Shown one piece after another: positions 1 to 64,000 of a DNA stretch of 64,000 bases. The stretch is from Squalus acanthias. Taxonomy: Eukaryota. The stretch is taken from the NCBI GenBank assembly GCA_030390025.1, contig JASTWF010000033.1, positions 4,962,001-5,026,000 on the forward strand, read 5' to 3'. Position numbers and translations under genes: made by a program. Position 1 is the stretch's first letter; each line of letters opens with the position of its first letter. The notes beneath the pieces are model-generated. The model saw nothing but the letters and a program-made list of their open reading frames with translations. It did not search any database and was not told where the DNA came from.

Positions 1-770
1 TGAAAAATGAGAAGAGGCAATGTGAAATCAATGGTGTAACTATAAAGGGAGTGCAGGAACAGAGGGACCTAGGCATGTATGTACACTAATCTTTGAATGC
101 GGCCGGACAATTTGAGAAGTATGTTAATAAAGCATACGGGATCATTCGCTTTATTAATAAGCAGTGGAGTACAAAAGCAATGAAGTTATGCGGAAACATT
201 AGAAAGCAATGATTAGGCTTCAGCTGGAGCATTGTGTCCAATTCTGGACACCACACTTTAGGAAAATGTCAAAGCCTTGGAGCGTGTGCAGAATAGATTT
301 ACTAGAATGGTACCAGAGACAAGGGACTTCAGTTATGTGGAGAGACTGGAGAAGCTGGGGTTGTTCTGATTAGAGCAGAGAAGGTTAAGAGGAGATTTGA
401 TAGAGGTGTTCTAAAGACTACATAGATTTAATAGAGTACTTGAAGAGCAACTGTTTCCAGTGGAAGTGGGGTCGGTAACCAGATGACACAGATTTAATGT
501 GATTGGCAAAAGAACCCGAGACAACATGAGGAAGCTTTTGTTTTACACAGCGAGTTAGTGTGATCTGGAATGCGATGCCTGAAAGGGCGGTGGAAGCAGA
601 TTCAATAGAAACTTTCAAGGGGGATTTGGAAAAAATACTTGAGATAAAATAAAATACTGTGGAAAGAGCAGAGGAGTGGAATTAATTGGACAGCTGTACC
701 AAAGAGCCGGCACAGGTAAGGTGGGCCGAATGGCCTCCTTCTGTGCTGTATCATTCCATGATTCTATAAT
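1..770 (+). mobile_element. Degraded CR1-type LINE, 3' part of ORF2 and tail
   Basis: Decayed RT C-terminal motifs (QLEHCVQFWTPH; SYVERLEKLGLF) with stops and frameshifts; tail GGGCCGAATGGCCTCCTTCTGTGCTGTA. Confidence 0.85.
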
Positions 771-774
771 CACC

Positions 775-1255
775 GATACCTGGGATGGCAGGAATGACAT
801 ATGAGGAGAGATTGGGTCGATTGGGCTTATACTCGCTGGAGTATAGAAGAATGAGAGGGGATCTCATCGAAACATATAAAATTCTGACAGGTCTGGACAA
901 ACTAGATGCAGGAAGAATGTTCCCGATGGTCGGAGATTCCAGAACCAGGGGTCATAATCTAAGGATAACGGGTAAGCCAATTAGGACAGAAATGAGGAAG
1001 ACTTTCTTCACCCAGAGAGTGGTGAACCTGTGGAATTCTCTACCACAGAAGGTAGTTGAGGCCAAGTCATTAAATATATTCAAGAATGAGTTAGATATAT
1101 TTCTTAAAGCTAAAGGTATCAAGGGATATGGGGAGAAAGCAGGGACAGGGTACTGAATTTGGATGATCAGCCATTATGTTATCGAATGGCGGAGCAGGCT
1201 TGAGGGGCCGAATGGCCTACTCCTGCTCCTATCTTTTTTGTTTCTATGTTTCTAT
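775..1255 (+). mobile_element. Younger CR1/HER1-like LINE, 5'-truncated 3' end
   Basis: ORF 785-1156 (YEERLGRLGLYSLE..RRMRGDLIETYK..VVNLWNSLP); 3' UTR GAGCAGG..GGCCGAATGGCC..CCTGCTC hairpin and TTCTATG-type tail. Confidence 0.9.
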
Positions 1256-2680
1256 ACTGCATCTGCCATGTATTTGCCCACTCACTCAACTTGTCTAAAT
1301 CGCCTTGAAGCCTCTTTGCATCCTCCTCACAAACCACAATCCCACCTAGTTTCATGTCATCAGCAAACTTGAAATATTACATTTGATTCCCTCATCCAAA
1401 TCATTGATATATATTGTGAATAACTGGGGGCCAAGCACTGATCCTTGCGGTACCCCACTAGTCACCGCCTGCCACCCTGAAAAGGACCCATTTATTCCTA
1501 CTCTCTGTTTCCAGTCTGGTAACCCATTTTCAATCCATGCAAGTATATCACTCCCAATCCGATGTGCTTTAAGTTTTGCACACTATCTTCTATTTTGGAC
1601 TTTATCAATGGCCTTTTGAAAATCCAAATACACCACATCCACTGGTTCTCCCTTATCTATTCTACCAGTTACATCCTCAAACGACTCCAGTAGGTTTGTC
1701 AAACACGATTTCCCTTACATAAATCCATGCTGACTTTGTCTAATCCCGTTGATATATTCTCAGTGTCCTGTTATCACATCCTTTATAATAGGCTCCATCA
1801 TTTTCCTTACTACTGATCTTAGGCTAACCGTTCTGTAGTTCACTGTTTTCTCTCTCCCTCCTTTTTTAAATAGTGGGGTTACATTTGTCACTCTTCAATC
1901 TGCAGGAACTGTTTCATAATATGTAGAATTTTGGAAGCTGACAACTAATGGATCCAGTATTTCAATGGCTACCTCTTTTAGTACTCTGGGATGCAGATTG
2001 TCAGGCACTGGGGATTTACATGCTTTCAGTATTATTAATTTATCCAGCACTATTTTATTTACTAATACTAATTTCCTTTAATTCCTCCTTCTCACTAGAC
2101 CCTTGGTTCCCTAGCATTTCTGGGAAGTTATTTGTGTCCTCTTCCGTGAAGACAGAACCAAAGTATTTGTTTAATTGGTCTGTCATATCCTTGTTCTCCA
2201 TTATAAATCTCCCGTATCTGACTGTAAGGGACCTACATTTGTCTTATTTGTTTTATTTTTACATATTTATAGAAGCTTTTACTGTCCGCTTTTATGTTCA
2301 TTTCAAGTTTACTCTCATACTCTATTTTTCCTCTCTTAATCAATCTTTTTGTCCTTTTTTGCTGAATTCTAAACTGCTACCAATCCTCAGGCTTGCTGCT
2401 TTTTCTGGCAACTTTATATGACTCCTCTTTGGATCTGATGCCCAAGCATTGATCTATGCAGTAACCCACTAGTTGCAGCATGCCAACCCGAAATTGACCC
2501 GTTTATTCCTACTCTCTGTTTTCTGTCTGTTAAAAAATCCGCAAACCATGCTAATATATTACCCCGAATCCCATGAGATCTAATTTTGTTTAACAACCTT
2601 TTGTTTGGCACGTTATCGAATGCATTCTGATAATCCTAACACACCACCTCCACTGTTTCCCCCGTATCTATCCTGGTAGA
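1256..2680 (-). mobile_element. CR1-type LINE RT fragments (two abutting pieces, junction near 2420)
   Basis: Reverse complement shows [21 protein letters not shown] and KQRVGINGS motifs. Confidence 0.85.
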
Positions 2681-2949
2681 TCAGCCGCTGTCCTTTCCCA
2701 GGCTACTTAATGATTTTCTTCTTGCTGCTCCTGGAATGTTGCGGTTGTTACTCTTCAAACCTTAATTATTCTCCATCTTTGACCTCTTCAATTATTTTAT
2801 TTTAATTTATCTCTGTCACCAGGACTACCCTTCAGATGGTGCATTTCCTGACGGCCCGTTTGCAGGACTGCACAAGAGACACGAGAGTGACACCAAAGTG
2901 GTTGGACATGCTTCGAAAAATTAAGCAGCTGGTAGATAGGCTAAAGAGC

Positions 2950-3290
2950 GGTAAAGTGATGGGCCCCTCGTAAGATATGGAGGAATGTTTTGGATGCATG
3001 GAGGCAGGGGCAAGTCAGTGGGTGGGTGGTCCAAATGTCCAGGGTGCAGGGGTTTGATGAACGTCTGCCGATGGTGGAAAAGAAGGAGCGGTGAATGAGG
3101 AGTGATCTGATGCCAAATGCAGGGAGAGAGGAATGGAGTTGGTGCAGAACGATGTATGGCTGGAGGAGATCGCTGAGAGAGGGAGCTAATCAGGCACGAA
3201 GTGTTTGGAACAGAGGACAAGGATCTTAAACTCTATTCACTGGAGCACAGGGAGCCAGTGGAAGTTAGCGAGGATGAAGAGAAATGTGAT
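2950..3290 (-). mobile_element. Probable highly degraded L2-type LINE 3' fragment
   Basis: Pyrimidine-rich minus strand that resembles the L2 ORF2 C-terminus also seen at 56610-57400. Confidence 0.4.
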
Positions 3291-5682
3291 TTTGTCTTCG
3301 CAAGCTTCAACAACTCTTGCACACTAACGCCCCTCCGGAACCTTCTTCCCCTTCACTTTCCTCTGAACCCCCTTCTCTCAATCTCACCCCCTGCCGCGTT
3401 TTCACTATCCCCTCTGACCTTCCCCTCTCTGACTCCGAACGATCAGTCCTCAGCAAAGGCCTGAGCTTCATCCCCTTACGCCCCCACCTCAATGAATTTC
3501 GAGCTCGGCATGATGCTGAGCTCTTTTTCCGCCGCCTCTGTCTCCGTGCCCACTTCTCTGGCCAGGAGTCTTCCCCCCGCACGGCTGACCCTTTCTCCCA
3601 CTTTCAGAATTCTCGTTCAACCTGGACCCCTCCCTCTGGCCTCTTACCCTCACTAGATCTTTTCATTGCTAACTGCCACCGTGACATCGGCCATCTCAAT
3701 TTCTCTGCTCCCCTCACTCACTCCAACCTACCTCCCTCTGAACTTGCAGCACTCCATTCTCTCCGATCCAACCCCGACATTGTCATTAAACCTGCTGACA
3801 AGGGTGGTGCTGTTGTAGTTTGGCGAATCGACCTCTACCTAGCAGAAGCTGAACGCCAACTCTCCGACACCTCCTCCTACCTCCACCTGGACCATGACCC
3901 CACTACCGAACATCAAGCTACCGTTTCCAAGACTGTCACTGACCTCATCTCCTCTGGGGATCTTCCCCCCATGGCCGCCAACCTCATAGTTCCCCAACCC
4001 CGCACAGCCTGCTTCTACCTCCAGCCCAAGATCCACAAACAGGACTGCCCTGGTAGACCCATCTTTTCAGCCTGTTCTTGCCCCATGGAACTTATCTCTT
4101 TCTATCTCGACTCTATTTTTTCTCCCCTTGTCCAGTCTCTTCCCACTACATCCGCAATTCCTCTGACACCCTCCGCCACTTTAACAGTTTCCAGGTTCCT
4201 GGCCCCAACCGCCTCCTTTTCACCATGGATGTACAATCCCTCTACACCTCCATCCCCCACCAGGATGGCCTGAGGGCGCTCCGTTTCTTCCTTGAAAAAA
4301 GGCACAACCAGTCCCCATCCACCGCCACCCTCCTCCACCTGGCTGAACTTGTTCTCACATTGAACAACTTCTCCTTTGATCCACTCTTTTCCTCCAAATC
4401 AAAGGTGTTGCTATGGGTACCCGCATGGGTCCTAGCTATGCCTACCTTTTCTGGGATATGTGGAACATTCTTTGTTCCAGTCCTACTCAGGTCCCCTCCC
4501 TCACCTCTTTTTCCGGTGCATTGATGACTGTATCGGTGCTAGTTCCTGCTCTCGCCCTGAACTAGAAAATTTCATACACTTTGCTTCCAATTTCCACCCT
4601 TCCCTCACCTTCACATGGTCCATCTCTGACTCTTCCCTTCCCTTCCCTTCCTCAACTTCTCTGTCTCCATTTCTGGCGTTCGGCTATCGACAAACATCCA
4701 ATACAAGCCCACTGACTCTCACAGCTACCTGGACTATACTTCCTCCCACCCCGCTTCCTGTAAGGACTCTATTCCATTCTCCCAGTTTCTCTGTCTCTGC
4801 CGCATCTGCTCTGACGATGCAATGTTCCATACCAATGCTTCCGACATGTCTTCCTCTTTCCTCAACCGAGGATTCCCCTCTACTGCAGTTGGCATGGCCC
4901 TTGACCGTGTCTGTTCCATTTCCCGCATTTCTGCTGTCTCCCCTACTCTTCCTCCCGGAACCACGATAGTGTTCCCCTTGTCCTCACCTTCCACCCCACC
5001 AGCCTCCACATTCAACGGATCATCTTCACCCTTTTCCGCCACCTCCAGCGTGATCCCACCACCAAGCACTTCTTCCCCTCACCTCCCCTTTCAGCATTCC
5101 GAAGGGACCACTCCCTCCGCGACACCCTGGTCCACTCCTGTATCACCCCCAACACCCCTTCCCCTTCGCCCAGCACCTTCCTGTGCAAGCGCAAGAGATG
5201 CAACACATGCCCTTTTACCTCCGTCCTTCCCACAGTCCAGGGCCCCAAACTCTCCTTCCAGGTGAAACAGCGATTTACTTGTACTTCTTGCAATTTAGTA
5301 TACTTTATTCGCTGCTCACGATGTGGTCTTCTCTACATTGGGAAGACCAAACGCAGATTGTGTGATCGCTTTGCGGAACACCTCCGTTCAGTCCATAAGT
5401 GTAACCCCGAGCTTCCTTTCGCCTGTCCCTTTAATTCTCTGCTCCACTCCCACTCTGACCTCTCCATCCATGGCCTCTTACACTGTTCCAATGAAGCTCA
5501 ACGTAAGCTCTAGGAACAGCACCTCATCTTTCGATTAGGCACTTTACAGTCTTCTGGGCTCAACATAGAGTTCAACCATTTCAGACTATAACCCCTGCTC
5601 CTATTTTTTCAGGTGGCTGTTGTTGATGATTCTGCCATTCCCATTTGCAACATTTAATCTGTCCTGCCTTCAATCATAATAA

Positions 5683-6335
5683 CATAAGAACATAAGTAAT
5701 AGGAGCAGGTGTAGGCCATTCGGCCCATCGAGCCTGCTCCGCCATTCAATGAGATCATGGTTCATTCACCAGCCATTCACCAGCCCTATCGCCATATCCC
5801 TTGATGCACTTACTAGACAGAAATCTAGCGGCTTCTGTTTTGAATATACCAAAGACTGAGCCTCCACAGCCCTCTGGGTAGAGAGTTCCAAAGATTCACC
5901 ACCCTCTGTGTGAAGAAATGTCTTGTCATCTCAGTCCTGAATGACCGACCCTTTATCCTGAGGCTGTGGCCCCTGGTTCTAGACTCCCCAGCCAAGGGAA
6001 ACATTCTTCCAGCATCCACCCTATAAAGCCCTGTAATAATTTTGTATGCTTCAATGAGATCACCTCTCATTCTTCTGAATTCAAGAGAATACAGGCCGAG
6101 TCTACTCAATCTCTTCTCATACGACAGTCCCGCCTTCCCAGGAATCAATCTCGTGAACCTTCGTTGCACTCCCTCTATGGCAAGTATATCATTCCCTATG
6201 TAAGGAGAGCACAATAGTATACAGTACTGCAGGTGTGGTCTCACCAAGGCCCTATATAATTGGAGTAAGGCTTCTTTACTCCTGTACTCAAATCCTCTTG
6301 TAATGAAGGCCAGCATACCATTTGCCTTCCTAATC
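5683..6335 (-). mobile_element. CR1-type LINE 3' fragment nested in the Penelope element
   Basis: ORF 5825-6316 is the RT C-terminus; CATAAGAA tail repeats start at about 5683. Confidence 0.9.
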
Positions 6336-6420
6336 CTAGCACAGACTGTCCCTTTAGTTCCTCCTCCCCTCCACCCACTTTCCCTGCCTCTGCACCTGCT
6401 TAAAACCGGTTACTTTTACC

Positions 6421-6457
6421 AGTTCTGATGAAGGGTCACAGAACTGAAACTTTAACT
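6421..6457 (+). ncRNA. Minimal type I hammerhead ribozyme motif, degenerate
   Basis: AGTT-CTGATGA-AGGGTC-ACA-GAACT-GAAA-CTTT-AACT; core intact, mismatches in stems II and III. Confidence 0.55.
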
Positions 6458-7142
6458 CTGTTTCTCTCTCCACGGATGCTGCCTGGCCTGCTGAGTATTT
6501 CCAGCATTTTCTGTTGTTATTTCAGATTTCGAGCATCCGCAGTATTTTGCTCTTGTACTGGGGAGAGATAACCAAACCGCCATCTTAGGAAGTTTAATCA
6601 CTTTATGCACTTTCTTATTTGAGCTCCGTTTGGAGTTAGAGATTATTTTATTTTATTGTTGCATATTTAACGGCAGCATTGAAGATGGAAAGAGAAACTT
6701 AGATCAACTTCTTCTGTCAAAGCTGCAATGAGACTAGAAAGAATTTAAAGATTTTTAATGAACTTTTCACAAAAAGTGAACGTGAAAAACACTTTTTTCA
6801 CCCTAAGTTTCTGGTACGATTTTGGAAGAAACAACAAGGGAAAATCAATTTTGCCCTCATCTAAATAAGTTTCAAGCAGATCTTGAAGTCCAAACACTTT
6901 TAAGGAGCCTCTGAATTGCTTAAAACATTTTAAAACTTACATTTCTCAATATTTGATTTTGAACAATCGACTGAAGTGAGTAGCTGCACACAAAGATTCA
7001 ATCATGCTGTTGAGGAGAGGGAGGGCAGGGAAGGATTTGGAGGAGTTACTTGTTACTTTTTATTGCCTTTTTAAATTACATTAACACGTTTAGAAAGAGA
7101 ACCAAAAAGGAGGAAAACACAAACCGTTTTATTTTACATAAT

Positions 7143-7555
7143 TTGAAAACAGAAAATGCTGGAAATTCTCAGCAGGTCAGGCTGCATCTGTGGGGGAGAG
7201 AGAGAGAAAAACATATCTAACGGTTCAGGTCTGGGACCTTTCGTCAGAACTGGAAAATGTTAGAGTTGTAACAGATTTTAACCAGGTGCAGAGGCAGGGA
7301 AAGGCGGGAGGGGAGGAAGGAACACAAGGGATGGTCTGTGATATGGTGGAAGGCAGGAGTGGTTAAATCCGCCCTCTGCACCTGGTTAAAATCTGTTACA
7401 TCTCTAACTTTTTCCAGTTCGGACGAAAGGTCTCAGACCTGAAACGTTAACTCTGTTTCTCTCTCGCTCTCCACAGATGCTGCCTGACCTGCTGAGTATT
7501 TCCAGCATTTTCTGTTTATATTTCAGCTTCCAGCATCCGCTGTATTTTGCTATTG
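7143..7555. mobile_element. Inverted pair of Penelope terminal repeats
   Basis: About 7143-7294 is the reverse complement of about 7373-7525; both match 6380-6550; hammerhead motifs at 7215-7251 (-) and 7416-7452 (+). Confidence 0.85.
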
Positions 7556-8629
7556 TGACAGATTTTATTTTGTCTGTCGTTCTAGTCTGAACAAGTCCCA
7601 GGAACAATGTAACTATAGATTTCTTCTTAAATGTTTAGTGGAGCGTTAATAGGAACAAGAACACTGTGCTGATGTATGTAAAATGAAGGAAGCTACTTTA
7701 GAAGAAACCATTGTTTGTTTATTGAGAAAGACACACAAAATACTTTGATTAAACTGATAATGTACAATTTCGATTTGGTATAAATGTTCGAATTAGGAGA
7801 TTGAAAATTGAGAGCAAAATGAAGTTTATTTCCTGCTGTTTAATTGGGAAGTACCTAAAATAATTCAACACTTTTCGTGACAAGAGCAGGGATTAATATT
7901 GTGGAGAATGTTTGACAGAAAATATATTGGAAGCGAAATTTCTAAATTAACATCTTTACATCAACATATTAGTAAACATTTCCAAGTCAGTCTGATTGGT
8001 TCTCTTGTCCAGGAAGAATGATGAATATTTATTTGTGCTAAATCGTAGTTTTTCCTGCTTTTTGATTTAATTCAGTGACGGAAATTGTGTGTGTGTTTTT
8101 CTGCACTTGTGAATAAGTGCTGCATTTCTGACATGTTACATGGAGGGTGTTCTGGTTCAATAAGACCACGGTTATTAATGGAAGTGACTGAAGTTGGAAA
8201 TACGGATACCCGTTTTGGTTCAATTCTTTTTAATACTGTGAACTAAAGAACTACAGCACTTTATAGTTGTTGATTGTCTGGTTGCATTGTGATTAATATT
8301 CTGATTACATATCTGGACGTACAGCACGTCAGCGCCATAGGAAAGCTGCTGCTCCTGCTGCTTGAGCTGCCATTGCTACAGTGACATGAGGGATTTTCTA
8401 ATACGTTGAAAACTTTAAAATTAATACAAATTGCACGAATAGATCTGCCTCATTCAGCTCAACTTGGGCTTTTGGATTATGTGTCGATGTGTAACTGAGT
8501 GACGTTTCTGAAGTGTTAATTTATTATTCTGCAGTTCTTTTATATCCTATTCATTTCTGACAAGGATTTATTTAAATAGAGTTTGTACATGACGAACTAA
8601 AAGCTTTTAATTAATTCTACCGTAATCAA

Positions 8630-8905
8630 ACTTGCAGAATGGGCATGTAAATGACAAATGAATTTCAATAAGGGTACGTGTGAGGTGGTGCATTTTGTTG
8701 GCAGGAAAAAGGACCCCAGCTACTCCTTGGAACATAAGAGTCTAAATGGGGTAGAGGTGCAAAGGGATCTCGGGGTATAGATTCATGAATCATCAGAAGT
8801 AGCAACGCCGGTTAAAATGCCATAAAAGTGGAAATAAAGCACGGGTTCATTTCTAGAGGAATAGATTTCAAAAGAAGGGAAGTTATCTTAAACTTGCAGA
8901 ATCTT
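8630..8905 (+). mobile_element. Old CR1-type LINE fragment
   Basis: Decayed CEVVHF..., QRDLGV.IH and FISRGI.FK motifs. Confidence 0.6.
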
Positions 8906-9116
8906 GTCTGATTGTCCATTGATTTGAGACGGTGGGTGACAATACCTCATTACTGTGTATATGATTTTAACTGGTTGTTGTTGCTGGCGCTGTTGTAAAA
9001 GTTGCTTTTCTAAAACTTGTTCTAAAATTTGTTGTTGTAAAATTTGCCCACGGACGAAAAGGTCGCTCAAAGGAGTTCATGGCCGCTCAGTGCCAAAAAA
9101 TTCGAGAAAACATTGG

Positions 9117-9470
9117 TGAGGAGGAGCTGAGGATATTAGGTGGGGTGGGGAGGAGCTGAGGATATTAGTTTGTGTGGGGGTGAGGAGGTGAGGATATTAG
9201 GTGGGGTGGGGAGGAGCTGAGGATATTAGATGGGGTGGGGAGGAGCTGAGGATATTAGATGGGTTGGGAGGAGCTGAGGATATCAGGTGGGTTCAGGAGG
9301 AGCTGAGGATATTAGGTGGGGTGGGGAGGAGCTGAGGATATTAGGTGGGGAGGAGCTGAGGATATTAGGTGGGGTGGGGAGGAGCTGAGGATATTAGGTG
9401 GGGTTGGGAGGAGCTGAGGATATTAGGTGGGGTGGAGAGGAGCTGAGGATATTAGTTGGGGTGGGGAGGA
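9117..9470 (+). repeat. 29-bp G-rich minisatellite, about 12 copies
   Basis: Unit GAGGAGCTGAGGATATTAGGTGGGGTGGG. Confidence 0.95.
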
Positions 9471-9819
9471 ATTTACGATGTTCGATGCATATATCGAAAG
9501 TCACAAAGGGAGCCTGAAGCAAACAGGAGAGCAGTCCTGTTATTTGAAATAAATTATATCTTCACCAACTTCTTCGAAAAGCAGTGGTGCAATGTGAGAA
9601 GCCAAGAGTTTACTTTGCAATAAATCCTCAGATTTTCTGATAAAATTCCAAAACCACTCACAGTTTTAGATGGCTGCCTTTATTAATTATTATTGTTTTT
9701 TATTCAATACACTGATGCTTTGCTTCAAATATTGAAAAGACATTCTCTACATGACATCTCACAATACACATTAGAAAACATACAGACTGCGCAGTTAAGT
9801 GACAAGTGACCATTAACAG

Positions 9820-10300
9820 AGATGAACGCGAGGTGATGCACTTTGGTAGGAAAATATAACATCATGAGGGTAGTGCGGTTGATGTTGTGTATATGGACTT
9901 TCAAAAGGCATTTGACAAAGTACCACATGACATAACTGTTCATAAAATTGTAGTCCATGCGATTAATAGGACAGGGCAGCATGGATACCAAATTGGCTAA
10001 GGGTCAGAAAGCAGAGAGTAGTGGTGGCCGGTTGTTTTTCAGTCTGGAGGGAATTATACAGAGGTGTTCCCCAGGGGTCGCTATTAGGACCAGTGCTCTC
10101 TTTGATATATTTTAATGACCTAGAGTTGGGTATACAGGGCATCAAAACTCGGAAATGTAGCACACAATGAGGTGGATAGTAACAGACTTCAGGAGGACGT
10201 AGACTGACTGGTCAACAAGAGAACATAAGCAATAGGAGCAGTAGTTGGCCATTCGGCCCTTCAAGCCTACTCCACCATTCAATACGCTCCTGGCTGACCT
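9820..10300. mobile_element. CR1 RT fragment (+) followed by an inverted LINE/SINE tail (-)
   Basis: [17 protein letters not shown] and GVPQGS.LGP motifs; tail AGAACATAAG..GGCCATTCGGCC at about 10220-10300. Confidence 0.75.
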
Positions 10301-10648
10301 TCGGTTTAAAAGTCATTCATGCAACACCTTCTAACTGACCCTCATTCCTGCATATAAAGTTATCTCATTACTCAGTTTACTGGCATATTTTCCATTAGCA
10401 GAATAAAATATAATTGGAGCCGAAATCAAGACACTAAATGCCAAGAACATTTGGCTGGGTCTTTACCCTTATAAACTGTTCCTCAGGCTGGAGGGTTTGA
10501 GAGCTTCAGAGACGTCCCTGACATGATCCTACACTTCTCTGATGGCGTTTCTTTCGGAATCCAATCCCTTTGCTTACAGCATAACCCGAACTCTGATTCA
10601 ATTAGGCAGACACTTCACAGATTCTATTGAACACAGAAAATTGTGAAG

Positions 10649-11892
10649 TGAAAAATGAGAAGAGGCAATGTGAAATCAATGGTGTAACTATAAAGGGAGT
10701 GCAGGAACAGAGGGACCTAGGCATGTATGTACACTAATCTTTGAATGCGGCCGGACAATTTGAGAAGTATGTTAATAAAGCATACGGGATCCTTCGCTTT
10801 ATTAATAAGCAGTAGAGTACAAAAGCAATGAAGTTATGCGAAAACATTAGAAAGCAATGATTAGGCTTCAGCTGGAGCATTGTGTCCAATTCTGGACACC
10901 ACACTTTAGGAAAATGTCAAAGCCTTGGAGCGTGTGCAGAATAGATTTACTAGAATGGTACCAGAGACAAGGGACTTCAGTTATGTGGAGAGACTGGAGA
11001 AGCTGGGGTTGTTCTGATTAGAGCAGAGAAGGTTAAGAGGAGATTTGATAGAGGTGTTCTAAAGACTACATAGATTTAATAGAGTAATTGAAGGAGCAAC
11101 TGTTTCCAGTGGCAGTGGGGTCGGTAACCAGATGACACAGATTTAATGTGATTGGCAAAAGAACCCGAGACAACATGAGGAAGCTTTTGTTTTACACAGC
11201 GAGTTAGTGTGATCTGGAATGCGATGCCTGAAAGGGCGGTGGAAGCAGATTCAATAGAAACTTTCAAGGGGGATTTGGAAAAAATACTTGAGATAAAATA
11301 AAATACTGTGGAAAGAGCAGAGGAGTGGAATTAATTGGACAGCTGTACCAAAGAGCCGGCACAGGTAAGGTGGGCCGAATGGCCTCCTTCTGTGCTGTAT
11401 CATTCCATGATTCTATAATCACCGATACCTGGGATGGCAGGAATGACATATGAGGAGAGATTGGGTCGATTGGGCTTATACTCGCTGGAGTATAGAAGAA
11501 TGAGAGGGGATCTCATCGAAACATATAAAATTCTGACAGGTCTGGACAAACTAGATGCAGGAAGAATGTTCCCGATGGTCGGAGATTCCAGAACCAGGGG
11601 TCATAATCTAAGGATAACGGGTAAGCCAATTAGGACAGAAATGAGGAAGACTTTCTTCACCCAGAGAGTGGTGAACCTGTGGAATTCTCTACCACAGAAG
11701 GTAGTTGAGGCCAAGTCATTAAATATATTCAAGAATGAGTTAGATATATTTCTTAAAGCTAAAGGTATCAAGGGATATGGGGAGAAGGCAGGTACAGGGT
11801 ACTGAGTTTGGATGATCAGCCATGATCTCATCGAATGGCGGAGCAAGCTCGAGAGGCCGAATGGCCTACTCCTGCTCCTATCTTCTATGTTA
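10649..11892 (+). repeat. Near-identical duplicate of the composite CR1 block at window positions 1 to about 1135
   Basis: Same old-CR1/young-CR1 junction; the 123-aa ORFs at 785 and 11434 are identical. Confidence 0.95.
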
Positions 11893-12240
11893 CTACCACA
11901 GGAAGTGCTTGAGGAAAATAGTTTAGATTATTTCAGAATGAAACTAAACCAGTAAATGCAAGAAAGGGGAATAGAAAGATATTCTGAGAGACTGAGATGA
12001 GGTCGATGCAATGAGAGGTGACTGATGTGGAGGATAAACACCAGCACAGACTGACTGCTCCTATCTTCTACGTTACTACCACAGGAAGTGCTTGAGGAAA
12101 ATAATTTAAATTAATTCAGAATGAAACTAAACCAGTAAATGCAAGAAAGGGGAGTAGAAAGATATTCTGAGGGACTGAGATGAGGTAGATGCAATGAGAG
12201 GAGACTGATATGGAGGATAAACACCAGCAGAGACTGACTG
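11872..12240 (+). repeat. 183-bp tandem duplication spanning a LINE tail junction
   Basis: CTGCTCCTATCTTCTAYGTTACTACCACAGGAAGTG begins at both 11872 and 12055. Confidence 0.9.
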
Positions 12241-12622
12241 GGCCGAATGTCCTGTTTGTGTGCTGTATATTCCATGTAATATAATCCTCTGAACTGCAGC
12301 TCAGCTCCGCTCTGTCTGCCCACCTATTGATCAGGCTCTTACTCTCGAAGCAGCGAATTAATTGCTGTCCTCAATCGCTGAAGGGACACTTTACAGAAGA
12401 GCTCAGAGTGAAAGCAGCAAACTAGTGGTCGTGTCCCGAAAGAAAATGTGGGAAATGCCAGTCAGAAACAGCGCCGAGTCCTAAACACAGTGCTCGCCCC
12501 GCCGCTGGCTGTATCTTCAGATCTCCAGCGATTGCTGGTGTAATTCAGTGGGTGGCAGTCTGGGGCTGAATGTTACATTTCTGGGCTGGTAACACTGGGA
12601 GCCGCCTCTTGGCTGTGCTCAG

Positions 12623-13530
12623 TTATTTCTGATTATGAATGAATTGAATAATTGAGGTAAGCGGATATTTCACCGCCCTCTTCACCTGCTCTCTGAACTT
12701 GGACTGGGTCACCCCATAAATAAACGTGTTCGTGCAGCAACTTAAATTCAGCAGCATTAATCCGACATATTGAAAGATTACTAAAGAAGCAGTGTAATAA
12801 TCGGGATCTGTTCCTGTAATGCTATAATGTAAGAAATATATAACAAAGACCAGCCACAGCAGTATGAAGCTGGCGGATATGGTGAAGAGTAAAATCACAG
12901 ACTTCCTTCTGCTCTCCATCTCTGGGTCTCTGCCATTCTCTCCCTTGCTCTCACCCCTCAGTCCCTTACGGACCCGACTGGCCACTAAAATGTGTCTGAC
13001 TGTCAGAGCGTTGAGCAACAGAATTAGAGCAAATGGGAGCAATGGGGTTAAAACCGTGTCAAACCAGTCAAATCCCACCCACCCGGGCTCAGTATAATAG
13101 TTTGGGATTGTGACACAGTACCACGGCACATTGTCGATTATCTCCAAGGGTTGAATTACAAAGTAGAAGGGAACGTCTTTTAAACAGAGCAGAATGCCGG
13201 TTGTTGCCAGAACCACAGCCGCAGTTCTCTCGGTGCAATATTTAGTTTTCAGCTTCTGGCAACAAATGGCCACAAATCGATCAAAGGTGAAAGTGACAGT
13301 GAACCAGACAGAACAGTCTGTGGCTGCACGGGTCAGGACAGCCATAACACTACACACAGGGGTGATGTCCAGGAAAGACAATGGGAAATAATAATAATTG
13401 ATCCTCCTCAGTATGACCTCAGTGACAATGGTCAGGAGATCCGCCGCTGCCATGCCCACCAGGTAGCGAGTGGTGCAGGTGGAGAGCCCGCACTTTCCCC
13501 GGGACAGGATCACAATCGCCACTAAATTCA
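12623..13530 (-). CDS. Class A GPCR, GPR139/GPR142-like family, copy 1, exon 2 (302 aa; 324 aa with exon 1)
   Basis: Hydrophobic helices covering the end of TM1 through TM7; MAAADL in TM2; Cys at the top of TM3 and in ECL2; DRF; NTFIY in TM7; acceptor ttttcccttctgtgttttacAG at 13532-13531. Confidence 0.92.
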
Positions 13531-13835
13531 CTGTAAAACACAGAAGGGAAAAGAGACTGGAAATTACTATCACACATTCTCCGTGTCTGAGCCCAGACAG
13601 TAAGGGCTGGATTTTAACACACCAAAAACCGGCGGATTGGGGTCGGGTCAGAGGTGAAAATATAAAAATATCCTCCCGACCTCAACCCGCCTCCAACCCG
13701 CCCGCTTCCGAGTTTGACGGAGACGGGACAGGGGGGCGGGCAGCGAACCGCTCCCAGGAGGCGGGTTGGCAAGTTAAATACTTTAATGAGGCGAGCAGAC
13801 TCTGATTTAACTTGTTTTACAGGTTTAACTACGGC

Positions 13836-14268
13836 TGGCATAGTGCTTAGCACTGGTGCTTCACAGCGCCAGGGACCCGGGTTCGAATCTGACCTCGGGT
13901 GACTGTCTGTGTGGAGTTTGCACATTCTCCTCGTGTCTCCGTGGGTTTCCTCCGGGTGCTCCGGTTTCCTCCCACAGTCCAAAAATGTGCAGGTTAAGTT
14001 GATTTGGCTATGATAAATTGACCCTTAGTGTTAGGGGGGGATTAAATATGTGGGGTTATGGGGATAGGATGGGATATGTTAGGGGGAATTAAATACCTGG
14101 GGTTACGGGGATAGGGTGGGATAGGTGCAGGCTCGATGTGGGGATTCTGTGTGAGAAAGCAGGGACAGGGTACTGGATTTGGATGATCACCCATGATCGT
14201 ATTGAATGGTGGAGCAGGCTCGATGGGCCGAATGGCCTACTCCTGCTCCTAGTTCCTATGTTTCTATG
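13836..14268 (+). mobile_element. tRNA-derived SINE (HE1/V-SINE-like) with a CR1-derived tail
   Basis: A-box-like TGGCATAGTG; B-box GGTTCGAATC; core GTGTGGAGTTTGCACATTCTCC..GTGGGTTTCCTCCGGGTGCTCCGGTTTCCTCCCACAGTCCAAA; tail shared with the LINE. Confidence 0.9.
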
Positions 14269-14633
14269 TCTGGACAAACTAGATGCAGGAAGAATGTTCC
14301 CGATGGTCGGAGAGTACAGAACCAGGGGTCATAATCTAAGGATAAGGGGTGAGCCATTTAGGACAGAAATGAGGAAGACTTTCTTCACCCAGAAAGTGGT
14401 GAACCTGTGGAATTCTTTACCACAGAGTGTAGATGAGGCCAAGTCATTAATTATATTCAAGAATGAGTTAGATATATTTCTTAAAGCTAAAGGTATCAAG
14501 GGATATGGGGAGAAGGCAGGTACAGGGTACTGAGTTTAGATGATCAGCCATGATCTCATCGAATGGCGGAGCAGGCTCGAGGGGCCGAATGGCCTACTCC
14601 TGCTCCTATCTTCTAAGTTTCTATGTTTCTATG
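14269..14633 (+). mobile_element. CR1-type LINE 3' fragment
   Basis: LDKLDAGRMFP...GYGEKAGTGY* plus tail; same 3' junction as the element ending at about 60765. Confidence 0.9.
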
Positions 14634-14671
14634 TCCGGATCGGACATCTCCAAGAATGGGGATTGGACACG

Positions 14672-17600
14672 CCCCCGAGACCGGTCAAACCCCCGGGACC
14701 GGGCACACTCCAGGGAGTGGTCAAACCCCCTGGGACCGGTCAAACCCCCGGGACCGGTGAAACCCTCGGGACTGGTCACACCACCGTGTGCGGCCACACA
14801 ACCCAGGACCGGTCAAAGCCGCTGAACCGGACAACCCTCAGGGACTGGTCAAACCCCTGGGACAGGTCACACCCCCAGGACTGGTCAAACCCCCGGGACT
14901 GGTCACCTCCCCGGGACCGGTCATACCCCCGGGACTGGTCACCCCCCCGGGACCGGTCACATCCCCGGGACTGGTCAATCCCCTGGGACAGGTCAAAACC
15001 CCGGGATCGGTCAAACCCCCGGGACCGGTCAAACCCCGGGGCTGGTCAAATCCCCGGGACCGGTCAATCCCCCGGGTCCGGTCAAACCCCCAGGACTGTT
15101 CAAACCCCCGGGACCGGTCAAACCCCCAGGACTGGTAAAAGCCCCGGGACTGGTCAAACCCCCGTCCCTGGTCAAACCCCCGGGACAGTTCAAAAACCCC
15201 CCCAGGACCTGTCTAACCCCCGGGACCGGTCACACCCCCGGGACCGGTCACACCTCCAGGGACCGGTCAAACCCCGGGACGGGTCAAAGTCCCGGGACTG
15301 GTCAAACCCCCCCAGGACCTGTCAAACCCCCGGCATCGGTCAAACCCCCGGGACCGGTCAAATTCCCCGGGACTGGTCACACCCCTGGGACAGATCAAAC
15401 CCCCCGGGACTGGTCACACTCCACGGGTCCGGTGAAACACCCAGGACTGGTCAAACCGCGGGACTGGTCAAACACCCGGGACCGGTCAAACCCTCGGGAC
15501 TGGTCAATCCCCCGGGACCGGTCAAAACCCCGGGACTGGTCACACCCCCAGGAACGGTCAAACCCCCGGGACTGGTCAAACCCCCGGGACTGGTCAAACC
15601 CTGGGACCGGTCAAACCCCCGGGACCGGTCAAAACCCCGGGACTGGTCACACCCCCAGGAACGGTCAAACCCCCGGGACTGGTCAAACCCCCGGGACTGG
15701 TCAAACCCTGGGACCGGTCAAACCCCCGGGACTGGTGAATCCCCCGGGACTGGTCAAACCCCCGGGACTGGTCAAACCCTGGGACCGGTCAAACCCCCGG
15801 GACTGGTGAATCCCCCGGGACTGGTCAAACCCCCGGGACTGGTCAAACCACCGGGCCCGATCACACCCCCGGGACTGGTCAAACCCCTGGGATTGGTCAA
15901 TCCCCTGGGACTCGGTTAAACCCCCGGGGCCGGTCAAACCCCGGGGACTGGTCAAACCCCCGGGACCGGTCAAACCCCCGGGACCGGTCAAACCCCCGGG
16001 AAAGGTCAAACCCCGGGGACTGGTCAAACCCCCGGGACCGGTCAAACCCCCGGGACCGGTCAAATCCCCGGGACAGGTCACCCCCCCCCCCCCCCCGGGA
16101 CCGGTCAAACCCCCGGGACAGGTCAAACCCCCCAGGACCGGTCAGACCCCTGGGACTGGTCACATCCCCAGGACTGGTCAATCCTCCGGGACTGGTCAAA
16201 ACCCCGGGAAGGGTCACACCCCCGGGATAGTTCAAACCCCCGGGACCGGTCAAACCCCCGTGACCGGTCAAACCCCCGGGACTGGTCAAACCGCCGGGAC
16301 TGGTCACACCCTCGGGACCAGTCAAACCCCGGAAATGTTCAAACCCCCGGGACCGGTCAAACCCCCGAGAAAGGTCAGCCCCCCCAGGACTTGTCAAACC
16401 CCCCGGGACCGGTCACACCCCCGGGAATGGTCACACCCCCAGGGACTGGTCAATCCCCTGGACTGGTCAAAACCCCGGGGACTGGTCAAACCCCTGGGAT
16501 CGGTCAGTCCTCCAGGACCGGTCAAACGCCCGGGACCGGTCAAACCCCCGGGACAGGTCACCCCCCGGGACCGGTCAAACCCCCAGGACAGGTCAAACAC
16601 CCGGGACCGGTTACACTCCCGCGACCGGTCAAACCCCCGGGACCAGTCAAACCCCCGGGACTGGCCATACCCCCGGGACAGGTCACAACCCCGGGACTAT
16701 TTACACCCCCGGGACTGGTCAAACCCCCGGGACTGGTCAAACCCCCGGGACCGCTTACACCCCCTGGACCAGTCATAACCCCGGGACCGGTCAAACCGCG
16801 GGACCGGTCAAACCCCGGGACTGGACAAACCTGGGACTGGCCAATCTCCCGGGACTGGACAAACCCCCGGGACCGGTCACACCCCCGGGACCAGTAAAAA
16901 CCCCAGGACCGGTCAAACCCCCGGGACGGGTCACACCCCCGGGACTGGTCAAACTCTGGGGAACGGTCACACCCCTGGGACAGGTCAAACCGCCGGGACC
17001 AGTCACACCCCCAGGACAGGTCAAACCCCGGGACGGGTCAAACCCCCGGGACTGGTCAAACCCCCGGGACGGGTCAAACCCCGGGATGGGTCAAACTCCT
17101 GGGACTGGTCAACCATCCGGGACCGGTCAAACCCCGGGACGGGTCAAACCCCCAGGACTGGTCAAACCCCCGGGACCGATCACACCCCCGGGACCGGTCA
17201 CACCCCGGGACCAGTCACACACCCGGGACCGGTCACACCCGTGGGACCGGTCAAGCACCCGGGACTGGACACACCCCCGGGAGCGGTCAAATCCCCGGGA
17301 CTGGTCAAACCCAAGGGACCGGTCAAACCCCCGGGACTGGTGAACCACCCGGGACTGGTCAAACCCCCAGGACTGGTCAAACCCCCGGGACCGGTAGAAC
17401 CCCCGGGACTGGTCACTCCCCCGGGACTGTTCACACCCCGGGACCAGTCAAACTCCCGGGACCGGTCACACCCCCGGGACCGGTCAAACCCCCGGGACCG
17501 GTCAAACCCCTGGGACTGCTCACACCCCCGGGACCGATCAAACCCCCGGGACTGGTCAGACCCCCGGGACTGGTCAAACCCCCAGGACCAGTCAAACCCC

Positions 17601-18270
17601 CGGGACCAGTCAAACCCCGGGATCGTTCAAACCCCCGGGACCGGTCAAACCACCGGGACCGGTCAAACCCCCGGGACTGGTCAAACCCCGGGGACAGGTA
17701 AACTCCCCCCGGGACCGGTCAAACCCCCGTGACTGGTCAAACCCCCGGAACCAGTCAAATCTCCGGGAACGGTCAAACCCCCGGGACCGGTCAATCCCCG
17801 GGACCAGTCAAAGCTCCAGAATCATTCAAACCCCCGGTGATCGGTCACACCCCTGGGACCGGTCAAACCCCCGGGACCGCTGAAAACCCCGGGACTGGTC
17901 AACTACCCGGAACCAGTCAAACCCCTGGACCAGTCAAACCCCCGGGACCTGTCACACCCCCGGGACCGCTCACACCCCTGGGACCGGTCAAACCCCCAGG
18001 ACGGGTCAATCTCTTGGGACTGGTCAAATCCCCGGTACCGATCAAACCACTGGGATCGTTCAAACCCCCGGGACCGGTCACACCCCCGGGACCGTTCACA
18101 CCTCAAGGACCGGTCAAAACCCCGGGACCGCTCAAACTCCCGGGACCGGTCACACCTCTGGGACCGGTCAAACCCCCGGGACCGGTCAATCCCCTGGGAC
18201 CAGTCAAAGTCCCGGAACCGTTCAAACCCCCGGGGATCGGTGACACCCCCCGGAACAGGTCAAATCCCCT
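14672..18270 (+). repeat. GC/CpG-rich 18-bp satellite, about 3.6 kb, in the GPCR copy 1 intron
   Basis: Unit CCCCCGGGAC(C/T)GGTCA(A/C)A; the C-run length varies. Confidence 0.97.
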
Positions 18271-18611
18271 TGTCCTTAATCGGACACATCGCGGGATCAG
18301 AATCCCCATCCAACGCAGTTTCATCCATCCGACCTACCTGGTCATGCTCCGGAGTCCTCCCACCCCGTCCGACTGGAAGCCCGACTGTCAATCAGGCTGA
18401 CTTCCGGGGTGGGGAACCAGTCAAGGAGAAAGGACGTATGCTGTGGAGCTAAGACACCCCAACGTCCGGGAATAGCTGGACTTCCTGGTATCCTGTCTGA
18501 TATTCCACATCCACCCTGTACCCTCCGGCCATCGTACATAACCTGCCTCTCTTAATATCCAGGCGGAAGTATATGAGCAAATGCAAATTACGGAGACTGC
18601 TTTAATTCTGA

Positions 18612-20640
18612 TAAGAACATAAGAACATAAGAAATAGGAGCAGGAGTATGCCCTTTGTTCCTTCGACCCTGCTTCCGCATTCAATGAGATCATGGCTGAT
18701 CTTCTGCCTCAATTCCATTCACCGGCCTTATCGCCATATCCCTTGATGCCCTTACTAGTCAGAAATCTATCGACCTGTTTTGAATATACCCAATGACTGA
18801 GCATCCACAGCCCTCTGGGGTAGAGAATTCGAAAGATTTACCACCCTCTGCGTGAAGATATTTCTTCTTATCCTTGTCCTGAATGGCCTACCCTTTATCC
18901 AAAATCTGTGGCCCCCGGTTCTAGACTCCCCAGCCAAGGGAAACATTCTCCCTGCACCCACCCTATCAAGCCCTGTAATAATTTTGTATGCTTCAATGAG
19001 AACCCCTCTCATTCTTCTGAATTCAAGAGAATACAGGCCTAGTTTACTCAATCTATTCTCATACGACAGATCCGTCATCCCAGGAATAAATCTCGTGAAC
19101 CTTCGTTGCACTCCCTCTATGGCAAGTATATCCTTCCTTATGTAAGGAGACCACCATTGTACACAGTACTCCAGGTGTGGTCTCACCAAGGCCCTATAGA
19201 ATTGGAGGAAGACTTCTTTACTCCTGTACGCAAGTATCCTCTTGTAATGAAGGCCAGCATATCATTTGCTTTCCTAATGGCTTGCTGCACCTGCACATTC
19301 ACTTTCAGTGACTCATGTACAAGAACACCCAGGTACCTTTGAGCATCTGCATTCCCCAATCTTTCACTATTTAGGAAATACTCTGCCTTTCCGTTTTTTC
19401 GACCAAAGTGGATAACTTCACATTTATCCTCATTATAATCCATCTGCTATGTTCTCGCCCACTCACTGAGCCTGTCGACATCCCCTTGAAGCCTCTTCAG
19501 ATCCTCTTCGCAACTGACACTGCCACCTAGCTTTGTGTCATCAGTAAATTTGGAAATGTTACATTTAGTCACATCATCCAATCATTGATATAGATTGTGA
19601 ATAGCTGGGGCCCAAGCACCGATCCTTGCGGTACCCCACTAGTCACAGCCTGCCATCCTGAAAAAGACTCATTTATCCCTACTCTGTTTCCTGTCTGTTA
19701 ACCAATTCTCAATCCATGCTAGTATATTACCCCCAATTCCAAGTGCCCTAATTTTTTTCACCAACCTCTTGTGTGGGACCTTATCGAAGGCCTTCTGAAA
19801 ATCCAAATGCACCACATCTACCGGTTCCCCTTTGTCTACTCCACTAGTTACATCCTCAAAGAACTCCAATAGGTTTGTCAAACAGGCCTTCCCTTTCATA
19901 AATCCATGTTGACTCTGCCCAATCTTATAATTAGTTTCTAATTGCACAGCTATTGCATCCTTTATAATAGATTCCAGCATTTTCCCAACGACTGATGTGA
20001 GACTAGCAGGTCTGTAGTTCCCCTTTTCTCTCTCCCTCCTTTCTTAAAACGCGGGGTTACATTTGCTATCCTCCAATCTGCAGGAACCATTCCAGAATCT
20101 ATAGAATTTTGGAAGATGACAACCAATGCGTCCACTATCCCAATGGCCACCTCTTACAACACCCGAGGATGTAGGTCATCCGGTCCTTGAGATTTATCGA
20201 CTTTTAGTCCCATTAATTTTGCTAGTACTGTTTTTTTTACTAATAATAATTTATATTATGTTCTTCATTCTCGCCACGCCCTTGGTTTTCTTGTATTTCT
20301 GGGAGGTTTTTTGTGTCTTCCTCCGTGAAAACAGAAACAAAGTATTTATTTAATTTCTCGGACATTTCCTCATGCCCCATTATAAATGATCCGATCTCTG
20401 AGTGTAAAGGACCTACATTTACCTTCGCCAGTCTTTTCCTTTTCACATACCTATAGAAGCTTTTACAATCCGATTTTATATTTTTCGCTAATTTATGCTC
20501 ATATTCCATTTTCCCTTTCTTTATCCATTTCTTGGTCCCCCTTTGCTGATTTCTAAAAGATCCCAATCCTCAGGCTGACTGTGTTTTCTGGCAACTTTAT
20601 AAGCTTCCTCCTTTTACTTAATACTAGCTTTAATTTATTA
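18612..20640 (-). mobile_element. CR1-type LINE, 5'-truncated, disrupted ORF2
   Basis: Series of RT ORFs from 20566 to 18767; CATAAGAA tail. Confidence 0.92.
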
Positions 20641-20644
20641 AAAA

Positions 20645-22035
20645 AAGACAATGCTGAAAACACTCAGCGGGTCAGGCAGCATCTGTGCAGAGAGAAACAG
20701 AGTTAACATTTCAGGTCCATGACCTTTCATCAGAACTGGACGATTCCAGATATTATCAGTATTAAAGCAATGATAGAGTCACAGAAAAGTGCTTTAGCAT
20801 AAGGATAGAAAAAAGAGGAATCTCTGTGATTGGTTGGAGGGCAGGAGTGATTCAATGACTAAAGGGATGATGGTGCAAGGCGAATGGGAGAATTAAAGAA
20901 ACAGAAGATGGGTCTAGAGGAGGTGTAAATGGTTACAGCAGAATAACAAGGGGAGGGGTAGTAGGGCACATGTGGCAGAGAAAGTTGGGTAGACCCCAGG
21001 TGTTTGGGCCAGCCCGCTGACCGTGTGCCGGGATCGCCACCCCAAGCCCCAGCCCAAACCTCCTCCACTCCCAGTGGCTCTGGTGGAGCCATCCTCCATT
21101 ACCAGCACATGTCGTCCGAGAAAACGGGAGCGGAGGTTATGATCTGAAGTTTTTAAACTTAGTGTTGAATCCGGCAGGCAATAAAATGCCGAATCGAAAA
21201 ATAAGCTGCTGCTCCTCATTGAGTTTAAAATGGGAACAGTGCAGGAGGCCGAGAACAGAGAGTTCAGAGTGGGAGTGGGATGTAGAATTAAAGTGGGAAG
21301 TGACCTGAAGCTCTGGATCACACTTGTGCACTGAACGGAGGCGTTCAGCAAAGCAATCACCCAATCTGTGCTTAGTCCAGCCAATGTACAGGAGACTGGA
21401 TCGTGGACAGCGAGTATGATTTACTAAAATGATGGAAGTACAAGTAAATTAGTCTTTCACGTGGATGGAATGTTTGGGGCCTTGGCTGGTGGGATGGAAA
21501 GATGGGAAAGGGCAGCTGTTGCATCTCCTGCGCTTGCATAGGAAGGTGCCGGGGAAGGGGAGCAGATGTTAGTGGTGATGGAAGTGTGGACCAGGGTGTT
21601 GCGAGGGCCGGGGTGATGGGAGTGCAGGGGAAGATATGTTTGTTGTTGGCCTTAGCTGGACATGATGGAAATGGCAGAGTAGGTTCCTTGAATGTGAAGG
21701 CAAATGCATTGGAAGCTGAGGACAAGGGGTGATGGGAGCAATGCAGATTGACACGGTCGAGGGCCCTGTCATTCACAATGGAGGTGAGTATTCCGCTGAG
21801 GAAATATGAAGACATTTCGGAAGCACTGTTGTGAAAGGTGGCATCGTCAGAACATATGCAACGGTGGCAGAGAAACTTTGATAATAGAATATAGCCCTTC
21901 CAGGAAGCCGGGTGGGAGGAAGTCTACTCAAGATTCCTGTGGGAGTTGGTGGGATTATAGTAGATATTGGTGGATGGCCTAGACCCTGAAATGAAGATCG
22001 AGAAGTCGAGGAAGGGAATGGAAGATCACTGTGGT
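20645..22035 (-). mobile_element. Degraded Penelope-like element, 3' half
   Basis: GIY-YIG remnant GDCFAERLRSVHKCDPEL..HSHSELSVLGLLHC; terminal repeat at about 20645-20860. Confidence 0.85.
20701..20737 (-). ncRNA. Minimal type I hammerhead ribozyme motif with intact core
   Basis: AGUU-CUGAUGA-A-AGGUC-AUG-GACCU-GAA-AUGU-U-AACU; stems I and II pair perfectly. Confidence 0.7.
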
Positions 22036-22039
22036 TCAC

Positions 22040-24180
22040 CATTTAAATGTTATTCCTGCATTTAAAATGGAAGATAGAACAATTCCATGGATCTACAGAC
22101 CAGTTAGCATAACGTCGATGGTAGGAAAGTTAATGGAATCCTTACTCAAAAATGTAACAGAAAAACAATTAGAAACACAAAATATAATAACGAGTAGTCA
22201 GCAGGTTTTCCAAAAGGAAATCATAGAATGATTATAGCACAGGAGGAAGCCATTCGGCCTGTCGAGCCCGTGCTCACTCTCTGCACATGCACTGCAGCTA
22301 ATCCCAATCCCCTGCCCTTTCACCGTAGCCCTGCAATTCTTTTCCTTCAGGTACTTATCCCATTTCCTTTTGAAAGCCACGATTGAATCTGCATGCACCA
22401 CCCTTTCAGGCAGTGCATTACAGATCATAACCCAACGCTGCCTTAAAAAGTTTTTCCTCATGTCACCTTTGGATCTTCAGCACATCACCTAAAACCTGTG
22501 CCCTCTGGTTCTTGACCGTTCTACCGATGGGAACAGCTTCTCTCTATCTGCTCTGTCTACTCTGTCTAGAACCCTCATGATTTTGATCACCTCTATCAAA
22601 GCTCCTCACAATCTTCTCTGCTCTACTGAGAACAACCCCAGCTTCTCTAGTATATCTACATAACTGAAGTCCCTCATCCCTGGAAACATTCTTGTGAATC
22701 TTTTCTGCACCTTCTCTAAAGCCTTCATGCCCCTTCCTAAAGTGCGGTGCCCAGAATTGGACACAATACTCCAGTTGTAGCCGAACCAATGTTTCATAAA
22801 TGTTTATCATAACTTCTTTGCTTTTGTACTCTATGCCTCTATTTATAAAGCTAAGATTCCAGTTAGCATTTTTAACCGCTTTCTCAACTTGCCCTGCCAC
22901 CTTCAACGATTTTTGTACATGTACCCCCGGGTCCATCTGTTCCTGCACCCCCTTTGGAATGTCTTGCTTGAGTAACCTTAGTGAATTATTTGAATAAGTA
23001 TCAGAAAGATTAGATAAGGGTTATGCAGGAGATATATTTGATTTTTTAAAGCCATTGGATAAGGTACCACATAGCAGACTGAATCACAGAGCAAGTGGAG
23101 TTAGGAGACAATCAGCAGAATGGATACCAAGATAGCTGCAAGAACAGAAAAGTGGGAGTAGTGGATAAAGCTATTTACTCAGATAGGTGGATGCTGAGAA
23201 GTGATGTTCCACAAGGATCGGCGCTCAATCATTGTTGTTCACCATTTACATAAACGATATTGAATCGGGAAGCAAAAGAACAAATTCAAAATTTGCAGAT
23301 TAATCCAAATTGGAAGTACAGTTAATACAGAGGAAGAATGCAAAACAATACCTGCAGACATTAATACACTTGCAGAAAGGGCGTTTAAATGGCAAATTAA
23401 TTTCAATATAGCTAAGTGAGAGGTACTGCATTTTGCTAGGAAGAATAAGTTTCCCAAATACTCCTTGGAAATCAGAGTGGGAATGGGGTAGAGGGGCACC
23501 GATTAACAAATCATTTAAAGTAGCAACGCATATTAACATGACCATAAACATGGAAACAAAGCACTGGGGTTCATTTCTAGAAGAATAGAATCGTAAAGCA
23601 AAGAGGTTAGCTTAAACTTATATCGAACCTTGGTTATACCACACTGAGCGTACTGTGTGCAGTTCTGATCTCCATATTACATAAAGGATATTAAGGCTCT
23701 GGAGAAAGTGTAATATTTTTACAAGGATGACACCAGAACTGAGACATTATAAGCATCAGGAAAGATTGAACAGGCTGGGGCTCCTTTCTTTACAAAAGAG
23801 AAGGCTGAGGGGTGGCCTAATAGAGGCCTTTAAATTTTGAAGGGGTAACATAGGGTAGATGTTTATACTCGTGACGTGAGTGCAAAATTGGAGATTATCG
23901 ATGAAAGAGAGTCACTAATAAATCCAATACGGAATTGAGGAGAAATGTCTTTACTCAGAGATTGGTTAGAATGTGGAACTCCCTACAACTTGGAGTACTT
24001 GAGGCGAATAGCAGAGATGCATTTAAGGGGAAGCGAGAGAAGTACACGATGTAGAAAGCAGTAGAAGGTTATGCTGATCGGGTGAGATGAAGAGGAGTGG
24101 GAGGAGGCTCAGGTGGAGCATAAACACTGGCATAACCTAGTGTGGCCGAATGGCCTGTTTTGTGCTGTAAATTCTAAGGA
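22040..24180. mobile_element. Old + strand CR1 (22040-22220 and 22960-24180) with a nested - strand CR1 (22222-22958)
   Basis: YRPVSITSMVGKLMES, then an inverted RT C-terminus with tail, then the decayed RT resumes. Confidence 0.85.
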
Positions 24181-24659
24181 GTTCTCCGTAACTTGAGTGC
24201 AAATTAATCACATTCATCAGTTCATTTAATCATTGCGGATATTGAAGTGTTTTATTTATTATGGCATTGCCCTATATATTACATTATTATCAATTTATTA
24301 ATGCTATTATTTACTGCCCTCGGGACTGATATGTGTATTATGAAAACCTGATATACATGTTCTTCAGTTATGCATGTCTCTCCTCGCAGGGACACACCTC
24401 ACTGAGCTAAGGCCAGAGATCGTTGCAGGCTACCTGTGCAGAGACCCTGAATCAGAGGTAAGAACTGGTTCGTCAAACCTTAATCAGTTACAGAAGTGGA
24501 ATAATCAATAACCACAGCCCAATATTCATCCTGTCTAATGAGAGGGAGGAATTGAATGAAATCAATTGTAGGGATATTGACGGGATTGAAGGCCGATAAA
24601 TCCCCAAGGCCTGATAATCTACATCCTAGGGTACTTAAGGAAGTGACCGTAGAAATAGT

Positions 24660-27600
24660 AAGAACATAAGAACATAACAAATAGGAGCAGGAGTAGGCCA
24701 ATTGGCCCCTCGAGCCTGCTCCGCCATTCAATAAGATCATGGCTGATCTGATCCTAACCGCCAATCTACTATCACAGAACCATCTCGTGAACCTAACAGA
24801 ATTGGACACACGAAATAGGAGCAGGATCAGGCTACACGGCCTCTGGGCCCGCTACACTACCCACAGGGCCATGACCGATCCGAAACTAGACTCATGTCCA
24901 AATTCCTGCCCGCTCCCCGCAACCCTTAATTCCCTTTACTTCTAGGAAACTGTCTATTTCTGTTTTAAATTTATGTAATGATGTAGCTTCTACAGCTTTT
25001 TGGGGCAGCATATTCCATGGACCTACCACCCTCTGAGTGAAGTAGTTCCTTCTCATCTCAGTTTTGAATGAGCAGACCCTTATTCTAAGATTATGCCACC
25101 TAGTTCTAGTTTCACCCATCATCGGGAACAACCTCCCCGCATCCACCCGATCCAACCCCTTCACAATCTTATATGTTTCAATAAGATCGCCTCTCATTCT
25201 TCTGAACTCCAATGAGTAGAGTCCCAATCTACCCAACCTCTCCTCATATGTCCATCCCCTCATCCCCGGGATTAACCGAGTGAACCTTCTTTGTACTGAC
25301 TCGAGAGCAAGTATGTCTTTTCTTAAGTATGGATACCAAAACTGTATGCAGTATTCCAGGTGCGGTCTCACCAATACCTTGTACAACTGAAGCAATACCT
25401 CCCTATTTTTATATTCTATCCCCTTAGCAATGAAAGCCAACATTCCATTGGCCTTCTTAATCACTTGCTGCACCTGCATACTAACCTTTTGAGTTTCGTG
25501 CACCAGGACCCCCAGATCCCTTTGTACTTCAGTACTTTCCAGTTTCTTGCCATTTAGATAAAAACTTGCTCTACTATTTTTCCTGCCAAAGTGCATAACC
25601 TCACACTTTCCAGTATTGTATTCCATCTGCCAAATCTCTGCCCACTTACTTAGCCTGTCTATGTCCCCTTGCAGATTGTTTATGTCCTCCTCACTCACTA
25701 CTTTCCCTCCCATCGAAGTATCATCTGCAAACTTTGATATGTTACACTCGGTCCCCTCCTCCAAATCGTTAATATAGATTGTAAAGAGTTGGGGACCCAG
25801 CACTGACCCCTGCAGAACACCACTAGTTACTGATTGCCAGTCCGAGAATGAACCTTTTATCCCAACTCTCTGACTTCTGTTAGATAGCCAATCCTCTATC
25901 CATGCCAGAATATTACCCCCAATCGGTGCCGGCTCGAAGGACCGAATGGTCTACTCCTGCACCTATTTTCTATATTTCTATCCAGTCATTTTTTATCTTA
26001 AGCAATAATCTTTTGTGTGGCACCTTGGCAAATGCCTTTTGGAAGTCTAAATACACCACATCCACTAGTTCCCCTTTATCCATCCTGTGTGTTACTTCCT
26101 CAAGAACTCCAGCAAATTTGTCAAACATGACTTCCCCTTCATAAAACCACGCTGACTTTGTCCTATTAAATTATGATTATCCAAATGTCCCGTTACTGTA
26201 TCCTTAATAATGGACTCCAAAATTTTACCTACCACAGATGTTAGGCTAACCGGTCTATAGTTTCCAGCCTTCTGTCTACTGCCCTTTTTAAATAAGGGTG
26301 TTACATCAGCAGTTTTCCAGTCTGCCGGGATCTTTGCTGAGTCCAGGGAGTTTTGGAAAATTATTACCAATGCATCCACAATCCCTACCGTCACTTCCCT
26401 CAAGACCCGAGGATGTAAGCCATCAGGTCCAGGTGATTTATCCGCCTTGAGTCCCATTATTTTACCGAGTACCACTTCCTTAGTGATTTTGATCGTGTTT
26501 AGCTCCTCCCCCCTCCCCTAAAGCCCCCTGTTTGTCCAGTGTTGGGATATAATTAGTGTCCTCTACTGTAAAGAATGATACAAAATATTCATTCAGTGTA
26601 TTTGCCATCTCCATATTTGCCACCATTAATTTCCCGGTGTCATCCTCTAAGGGACCAACATTTACTTTAACCTCCCTTTTTCTTTTTATATAACTATAAA
26701 ATCTCTTGCTATCTGTTTTTATATTTTTTGCTAATTTACTTTCATAATCTATCTTCCCTTTCTTAATCAATCTTTTTGTTATTTTTTTCTGTCTTTTAAA
26801 GTTTTCCCAATCCTCTATCCTCCCACTAGATTTGGCTACATTTTTAGCTCTTGTTTTTAGTTGAATACTATCCTTAATTTCTTTACTTAGCCACGGATGA
26901 CTGTCTTTTCTTTTACACCCTTTTCTTCTCAGTGGAATATATATTTTTTGGAAGTTGTAAAATAACTCCTTAAATGTACACCACATATCATGTGTCGTCT
27001 TACCCTTTAATCTATTTTCCCAATCCACTCTACTCAATTCCGCTCGCATACCTTCATAGTCTCCTTTATTCAAGCTGAGCACGCTTGTTTGAGATCCGAC
27101 CTTCTCACCCTCTAATTGAATATGGAATTCAACAATTTTATGGTCACTCATTCCAAGGGGATCCTTTACTATGGCATTTTTAATTAATCCTGTCTCATTA
27201 CTCAGGACCAGATCTAAGGTTGCTTGCCACCTGGACGGTTCAGTTACATACTGCTCAAGAAACCCATCCCTAATACACTCAATGAACTCATCCTCAAGGC
27301 AGCCCTGCCCAATTTGATTTGTCCAATTAATACGATAGCTAAAATCCCCCATAATTACAGATGTTCCCTTATTACAAGCCTCAACTATTTCCTGATTGAT
27401 ACTCCGTCCAACAGCGTTGCAACTATTCAGAGGCCTATAGACTACGCCCACTAGAGTTTTTTCCCCTTATTATTCCTTATCTCCACCCAAACTGTTTCAT
27501 TATCCTGATCTTTTGACCCAATATAATTTATCTGTATTACAGTGATTCCTTCCTTCATTAACATAGCCACCCCACCTCCCCTTCCTTCCTGCCTGTCCTT

Positions 27601-29300
27601 CCTGATCGTTAAATAACCTGGTATGTTTAATTCGCAGGCATTGTCACCCTGCAGCCATGTTTCTGTAATGGCCACAAGATCATACCCATATGTAGTTATT
27701 TGTGCCATTAACTCGTCTATTTTGTTACGAATGCTACGTGCATTCAGATAGAGAACTTTCAAATATGTTTTGTGACACTTAGTTCCTGCTTTTGCCCTTT
27801 TTATTACTTTACCTTTTACTCCATACATTCTGCCCCTTCCTGACACATTCTGGTTTTTAATTTCCCCACAGCTAGCTAAGTCTATGACCTTCTCTGTTGT
27901 CATTTTTATTATTTGCTCTCTAGGATCCTCCCCCCCACTAGTTAGTTTAAAGCCCTCTCCACAGCCCTAGATATATGATCCGCCAGGACTATAGTCCCAG
28001 CACTGGCAAAGTGAACAACGTCCCAACCGAACAGCTCCCTCCTGCCACAGTACTGGTGCCAGTGTCCCAGGAAGCTAAACCCATTTCTCCCACACCAGTC
28101 TTTGAGCCACTTATTTAAATCTCTAATTGTATTTGTCCCAGCCAAATTCACTCGTGGCTCAGGTAATAATCCAGAGATTTTTACCCTTGAGGTTCTGTTT
28201 TTTTAATTTGACCCCTAGCTGCTCATACTCCTTTAAAAGAACCGGCTTCCTTGTCCTATCTACGTCGTTTGTACCAACATGGACCACGACAACTGGATCC
28301 ACCCCCTCCCACTGCAAGTTTGTTTCCAGCCCAGAGGAGATGTCCTTAACCCTGGCACCGGGCAGGCAACACAGCCTACGGGACTCTCACACTCGGCTGC
28401 AGAGAACTCTATCTATCCCCCTAATAATACTATCCCCTACCACAACAACATTTCTATTTACTCCCCCCTCTTGAATGGCCCCACGTTCCACGGTGCTGTG
28501 GCCAGGTAGCTCACCCTCCCTGCTGTCCCTGCTCCCGTCCCCACAGGGAGAAAGAACCTCGAACCTGTTGGACAAGAGCAAGGGCTGCGGCTCCTCCAAC
28601 ACTAACTCCTGGATCCCCATACCTGCCTCACTCGTAGTCACACCGTCCTGTCCCTGACCATGGGCTACATCTGAATTAATTAACTTCATAGGTGTGACCA
28701 CCTCCTGAAACACAAAGTCCAGGTACTTCTCCCCCTCCCTAATGTGTCGCAGTGTCTGAAGCTCAGACTCCAGCTCATCAACACGGAGCTGGAGTTCCTG
28801 TAGCAGCAGACACTTGTCACAGATGTAATCAATGTGAGCCTCAATGGGGTCTACCGGCTCCCACATCTTGCAACAGTAACACATCACCTGCTCCATTCTA
28901 TGTAATTTATTATTTTTTTTATTCTTAGTTATGGACACTCTCTGCCCGATTATAGCTGCTAGTATCCCCTCTAATTAATTGGATTTAAATTAAATCAGTC
29001 CCTCTAAATTACATCAGTTAAATGGTTTACCAAGAGTCACTCTGCACCAGAAAGGCCTTATTAACTACAACCCAGAGTTAAAGTTTGAAAAGAGCACCCT
29101 TCACCCCACTCACCCGAACTCACACTTACCCAAACTCAGCACTCTCTGCTGACTTGCACTCAGTGCTTGCTCTCACTAGCACTGGTCTTTTTATACTGTT
29201 TGTTTGTTTACAGCCAAATGAGTCACCCCTGCTGATTGATTAGAAAACTGGTTTCCACTGACTGCTGTGCCAATTTAATCCTACTTCAGTGTAACCTTGT
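24660..29300 (-). mobile_element. Near full-length CR1-type LINE with ORF1 (Zn-finger, coiled coil, SGNH esterase) and ORF2 (APE + RT); frameshifted
   Basis: ORF1: CYCCKM..ICDKC, LQLRVDELESEL, VVVGDSIIR; APE: YLNARSIRNK, AITETWL, LDLV, SDH; RT: KSPGPDG, KFADD; tail at about 24660-24890; small + strand tail insertion at about 25922-25982. Confidence 0.95.
29188..29225 (-). promoter_or_regulatory. Candidate CR1 5' promoter elements (TATA box and AP-1 site)
   Basis: TATAAAAA at 29195-29188 (-) and TGAGTCA at 29219-29225, upstream of ORF1. Confidence 0.4.
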
Positions 29301-29457
29301 TTTACTCTTCTTAAACCAACAGAATCCCAAACAGTTAACTTTTCCCCTTCACTTAAACTGCTTAAGTACTCTTATCAAGAATGATTTTATGAGAACTAAC
29401 AATTAAAGAATTACTCACACTTACACAAACTCAGCACTCTCTGCTGACTTGCACTCA

Positions 29458-30968
29458 GTAGATGCGTTGCTGGTCATCTTTCAAAATTCTATAGATTCTG
29501 CAACAGTTCCCATGTATTGGAGCGTAGCTAATGTAACCCCACTATTTAAAAAAGGTGGTAGAGATAAAATGGGGAACTATAGACCGGTAAGACTGACATC
29601 GGTACTGGGCAAAATGCTAGAGTCCATTATAAAAGATATAATAGCAGAGCACTTGGAAAACAGTGACAGGATCGGACAAAGTCAACATGGATTTCCAAAA
29701 GGGAAATCATGCCTGACTAATCTACTGGAATTTTTTGAGGATGTAACTGCCAGAATAGATAAGGGAGAAATAGTGGATGTGGTGTATCTGGACTTTCAGA
29801 AGGCTTTCGATAAGGTCCCGCATAAGAGATTAGCGTGCAAAATTAAATCACATGGGATTGGGGGTAAGGCACTGATTTGGATAGAGAACTGGTTGACAGA
29901 CAGGAAGCAAAGAGTTGGAATAAACGGGTCTTTTGCCGAGTGGCAGGCAGAGACTAGTGGGGTACCACAGGGATCGGTGCTAGGACCCCAGCTATTCACA
30001 ATATATATTAATGATCTATACGAGGGAACTAGATGAAATATTTCTAAGTTTGCAGATGACACAAAGCTGGGTGGGCGTGTGTGCTGTGAGGAGGATGCAG
30101 AGAAACACCAGTATGATTTGGACAGTTTGGGTGATTTTGCAGATGCATGGCAGATGCAGTATAATGTGGATAAATGCGAGGTTATCCACTTTGGTGGCAA
30201 AAACAGGAAGACAGATTATTATCTGAACGGCAATAGATTGGGAAAAGGGGAAGTGCAACGAGACCTGGGTGTCCTTGTGCACCAGTCGCTGAAGGTAAGC
30301 ATGCAGGTGCAGCAGGCGGATAAGAAGGCAAATGGTATGTTAGCCTTCATAGCGAGAGCATTCGAGTACAGGAGCACGGATGTCTTGCTGCAGTTGTACA
30401 AGTTGGTGAGTCACACCTTGAGTATTGTGTGCAGTTTTGGTCGCCTTATCTGAGGAAGGATGTTCTTGCCATGGAGGGAGTGCAGCGAAGATTTACCAGA
30501 CTGATACCTGGGATGGCAGGAATGAAGTATGAAGAGAAATTGTGTCGATTAGGCTTATATTCGCTAGAGTTTCGAAGAATGAGAGGGGATCTCATTGAAA
30601 CTTATAAAATTCTAACAGGACTAGACAGTCTAGATGCAGGAAGGATGTTCCCGATGGCGGGGGAGTCCAGAACGAGGGGTCACAGTCTAAGCATAAGGGG
30701 TAAGCCATTTAGAACCGAGATGAGGAGGTATTTCTTCACCCAGAGAGTGGTGAACATATGGAATTCTCTACCACATAAGGCAGTTGAGGCCAATTCTTCA
30801 AATATATTCAAGAAGGAGATAGATATATTTCTTAAAGCTAAAGGGATCAAGGGATATGGGGAGAAAGCAGGGTCAGGGTACTAAATTTGGATGATCAGCC
30901 ATGATCTCATGAAATGGCAGCGCAGGCTCAATGTCCTACTCCTGCTCCTATCTTCGATGCTTCTATGT
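29458..30968 (+). mobile_element. CR1-type LINE, 5'-truncated
   Basis: RT ORFs 29449-30884 and tail. Confidence 0.93.
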
Positions 30969-31223
30969 AACATAATGAAATTCAGTGCTCATGAACCACA
31001 GATCCTCAGGGCGGTGTTGGGGGAAGGTGATTAATCAGCACCAAAACAATTAAAGTAATTACAATAACTCTACTTAGAGTAAGAATACGTCAATATAGAG
31101 AGGTATTGAATACTGTAACACTGCTGTCCTGCTGTTTACCTGTCAGTAATTAGTTAACATCTGTTTCTATTGGTGCAGTTCAGTAGGAACCAAAGCATTA
31201 TCAATGCATTTCAACTTATATAT

Positions 31224-32835
31224 GAACAAAAGAACATCAGAAATAGGAGCAGGAGTAGCCCATTCGGCCCCTCGAACCAGCTCCGCCATTCAATAAAATC
31301 ATGGCTGATCATCGACCTCAATAGCCGTTTCCAGCCACTGGGATAGAAACATAGAAGATAGGAGCAGGAGTAGGCCATTCGGCCCCTCGAGCCTGCTCCA
31401 CCATTCAATGCGATCATGGCTGATCATTCAAATTCAGTACCGTGTCCCTGCTTTCTCCCCATATCCCTTGATCGCCTTAGCCTTAAGAAATATAACTAAC
31501 TCCTTCTTGAATATATTTAATGAATTGGACTCAGCTATCTTCTGTGGTAGAGAATTCCACAGGTTCACCACTCTCTGGGTGAAGAAATTCCTCCTCATCT
31601 CAAACCTAAATGGCTTACCCCTTATCCTTAGATTGTGACCCCTGGTTCTGGACTCCCCCACCATCGGGAACATCCTTCCTGCATCTAGTCTGTCTAGTCC
31701 TGTTAGAATTTTATAAGTTTCAATGAGATCCCCTCTCATTCTTCTAAATTCTAGCGAATACAAGCTCAATCGACCCAATCTCTCTTCATACGTCATTCCT
31801 GCCATCCCAGGTATCAGTCTGGTGAATCTTCGCTGCACTCTCTCCATGGCAAGAACATCCTTCCTTTGATAAGGCGACCAAAACTGCACACAATATTCAA
31901 TGTGTGGTCTCACCGAGGCCCTGTACAACTGCAGCAAGACATGCTTGCTCCTGTACTCGAATCCTCTCGCTATGAAGGCCAACATACCATTTGCCTTCTT
32001 AACCGCCTGCTGCACCTGCATGCTTACCTTCAGCGACTTGTACACAAGGACACCCAGGTCTCGTTGCACTTCGCCTTTTCCCAATCTATTGCCGTTCAGA
32101 TAATAATCTGCCTTCCTGTTTTTGCCACCAAAGTGGATAACCTCGCATTTATCCACATTATACTGCATCTGCCGTGCATCTGCCCAATCACCCAACCTGT
32201 CCAAATCATACTGGAGTTTCACTGCATCCTCCTCACAGCACACAAGCCCTCCCAGTTGTGTGTCATCTTCAAACTTAGAGATATTACATCTAGTTCCCTC
32301 GTCTAGATCATTAACATATATTGTGAATAACTGGGGTTCTAGCACCGATCCCTGCAGTACCCCACTAGTCACTGCCTGCCACTCGGAAAAAGTCCCGTTT
32401 ATATCAACTCTCTGCTTCCTGTCTGCCAATCAGTTTTCTATCCAAGACAGTACCTTACCCCCAATCCCGTGTGCTTTAACTTTGCATGCTAATCTCTTAT
32501 GCGGGACCTTATCGAAAGCCTTCTGAAATTCCAAATACACTACATCCACTGGTTCTCCCTTATCTATTCTACCAGTCACATCCTCAAAAAATTCCAGTAG
32601 ATTAGTCAAGCATGATTTTACTTTTGTAAATCCATGTTGACTTTGTCTGATCCTGTCACTGTTTTCCAAGTGTTCTGCTATTCCATCTTTTATAATGGAC
32701 TCTAGCATTTTCCCCACTACCGATGTCAGTCTTACCGGTCAATAATTCCCCATTTTCTCTCTACCACCTTTTTATAATAGTGGGGCTACATTTGCTACCC
32801 TCCAATCCATGGGAGCTGTTCCAGAGTCTATAGGT
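31224..32835 (-). mobile_element. CR1-type LINE, 5'-truncated, plus an extra tail fragment at about 31224-31320
   Basis: RT ORFs 32717-31434. Confidence 0.93.
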
Positions 32836-33201
32836 GTTCCACTCCGGTTAGTGACCCACACTCAGTAGTTCTAAAGTGAGAGATCCTTCCACCAATACCT
32901 ACTCTCAGAGAGTTCCTTACACTGAGGTCTGATTCAACAGTACACAATATTACACGAAAGTCAATAACTACATAACACAGCGAGCCCGTGAGTTACAAAC
33001 AGAGTTTTACTTTCAGTTGAGGCAATGGAATAAAACCTCAGAAATAATTCAGGACATTTGTCCAAACGAAATGCTATCACTGATCGGGTGTCTGTATAAC
33101 GGTGACCACTGGATCAGGATGTAACATTATCAGTCACATAGCAAAACCAGAGACCAGCTCACACACAGATTTAAACAACTTCAATGGTTATAATCACTTA
33201 C

Positions 33202-33268
33202 CAGGAACACCAATGACGGCAATGATCATGTAGTATATTTTCTCCACACTGTAATAAGTGTCATTCAT
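33202..33268 (-). CDS. GPCR copy 1, exon 1 (MNDTYYSVEKIYYMIIAVIGVP plus 1 nt)
   Basis: AAAATG start; N-D-T glycosylation sequon; first half of TM1; donor G|GTAAGT; phase 1 joins in frame to exon 2, giving IGVP-V-NLVAIVIL. Confidence 0.88.
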
Positions 33269-33332
33269 TTTCTGTGTGAAGCGATGTGTCCCTTCGTGCT
33301 GCAGGCAATCTCTCTGAATTAAACTCTGAGGC

Positions 33333-33360
33333 GGGACATTCCCAGAGCCTTTCATTTATA
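33333..33360 (-). promoter_or_regulatory. GPCR core promoter: TATA box and a kB-like site
   Basis: TATAAAT at 33360-33354 (-), about 90 bp upstream of the ATG; GGGACATTCC at 33333-33342 fits GGGRNWYYCC. Confidence 0.55.
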
Positions 33361-33789
33361 CACTGCGGGATCTCCACGGGGACATTGAGGTTGCAACATC
33401 GCTGAAAATATTATTTAAAAAAACATTTGAACAAACAGATGATGACAGCCGAGTTAATTCCCTGCTGTGATGGAATATATTTATTGCTGAGATTGAAATT
33501 GAAAACCCCAAAGACCGGGGAATTCTGGTCACATGAATTAACTAATGGAAATTGCCAGCTGTATTCTCCCAGCAATGGGGTTGTTGTTTCAAACACCACC
33601 AGGCCCATCTCTAGACCTCATATTGTTTCGATGATGTCCTTCGCTCTGCTGTGGCCATTCAGCAATTAAGTTCCAAAAGTTAGAGTGTCCTCTCAGGGCT
33701 GCTCTGCTCCACTCTGGGATGGAGCTGTACGCCTTAACTGCGGCCATTTAGTTAAACAATGAAAGTGGTGAATTTGTGTCGATGCATCC

Positions 33790-36700
33790 TCCAACTAATA
33801 CAGCTCCTCAAACTAATACAGACCCTCAAACTAAAATACCCCCTACAAACTAATACAGCCCCTCAAACTAATACAGCTCCTCAAACTAATACAGCCCCTC
33901 AAACTAATATACCCCCTACAAACTAATACAGTACCTGAAACTAATACAGCCCCTCAAACTAATACAGACCCACAAACTAATACAGCACCTCAAACTAATA
34001 CAGATACTCAAACTAATACAGACCCTCAAACTAATACAACCCCTCAAACTAATACAGTCCCTCAAACTAATACAGTACCGCAAACTAATACAGTACATAA
34101 AACTAATTCAGTACCTCAAACTGATACAGCACCTGAAACTAATACATCCCCTCAAACTAAAACAACCCCTCAATCTAATACAGCCCCTCAAACTAATACA
34201 ACTCCTCAAACTAATACAGACCCTCAAACTAATACAGTCCCTCAAACTAATACAGCCCCTCAAACTAATACAGCCCATCAAACTAATACAGATCCTCAAT
34301 CTAATACAGTCCCTCAAACTATTACATCCCCTCAAAATAATACAGCCCCTCAAACTAATACAGCCCCTAAAACTAATACAGTACCTCAAACTAATACAGC
34401 CCCTCAAACTAATACAACTCCTCAAACTAATACAGACCCTCAAACTAATACAGATCCTCAATCTAATACAGTCCCTCAAACTATTACATCCCCTCAAAAT
34501 AATACAGCCCCTCAAACTAATACAGCCCCTCAAACTAATACAGTACCTCAAACTAATACAACTCCTCAAACTAATACAGACCCTCAAATTAATACAGATC
34601 CTCAATCTAATACAGTCCCTCAAACTATGACATCCCCTCAAAATAATACAGCCCCTCAAACTAATACAACTCCTCAAACTAATACAGACCCTCAAATTAA
34701 TACAGATCCTCAATCTAATACAGTCCCTCAAACTATGACATCCCCTCAAAATAATACAGCCCCTCAAACTAATACAGCCCCTCAAACCAATACAGTACCT
34801 CAAACTAATACAGCCCCTCAAACTAATACAACTGCTCAAACTAATACAGACCCTCAAACTAATGCAGTCCCTCAAACTAATACAGCCCCTGAAACTAATA
34901 CAGATCCTCAAACTTATACAACTCCTCAAACTAATACAGCAGCTCCAGCTAATACAACTCCTCAAACTAATACAGCCCCTCAAACTAATACAGACCCTCA
35001 AGCTAATACTGCCCCTCAAACTACTACAGCCCCTCAAACTAATACAGACCCCAAAACTAATACAGCCCCTCAAACTAATACAGCCCCTCAAACTAATACA
35101 GCCCCTCAAACTAATAAAGACCCTCAAACTAATAAAGACCCTCAAACAATTACAGCTCCTCAAACTAATACAGACCCACAAACTAATACAGCACCTCAAA
35201 CTAATACAGACCCTCAAACTAATACAGCACCTCAAACTAATACAGCCCCTCAAATTAATACAGTACCTCAAACTAATACAGCTCCTCAAACTAATACAGA
35301 CCCTCAAACTAATACAGCCCCTCAAACTAATACAGCCCCTCAAACTAATACAGACCCTCAAACTAATGCAGCCCCTCAAACTAATACAGATCGTCAAACT
35401 AATAGAAAACCTCAAACTAATACAGCTCCTCAAACTAATACAGACCCTCAAACTAATACAGCCCCTCAAACTAATACAGCCCCTCAAACTAATACAGATC
35501 CTCAAACTAATACAACTCCTCAAACTAATACAGCACCTCAAACTAATACAACTCCTCAAACTAATACAGACCCTCAAACTAATACAGACCTTCAAACTAA
35601 TACTGCCGCTCAAACTAATACAGACCCCCAAACTAATACGGACCCTCAAACTAATACAGCCCCTCAAACTTATACTGCTCCTCAAACTAATACAGCCCCT
35701 CAAACTAATACAGACCCTCAAACAATTACAGCTCCTCAAACTAATACAGACCCTCAAACTAACACAGCACCTCAAACTAATTCAGACCCTCAAACTAATG
35801 CAGCACCTCAAACTAATACAGCCCCTCCAATTAATACAGTACCTCAAACTAATACAGTACCTCAAACTAATACAGCCCCTCAAACTAATACAGCCCCTCA
35901 AACTAATACAGCCCCTCAAACTAATACAGAACCTCAAACTAATACAGCCCCACAAACTAATACAGACCCTCAAACTAATAAACATCCTCAAACTAATGCA
36001 GCCCTTCAAACTAATACAGCCGCTCAAACTAATACAGCCCCTCAAACTAATACAGCTCCGCAAACTAATACAGACCCTGAAACTAATGCACTACCTCAAA
36101 CTAATACAGCTCCTCAAACTAATACAGCCCCTCAAACTAATACAGCCCCTCAAACTAATAGAGCCCCTCAAACTAATACAGACCCTCAACCTAATAGAGC
36201 TCCTCAAACTAATACAGACACTCAAACTAATACAGTACCTCAAACTAATACAGACCCTCAAACTAATACAGACCCTCAAACTAAAACAGTACCTCAAACT
36301 AATACAGCCCCTCAAACTAATACAGACCCTCAAACTAATACAGCCCCTCAAACTAATACAGACGCTCAAACTAATACAGACCATCAAACTAATACAGTAC
36401 CTCAAACTAATACAGCCCCTCAAACTACTACAGCTCCTCAAACTAATACATTAACTCAAACTAATACAGATCCTCAAACTAATACAGACCCTCAAACTAA
36501 TACAGCACCTGAAACTAATACAGCCACTCAAACTAATACAGGTCCTCAAACTAATACAGACCCTCAAACTAAAACAGTACCTCAAACTAATACAGCCCCT
36601 CAAACTAATACAGCTCCTCGAACTAATACAGTACATCAAACTAATACAGCCCCTCAAACTAATACAGCCCCTCAAGCTAATACAGCCCCTCAAACGAATA

Positions 36701-38862
36701 CAGACCCTCAAACTAATACAGACCCTCAAACTAATACAGCCCCTCAAACTCATACAGCCCCTCAAACTAATACAGACCCTCAAACTAATACAGCCCCTCA
36801 AACTAATACAGTACATCAAACTAATACAGCCCCTCAAACTAATACAGACCGTCAAACTAATAGAAAACCTCAAACTAATACAGCTGCTCAAACTAATACA
36901 GCCCCTCAAACTAATATAGCTCCTCAAACTAATACAGCCCCTCAAACCAATACATCCCCTCAAGCTAATATAGCTCCTCAAACTAATACAGACCCTCAAA
37001 CTAATACAGTAGCTCAAACTAATACCCCCCTCAAACTAATACAGCTCCTCAAACTAATACAGACCCTCAAACTAATACAGTAGCTCAAACTAATACAGCC
37101 CCTCAAACTAATACAGCTCCTCAAACTAATACAGTAGCTCAAACTAATACAGCCCCTCAAACTGATACAGACCCTCAAACTAATACATCCCCTCAAACTA
37201 ATACAGTCCCTCAAACTAATACAGACCGTAAAACTAATGCAGACCCTCAAACTAATACAGACCCTCAAACTAATACAGACCCTCAAACTAATACAGCCCC
37301 TCAAACTAATACAGTCCCTCAAACTAATACAGACCCTCAAACTAATACAGCCCCTCAAACTAATACAGTAAAAAGGTTTGTAGGCAGAAGGCTGGAAATT
37401 ATGGACCAGTTAGCCTAACATCTGTTGTGGGATAAATTTTGGAGTCTATTATTAAGGAGACAGTAACGGAACATTTAGATAAAGTTAGTATGCAGGTGCA
37501 GCAGGTGATCAAGAAAGCCAATGGAATGTTGGCTTTTATTGCTAGGGGGATAGAATATAAAAACAGGGAGGTATTGCTGCAGTTGTATTGGGTATTGGTG
37601 AGACCGCACCTGGAGTACTGCATACAGTTTTGGTGTCCATACTTAAGAAAAGACATACTTGCTTTCGAGGCAGTACAAATAAGGTTCACTCGGTTAATTC
37701 CGGGGATGAGGGGGTGGACATACGAGAAGAGGTTGAGTAGATTGCGACTCTACTCATTGGAGTTCAGAAGAATGAGAGGCGATCTTATTGAAACATATAA
37801 GATTGTGAAGGGGCTTGTTCGGGTGGACGCGGTGAGGATGTTCCCAATGATGGGTGAAACTAGAACTAGTGGTCATAATCTTAGAATAAGGGGCTCCTCT
37901 TTCAAAACTGAGATGAGGAGAAACTTTTTCACTCAGAGGGTAGTGGGTCTGTGGAATTTGCTACCCCTGGAAGCTGTGGAAGCTACTTCATTAAATAAAA
38001 TTAAAACAGAAATAGACCGTTTCCTAGAAGTAAAGGGAATTAGGGGTTACGGGGAGCGGGCTGGAAATTGGACATGAGTTTGTGTTCGGATCAGTTAAGG
38101 CCCTGTGGGTGGCGGAGCGGGCCCAGGGGCCGAGTGGCCTGGTCCTGCTCCTGCTTCTTATGTTCTTTAGAGTTGAGGTTGGATCAGATCAGCCATGATC
38201 TAATTGAATGGCGGAGCAGGTCGAGGGGCCGATTGGTCTACTCCTGCTCCTTTTTCTTATGTTCTTATGTTCTTATGTACCTCAAACTAATACAGTACCT
38301 CAAACTAATATGGTACCTCAAACTAATACAGACCCTCAAACTAATACAGCCCCTCAAACTAATACAGCCCCTCAAACTAATACAGCCCCTCAAACTAATA
38401 CAGACACTCAAACTAATACAGCTCCTCAAACTAATACAGACCCTCAAACTAATACAGACACTCAAACTAATAGAGAACCTCAAACTAATACAGACGCTCA
38501 AACTAATAGAGAACCTCAAACTAATACAGCCCTTCAAACTAATACAGACCCTCAAACTAATACAGCCCCTCAAATTAATACAGCTCCTCAAACTAATACA
38601 GTACCTCAATCTAATAAAGCCCCTCAAACTAATAGAGCCCCTCAAACGAATACAGTACCTCAAACTAATACAGCCCCTCAAACTAATACAGCCCCTCAAA
38701 CTAATACAGCCCCTCAAACTAATACAGCCCCTCAAACTAATACAGTACCTCAAACTAATACAGCCCCTCAAACTAATACAGCCCCTCAAACTAATACAGC
38801 CCCTCAAACTAATACAGCCCCTCAAACTAATACAGCCCCTCAAACTAATACAGTTCCTCTAA
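33790..38862 (+). repeat. 18-bp satellite split by a CR1 insertion
   Basis: Unit CCTCAAACTAATACAG(CC/AC/TA/CT); arrays at 33790-37370 and 38277-38862. Confidence 0.97.
37371..38277 (+). mobile_element. Internally deleted CR1-type LINE inserted in the satellite
   Basis: ORF 37439-38077 joins TEHLDK directly to VSMQVQQ; TTCTTATG tail. Confidence 0.92.
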
Positions 38863-39119
38863 CTAGTAGACAGACCCACCCACCATCTTTCTGGTCCAAA
38901 GTCCTGTAAACTCCTGTTCCCACAAAGTCACAGTGCATGGGATATCACTTGCCAGACACCATGAAGTCATAGAAACATAGAAACATAGAAACTAGGACTT
39001 ATAAGGCGAACAACAACTCATTGTACAGATTATTTGAACAGTTTAACAATGCGAATTCTAAATATAAATTGAAAAGTCTTGTGTTTATTTCTGTTAAGTT
39101 AGTAATGGTCTATTAAATA

Positions 39120-40335
39120 AAGGCATGGCAGGCACCTCATTCCCGTGGTATACACATCTTGTGCCATGTGGGAACTCCAGTCCACTTCCTGTGTCCTGGA
39201 CAATCACATGTGCAGGAAGTGTCGTCAGCTGGACGAGCTCGAACTCCGGGTTTAGGAGCTTGAACAGCAACTGGCGTCACTGCGGTGCATCCGTGAGGCT
39301 GAGAGCTGCGTGGATAGCACGTTTCAGGAGATGGTCACCCCGCAACCTAAGAGTGTGCAGGCAGAGAGGGAATGGGTGACCGCCAGACAGACAAGGTGGA
39401 CCGGGCAGGTAGTGCAGGAGTCTCCTGAGTGCATCTCACTCTCTAACTGGTATTCATGGCGAGTATTTCCAGAGCCAAGTCCAGAGCACCACGGGTGGAT
39501 CAGCTCTACAGTGGGGGGTGGGGCGGGGGAGGAGAAAGATCAGGACAGCAATAGTGATCGGGGATTCAATAGTTAGGGGAATAGTCAATCGTTTCTGCGG
39601 CCGCAGACGTTACTCCAGGAGGATATGTTTCCTCCCTGGTGCCAGGGTCAAGGATTGAAGAACATTCTGAGGGGGGAGGTTGAGCAGCCAGAGGTCGTGG
39701 TCCATATCGGTACCAATGACATATGTAGAAAGTGGGATGAGGACCTGCAGGCAGATTTTAGGGAGCTGGGAAAGAGATTAAAATCAGGACCTCAAAGGTA
39801 GTAATGTTCGGATTACTCCCGGTGCCTGTGCTGTGAGTATAGAAGTAGGAGGATAGAGTCAGATGAATGAGTGGCTGGAGAGATGGTGCATTAGGGAGTG
39901 CTTTAGATTCCTGGGACATTGGGACGGGTTCTCGGGGATGTTGGGCCTGTACAGGCCGGAAAGTTTGCACCTCAACAGGGCCGAAACCAATGGCCTCGAC
40001 GGGGAGGGGGCTGGGTTGCTCGTAGTGTTGGGGAGGTTTTAAACTAATTTGTCAGTGGGTGGGCACCAGGCTGTAGCAGTAGAAAGGAGAATCAAGGTGC
40101 ACAAAGGATTGGCAGAGACGGATAGCACAAGAGTAATAAAGAATAAGGCCCTATGTGGGGTCAGACTAAGAGAATACAAGACAGGTTTACAGTGCATGTG
40201 GGTAAATGCATGAAGTGTGGTTAATAAGGTTGGTGAGCTGCAGGCACAAGTAGCCACATGGCAATATGTTGTCGTGATGATAATGGAGACATGCTCAAAA
40301 AGGAAAGGATTGGGTACCAAATATTCCTGGGGAGA
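39120..40335 (+). mobile_element. Degraded CR1 5' part (ORF1 and start of the APE domain)
   Basis: CRKCRQLDELELRV, GDSIVRG, PEVVVHIGTND, NA.SVVNKVGELQAQ. Confidence 0.85.
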
Positions 40336-40337
40336 AG

Positions 40338-41130
40338 GTCATAGTCATAGTCACAGAGTCATAGATTTATACAGCACAGAAAGAGGCCCTTTGGCCCATC
40401 GTGTCTGCGCCGGCCATCAAGCCCCATCTATTCTAATTCCATTTTCCAGTACTTGGTCCGTAGCCTTGTATGCTAAGGCGTTTCGAGTGCTCATCTAAAT
40501 GCTTCTTGAATGTTGTGAGGGTTCCTGCCTCTACCACCCTTTTAGGCAGTGAGTTCCAGATTCCAACCACCCTCTGGGTGAAAAAGTTTTTCCTCAAATC
40601 CCCTCTAAACCTTCTGCCCCTTACATTGAAACTGTGCCCCCTGGTTATTGACCCCTCTACTAAGGGGAAAAGTTATTTTCTATCTACCGTATCAATGTCC
40701 CTCGTAATTTTGTACACCTCAATCAGGTTCCCCCCTCAGCCTTCTCTGCTCTGAGGAAAACAACCCCAGCCTGTTCAGTTTCTCCTCATAGCTGAAGCGC
40801 TCCAGCCCAGGTAACATCCTGGTGAATCTCCTCTGCACCCTTTCAAATGCAATCACATCCTTCCTATAGTGTGGCGACCAGAACTGCACACAGTATTCCA
40901 GCTGTGGCCTAACTAGCATTTTGTTCAGCTCCGTTGTAAACTCCCTGCACTTATATGCTATGCCTCGGCGAATGAAGGCAAGTATCCCATATGCCTTTTT
41001 AACCACCTTATCTACCTCTCCTGCTGCCTTCAGGGATCTATGTACATGCACACCAAGGTTCCTCTGAACCTCCCTCCTTCCTAGGGTCCTACAATTCATT
41101 GTATATTCCCTTCCCATGTTAATCTTCCCT
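40338..41130 (-). mobile_element. CR1-type LINE 3' fragment
   Basis: ORF 41117-40719 is the RT C-terminus; GTCATA tail repeats. Confidence 0.9.
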
Positions 41131-41132
41131 AA

Positions 41133-44100
41133 ATGCTCATTTCAAAAACACAGACAACTCATTTCACAAACTCAGAAATTCATTTCAGAGACCTAGACAG
41201 CTCCATTCACAGACCCAGGCAGATCCATTCACAGACTCAGACAGCTCCAATCACAGAAACAGACAGCAACATTCACAGACATGGAAAGCTGATTTCAAAA
41301 ACCCAGACAGCTCATTTCAAAAACACAGAAAGTTCATTTCACAGATCCAGACGTCTCCATTCACAGACACAGACAACTCATTTCAGAGACTCAGTCAGCT
41401 AAATACACAGACCCAGATAGCTAAATTCACAGACCCAGACATCTCCATTCACAGATCCAGACAGCTGCATTCACAGACCCAGACAGCTCCATTCACAGAC
41501 TCAGAAAGCTCATTTCACAAACCCAGAAAGTTCATTTCACAGAGAAAGACAACTCATTCCACAGATTCCGGCAGCTCCATTCACAGACCCTGACAGATCC
41601 ATTCACAGACCCAGACAATTCACTTCACAGACCCAGAAAGCTCCATTCACAGTCACAGACAGCGACATTCACAGGCCCAGGCAGCTTCATTCACAGACCC
41701 AAACAGTTCCATTCACAGACCCAGACTGCTCCATTCACAGACACAGACAGCTCCATTCACAGACCCAGAAAACTCCATTCACAGACTTAGACATCTCCAT
41801 TCACAGACCCAGAGAGCTCCATTCACAGACCCAGGCAGCACCTTTCACAGACCCAGGCAGCTCCATTCACAGACTCAGACAGCTGCATTCACAGACTCAG
41901 ACAGCTCCATTCACAGACCCAGGCAGCTCCTTTCACAGACTCAGGCAGCTCCATTCACAGACTCAGACGGCTGACTTCAAAGACTTAGAAAGCTGATGAC
42001 ACAGACCCAGACAGCTCCATTCACAGACTCAGACAGCTCCATTCACAGACCCAGACAGCTCCATTCACAGACTCAGACAGCTCCATTCACAGACCCAGAC
42101 AACTCCATTCTCAGACCCAGACAGCTCATTTCACAGACACAGACAGCTCCATTCACCGACCCAGACTGTTCCATTCACAGACCCAGACAGCTCTATTGAA
42201 AGACCCAGACAGTTCTATTCACAGACCCAGATAGATCATTTCACAGACCAAGACATCGCCATTCACAGACCAAGACAGATCGTTTCACAGACTCAGAAAG
42301 CTCATTTGACTGTCCCAGACAAGTCCATCCACAGACCCAGACAGCTCACTTCACAGACCTAGACAGCTCCATTCACAGATCCAGACAGCTCCATTCACAG
42401 ACCCAGACAGTCCAAAGATGTGCGGGTTAGCTTGATTTGGCTATGATAAATTGACCCTTAGTGTTAGGGGGATTAAATACGTGAGGTTACGGGGATAGGG
42501 TGGGATATGTGTCGTTGCAGGCTCGATGGGCCGAAATGGCCACTATCTGCATTTGGGGGTTCTGTGATTCAGTGCTTTCACAGACCCAGACAGCTCCATT
42601 CACAGACATGGAAAGTTAATTTCAAAAACCAAGACAGCTCATTTCACAAACACAGAAAGTTCATTTCACATGCCCAGACATTTCCCTTCACAGACCCAGA
42701 CTACTCATTTCACAGACCCAGACAGCTCCAGTGACAGACCCAGACAGCTTATTTCACAGATTCAGACAGCTCAATTCACAGACACAGACATCTCCATTCA
42801 CATACCGACACAGCTCCATTCACAGACTCAGACAGCTCAATGCACAGACCCAGACATCTCCATTCACAGACCTAGACAACGCATTTCACAGACGCCGAAA
42901 GCTCCATTCACAGACCCATGCAGCTCCATTCACAGACCCAGACAACTCATTGCACAGACTCAGTCAGCACAATTCACAGACCCTGACATAACAATTCACA
43001 GAGGCACACAGCTCCATTCACAGACTCAGACAGCTCCATTCACAGACCCAGACAGCTCCATTCACAGACGCAGAAAGCTCCATTCACAGACTCAGACAGC
43101 ACAATTAACAGACTCAGACAACTCCATTCACAGAAACAGACAGCAACATTCACAGACATGGAAAGCTGATTTGAACAGATTCAGACAATTCATTTGACAG
43201 ACCCAGATCTCCATTCAAAGACTCAGAAAGCTCATTTCAGACACTCAGACAGCTCCATTCAAAGATCCAGACGGCTGACTTCAAAGACTCTGAAAGCTCA
43301 AGTTACAGACCCAGACAGCTGCATTAACAACGTCAGACAGCTCTATTCACAGACCCAGACAACTCCATTTTCAGACCCAGATGGCACATTTCACAGACCC
43401 AGACAGCTCATTCACAGACACAGACAGTTCCATTCACAGATCCAGACAGCTCCATTTACAGACTCAGACAGCTCCATTCACAGACCCATACAGCTCCATT
43501 CACAGACCCAGACAGCTCCATTCACAGACCCAGACAGCTCAATTCACAGAACTAGACAGCTCATTCACAGACTCAGAGAGCTCCATTCACAGACCCAAAC
43601 AGCACCATTCAGAGACCCAGACAGCTCCATTCACAGATCCAGACAGCTCCATTCACAGACTCAGACAGCTCAATTCACAGACCCAGACATCTCCATTAAC
43701 AGACCCAGACAGCTGCATTCACAGACTCAGACAGCTCAATTCACAGACCCAGACATCTCCATTAACAGACCCAGACAGCTGCATTCACAAACTCAGAAAG
43801 TTCATTTCACAGACCTAGACATCTCCATTCACAAAGAAAGACAACTCATTCCACAGATTCCGACAGCTCCATTCACAGACCCTGACAGATCCATTCACAG
43901 ACCCAGACAATTCACTTCACAGACCCAGAAAGCTCCATTCACAGTCACAGACAGCGACATTCACAGGCCCAGGCAGCTTCATTCACAGACCCAAACAGTT
44001 CCATTCACAGACCCAGACTGCTCCATTCACAGACACAGACAGCTCCATTCACAGACCCAGAAAACTCCATTCACAGACTTAGACATCTCCATTCACAGAC

Positions 44101-47100
44101 CCAGAGAGCTCCATTCACAGACCCAGGCAGCACCTTTCACAGACCCAGGCAGCTCCATTCACAGACTCAGACAGCTGCATTCACAGACTCAGACAGCTCC
44201 ATTCACTGACCCAGAGAGCTCCATTCACAGACCCAGGCAGCTCCTTTCACAGACTCAGGCAGCTCCATTCACAGACTCAGACGGCTGACTTCAAAGACTT
44301 AGAAAGCTGATGACACAGACCCAGACAGCTCCATTCACAGACTCAGACAGCTCCATTCACAGACCCAGACAGCTCCATTCACAGACTCAGACAGCTCCAT
44401 TCACAGACCCAGACAACTCCATTCTCAGACCCAGACAGCTCATTTCACAGACACAGACAGCTCCATTCACCGACCCAGACTGTTCCATTCACAGACCCAG
44501 ACAGCTCTATTGAAAGACCCAGACAGTTCTATTCACAGACCCAGATAGATCATTTCACAGACCAAGACATCGCCATTCACAGACCAAGACAGATCGTTTC
44601 ACAGACTCAGAAAGCTCATTTGACTGTCCCAGACAAGTCCATCCACAGACCCAGACAGCTCACTTCAAAGACCTAGACAGCTCCATTCACAGATCCAGAC
44701 AGCTCCATTCACAGACCCAGACAGTCCAAAGATGTGCGGGTTAGCTTGATTTGGCTATGATAAATTGACCCTTAGTGTTAGGGGGATTAAATACGTGAGG
44801 TTACGGGGATAGGGTGGGATATGTGTCGTTGCAGGCTCGATGGGCCGAAATGGCCACTATCTGCATTTGGGGGTTCTGTGATTCAGTGCTTTCACAGACC
44901 CAGACAGCTCCATTCACAGACATGGAAAGTTAATTTCAAAAACCAAGACAGCTCATTTCACAAACACAGAAAGTTCATTTCACATACCCAGACATTTCCC
45001 TTCACAGACCCAGAAAACTCCATTCACAGACTTAGACATCTCCATTCACAGACCCAGACAGCTTATTTCACAGACCCAGACAGCTCCATTCACAGACCCA
45101 GACAGCTCAATTCACAGAACTAGACAGCTCATTCACAGACTCAGAGAGCTCCATTCACAGACCCAAACAGCACCATTCAGAGACCCAGACAGCTCCATTC
45201 ACAGATCCAGACAGCTCCATTCACAGAACCAGACAGCTCCATTCACAGAACCAGACAGCTGCATTCACAGACACAGACAGCTCCATTCACAGACCCAGAC
45301 AGCTCCATTTACAGACTCAGACAGCTCCATTCACAGACCCAGACTGCTCCAATCACAGACCCAGACAGCTCCATTCACAGACCCAGACAGCTCATTCGCC
45401 GACACAGATAGCTCCATTCACAGACCCAAACAGCACCATTCACAGACTCAGACAGCTCCATTCACAGACCCAGAAAGCTCATTCACAGACTCAGACAGCT
45501 CCATTTACAGAAACAGACAGCAACATTCACAGACATGGAAAGCTGATTTGAACAGATTCAGACAATTCATTTGACAGACCCAGACATCTACATTCAGAGA
45601 CCCAGAAAGCTCATTTCAGACACTCAGACAGCTCCATTCAAAGATCCAGACAGCTGACTTCAAAGACTCTGAAAGCTCAGGTCACAGACCCAGACAGCTC
45701 CATTAACAACGTCAGACAGCTCTATTCACAGACCCAGACAGCTCCATTTTCAGACCCAGACTGCACATTTCACAGACCCAGACAGCTCATTCACAGACAC
45801 AGACAGTTCCATTCACAGATCCAGACAGCTCCATTTACAGACTCAGACAGCTCCATTCACAGATCCAGACAGCTCCATTCAAAGAACCAGGCAGCTCCAT
45901 TCACAGAACCAGACAGCTCCATTCACAGATCCAGACAGCTCCATTCACAGACCCAGACAGCTCCATTCACAGACTCAACAGCTCCATTCACAGACCCAGA
46001 CAGCTCCATTCACAGACTCAGACAGCTCATTTCACAAACCCAGAAAGTTCATTTCACAGACCTAGACATCTCCATTCACAGAGAAAGACAACTCATTCCA
46101 CAGATTCCGGCAGCTCCATTCACAGACCCTGACAGATCCATTCACAGACCCAGACAATTCACTTCACAGACCCAGAAAGCTCCATTCACAGTCACAGACA
46201 GCGACATTCACAGGCCCAGGCAGCTTCATTCACAGACCCAAACAGTTCCATTCACAGACCCAGACTGCTCCATTCACAGACACAGACAGCTCCATTCACA
46301 GACCCAGAAAACTCCATTCACTGACTTAGACATCTCCATTCACAGACCCAGAGAGCTCCATTCACAGACCCAGGCAGCACCTTTCACAGACCCAGGCAGC
46401 TCCATTCACAGACTCAGACAGCTGCATTCACAGACTCAGACAGCTCCATTCACAGACCCAGGCAGCTCCTTTCACAGACTCAGGCAGCTCCATTCACAGA
46501 CTCAGACGGCTGACTTCAAAGACTTAGAAAGCTGATGACACAGACCCAGACAGCTCCATTCACAGACTCAGACAGCTCCATTCACAGACCCAGACAGCTC
46601 CATTCACAGACTCAGACAGCTCCATTCACAGACCCAGACAACTCCATTCTCAGACCCAGACAGCTCATTTCACAGACACAGACAGCTCCATTCACCGACC
46701 CAGACTGTTCCATTCACAGACCCAGACAGCTCTATTGAAAGACCCAGACAGTTCTATTCACAGACCCAGATAGATCATTTCACAGACCAAGACATCGCCA
46801 TTCACAGACCAAGACAGATCGTTTCACAGACTCAGAAAGCTCATTTGACTGTCCCAGACAAGTCCATCCACAGACCCAGACAGCTCACTTCACAGACCTA
46901 GACAGCTCCATTCACAGATCCAGACAGCTCCATTCACAGACCCAGACAGTCCAAAGATGTGCGGGTTAGCTTGATTTGGCTATGATAAATTGACCCTTAG
47001 TGTTAGGGGGATTAAATACGTGAGGTTACGGGGATAGGGTGGGATATGTGTCGTTGCAGGCTCGATGGGCCGAAATGGCCACTATCTGCATTTGGGGGTT

Positions 47101-50100
47101 CTGTGATTCAGTGCTTTCACAGACCCAGACAGCTCCATTCACAGACATGGAAAGTTAATTTCAAAAACCAAGACAGCTCATTTCACAAACACAGAAAGTT
47201 CATTTCACATGCCCAGACATTTCCCTTCACAGACCCAGACTACTCATTTCACAGACCCAGACAGCTCCAGTGACAGACCCAGACAGCTTATTTCACAGAT
47301 TCAGACAGCTCAATTCACAGACACAGACATCTCCATTCACATACCGACACAGCTCCATTCACAGACTCAGACAGCTCAATGCACAGACCCAGACATCTCC
47401 ATTCACAGACCTAGACAACGCATTTCACAGACGCCGAAAGCTCCATTCACAGACCCATGCAGCTCCATTCACAGACCCAGACAACTCATTGCACAGACTC
47501 AGTCAGCACAATTCACAGACCCTGACATAACAATTCACAGAGGCACACAGCTCCATTCACAGACTCAGACAGCTCCATTCACAGACCCAGACAGCTCCAT
47601 TCACAGACGCAGAAAGCTCCATTCACAGACTCAGACAGCACAATTAACAGACTCAGACAACTCCATTCACAGAAACAGACAGCAACATTCACAGACATGG
47701 AAAGCTGATTTGAACAGATTCAGACAATTCATTTGACAGACCCAGATCTCCATTCAATGACTCAGAAAGCTCATTTCACGAACAGATTCAGACAATTCAA
47801 TTGACAGACCCAGATCTCCATTCAAAGACTCAGAAAGCTCATTTCAGACACTCAGACAGCTCCATTCAAAGATCCAGACGGCTGACTTCAAAGACTCTGA
47901 AAGCTCAAGTTACAGACCCAGACAGCTGCATTAACAACGTCAGACAGCTCTATTCACAGACCCAGACAACTCCATTTTCAGACCCAGATGGCACATTTCA
48001 CAGACCCAGACAGCTCATTCACAGACACAGACAGTTCCATTCACAGATCCAGACAGCTCCATTTACAGACTCAGACAGCTCCATTCACAGACCCATACAG
48101 CTCCATTCACAGACCCAGACAGCTCCATTCACAGACCCAGACAGCTCAATTCACAGAACTAGACAGCTCATTCACAGACTCAGAGAGCTCCATTCACAGA
48201 CCCAAACAGCACCATTCAGAGACCCAGACAGCTCCATTCACAGATCCAGACAGCTCCATTCACAGACTCAGACAGCTCAATTCACAGACCCAGACATCTC
48301 CATTAACAGACCCAGACAGCTGCATTCACAGACTCAGACAGCTCAATTCACAGACCCAGACATCTCCATTAACAGACCCAGACAGCTGCATTCACAGACT
48401 CAGAAAGTTCATTTGACAGACCTAGACATCTCCATTCACAAAGAAAGACAACTCATTCCACAGATTCCGACAGCTCCATTCACAGACCCTGACAGATCCA
48501 TTCACAGACCCAGACAATTCACTTCACAGACCCAGAAAGCTCCATTCACAGTCACAGACAGCGACATTCACAGGCCCAGGCAGCTTCATTCACAGACCCA
48601 AACAGTTCCATTCACAGACCCAGACTGCTCCATTCACAGACACAGACAGCTCCATTCACAGACCCAGAAAACTCCATTCACAGACTTAGACATCTCCATT
48701 CACAGACCCAGAGAGCTCCATTCACAGACCCAGGCAGCACCTTTCACAGACCCAGGCAGCTCCATTCACAGACTCAGACAGCTGCATTCACAGACTCAGA
48801 CAGCTCCATTCACTGACCCAGAGAGCTCCATTCACAGACCCAGGCAGCTCCTTTCACAGACTCAGGCAGCTCCATTCACAGACTCAGACGGCTGACTTCA
48901 AAGACTTAGAAAGCTGATGACACAGACCCAGACAGCTCCATTCACAGACTCAGACAGCTCCATTCACAGACCCAGACAGCTCCATTCACAGACTCAGACA
49001 GCTCCATTCACAGACCCAGACAACTCCATTCTCAGACCCAGACAGCTCATTTCACAGACACAGACAGCTCCATTCACCGACCCAGACTGTTCCATTCACA
49101 GACCCAGACAGCTCTATTGAAAGACCCAGACAGTTCTATTCACAGACCCAGATAGATCATTTCACAGACCAAGACATCGCCATTCACAGACCAAGACAGA
49201 TCGTTTCACAGACTCAGAAAGCTCATTTGACTGTCCCAGACAAGTCCATCCACAGACCCAGACAGCTCACTTCACAGACCTAGACAGCTCCATTCACAGA
49301 TCCAGACAGCTCCATTCACAGACCCAGACAGTCCAAAGATGTGCGGGTTAGCTTGATTTGGCTATGATAAATTGACCCTTAGTGTTAGGGGGATTAAATA
49401 CGTGAGGTTACGGGGATAGGGTGGGATATGTGTCGTTGCAGGCTCGATGGGCCGAAATGGCCACTATCTGCATTTGGGGGTTCTGTGATTCAGTGCTTTC
49501 ACAGACCCAGACAGCTCCATTCACAGACATGGAAAGTTAATTTCAAAAACCAAGACAGCTCATTTCACAAACACAGAAAGTTCATTTCACATACCCAGAC
49601 ATTTCCCTTCACAGACCCAGAAAACTCCATTCACAGACTTAGACATCTCCATTCACAGACCCAGACAGCTTATTTCACAGACCCAGACAGCTCCATTCAC
49701 AGACCCAGACAGCTCAATTCACAGAACTAGACAGCTCATTCACAGACTCAGAGAGCTCCATTCACAGACCCAAACAGCACCATTCAGAGACCCAGACAGC
49801 TCCATTCACAGATCCAGACAGCTCCATTCACAGAACCAGACAGCTCCATTCACAGAACCAGACAGCTCCATTCACAGACACAGACAGCTCCATTCACAGA
49901 CCCAGACAGCTCCATTTACAGACTCAGACAGCTCCATTCACAGACCCAGACTGCTCCAATCACAGACCCAGACAGCTCCATTCACAGACCCAGACAGCTC
50001 ATTCGCCGACACAGATAGCTCCATTCACAGACCCAAACAGCACCATTCACAGACTCAGACAGCTCCATTCACAGACCCAGAAAGCTCATTCACAGACTCA

Positions 50101-53100
50101 GACAGCTCCATTTACAGAAACAGACAGCAACATTCACAGACATGGAAAGCTGATTTGAACAGATTCAGACAATTCATTTGACAGACCCAGACATCTACAT
50201 TCAGAGACCCAGAAAGCTCATTTCAGACACTCAGACAGCTCCATTCAAAGATCCAGACAGCTGACTTCAAAGACTCTGAAAGCTCAGGTCACAGACCCAG
50301 ACAGCTCCATTAACAACGTCAGACAGCTCTATTCACAGACCCAGACAGCTCCATTTTCAGACCCAGACTGCACATTTCACAGACCCAGACAGCTCATTCA
50401 CAGACACAGACAGTTCCATTCACAGATCCAGACAGCTCCATTTACAGACTCAGACAGCTCCATTCACAGATCCAGACAGCTCCATTCAAAGAACCAGGCA
50501 GCTCCATTCACAGAACCAGACAGCTCCATTCACAGATCCAGACAGCTCCATTCACAGACCCAGACAGCTCCATTCACAGACTCAACAGCTCCATTCACAG
50601 ACCCAGACAGCTCCATTTACAGACTCAGACAGCTCCATTCACAGACCCAGACAGCTCATTCACCGACACTGATAGCTCCATTCACAGACTCAGACAGCTC
50701 CATTCACAGACCCAGACAGCTCCATTTAGAGACTCAGACAGCTCCATTTACAGATCCAGACATCTCCATTCACAGACACAGACAGCTCCATTCACAGACA
50801 CAGACAGCTCCATTCACAGACCCAGACAGCTCCATTTAAAGACTCAGACAGCTTCATTCACAGACCCAGACAACTCCATTCACAGACTCAGACAGCTCCA
50901 ATCACAGACCAAGACAGCTCATTCACAGACCCAGACAGCTCCATTCACAGACACAGACAGCTCCATTCACAGACAAAGACAGCTCATTCACAGACCCACA
51001 CAGCTCATTCACAGATACAGGTGGCTCCATTCACAGACCCAAACAGCTCCATTCACAGACACAGACAGCTCCATTCAGAGACCCAGTCAGCTCCATTTAC
51101 AGACTCCGACAGCTCCATTCACAGACCCATACAGCTCATTTCAAAGACCCAGACAGCTCCATTGAAGATAGTTCTTCGACCTGAAACGTTAACTCTGTTT
51201 CTCTCTCCCCGGATTGTGTCTGGCCTGCTGAGTTTTCCACCATTTTCTGTTGTTAGATTCATTCACAGATTCAGACAGCTCCATTCACAGACTCAGAAAG
51301 TTCATTTCAGAGACCTAGATAGCACCATTCACAGACACAGACAGTTCCATTCAGAGACCCAGACAGCTTCATTCACAGACTCCGAAAGTTCATTTCACAG
51401 ATCCAGACAGCTCCATTCACAGACCCAGACAGATCCATTCACAGACTCAGACAGCTCCATTCACAGACCCAGACAACTCCATTCACAAACCCAGACAGCT
51501 CCATTTACAGACATGGAAAGCTGATTTGAAAAAAAACAGACAGCTCATTTCACGAGCAGATTCAGACAATTCATTTGACAGACCCAGACATCTCCATTCA
51601 GAGACTCAGAAAGCTCATTTCAGTCACTCAGACAACTCCATTCAAAGATCCAGACGGCTGACTTCAAAGACTCTGAAAGCTCAGGTCACAGACCCAGACA
51701 GCTCCATTAACAACGTCAGACAGCTCTATTCACAGACCCAGACAACTCCATTTTCAGACCCAGACAGCACATTTCACAGACCCAGACAGCTCATTCACAG
51801 ACACATACACTTCCATTCACAGATCCAGACAGCTCCATTTACAGACTCAGACAGCTCCATTCACAGACCCAGACAGCTCCATTCACAGACCCAGACAGCT
51901 CCATTCACAGACCCAGACAGCTCATTCACCGACACAGATAGCTCCATTCACAGACCCAAACAGCACCATTCACAGACTCAGACAGCTCCATTCACAGACC
52001 CAGACAGTTCCCTTCACAGACCCAGACAGCTCCATTCACAGACCCAGACAGCTCCATTTACAGACCCAGACAGCTCAATTCACAGACCCAGACAGCTCCA
52101 TTCACAGACTCAGACAGCTCTATTCATGGACCCAGGCAGCTGATTTCACAGAGCCAGACAGCACATTTCACAGATCCAGACAGCTCCATTCAAAGACACA
52201 GACAGCTCATTTCATCGACCAAGACAGCTCTATTCACAGACCCAGACAGCTCCATTTACAGACCCAGACAGCTCCATTGACGATAGGTCATCGACCTGAA
52301 ACGTTAACTCAGTTTCTCTCTCCACGGATTGTGCCTGGCCTGCAGAGTTTTCCAGCGTTTTCTGTTATTAGATTCATTCACAGATTCAGACAGCTCCATT
52401 CACCGACCCAGAAAGTTCATTTCAGAGACCTAGATAGCACCATTCACAGACACAGACAGTTCCATTTACAGACACAGACAACTCCATTCACAGACTCCGA
52501 AAGTTCATTTCACAGATCCAGACAGCTCCATTCACAGACACAGACAGATCCATTCACAGACTCAGACAGCTTCATTCACAGACACAGACAACTCCATTCA
52601 CAAACCCAGACAGCTCCATTTACAGACCCAGACAGCTGCATTTACAGACTCAGACAGATCCATTCACAGACTCAGACAGCTTCATTCACAGACCCAGACA
52701 ACTCCATTCACAAACCCAGTCAGCTCCATTTACAGACTCTGGCAGCTCCATTCACAGACCCAAACAGCTAGATTTACAGACCCAGACTGCTCCATTCAGA
52801 GACCCAGACAGCTCCATTTACAGACTCTCGCAGCTCCATTCACAGACATAGACAGCTCCAATCACAGACCAAGACAGCTCCATTCACAGACCGAGACAGC
52901 TCCATTCACAGACCGAGACAACTCCATTTACAGACTCTGGCAGTTCAATTCACAGACACAGACAGCTCCATTCACAGACCCAGACATCTCCATTCACATA
53001 CCCAGACATCACTATACACAGACAGTTCCATTCACAGACACAGACAGCTCCATTCACAGACCGATACATCTCCATTCACGGACCAAGACAACACACTTCA

Positions 53101-54508
53101 CATACTCAGACAGCTCCATTCACAGACCCAGACAGCTCCATTCACAGTCCCAGACAACTCATTTCACAGACTCAGTCAGCACAATTCACAGACTCAGACA
53201 TCGCCATTAAAAGACCCACACAGCTGCATTCACAGACTCAGACAGCTCAATTCACAGACCCAGACATCTCCATTAACAGACCCAGACAGCTGCATTCACA
53301 GACTCAGACAGCTCAATTCACAGACCCAGACATCTCCATTAACAGACCCAAACAGCTCCATTCACAGACTCAGTAAGCTCATTTAACAGACCCAGACAGC
53401 TCCATTCACAGACCGAGGCAGCTCATTTCACAGACCCAGACAGCTCCATTCACAGACCGAGATAACTCATTTCACAGAGTCAGACAGCTCCATTCACAGG
53501 CCCAGGCAGCTCCATTCACAGTCTCAGACAGCTCCATTCATAGACCCAGACATCTCCATTCACAGACCCAGACATCACTAGTCACAGTCTCAGACAGCTC
53601 CATTCATAGACCCAGACATCTCCATTCACAGTCCCAGACATCACTAATCACAGTCTCAGACAGGTCCATTCATAGACCCAGACATCTCCATTCACAGACC
53701 CAGACATCACTAATCACAGTCTCAGACAGCTCCATTCATAGACCCAGACATCTCCATTCACAAACCCAGACATCACTATTCACAGTCCCAGGCAGCTCCA
53801 TTCACAGTCTCAGACAGCTCCATTCACTGCCCCAGACAGCTCCTTCCACTGACTCGGAAACCTAATTTCACAGACCCAGACAGCACCATTCGCAGACCCA
53901 GACAGGTCCATTTACAGACACTGTCAGCTCAATTTACGGACTCAGAGAGCTCCATTCACAGACCCAGACAGCTCCATTCACAGACCCAGACAGCTCCATT
54001 CACAGATCCAGACAGCTCCATTCACAGACCCAGACAGCTCCATTTACAGACCCAGACATCACTATACACAGACTCAGACAGCTCCATTTACAGACTCTGG
54101 CAGTTCAATTCACAGACACAGACAGCTCCATTCACAGACACAGACAGCTCCATTCACAGACACAGACATCTCCATTCACAGACCCAGACATCACTATTCA
54201 CAGACTCAGATAGCTCCACTCACAGACCCAGTCAACTTCATTCACAGACCGAGACATCTCCATTCACGGACCAAGACAACTCACTTCACAGACACAGACA
54301 TCTCCATTCACAGACCCAGACATCACTATTCACAGACTCAGATAGCTCCACTCACAGACCCAGTCAACTTCATTCACAGACCGAGACATCTCCATTCACG
54401 GACCAAGACAACTCACTTCACAGACTCAGACAGCTCCATTCACAGACCCAGACAGCTCCATTCACAGACCCAGACAACTCATTTCACAGAGTCAGTCAGC
54501 ACAATTCA
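41133..54508 (+). repeat. 22-bp satellite, about 13.4 kb, with higher-order repeats
   Basis: Unit CCATTCACAGACCCAGACAGCT; SINE fragments at 42411, 44725, 46950 and 49332; Penelope-terminus fragments at about 51165 and 52278. Confidence 0.97.
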
Positions 54509-54509
54509 C

Positions 54510-55661
54510 GCGGCGAAGAGACTCGAGGTGTTCGGCGCCTTCCCGGATGCTTCTCCTCCACTTTGAGCGGTCTTGGGCCTGGGATTCCTAGGTGTGGGTT
54601 AGGATATTGCACTTTTTCAAGGAGGCTTTGAGGGTGTCCTTGAAGCGTTTCCTCTGTCCACCTGGGGCTCTCTTGCCGTGTCGGAGCTCCGAGTAAACAT
54701 AGAAACATAGAAACATAGAATCTAGGAGCAGGAGTAGGCCATTCGGCCCGTCGAGCCTGCTCCGCCATTCAATACGATCATGGCTGATCATCCAAATCCA
54801 GTACCCTGTCCCTGCTTTAATCCCCACAGTACACATATCCCACCCTACCCCCGTAACCCCACGTATTTAATTCCCCCAACATATCCCATCCTATCCCCAT
54901 AACCCCACATATTTAATCCCCCCTAACACTAAGGGTCAATTTATCATAGCCAAATCAACCTAACCCACACATTTTTGGACTGTGGGAGGAAACCGGAGTA
55001 CCCGGAGGAAACCCACGCAGACACGGGGAGAATGTGCAAACTCCATTTGTAGAGCCCTTGTTTTGGGAGTCTCGTATTGGGCATGCGGACGACGTGACCT
55101 GTCCATCAGAACTGATCGAGCGTGGTCAAAGATTCGATGCTGGGGATGTTGGGCTGAGCGAGAACACTGACATTGGTGCGCCTATCCTGCCAATGGATTG
55201 ACAGGAGGCAGCGTTGGTGGTACCTCTCCAGGGCTTTGAGCTGCCTGCTGTACATGGTCCATGTCTCTGAAGCATACAGGAGGGCGGGACTCACTACTGC
55301 TCTGTAGACCATGAGCTTGTTGCCGGGTTTGAGGTCCTGATCCTCAAACACTCTGTTGCTCAGGCGACCGAAGGCTGCACTGGCACACTGAAGGCGGTGT
55401 TGGATTGCGTCATCGATGTCTGCCCTTGTTGACATAGGCTCCCGAGGTATGGAAAGTGGTCCACGTTGTCCAAAGCCTCGTCGTGGATTTTGATAATCGG
55501 GGGGCTGTACAGTGTGGCGGGGGTAGGTTGGTAGACCACCTTTGCCTTATGGATGTTTAGTGTAAGGCCCATACTCTCGTACGATTCGGTGAAGGTGTTG
55601 ATAATGGTTTCTATTTCGACGTCCGAGTGTGCGCAGATGCAAGCGTCGTCTGCATACTGCA
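54510..55661 (-). mobile_element. RTE-clade LINE 3' fragment interrupted by a SINE
   Basis: QYADD, FPYLGS, ASAAFGRL, ALLYASETWT, WQDRRTNVSVL, YSELRHGKR..GGQRKRFKDTLK. Confidence 0.9.
54696..55045 (-). mobile_element. 5'-truncated HE1/V-SINE-like SINE
   Basis: Reverse complement of about 13913-14268; CATAGAAA tail. Confidence 0.9.
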
Positions 55662-56485
55662 TACTGGCAGAATAGGTGGGTAATTGCAAATGAACCTCAA
55701 TATGGTGAAGTGTGAGGTGCATTTTAACATGAAGAATACGGAGGTCACATACTCCTTAGTTCGAAATGGGGTTGAGGGACAGAGTGGTGTGAGGGTACAG
55801 TTACATAATTCACTAAAAGTTACGATGCAGGTTAAAAAGGCCATAAAAACAAAGAAAGCACTCGGTCACATTTCTAGAGGGATAGAAATGTAAAGCACAG
55901 AAGGTATGTTAAACTTGTATGGAACCTTGGTTAGACCACACTTGGTGTACTGCGAACATTTCACGTCACCGTCTTATAAAAAGGACATAGAGGGACTGGT
56001 GAAGGTAGAAAGGTATTTACTGGAATTATACCAGAAGTGAGAGGTTACACCTAGCAGGAAAGACAGAACATGCTGGGGCTTTTTTCTTTAGAAAAGTGAA
56101 GACTGACTGATGATCAGATAGAGTTCTTTAAAATTGCGAAATAGTTTGATAGGGTAGATTAGAGAAGGTGTTCCCACTTGCAGGAGAGACCAGAACTCCG
56201 GGCCATAGATTTAAGATAGTCATTAATAAATCCAATCGGGAATTCAGGAGAATCCTTTTTACCAAATGAGTGGTCAGAATGTGGAGCTCGCTACCACAAG
56301 GAGCAGTTGATGCGAATAGCATGGACTCATTTAAAGGGGAGCGAGACAAGCACATGAGGGGGTGAAGGAACAGAAATATATTTTAACTGGGTTAGATGAA
56401 GGAGGGTGGGTGGAGGCTCGTGTGGAGCAAGGACACCAACATGGACATTTTGAGTCGAATGGCCTGTCCCTGTGCTGTAAATATT
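55662..56485 (+). mobile_element. Old CR1-type LINE 3' fragment
   Basis: Decayed KCEVHF, LVRPHL and VVRMW.SLP motifs plus tail. Confidence 0.8.
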
Positions 56486-56609
56486 TTGTAAATTGTATTA
56501 AACGTGTATCGGACCCGGGTCAGGTCACACTTAGAGAACTCTGCATAGTTCTGGTCTCCATAATATAAAAAGGATATAGAAGAACTGGAGAAAGTGCAAA
56601 AAATACTTA

Positions 56610-57410
56610 CAACAACAACTTGCATTTATATAGCGCCTTTAACAAAGTAAAATTAACCAAGCGATTCACGGGAGCGTTATTGAACAAAACCTGAGCCTGA
56701 GCCACATAAGGTGATATTAGGAAAGATGATCAAAAGTATGGTCAAAGAGGTAAGTTTTAAGCAGCATCTTAAAGGAGGAGGGAGGTTTAGAGAAGCAGAA
56801 AGGTTCAGGGAGGGGATTCCTGAGCTTCGGGCCCAGGCAGCTGAAAGCACAGCCGCCAATGTTGGAGCGGTTAAAATCAGGGATGTGCAAGAGGCCAGAA
56901 TTAGAGGAGCACAGAGATCTCGGGAGTGTTGAGGGGCTGGTGGAGCTTGCAGAGATAGGGAGGGCAAGGCCCTGTAGGTATTTGAAAGCAAGGGTGATAA
57001 TTTTAAAATGGAGACATTGCTGGAACGGGAGTCACTGTTGGTCCACGAGCACAGGGGTGGTGGTTTACCGGCATTTGATGTGGGTTAGGTTACGGGCAGC
57101 ACAGCTTTGGGTGAGCTCAAGCTATGGAGGGTGGGAGATGGGAAGCCGGCCAGGAGAGAGTTGGTGTTATCAAGTCTAGAGCTAGCAAAGGCATGGATGA
57201 TGGTTTGAGCAGCAGATGAGCTGAGGCAGGGGCAAAGTTCGGCGATGTTACCGAGGTGGAAGTAAGCCGTCCTGGTGATGGTGTGAATATCCGGTCGGAA
57301 GATCATCCCGTGGTCAAATACGACACCAAGGTTGCAAACAGTAAACTGGTGCTTCGGAAAATGATGGAGTTGGTGGCTTGGCAACGGAGATTGTTAAGCG
57401 GGCCAATAGC
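56610..57410 (-). mobile_element. L2-type LINE 3' fragment nested in an old CR1 (56520-56610 and 57430-57900, + strand)
   Basis: VCNLGVVFD..TAYFHLGNIA..IHAFASSRLD..NSLLAG; 3' end GGCGCTATATAAATGCAAGTTGTTGTTG. Confidence 0.88.
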
Positions 57411-58161
57411 TTCGGTCTTACAAATATTTAGTTGGATGGCACCAGAACTGAAAGATTGCAGCTATCGGGAAAGATTAAACAGGTTGGGCCTTTCTGCTAT
57501 AGAAGAGAAAGGACTTAGATGAGGCCTGTTAGAGATATTGAAAATTATGAATGAGTTGAACAGGGTAGATGTGGAGATAATGTTTACACTTGTGGGAGAA
57601 TGCAACTCTTGGGTTTATAAATACAAGATAGTTACTAATAAATCCAATAGGGAAATAAGGAGCAATTTCTATACTCAGAGAGTGGTTAGAATGTGGAACT
57701 CCCTACCACAGGAAGTGGTTGAGGAAAATAGTTTAGATTCAACAGAATGAAACTAGACGAGTAAAGGCTTGAAAGGGGAATAGAAAGATCTTCTGAGCGG
57801 CTCAGATGAGGTAGATGCAATGAGAGGAGACTGGTGTGGAGCATAAACACCAGCACAGACTGATTGGGCCGAATGGCCTGTTTGTGTGCTATTTTAGGTA
57901 ATATAATCCTCTGAACTGCAGCTCAGCTCTGTCTGCCTACCTATTGACCAGGCTCTTACTCTGGAAGCTGCGAATTAATTGCTGCCCTCAATCGCTGAAG
58001 GGACTCTTTACAGAAGAGCTCAGAGTGAAAGCAGCAAACTAGTGGTCCTGTCCCGAAAGACAATGTGGGAAATGTCAGTCAGAAACAGTGCCGAGTCCTA
58101 AACACAGTGCTCTTTCCGCCGCTGGCTGTATCTTCAGATCTCCAGCGATTGCTGGTGTAAT

Positions 58162-59147
58162 TCAGTGGATGGCAGTCTGGGGCTGAATATTACATTCCTG
58201 GACTGGAAACACTGGGAGCCGCCTCTGGGCTGCGCTCAATTGTTTCTGATTATTAATGAATTGAATAATTGAGGTAAGCGGATATTTCACCGCCCTCTTC
58301 ACCTGCTCTCTGAACTTGGACTGGGTCACCCCATAAATAAATGTGTTTGTGCAGCAACTTAAATTCCGCAGCATAAATCCGACTTTTTGAAAGATATATA
58401 AAAAATCAATGTAATAAAGGGGATCTATTCCTGTAATGTTATAATATAAGAATTCTATAACATTCACCAGCCACAGCAGTATGAAGCTGCCGGATATGGT
58501 GAAGAGTAAAATCATAGACTTCCTTCTCCTCTCCATCTCTGGGTCTATGCCATTCTCTCCCTTGCTCTCACCTCTCAGTCCCTTACGGACTCGACTGGCC
58601 ACTAAAATGTGTCTGACTGTCAGAGCGTTGAGCAAAATAATTAAAGCGAATGGGAGCATTGGGGTTGAAACTATAACAAGCCAAATATATCCCACCCACC
58701 CGGGCTCAGTATAATAGCCTGGGATTGCGACACAGAACCACGGCACATTGTCGATTATCCTCCTGGGTTGATATGTAAAGTAGAAGGGAACGTCTTTTAA
58801 ACAGTGCAGAATGCCGCTTGTTGCTAGAACCACAGCCGCAGTTTTCTCGGTGCAATATTTATTTTTCAGCTTCTGGCAACAAATGGCCACAAATCGGTCA
58901 AAGGTGAAAGTGACGGTGAACCAGACAGAACAGTCTGTGGCTGCACGGGCCAGGACAGCGATAACACTACACACAGGGGTGATGTCCAGGAAAGACAATG
59001 GAAAATAATAGAAATTGATCTGCCTCAGTATGACCTCAGTGACAATGGTCAGGAGATCCGCCGCTGCCATGCCCACCAGATAGCAAGTGGTCCAGGTGGA
59101 GAGCCCGCACTTTCCCCGGGAAAGGATCACAATCGCCAGCAAATTCA
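58162..59147 (-). CDS. Class A GPCR, GPR139/GPR142-like family, copy 2, exon 2 (328 aa); exon 1 not in window
   Basis: Colinear with copy 1 without indels, about 85% aa identity by eye; acceptor cccttctgtgttttacAG at 59149-59148. Confidence 0.9.
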
Positions 59148-59538
59148 CTGTAAAACACAGAAGGGACAAGAGACTGGAAATTACTGATCACACATTCTCC
59201 GTGTCTGAGCCCAGACAGTAAGGGCTGGATTTTAACATCCCAAAAACCGGGGGATTGGGTTCAGGTAAGAGGTGAAAATTGAACAATATCCTCCCGACCC
59301 CAACCCGCCTCCAACCCGCCCGCTTCCGAGTTTAACGGAGACGGGACAGAGAGCGGGCAGCGAACCGCTCCCAGGAGGCGGGTTGGCAAGTTAAATATTT
59401 TAATGAGGCGGGCAGGCTCTGATTTACTCTGTTTTACAGGTTTAACTACGGCTGGCCGTGTTCCTGGGACTATGGAATGATTTCGCCCACCACCCCCCAA
59501 ACTCTACCCATCGCCCGAAACCCCCCATGGATGGAAAC

Positions 59539-60765
59539 CTGGGGTCCAGTGGATGTGGTGTATTTGGAATTTCAAAAGGCTTTTGATAAGGTCCCGCATA
59601 AGAGATTAGCGTGTAAAGTTAAGGCACATGTGATTGGGGGCAAGGTATTGACTTGGATAGAGAACAGGTTGGGGGACAGAAAGCAGAGAGTAGGAATTAA
59701 TGGGTCTTTTTCTGAGTGGCAAGCAGTGACTAGTGGGGTACCGTAGGGATCGGTCCTTGGACCCCAGCTATTCACAATATACATTAATGATCTGGATAAG
59801 GGAACTAAATGTAATATTTCCAAGTTTGCAGTTGACACAAAGCTGGGTGGGCGTGTGTGCTCCGAGGAGGATTCTGAGAAACTCCAGGATGATTTGGACA
59901 GGTTGGGTGAGTGGGCAGAAGCGTGGCAGATGCGATATAACGTGGATAAATGCGAGGTTATCCATTTTGGTGTCAAAAACAGAAAGGCAGACTATTATCT
60001 GAATGGCAATAGATTGGGAGAAGGGGAAGTGCAACGAGGCCTGGGTGACCTTGTGCACCAGTCGCTGAAGGTGAGCATGCAGGTGCAGCAGGCGGTGAAG
60101 AAGGCAAATGGTATGTTGGCCTTCATAGCGAAAGGGTTTGAGTATAGGAACAGGGATGTCCTGCTGCAGTTGTACAGGGCCTTGGTGAGACAACACCTTG
60201 AGTACTGTGTGCAGTTTTGGTCGCCTTATCTGAGGAAGGATGTTCTTGCCATGGAAGGAGTTCAGCGAAGATTCACAAGGCTGATACCTGGGATGGCAGG
60301 AATGACATATGAGGAGAGATTGGGTCGAGTGGGATTATACTCGCTGGAGTATAGAAGAATGAGAGGGGATCTCATCGAAACATATAAAATTCTGACAGGT
60401 CTGGTCAAACTCGATGCAGGAAGAATGTTCCTGATGGTCGGAGAGTCCAGAACCAGGGGTCATAATCTAAGGATAAGGGGTAAGCCATTTAGGACAGAAA
60501 TGAGGAAGAATTTCTTCAACCAGAGAGGGGTGAACCTGTGGAATTCTCTACCACAGAAGGTAGTTGAGGCCAAGTCATTAAATATATTCAAGAATGAGTT
60601 AGATATATTTCTTAAAGCTAAAGGTATCAAGGGATATGGGGAGAAGGCAGGTACAGGGTACTGTGTTTGGATGATCAGCCATGATCTCATCGAATGGCGG
60701 AGCAGGCTCGAGGGGCCGAATGGCCTACTCCTGCTCCTATCTTCTATGTTTGTATATTTCTGTGT
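59539..60765 (+). mobile_element. CR1-type LINE, 5'-truncated
   Basis: RT ORFs starting at 59477 and 59855; in-frame stop at about 59744. Confidence 0.93.
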
Positions 60766-60799
60766 CCGGATCGGAAAACTCCAAGACTCGGGATTGGAC

Positions 60800-62192
60800 A
60801 CGCCCCCGAGACCGGTCAAACTCCCAGGACCGGTCACATCCCGGGACCAGTCAAACCCCCGGGACCGGTCAAACCCCCGGTACTGGTCAAACCCCCAGGA
60901 CTAGTCAATCCCCCGGAACTGGTCCAACCCCCCCGGGACTGTTCGAACCCCCAGGACTGGTCAAACCCCCGGGACTGGTCTAACCCCCCCGGGACTGGTC
61001 AAACCCCTGGGACTGGTCGCCCCCCCCGGGACTGGTCTAACCCCCGGGACCGGTCAAACCCCCGGGACTGATCGCCCCCCCGGGACTGGTCAAACCCCTG
61101 GGACTGGTCGCCCCCCCGGGACTGGTCTAACCCCCAGGACTGGTCAAACCCCCGGGACTGGTCAAACCCCGGGACTGGTCACGCCCCCGGGACCGGTCAA
61201 ACCCCTGGGACCGGTCAAACCACCGGGACCGGTCAAACCACCGGGACCGGTCAAACCCCCGGGACCGGTCAAACCCCCGGGACCGGTCAAACCCCTGGGA
61301 CTGATCAAACCCCCGGGACTGGTCACCTCCCCAGGACTGGTCAAACCCCCGGGACCGGTCAAACCCCCGGGATTGGTCACGCCCCCAGGAATGGTCAAAA
61401 CCCTGGGACTGGTCAAACCCCCGGTACTGGTCAAACCCCCAGGACCGGTCAAACCCCCGGGACCGGTGAAACCCCCGGGACTGGTCAAACTCCCGTGACT
61501 GGTCAAACCCCCGGGACTGGTCAAACCCCCGGGACCAGTCAAACCCCCGGGACCGGTCACACCCCAGGACTGGTCAAACCCCCGGTACTGGTCACACCCC
61601 CGGGACTGGTCAAACCGCCGGGAATGGTCACATAACCCGGGACCGGTCACACCCCCGGGACAGGTCAAACCCCCGGGACTGGTCATACTACCCGGGACCG
61701 GTCACCCACCTGGGACAGGTCAAACCCCCGGGACTGGTCAAACCCCCCGGAACAGGTCACACCCCCGGGACAGGTCACACCCCCGGGACCGGTAACACCC
61801 CCGGGACTGGTCAAACCCCCGGGACCGGTCACACCCCCGGGACTGGTCAAACCCCTGGGACTGGTCAATCCCCCGGGACTGGTCAATCCCCCGGGTCTGG
61901 TCAGACCCCCGGGACCGGTCACACCCCAGGGACCGGTCAAACCCCCGGGACCGGTCAAACCCCCAGGACCAGTCACACCCCCGGGACTGTTCAAACCCCC
62001 GAGACTGGCCAAACACCCCGGGACTGGTCAAACACCCGGGACAGGTCAAACCCCCGGGAACGGTCACACCCCCGGGACAGGTAATACCCCCGGGACTGGT
62101 CAAACCCCCGGGACTGGCCAAACCCCCCGGGACTGGTCAAACCCCCGGGACTGGTAAAAACTCCAGGGACTGGTCAGAACCCCGGGACTCGT
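60800..62192 (+). repeat. GC-rich 18-bp satellite in the GPCR copy 2 intron
   Basis: Same unit and same leader (GGATTGGACACGCCCCCGAGACCGGTCAAA) as the array at 14672. Confidence 0.97.
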
Positions 62193-64000
62193 CATAGAAA
62201 AATAGAAACATAGAAAATAGGTGCAGGAGTAGACCATTCGGTCCTTCGAGCCTGCACCGCCATTCAATGCGTTCATGGCTGAACATGCTACCTCAGTGGC
62301 CCATTCCTGCTTTCTCGCAATACCCCTTGATCCCCCTTGATCCCCCTAGTTGTCAGTATTATATCTAACTCCCTTTTGAATATATTTAGCGAACTGGCCT
62401 CAACAACCTTCTGTGGTAGAGAATTCCACAGATTCACCACTCTCTGGGTGAAGAAGTTCCTCCTCATCTCAGTCTTAAATGGCTTCCCCTTTATCCATAG
62501 ACTGTGACCCCTGGTTTTAGTTTTCCCTAACGTTGGAAACATTCTGCCCGCATCTAATTTGTCTAAACCAGTCAGGATTTTAAACGTCTCTGTAAGATCC
62601 CCCCTCATTCTTCTGAACTCCAGAGGATACAAGTTCAGTTGATCCAGGCTTTCTTGATATGTCAGTCTCGCCATCCCAGGAATCAATCTAGTGAACCTTC
62701 GTTGCACTCCCTCAATAGCAAGAATGTCCTTCCTCAAGTTAGGAGACCAAAACTGCACACAATACTCCAGGTGTGGCCTCACCAAGGCCCTGTACAACTG
62801 TAGCATCACCTCCTTACTCCTGTACTCAAATCCCCTTGCTATGAAGGCCATCATGCCATTTGCTTTCTTGACTGCCTGCTGCACTTGCCTTCCCACCTTC
62901 AGTGACTGATGTACCATGACGCCCAGGTCTCGTTGCACCTCCCCTTTCCCTAATCTGCCACCATTCAGGTAATAGTCTGCCTCCCTATTTTTACCACCAA
63001 AGTGGATAACCTCACATTTATCCACATTGTTCTTCATCTGCCATACATTTGCCCATTCACCCAACCTGTCCAAGTCACTCTGTAGCCTCCTAGCATCCTC
63101 CTCATTGTTCACACTGCCTCCCAATTTAGTGTCATCCGCAAATTTGGAGATATTACAATTAATCCCTTCGTCTAAATCATTAATATATAATGTAAACAGC
63201 TGGGGCCCCAGCACCGAACCCTGCGGTACCCCGCTGGTCACTGCCTGCCATTCTGAAAAGTACCCATTTACTCCTACTCTTTGTTTCCTGTGTGCCAACC
63301 AGTTCTCAATCCACGTCAACACATTACCCCCAATCCCATGTGCTTTAACTTTGCACACCAATCTCTTGTGTGGGACCTTGTCGAAGGCCTTCTGAAAGTC
63401 CAAATACACCACATCTACTGGTTCCCCCCCGTCCACCCTATTGGAAACATCCTCAAAAAATTCCAGAAGATTTGTCAAGCATGATTTCCCTTTCACAAAT
63501 CCATGCTGACTTGGACCTATCATGTCGCCACTTTCCAAATGGTCTGTTATGACTTCTTTAATAATTGATTCCATCATTTTACCCACCACTGATGTCAGGC
63601 TGACCGGTCTATAATTCCCTGCTTTCTCCCTCCCTCCTTTTTTAAAAAGAGGGGTTACATTAGCCACCCTCCACTCCTTCGGATCTGAACCAGAGTCTAA
63701 GGAATGTTGGAAAATGATCGTAAATGCATTCACAATTTCCAAGGCCACCTCCTTAAGTACTCTGGGATGCAGACCATCAGGCCCTGGGGATTTATCAGCC
63801 TTCAGTCCCATCAATTTCCCCAACACCTTTTCCCGACTGATAATGATTTCCCTCAGCTCCTCCCTCTTACCAGATCCTTTGATCTATTTTATTTCCGGAA
63901 TGTTGTTTGTGTCCTCCACAGTAAACACCGAACCAAAGTATTTGTTCAATTGATCAGCCATTTCTTTGTTCCCAATTATGACTTCCCCTGTTTCTGACTG
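62193..64000 (-). mobile_element. Young CR1-type LINE, runs off the window end
   Basis: 512-aa RT ORF with intact KFADD; one upstream TAG and a short duplication near the 3' end of the ORF. Confidence 0.95.

Follow-up and report, generated by a model that had tools for sequence, protein, structure and literature searches.

A stretch of 64,000 nucleotides of the Squalus acanthias genome (contig JASTWF010000033.1; hereafter the window, meaning the whole stretch analysed) carries two closely similar receptor genes. The question raised by this locus is whether the two are copies of a single conserved gene, GPR139, or members of a receptor repertoire diversified by selection.

Structure of the two genes

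Both window genes are intact two-exon class A GPCR genes, with the following parts and associated repeats:

33353..33360, minus strand: putative TATA-like box of copy 1, read from sequence, 92 bases 5' of the ATG
33202..33268, minus strand: copy 1 exon 1, 22 codons plus 1 base, coding for a short N-terminus and the first half of TM1, with a GT donor
13531..33201, minus strand: copy 1 intron, 19.67 kb, GT..AG, phase 1
12623..13530, minus strand: copy 1 exon 2, remainder of the 7TM receptor, 301 codons plus stop
13328..13432, minus strand: copy 1 top of TM2, ECL1 and top of TM3 (residues 33-67), a third hypervariable zone
13049..13159, minus strand: copy 1 ECL2 and top of TM5 (residues 124-160)
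12749..12847, minus strand: copy 1 top of TM6, ECL3 and top of TM7 (residues 228-260)
58162..59147, minus strand: copy 2 exon 2, 327 codons, tail 26 residues longer
58666..58776, minus strand: copy 2 ECL2 and top of TM5
58366..58464, minus strand: copy 2 top of TM6, ECL3 and top of TM7
G000:C2561:5038293-5038227: copy 2 exon 1, about 12 kb past the window end
33788..37368, unstranded: tandem array of an 18-bp unit, lying 5' of the copy 1 promoter
14672..18269, unstranded: tandem array of another 18-bp unit, within the copy 1 intron

Exon 1 of copy 1 was located by tblastn using the N-termini of relatives; joined in frame to exon 2, it gave a protein of 324 aa. The GPR139-like and GPR142-like genes of this genome (L202 and L203) have an intron at that position too. 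Copy 2 is without the stop codon of copy 1, hence its 26 extra residues, and the TATA-like element was also present 5' of its exon 1. All 5 neighbouring copies examined carried the unit of the promoter-side array 5' of their exon 1. The intron array is matched by one in the intron of copy 2 (60803-62194) and is a component of the duplicated cassette.

The window proteins matched only PF00001 (7tm_1) in Pfam, at 72.5 and 67.2 bits against a cut-off of 30.5. The class A marks D2.50, the DR motif, the TM3-ECL2 cysteines, P5.50, W6.48 and N..Y in TM7 were present, and P6.50 and P7.50 were mostly missing from the family. Residues D30, C59, R84, C138, P165, N267 and Y271 were nearly invariant in 141 aligned proteins, and W225 was invariant among 121 paralogues. 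The predicted model of copy 1 (pLDDT 94.7, pTM 0.90) had seven helices, helix 8 and an ECL2 hairpin; an earlier model made from a shallow alignment (pLDDT 46) was discarded.

Differences between the two copies

The original prediction held that the exon-2 proteins align without indels and differ at about 44 of 302 residues, about 27 of them in two zones, ECL2 with the top of TM5 and the top of TM6 through TM7. The alignment was indeed free of indels, 44 of 301 codons differed in the residue encoded, and 26 of the 44 fell in the two zones (70 residues, with zone boundaries set in this analysis). A two-window scan statistic of 26 was reached in 0 of 2,000 random placements (mean 18, maximum 24). 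Silent differences were found at 14 of the 301 exon-2 codons. Within the zones dN was 0.27 and dS 0.07; in the rest of exon 2 the values were 0.037 and 0.10, and dN/dS for the whole exon was 0.91. The flanks differed at 20/300 bases on the 3' side, 20/299 in the intron at the acceptor, 18/298 in the promoter and 26/300 in the intron at the donor, and the two first exons at 17 of 67 bases.

The charged residues were as originally described, D154 and D157 in copy 1 and E231, K254 and R260 in copy 2, but the notion of a 'charge-swapped' pocket had to be given up. The charges sit at different sites, and each is a common state among the 121 paralogues (D154 in 55, D157 in 63, E231 in 28, K254 in 22 and R260 in 79); the 'charge swap' is ordinary family polymorphism. 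Both hypervariable zones stood, but as a family-wide list they were incomplete, the third zone (top of TM2, ECL1 and top of TM3) being equally variable.

Family size and genome organization

A 30-base TM3 motif gave 904 exact and 1,894 near matches in the Squalus acanthias genome and an independent TM7 motif gave 1,340 exact matches, with 0 in the controls. Family size is therefore given as at least 1,894 motif-bearing loci, where a motif match does not mean an intact gene: exon 2 was intact in 35 of 60 sampled loci and broken or incomplete in the other 25. These figures, together with the placing of the close subfamily in a clade of its own (SH-aLRT 89), support the birth-and-death repertoire that had been proposed. 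Satellites were present in every neighbouring cassette examined. Intronless (retro)copies were considered and rejected: the apparent longer matches were polypyrimidine tracts, and an AG acceptor was found at 161 of 162 intact exon-2 loci. No published description of the family was found in the literature.

It is scarcely credible that one or a few genes were multiplied artificially in the assembly, by uncollapsed haplotypes, to give the copies seen, or that these represent a GPR139 orthologue. Merging at 1% divergence does reduce the 121 distinct close copies to 95, and at 2% to 76, and many copies lie on small contigs. Against this, the median pairwise divergence among close copies is 9%, family clusters sit on chromosome-scale scaffolds, annotations of other sharks and rays list many paralogues in each species, and the true GPR139-like gene is separate. 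Assembly artefact is refuted as the main explanation and lowers the count by perhaps 20-35%.

Relationship to GPR139 and GPR142

That the window genes are not GPR139 orthologues, as originally suggested, was borne out by that separate gene (L202), which matches the GPR139 motif and sequence. In a tree built with GPR139 and GPR142 the window family formed a clade apart from both; the GPR139-like gene on C18 grouped with the GPR142-like gene on C24, and the family was sister to a third, unnamed conserved gene (a quick midpoint-drawn tree with long branches and without an unrelated outgroup). Among solved structures, the family profile matched GPR139/GPR142 best by sequence (E 2.9e-14; PDB 7vug, 9m42), the nearest folds to the predicted model were GPR139 and peptide receptors, and the next matches beyond the family, in amphibians, coelacanth, teleosts and amphioxus, are named GPR139-like. 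On this sequence evidence the family is distantly related to GPR139 and GPR142.

GPR139 and GPR142 are Trp/Phe-activated orphan class A GPCRs and the origin of the automatic name 'probable GPR139' that many copies bear in RefSeq. The phase-1 intron in TM1 is common to them and the family, and W6.48 is retained. In contrast, the family is about 22% identical to the Squalus acanthias GPR139-like gene and comprises about two thousand loci rather than one; the TM3-ECL2 cysteine pair and the ECL2 hairpin are absent from GPR139 in the alignment; and the ligand residues of GPR139 (E105, E108, F109, R244 and N271) correspond to hypervariable positions. In the Trp/Phe pocket of GPR139 as given in a passage of PMC5430874 (F3x33, H5x43, W6x48, R6x51, N7x38), only W6x48 is retained in the close subfamily. 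The nearest low-copy relative, at about 28-30% identity, is the unnamed 'GPR139-like' gene of jawed vertebrates (coelacanth XP_005988539.1; L204 here), which is kept from sharks to turtles and squamates. One clear copy, 62% identical to that of coelacanth, was seen in the Squalus acanthias genome, with no expansion.

Probable selection and sequence exchange

Site models were fitted to 121 distinct close paralogues of the window genes. M2a was favoured over M1a (2ΔL 1107), with an omega of 4.9 on 14% of sites. The difference persisted when double-base changes were allowed (2ΔL 897), after thinning to 76 sequences (2ΔL 921), in all 5 segments when each was given its own tree (2ΔL 26-215), and in an independent 19-member subfamily (2ΔL 119). 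Neutral simulations with shuffling (6 scenarios, one run each) gave 2ΔL of at most 210 and omega of at most 1.93; only M2a versus M1a was used from these, because the M8/M8a optimiser was unreliable there (negative difference without recombination). M8 gave 40 sites, 33 of them in the outer 126 of 301 codons; the seven inner-side sites, at each of which 3-6 residues occur, may be artefacts. Of the 13 positions that align with pocket residues of GPR139, eight were M8 sites (p 4e-5), and the deep pocket positions selected in the window subfamily include 3.29, 3.32, 3.33, 6.51 and 7.39. In the second subfamily the selected sites were mainly in loops. A FUBAR-like grid flagged 56 sites, some implausible, and was not relied on.

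Thirty positions were taken by us to be pocket positions, from a list compiled after the M8 sites were known. Nonsynonymous diversity at these was 0.257 (0.19-0.33), compared with 0.074 (0.057-0.094) at four-fold sites in this tree-free comparison and with medians of 0.06-0.10 in the flanks. The inner half was under purifying selection (ratio 0.52), and silent diversity was 0.104 in the outer and 0.061 in the inner half (p 0.07). Residues facing outward were far more variable than those of the cytoplasmic side. Columns variable in the window family were variable too in other sharks and rays (49 proteins; Spearman 0.72). Site models and pairwise diversity thus support the diversifying selection originally proposed for the pocket, with two conservative counts weaker. 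A minimum-mutation count, in which both rates were saturating and paths were chosen to favour silent steps, put the pocket nonsynonymous rate at 1.09 times the silent rate of the gene (0.80-1.41). In close pairs omega was 0.63 for the outer half and about 1.2 for the 40 selected sites on single-base codons; because of these low values, the omega of 4-5 was probably inflated by conversion.

Of the 90 single-base amino-acid differences that 40 disjoint close pairs showed at selected sites, 67 were alleles common to distant paralogues, and the close-pair differences were clustered (0 of 1,000 shuffles). A PHI-type test did not detect recombination (p 0.93 and 0.46), and linkage was low at all distances. 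We infer that patch exchange between paralogues also shuffles the pocket residues; for this reason, and with the conservative counts at 1.1-1.2 times silent, the strength of selection is uncertain.

Proposed function and alternatives

In the mechanism proposed, the cassette would duplicate in tandem, selection would hold the G-protein face constant while favouring new pocket residues, and short patches would be swapped among paralogues, recombining those residues. The family would then work as an array of sensors covering many chemicals from outside the animal. Small peptides or amino-acid derivatives are the best guess for the ligands, from the kinship and the ECL2 hairpin; a chemosensory tissue is the guess for where they would be detected. 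A diversified repertoire under selection is considered probable. The explanation as a whole, a large elasmobranch family with a selected outward face that acts as a chemosensory repertoire for small peptides or amino-acid derivatives, is given an even chance, and the putative chemosensory role, likely smell or taste, is plausible at a little short of even.

More doubtful is a fifth olfactory receptor family of sharks and rays, built on a peptide-receptor scaffold related to GPR139 and comprising several hundred to about a thousand intact genes, one or a few expressed per neuron, shaped by selection and patch exchange. If true, it would be at least 10 times the known shark and ray olfactory repertoire and would overturn the picture of a shark nose run by a few dozen V2Rs. 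In favour of the chemosensory reading, no more than 20-62 olfactory receptor genes are known in cartilaginous fishes, although their sensory neurons are numerous (PMC10869828). Two reports count against that reading: all catshark olfactory neurons examined in PMC10116579 carry Go and TRPC2, markers accompanying V2R receptors, and the portion of PMC11979771 on the top 50 most specific brain-plus-nose genes names no GPCR among them.

Contigs of four putative RNA runs from related organisms covered exon 2, by diverged paralogues, and two contained a loose end of about 12 letters resembling the exon 1-exon 2 junction. Because three of the four runs also cover intron or promoter, so that DNA was possibly included, these contigs were counted neither for nor against expression.

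The same repertoire might instead serve immunity or barrier defence, with leukocytes, skin or gut cells sensing microbial or parasite peptides or with receptors escaping a pathogen binder; this is rather unlikely. Formyl-peptide and Mas-related receptors do such sensing in mammals, and strong outward-face selection with patch exchange is typical of host-pathogen genes. The loop sites of the second subfamily fit this too. By their relevant passages, MAS1 and its relatives are missing in whale shark (PMC8455134), so that niche may be open, and clear positive selection was seen in only 1 of 19 nematode chemoreceptor families (PMC2576165). The many selected deep pocket sites, however, are better suited to ligand tuning than to escape from a surface binder, and 0 of 17 structure-sequence matches were to a formyl-peptide or Mas-related receptor.

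It is improbable that a satellite-laden, duplication-prone cassette was multiplied largely by drift, with a relaxed outer half and gene conversion mimicking positive selection. The minimum-mutation ratio, the outer-half omega in close pairs, the 25 damaged loci, the satellites in every neighbouring cassette and the 2ΔL of up to 210 from neutral shuffling alone are all consistent with drift. Pocket amino-acid diversity, however, is 2.5-3.5 times that at four-fold sites, whereas relaxation cannot carry it above the four-fold level; the 2ΔL found exceeds that of the most extreme neutral run by a factor of 4-5; the signal persists on segment-specific trees; the inner half is under purifying selection; and the same columns vary in other species. 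Very improbable is a reading in which the receptors answer to a rapidly changing set of ligands made within the animal, as in gametes or the reproductive tract; we know of no large ligand family that would match. In its favour, the wider clade includes the sex peptide receptor (PMC12208981), and for several v2r and or genes of sharks enrichment in the testis or in other organs is reported (PMC11979771).

Whatever tissue expresses it, this family is a large repertoire of jawed-vertebrate receptors for which no function has been described, and a single misleading automatic name conceals it. The approximately 1,900 loci, perhaps half of them intact, contradict outright the relative paucity of GPCRs ascribed to cartilaginous fishes in a statement of PMC8455134, and may bear on the olfactory receptor gene count of PMC10869828.

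Comparison with other receptor repertoires

Like the OR, TAAR, V1R/ORA, V2R/OlfC and T2R repertoires of vertebrates, the family is large and clustered, with many pseudogenes, lineage-specific expansion, a compact coding region and a variable pocket. It belongs to an unrelated GPCR branch, and none of the 141 aligned proteins matched an olfactory, vomeronasal or taste receptor Pfam family. The mammalian MRGPR and formyl-peptide receptor expansions are orphan-type class A receptors with positively selected extracellular faces that act in itch, immune or vomeronasal sensing. They comprise tens of genes, not about a thousand, and sequence kinship with the window family was not seen in the 17 structure-sequence matches.

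A parallel for the guessed ligand class is the srw family of C. elegans, whose kin are the FMRFamide and myosuppressin receptors: it turned into a chemoreceptor family evolving by birth and death, and peptides of the environment are its proposed ligands (PMC2576165). Birth-and-death expansion is shared with the window family, and adjacent Atlas clusters carry the Srw Pfam family. Clear positive selection is not reported for srw there (PMC2576165); the origin is independent, and srw has about 150 genes compared with about 1,900 loci here. The window proteins are without a PF10324 match, whereas 9 of the 141 aligned relatives match it.

The two receptor genes

Two class A GPCR genes (Pfam 7tm_1), both on the minus strand, lie in the window amid LINE fragments and satellite arrays. 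Copy 1 is complete, with a product of 324 residues, while exon 1 of copy 2 lies about 12 kb past the window end.

33268-33202, minus: copy 1, exon 1
Between these exons, minus: copy 1, intron of 19.67 kb (GT..AG)
13530-12623, minus: copy 1, exon 2
59147-58162, minus: copy 2, exon 2

The stop position of copy 1 is read through in copy 2, giving a tail 26 residues longer. This C-terminal length polymorphism (window 58162-58242) recurs among the 121 distinct close paralogues (at least 75% identical), with a 301-codon stop in 43 and a 327-codon read-through in 43.

As had been noted, the exon 2 products aligned with 0 indels; they differed at 44 of 301 residues. The noted concentration of differences in two zones, ECL2/top of TM5 and top of TM6/ECL3/top of TM7, was also confirmed: 26 of the 44 fell within 70 residues, which was never matched in 2,000 random placements. 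In the zones dN was 0.27 and dS 0.07, versus 0.037 and 0.10 in the rest of exon 2; dN/dS was 0.91 for the entire exon, and flank divergence was 6-9%. The charged residues behind the proposed "charge-swapped" pocket were as described, and net charge was -2 versus +2 at 30 positions that we take to be the pocket (a list compiled once the sites called selected under model M8 had been seen). The special swap was not upheld, since the paralogues vary as much: among the 121, net pocket charge ranged from -5 to +3 and 93 different strings of pocket residues occurred. The two window copies are therefore ordinary members of a family that is variable throughout.

Family size and genomic distribution

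Protein search of the dogfish genome gave 4,711 first-look candidates, of which 130 were scored, each 83-100% identical. A 30-base TM3 motif occurred at 904 exact places (1,894 with two mismatches or fewer) and an independent TM7 motif at 1,340 exact places; reversed controls gave 0. Intactness was judged on exon 2 alone at 60 loci from the first 100 listed exact matches, all on scaffolds C1-C29: 35 were intact (Wilson 46-70%), and the rest were frameshifted (15), stopped or truncated (9), or lacked the start (1). Mismatch-containing matches may be more decayed than exact ones. Because the 121 close copies cluster to 95 at 1% and 76 at 2%, alleles or uncollapsed haplotypes may inflate the counts by 20-35%. 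Our estimate for intact genes lies between several hundred and roughly a thousand.

Sampled members were about 50% to 90% identical to copy 1. On chromosome-scale scaffolds, large clusters were located at C7:137-153 Mb, C21:0.4-10.7 Mb, C26:30-43 Mb, C29 and C3:206-209 Mb, and each seems to consist mainly of a subfamily of its own. Copy 2 and locus L032 are 99% identical, and loci L009 and L010 have equal search scores; the members of each pair lie about 177 kb apart (G000:C2561:4842330-4921414 and 5020165-5097295), reflecting either recent segmental duplication or assembly doubling.

Relatives and structure

Named matches among the 120 relatives listed were all shark or ray proteins, nearly all "probable GPR139", and the family is already present in public automatic annotation, where 2,376 proteins matched with E values of up to 0.001. 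The genome holds one GPR139-motif gene (C18), a GPR142-like gene on C24 (57% identical) and a third conserved, GPR139-like gene, L204 (G000:C17:37413763-37414743), 62% identical to a coelacanth protein. Counterparts of L204 were found in sturgeon, teleosts, amphibians, turtles and squamates, with no mammal or bird names among the 120 matches listed. Two gene models are fused with TMEM183A, a hint of shared synteny. A divergent relative with an open frame, L205 (G000:C9:120526322-120527191), is 36% identical to the coelacanth protein.

The tree (72 rows, quick search, midpoint-drawn, SH-aLRT only, 11 of 17 further loci left out) paired GPR139 with GPR142 (SH-aLRT 99), placed the L204 type in its own clade (99) and joined the family to one long-branched salamander protein, P0230 (99). 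With its GPR139/GPR142 pair apart from the family, and the separate C18 gene, the tree bears out the original prediction that these are not GPR139 orthologues. If the P0230 grouping holds, the family's founder would predate the split from bony vertebrates. The 16 close copies of the dogfish formed a group separate from those of other species (SH-aLRT 89). A phase-1 intron in TM1 is common to GPR139, GPR142 and the family. A structure model from a 141-sequence alignment (pLDDT 94.7) contained an ECL2 hairpin; the folds closest to it, which scored almost alike, were those of the neurotensin, GPR139, opioid, ghrelin and galanin receptors.

Probable selection on the pocket

The selection sample comprised 129 loci from two protein searches and the 60 sampled loci, yielding 162 intact and 150 distinct sequences, 121 of them at least 75% identical. 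The 129 were picked for closeness and are thus biased to intact copies (127/129). Codon site models were run in our own implementation with branch lengths fixed up to scale, fixed kappa and naive posteriors; its M0 likelihood agreed with IQ-TREE.

For the 121 paralogues M2a was favored over M1a (2ΔL 1107, omega 4.9 on 14% of sites). With double-base changes 2ΔL fell to 897 at whichever of the rates tried fitted best, and to 538 at the highest of them; five segments, each with its own tree, gave 26-215, thinning to 76 sequences 921, and an independent 19-member subfamily 119, mainly in loops. In six neutral simulations (one run each), which ranged from no shuffling to full shuffling at 5-codon intervals, 2ΔL was 0-210 and omega never exceeded 1.93. 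Diversifying selection on the pocket, as originally proposed, was supported by the site models (897-1107 against a neutral maximum of 210).

Of the 40 M8 sites, 33 lay within the outer 126 codons. In alignment to human GPR139 they occupied 8 of 13 pocket positions given in PMC5430874, a set that omits its TM1, TM2 and TM4 residues because these are in exon 1 or of uncertain register. Tree-free amino-acid-changing diversity was 0.159 in the outer half and 0.036 in the inner half, 0.257 at the 30 pocket positions and 0.238 on a stricter 24-position list; four-fold sites gave 0.074 (0.104 outer), and flanks medians of 0.063 and 0.10 (means 0.13 and 0.15). Column variability of the close paralogues correlated with that in 49 proteins from other species at rho 0.72, and with that in 29 distant paralogues at rho 0.48.

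Against these results, when mutations were counted at their minimum, the pocket rate was 1.09 (0.80-1.41) times the silent rate of the gene, and 40 disjoint close pairs gave an outer-half omega of 0.63 and about 1.2 at selected sites (the latter on single-base codons, leaving aside 37 codons with multi-base changes). Within these pairs, selected sites showed 90 amino-acid differences caused by a single base, and 67 of them were alleles present in distant paralogues, versus 61/195 amino-acid differences elsewhere and 85/166 silent ones. Differences were clustered along the gene, and the nearest neighbours of copy 1 change from segment to segment. Much of the change in the pocket therefore resembles a trading of old alleles that persist at intermediate frequencies, and an omega of 4-5 is probably an overestimate. 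In a PHI-type test, recombination was not significant.

Possible role

The family combines a tandem two-exon cassette, a constant cytoplasmic face, a variable pocket and many dead copies. Selection for pocket diversity, supplied by mutation and patch exchange, probably acts on a common signalling output. We guess that the ligands would be small peptides or amino-acid derivatives, because GPR139 is activated by Trp and Phe (PMC5430874) and receptors for FMRFamide and proctolin, along with SPR, belong to the wider clade (PMC12208981); srw of nematodes indicates that such kin can become a chemoreceptor repertoire (PMC2576165). A chemosensory role is tentatively favored. An immune or barrier role, which a diversified pocket could also serve, seems rather unlikely. 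Relaxed drift, to which the dead copies and close-pair values are congenial and the site-model excess over neutral runs is not, is improbable, and some other explanation slightly more so.

A literature search of listings and abstract beginnings, covering few subscription papers, found no paper on the family. The term "GPR139" is absent from the portions consulted of the catshark (PMC11979771) and zebra shark (PMC10620051) genome papers, and "shark" from a GPR139 review. A whale shark paper describes a relative paucity of GPCRs (PMC8455134), a vertebrate survey gives cartilaginous fishes 20-62 olfactory receptor genes (PMC10869828), and another paper portrays olfaction in the catshark as relying on V2Rs (PMC10116579). 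The family is probably a GPCR repertoire under diversification, built on a scaffold that is not known to have formed one in vertebrates.

Repeats around the genes

The 18-bp array seen at window 33788-37368 lies upstream of exon 1 in 5/5 neighbouring copies. Between the two genes is a 13.4-kb array of 22-bp units (window 41135-54509) with internal higher-order duplications. The LINE fragments, of CR1/L2 type, are typical background of this genome.

G000:C2561 4863270, 4944863, 5038813, 5120731: counterparts of the 18-bp array upstream of exon 1
Window 24892-27966, 29407-32429, 62288-63883: LINE reading-frame fragments (reverse transcriptase, endonuclease)
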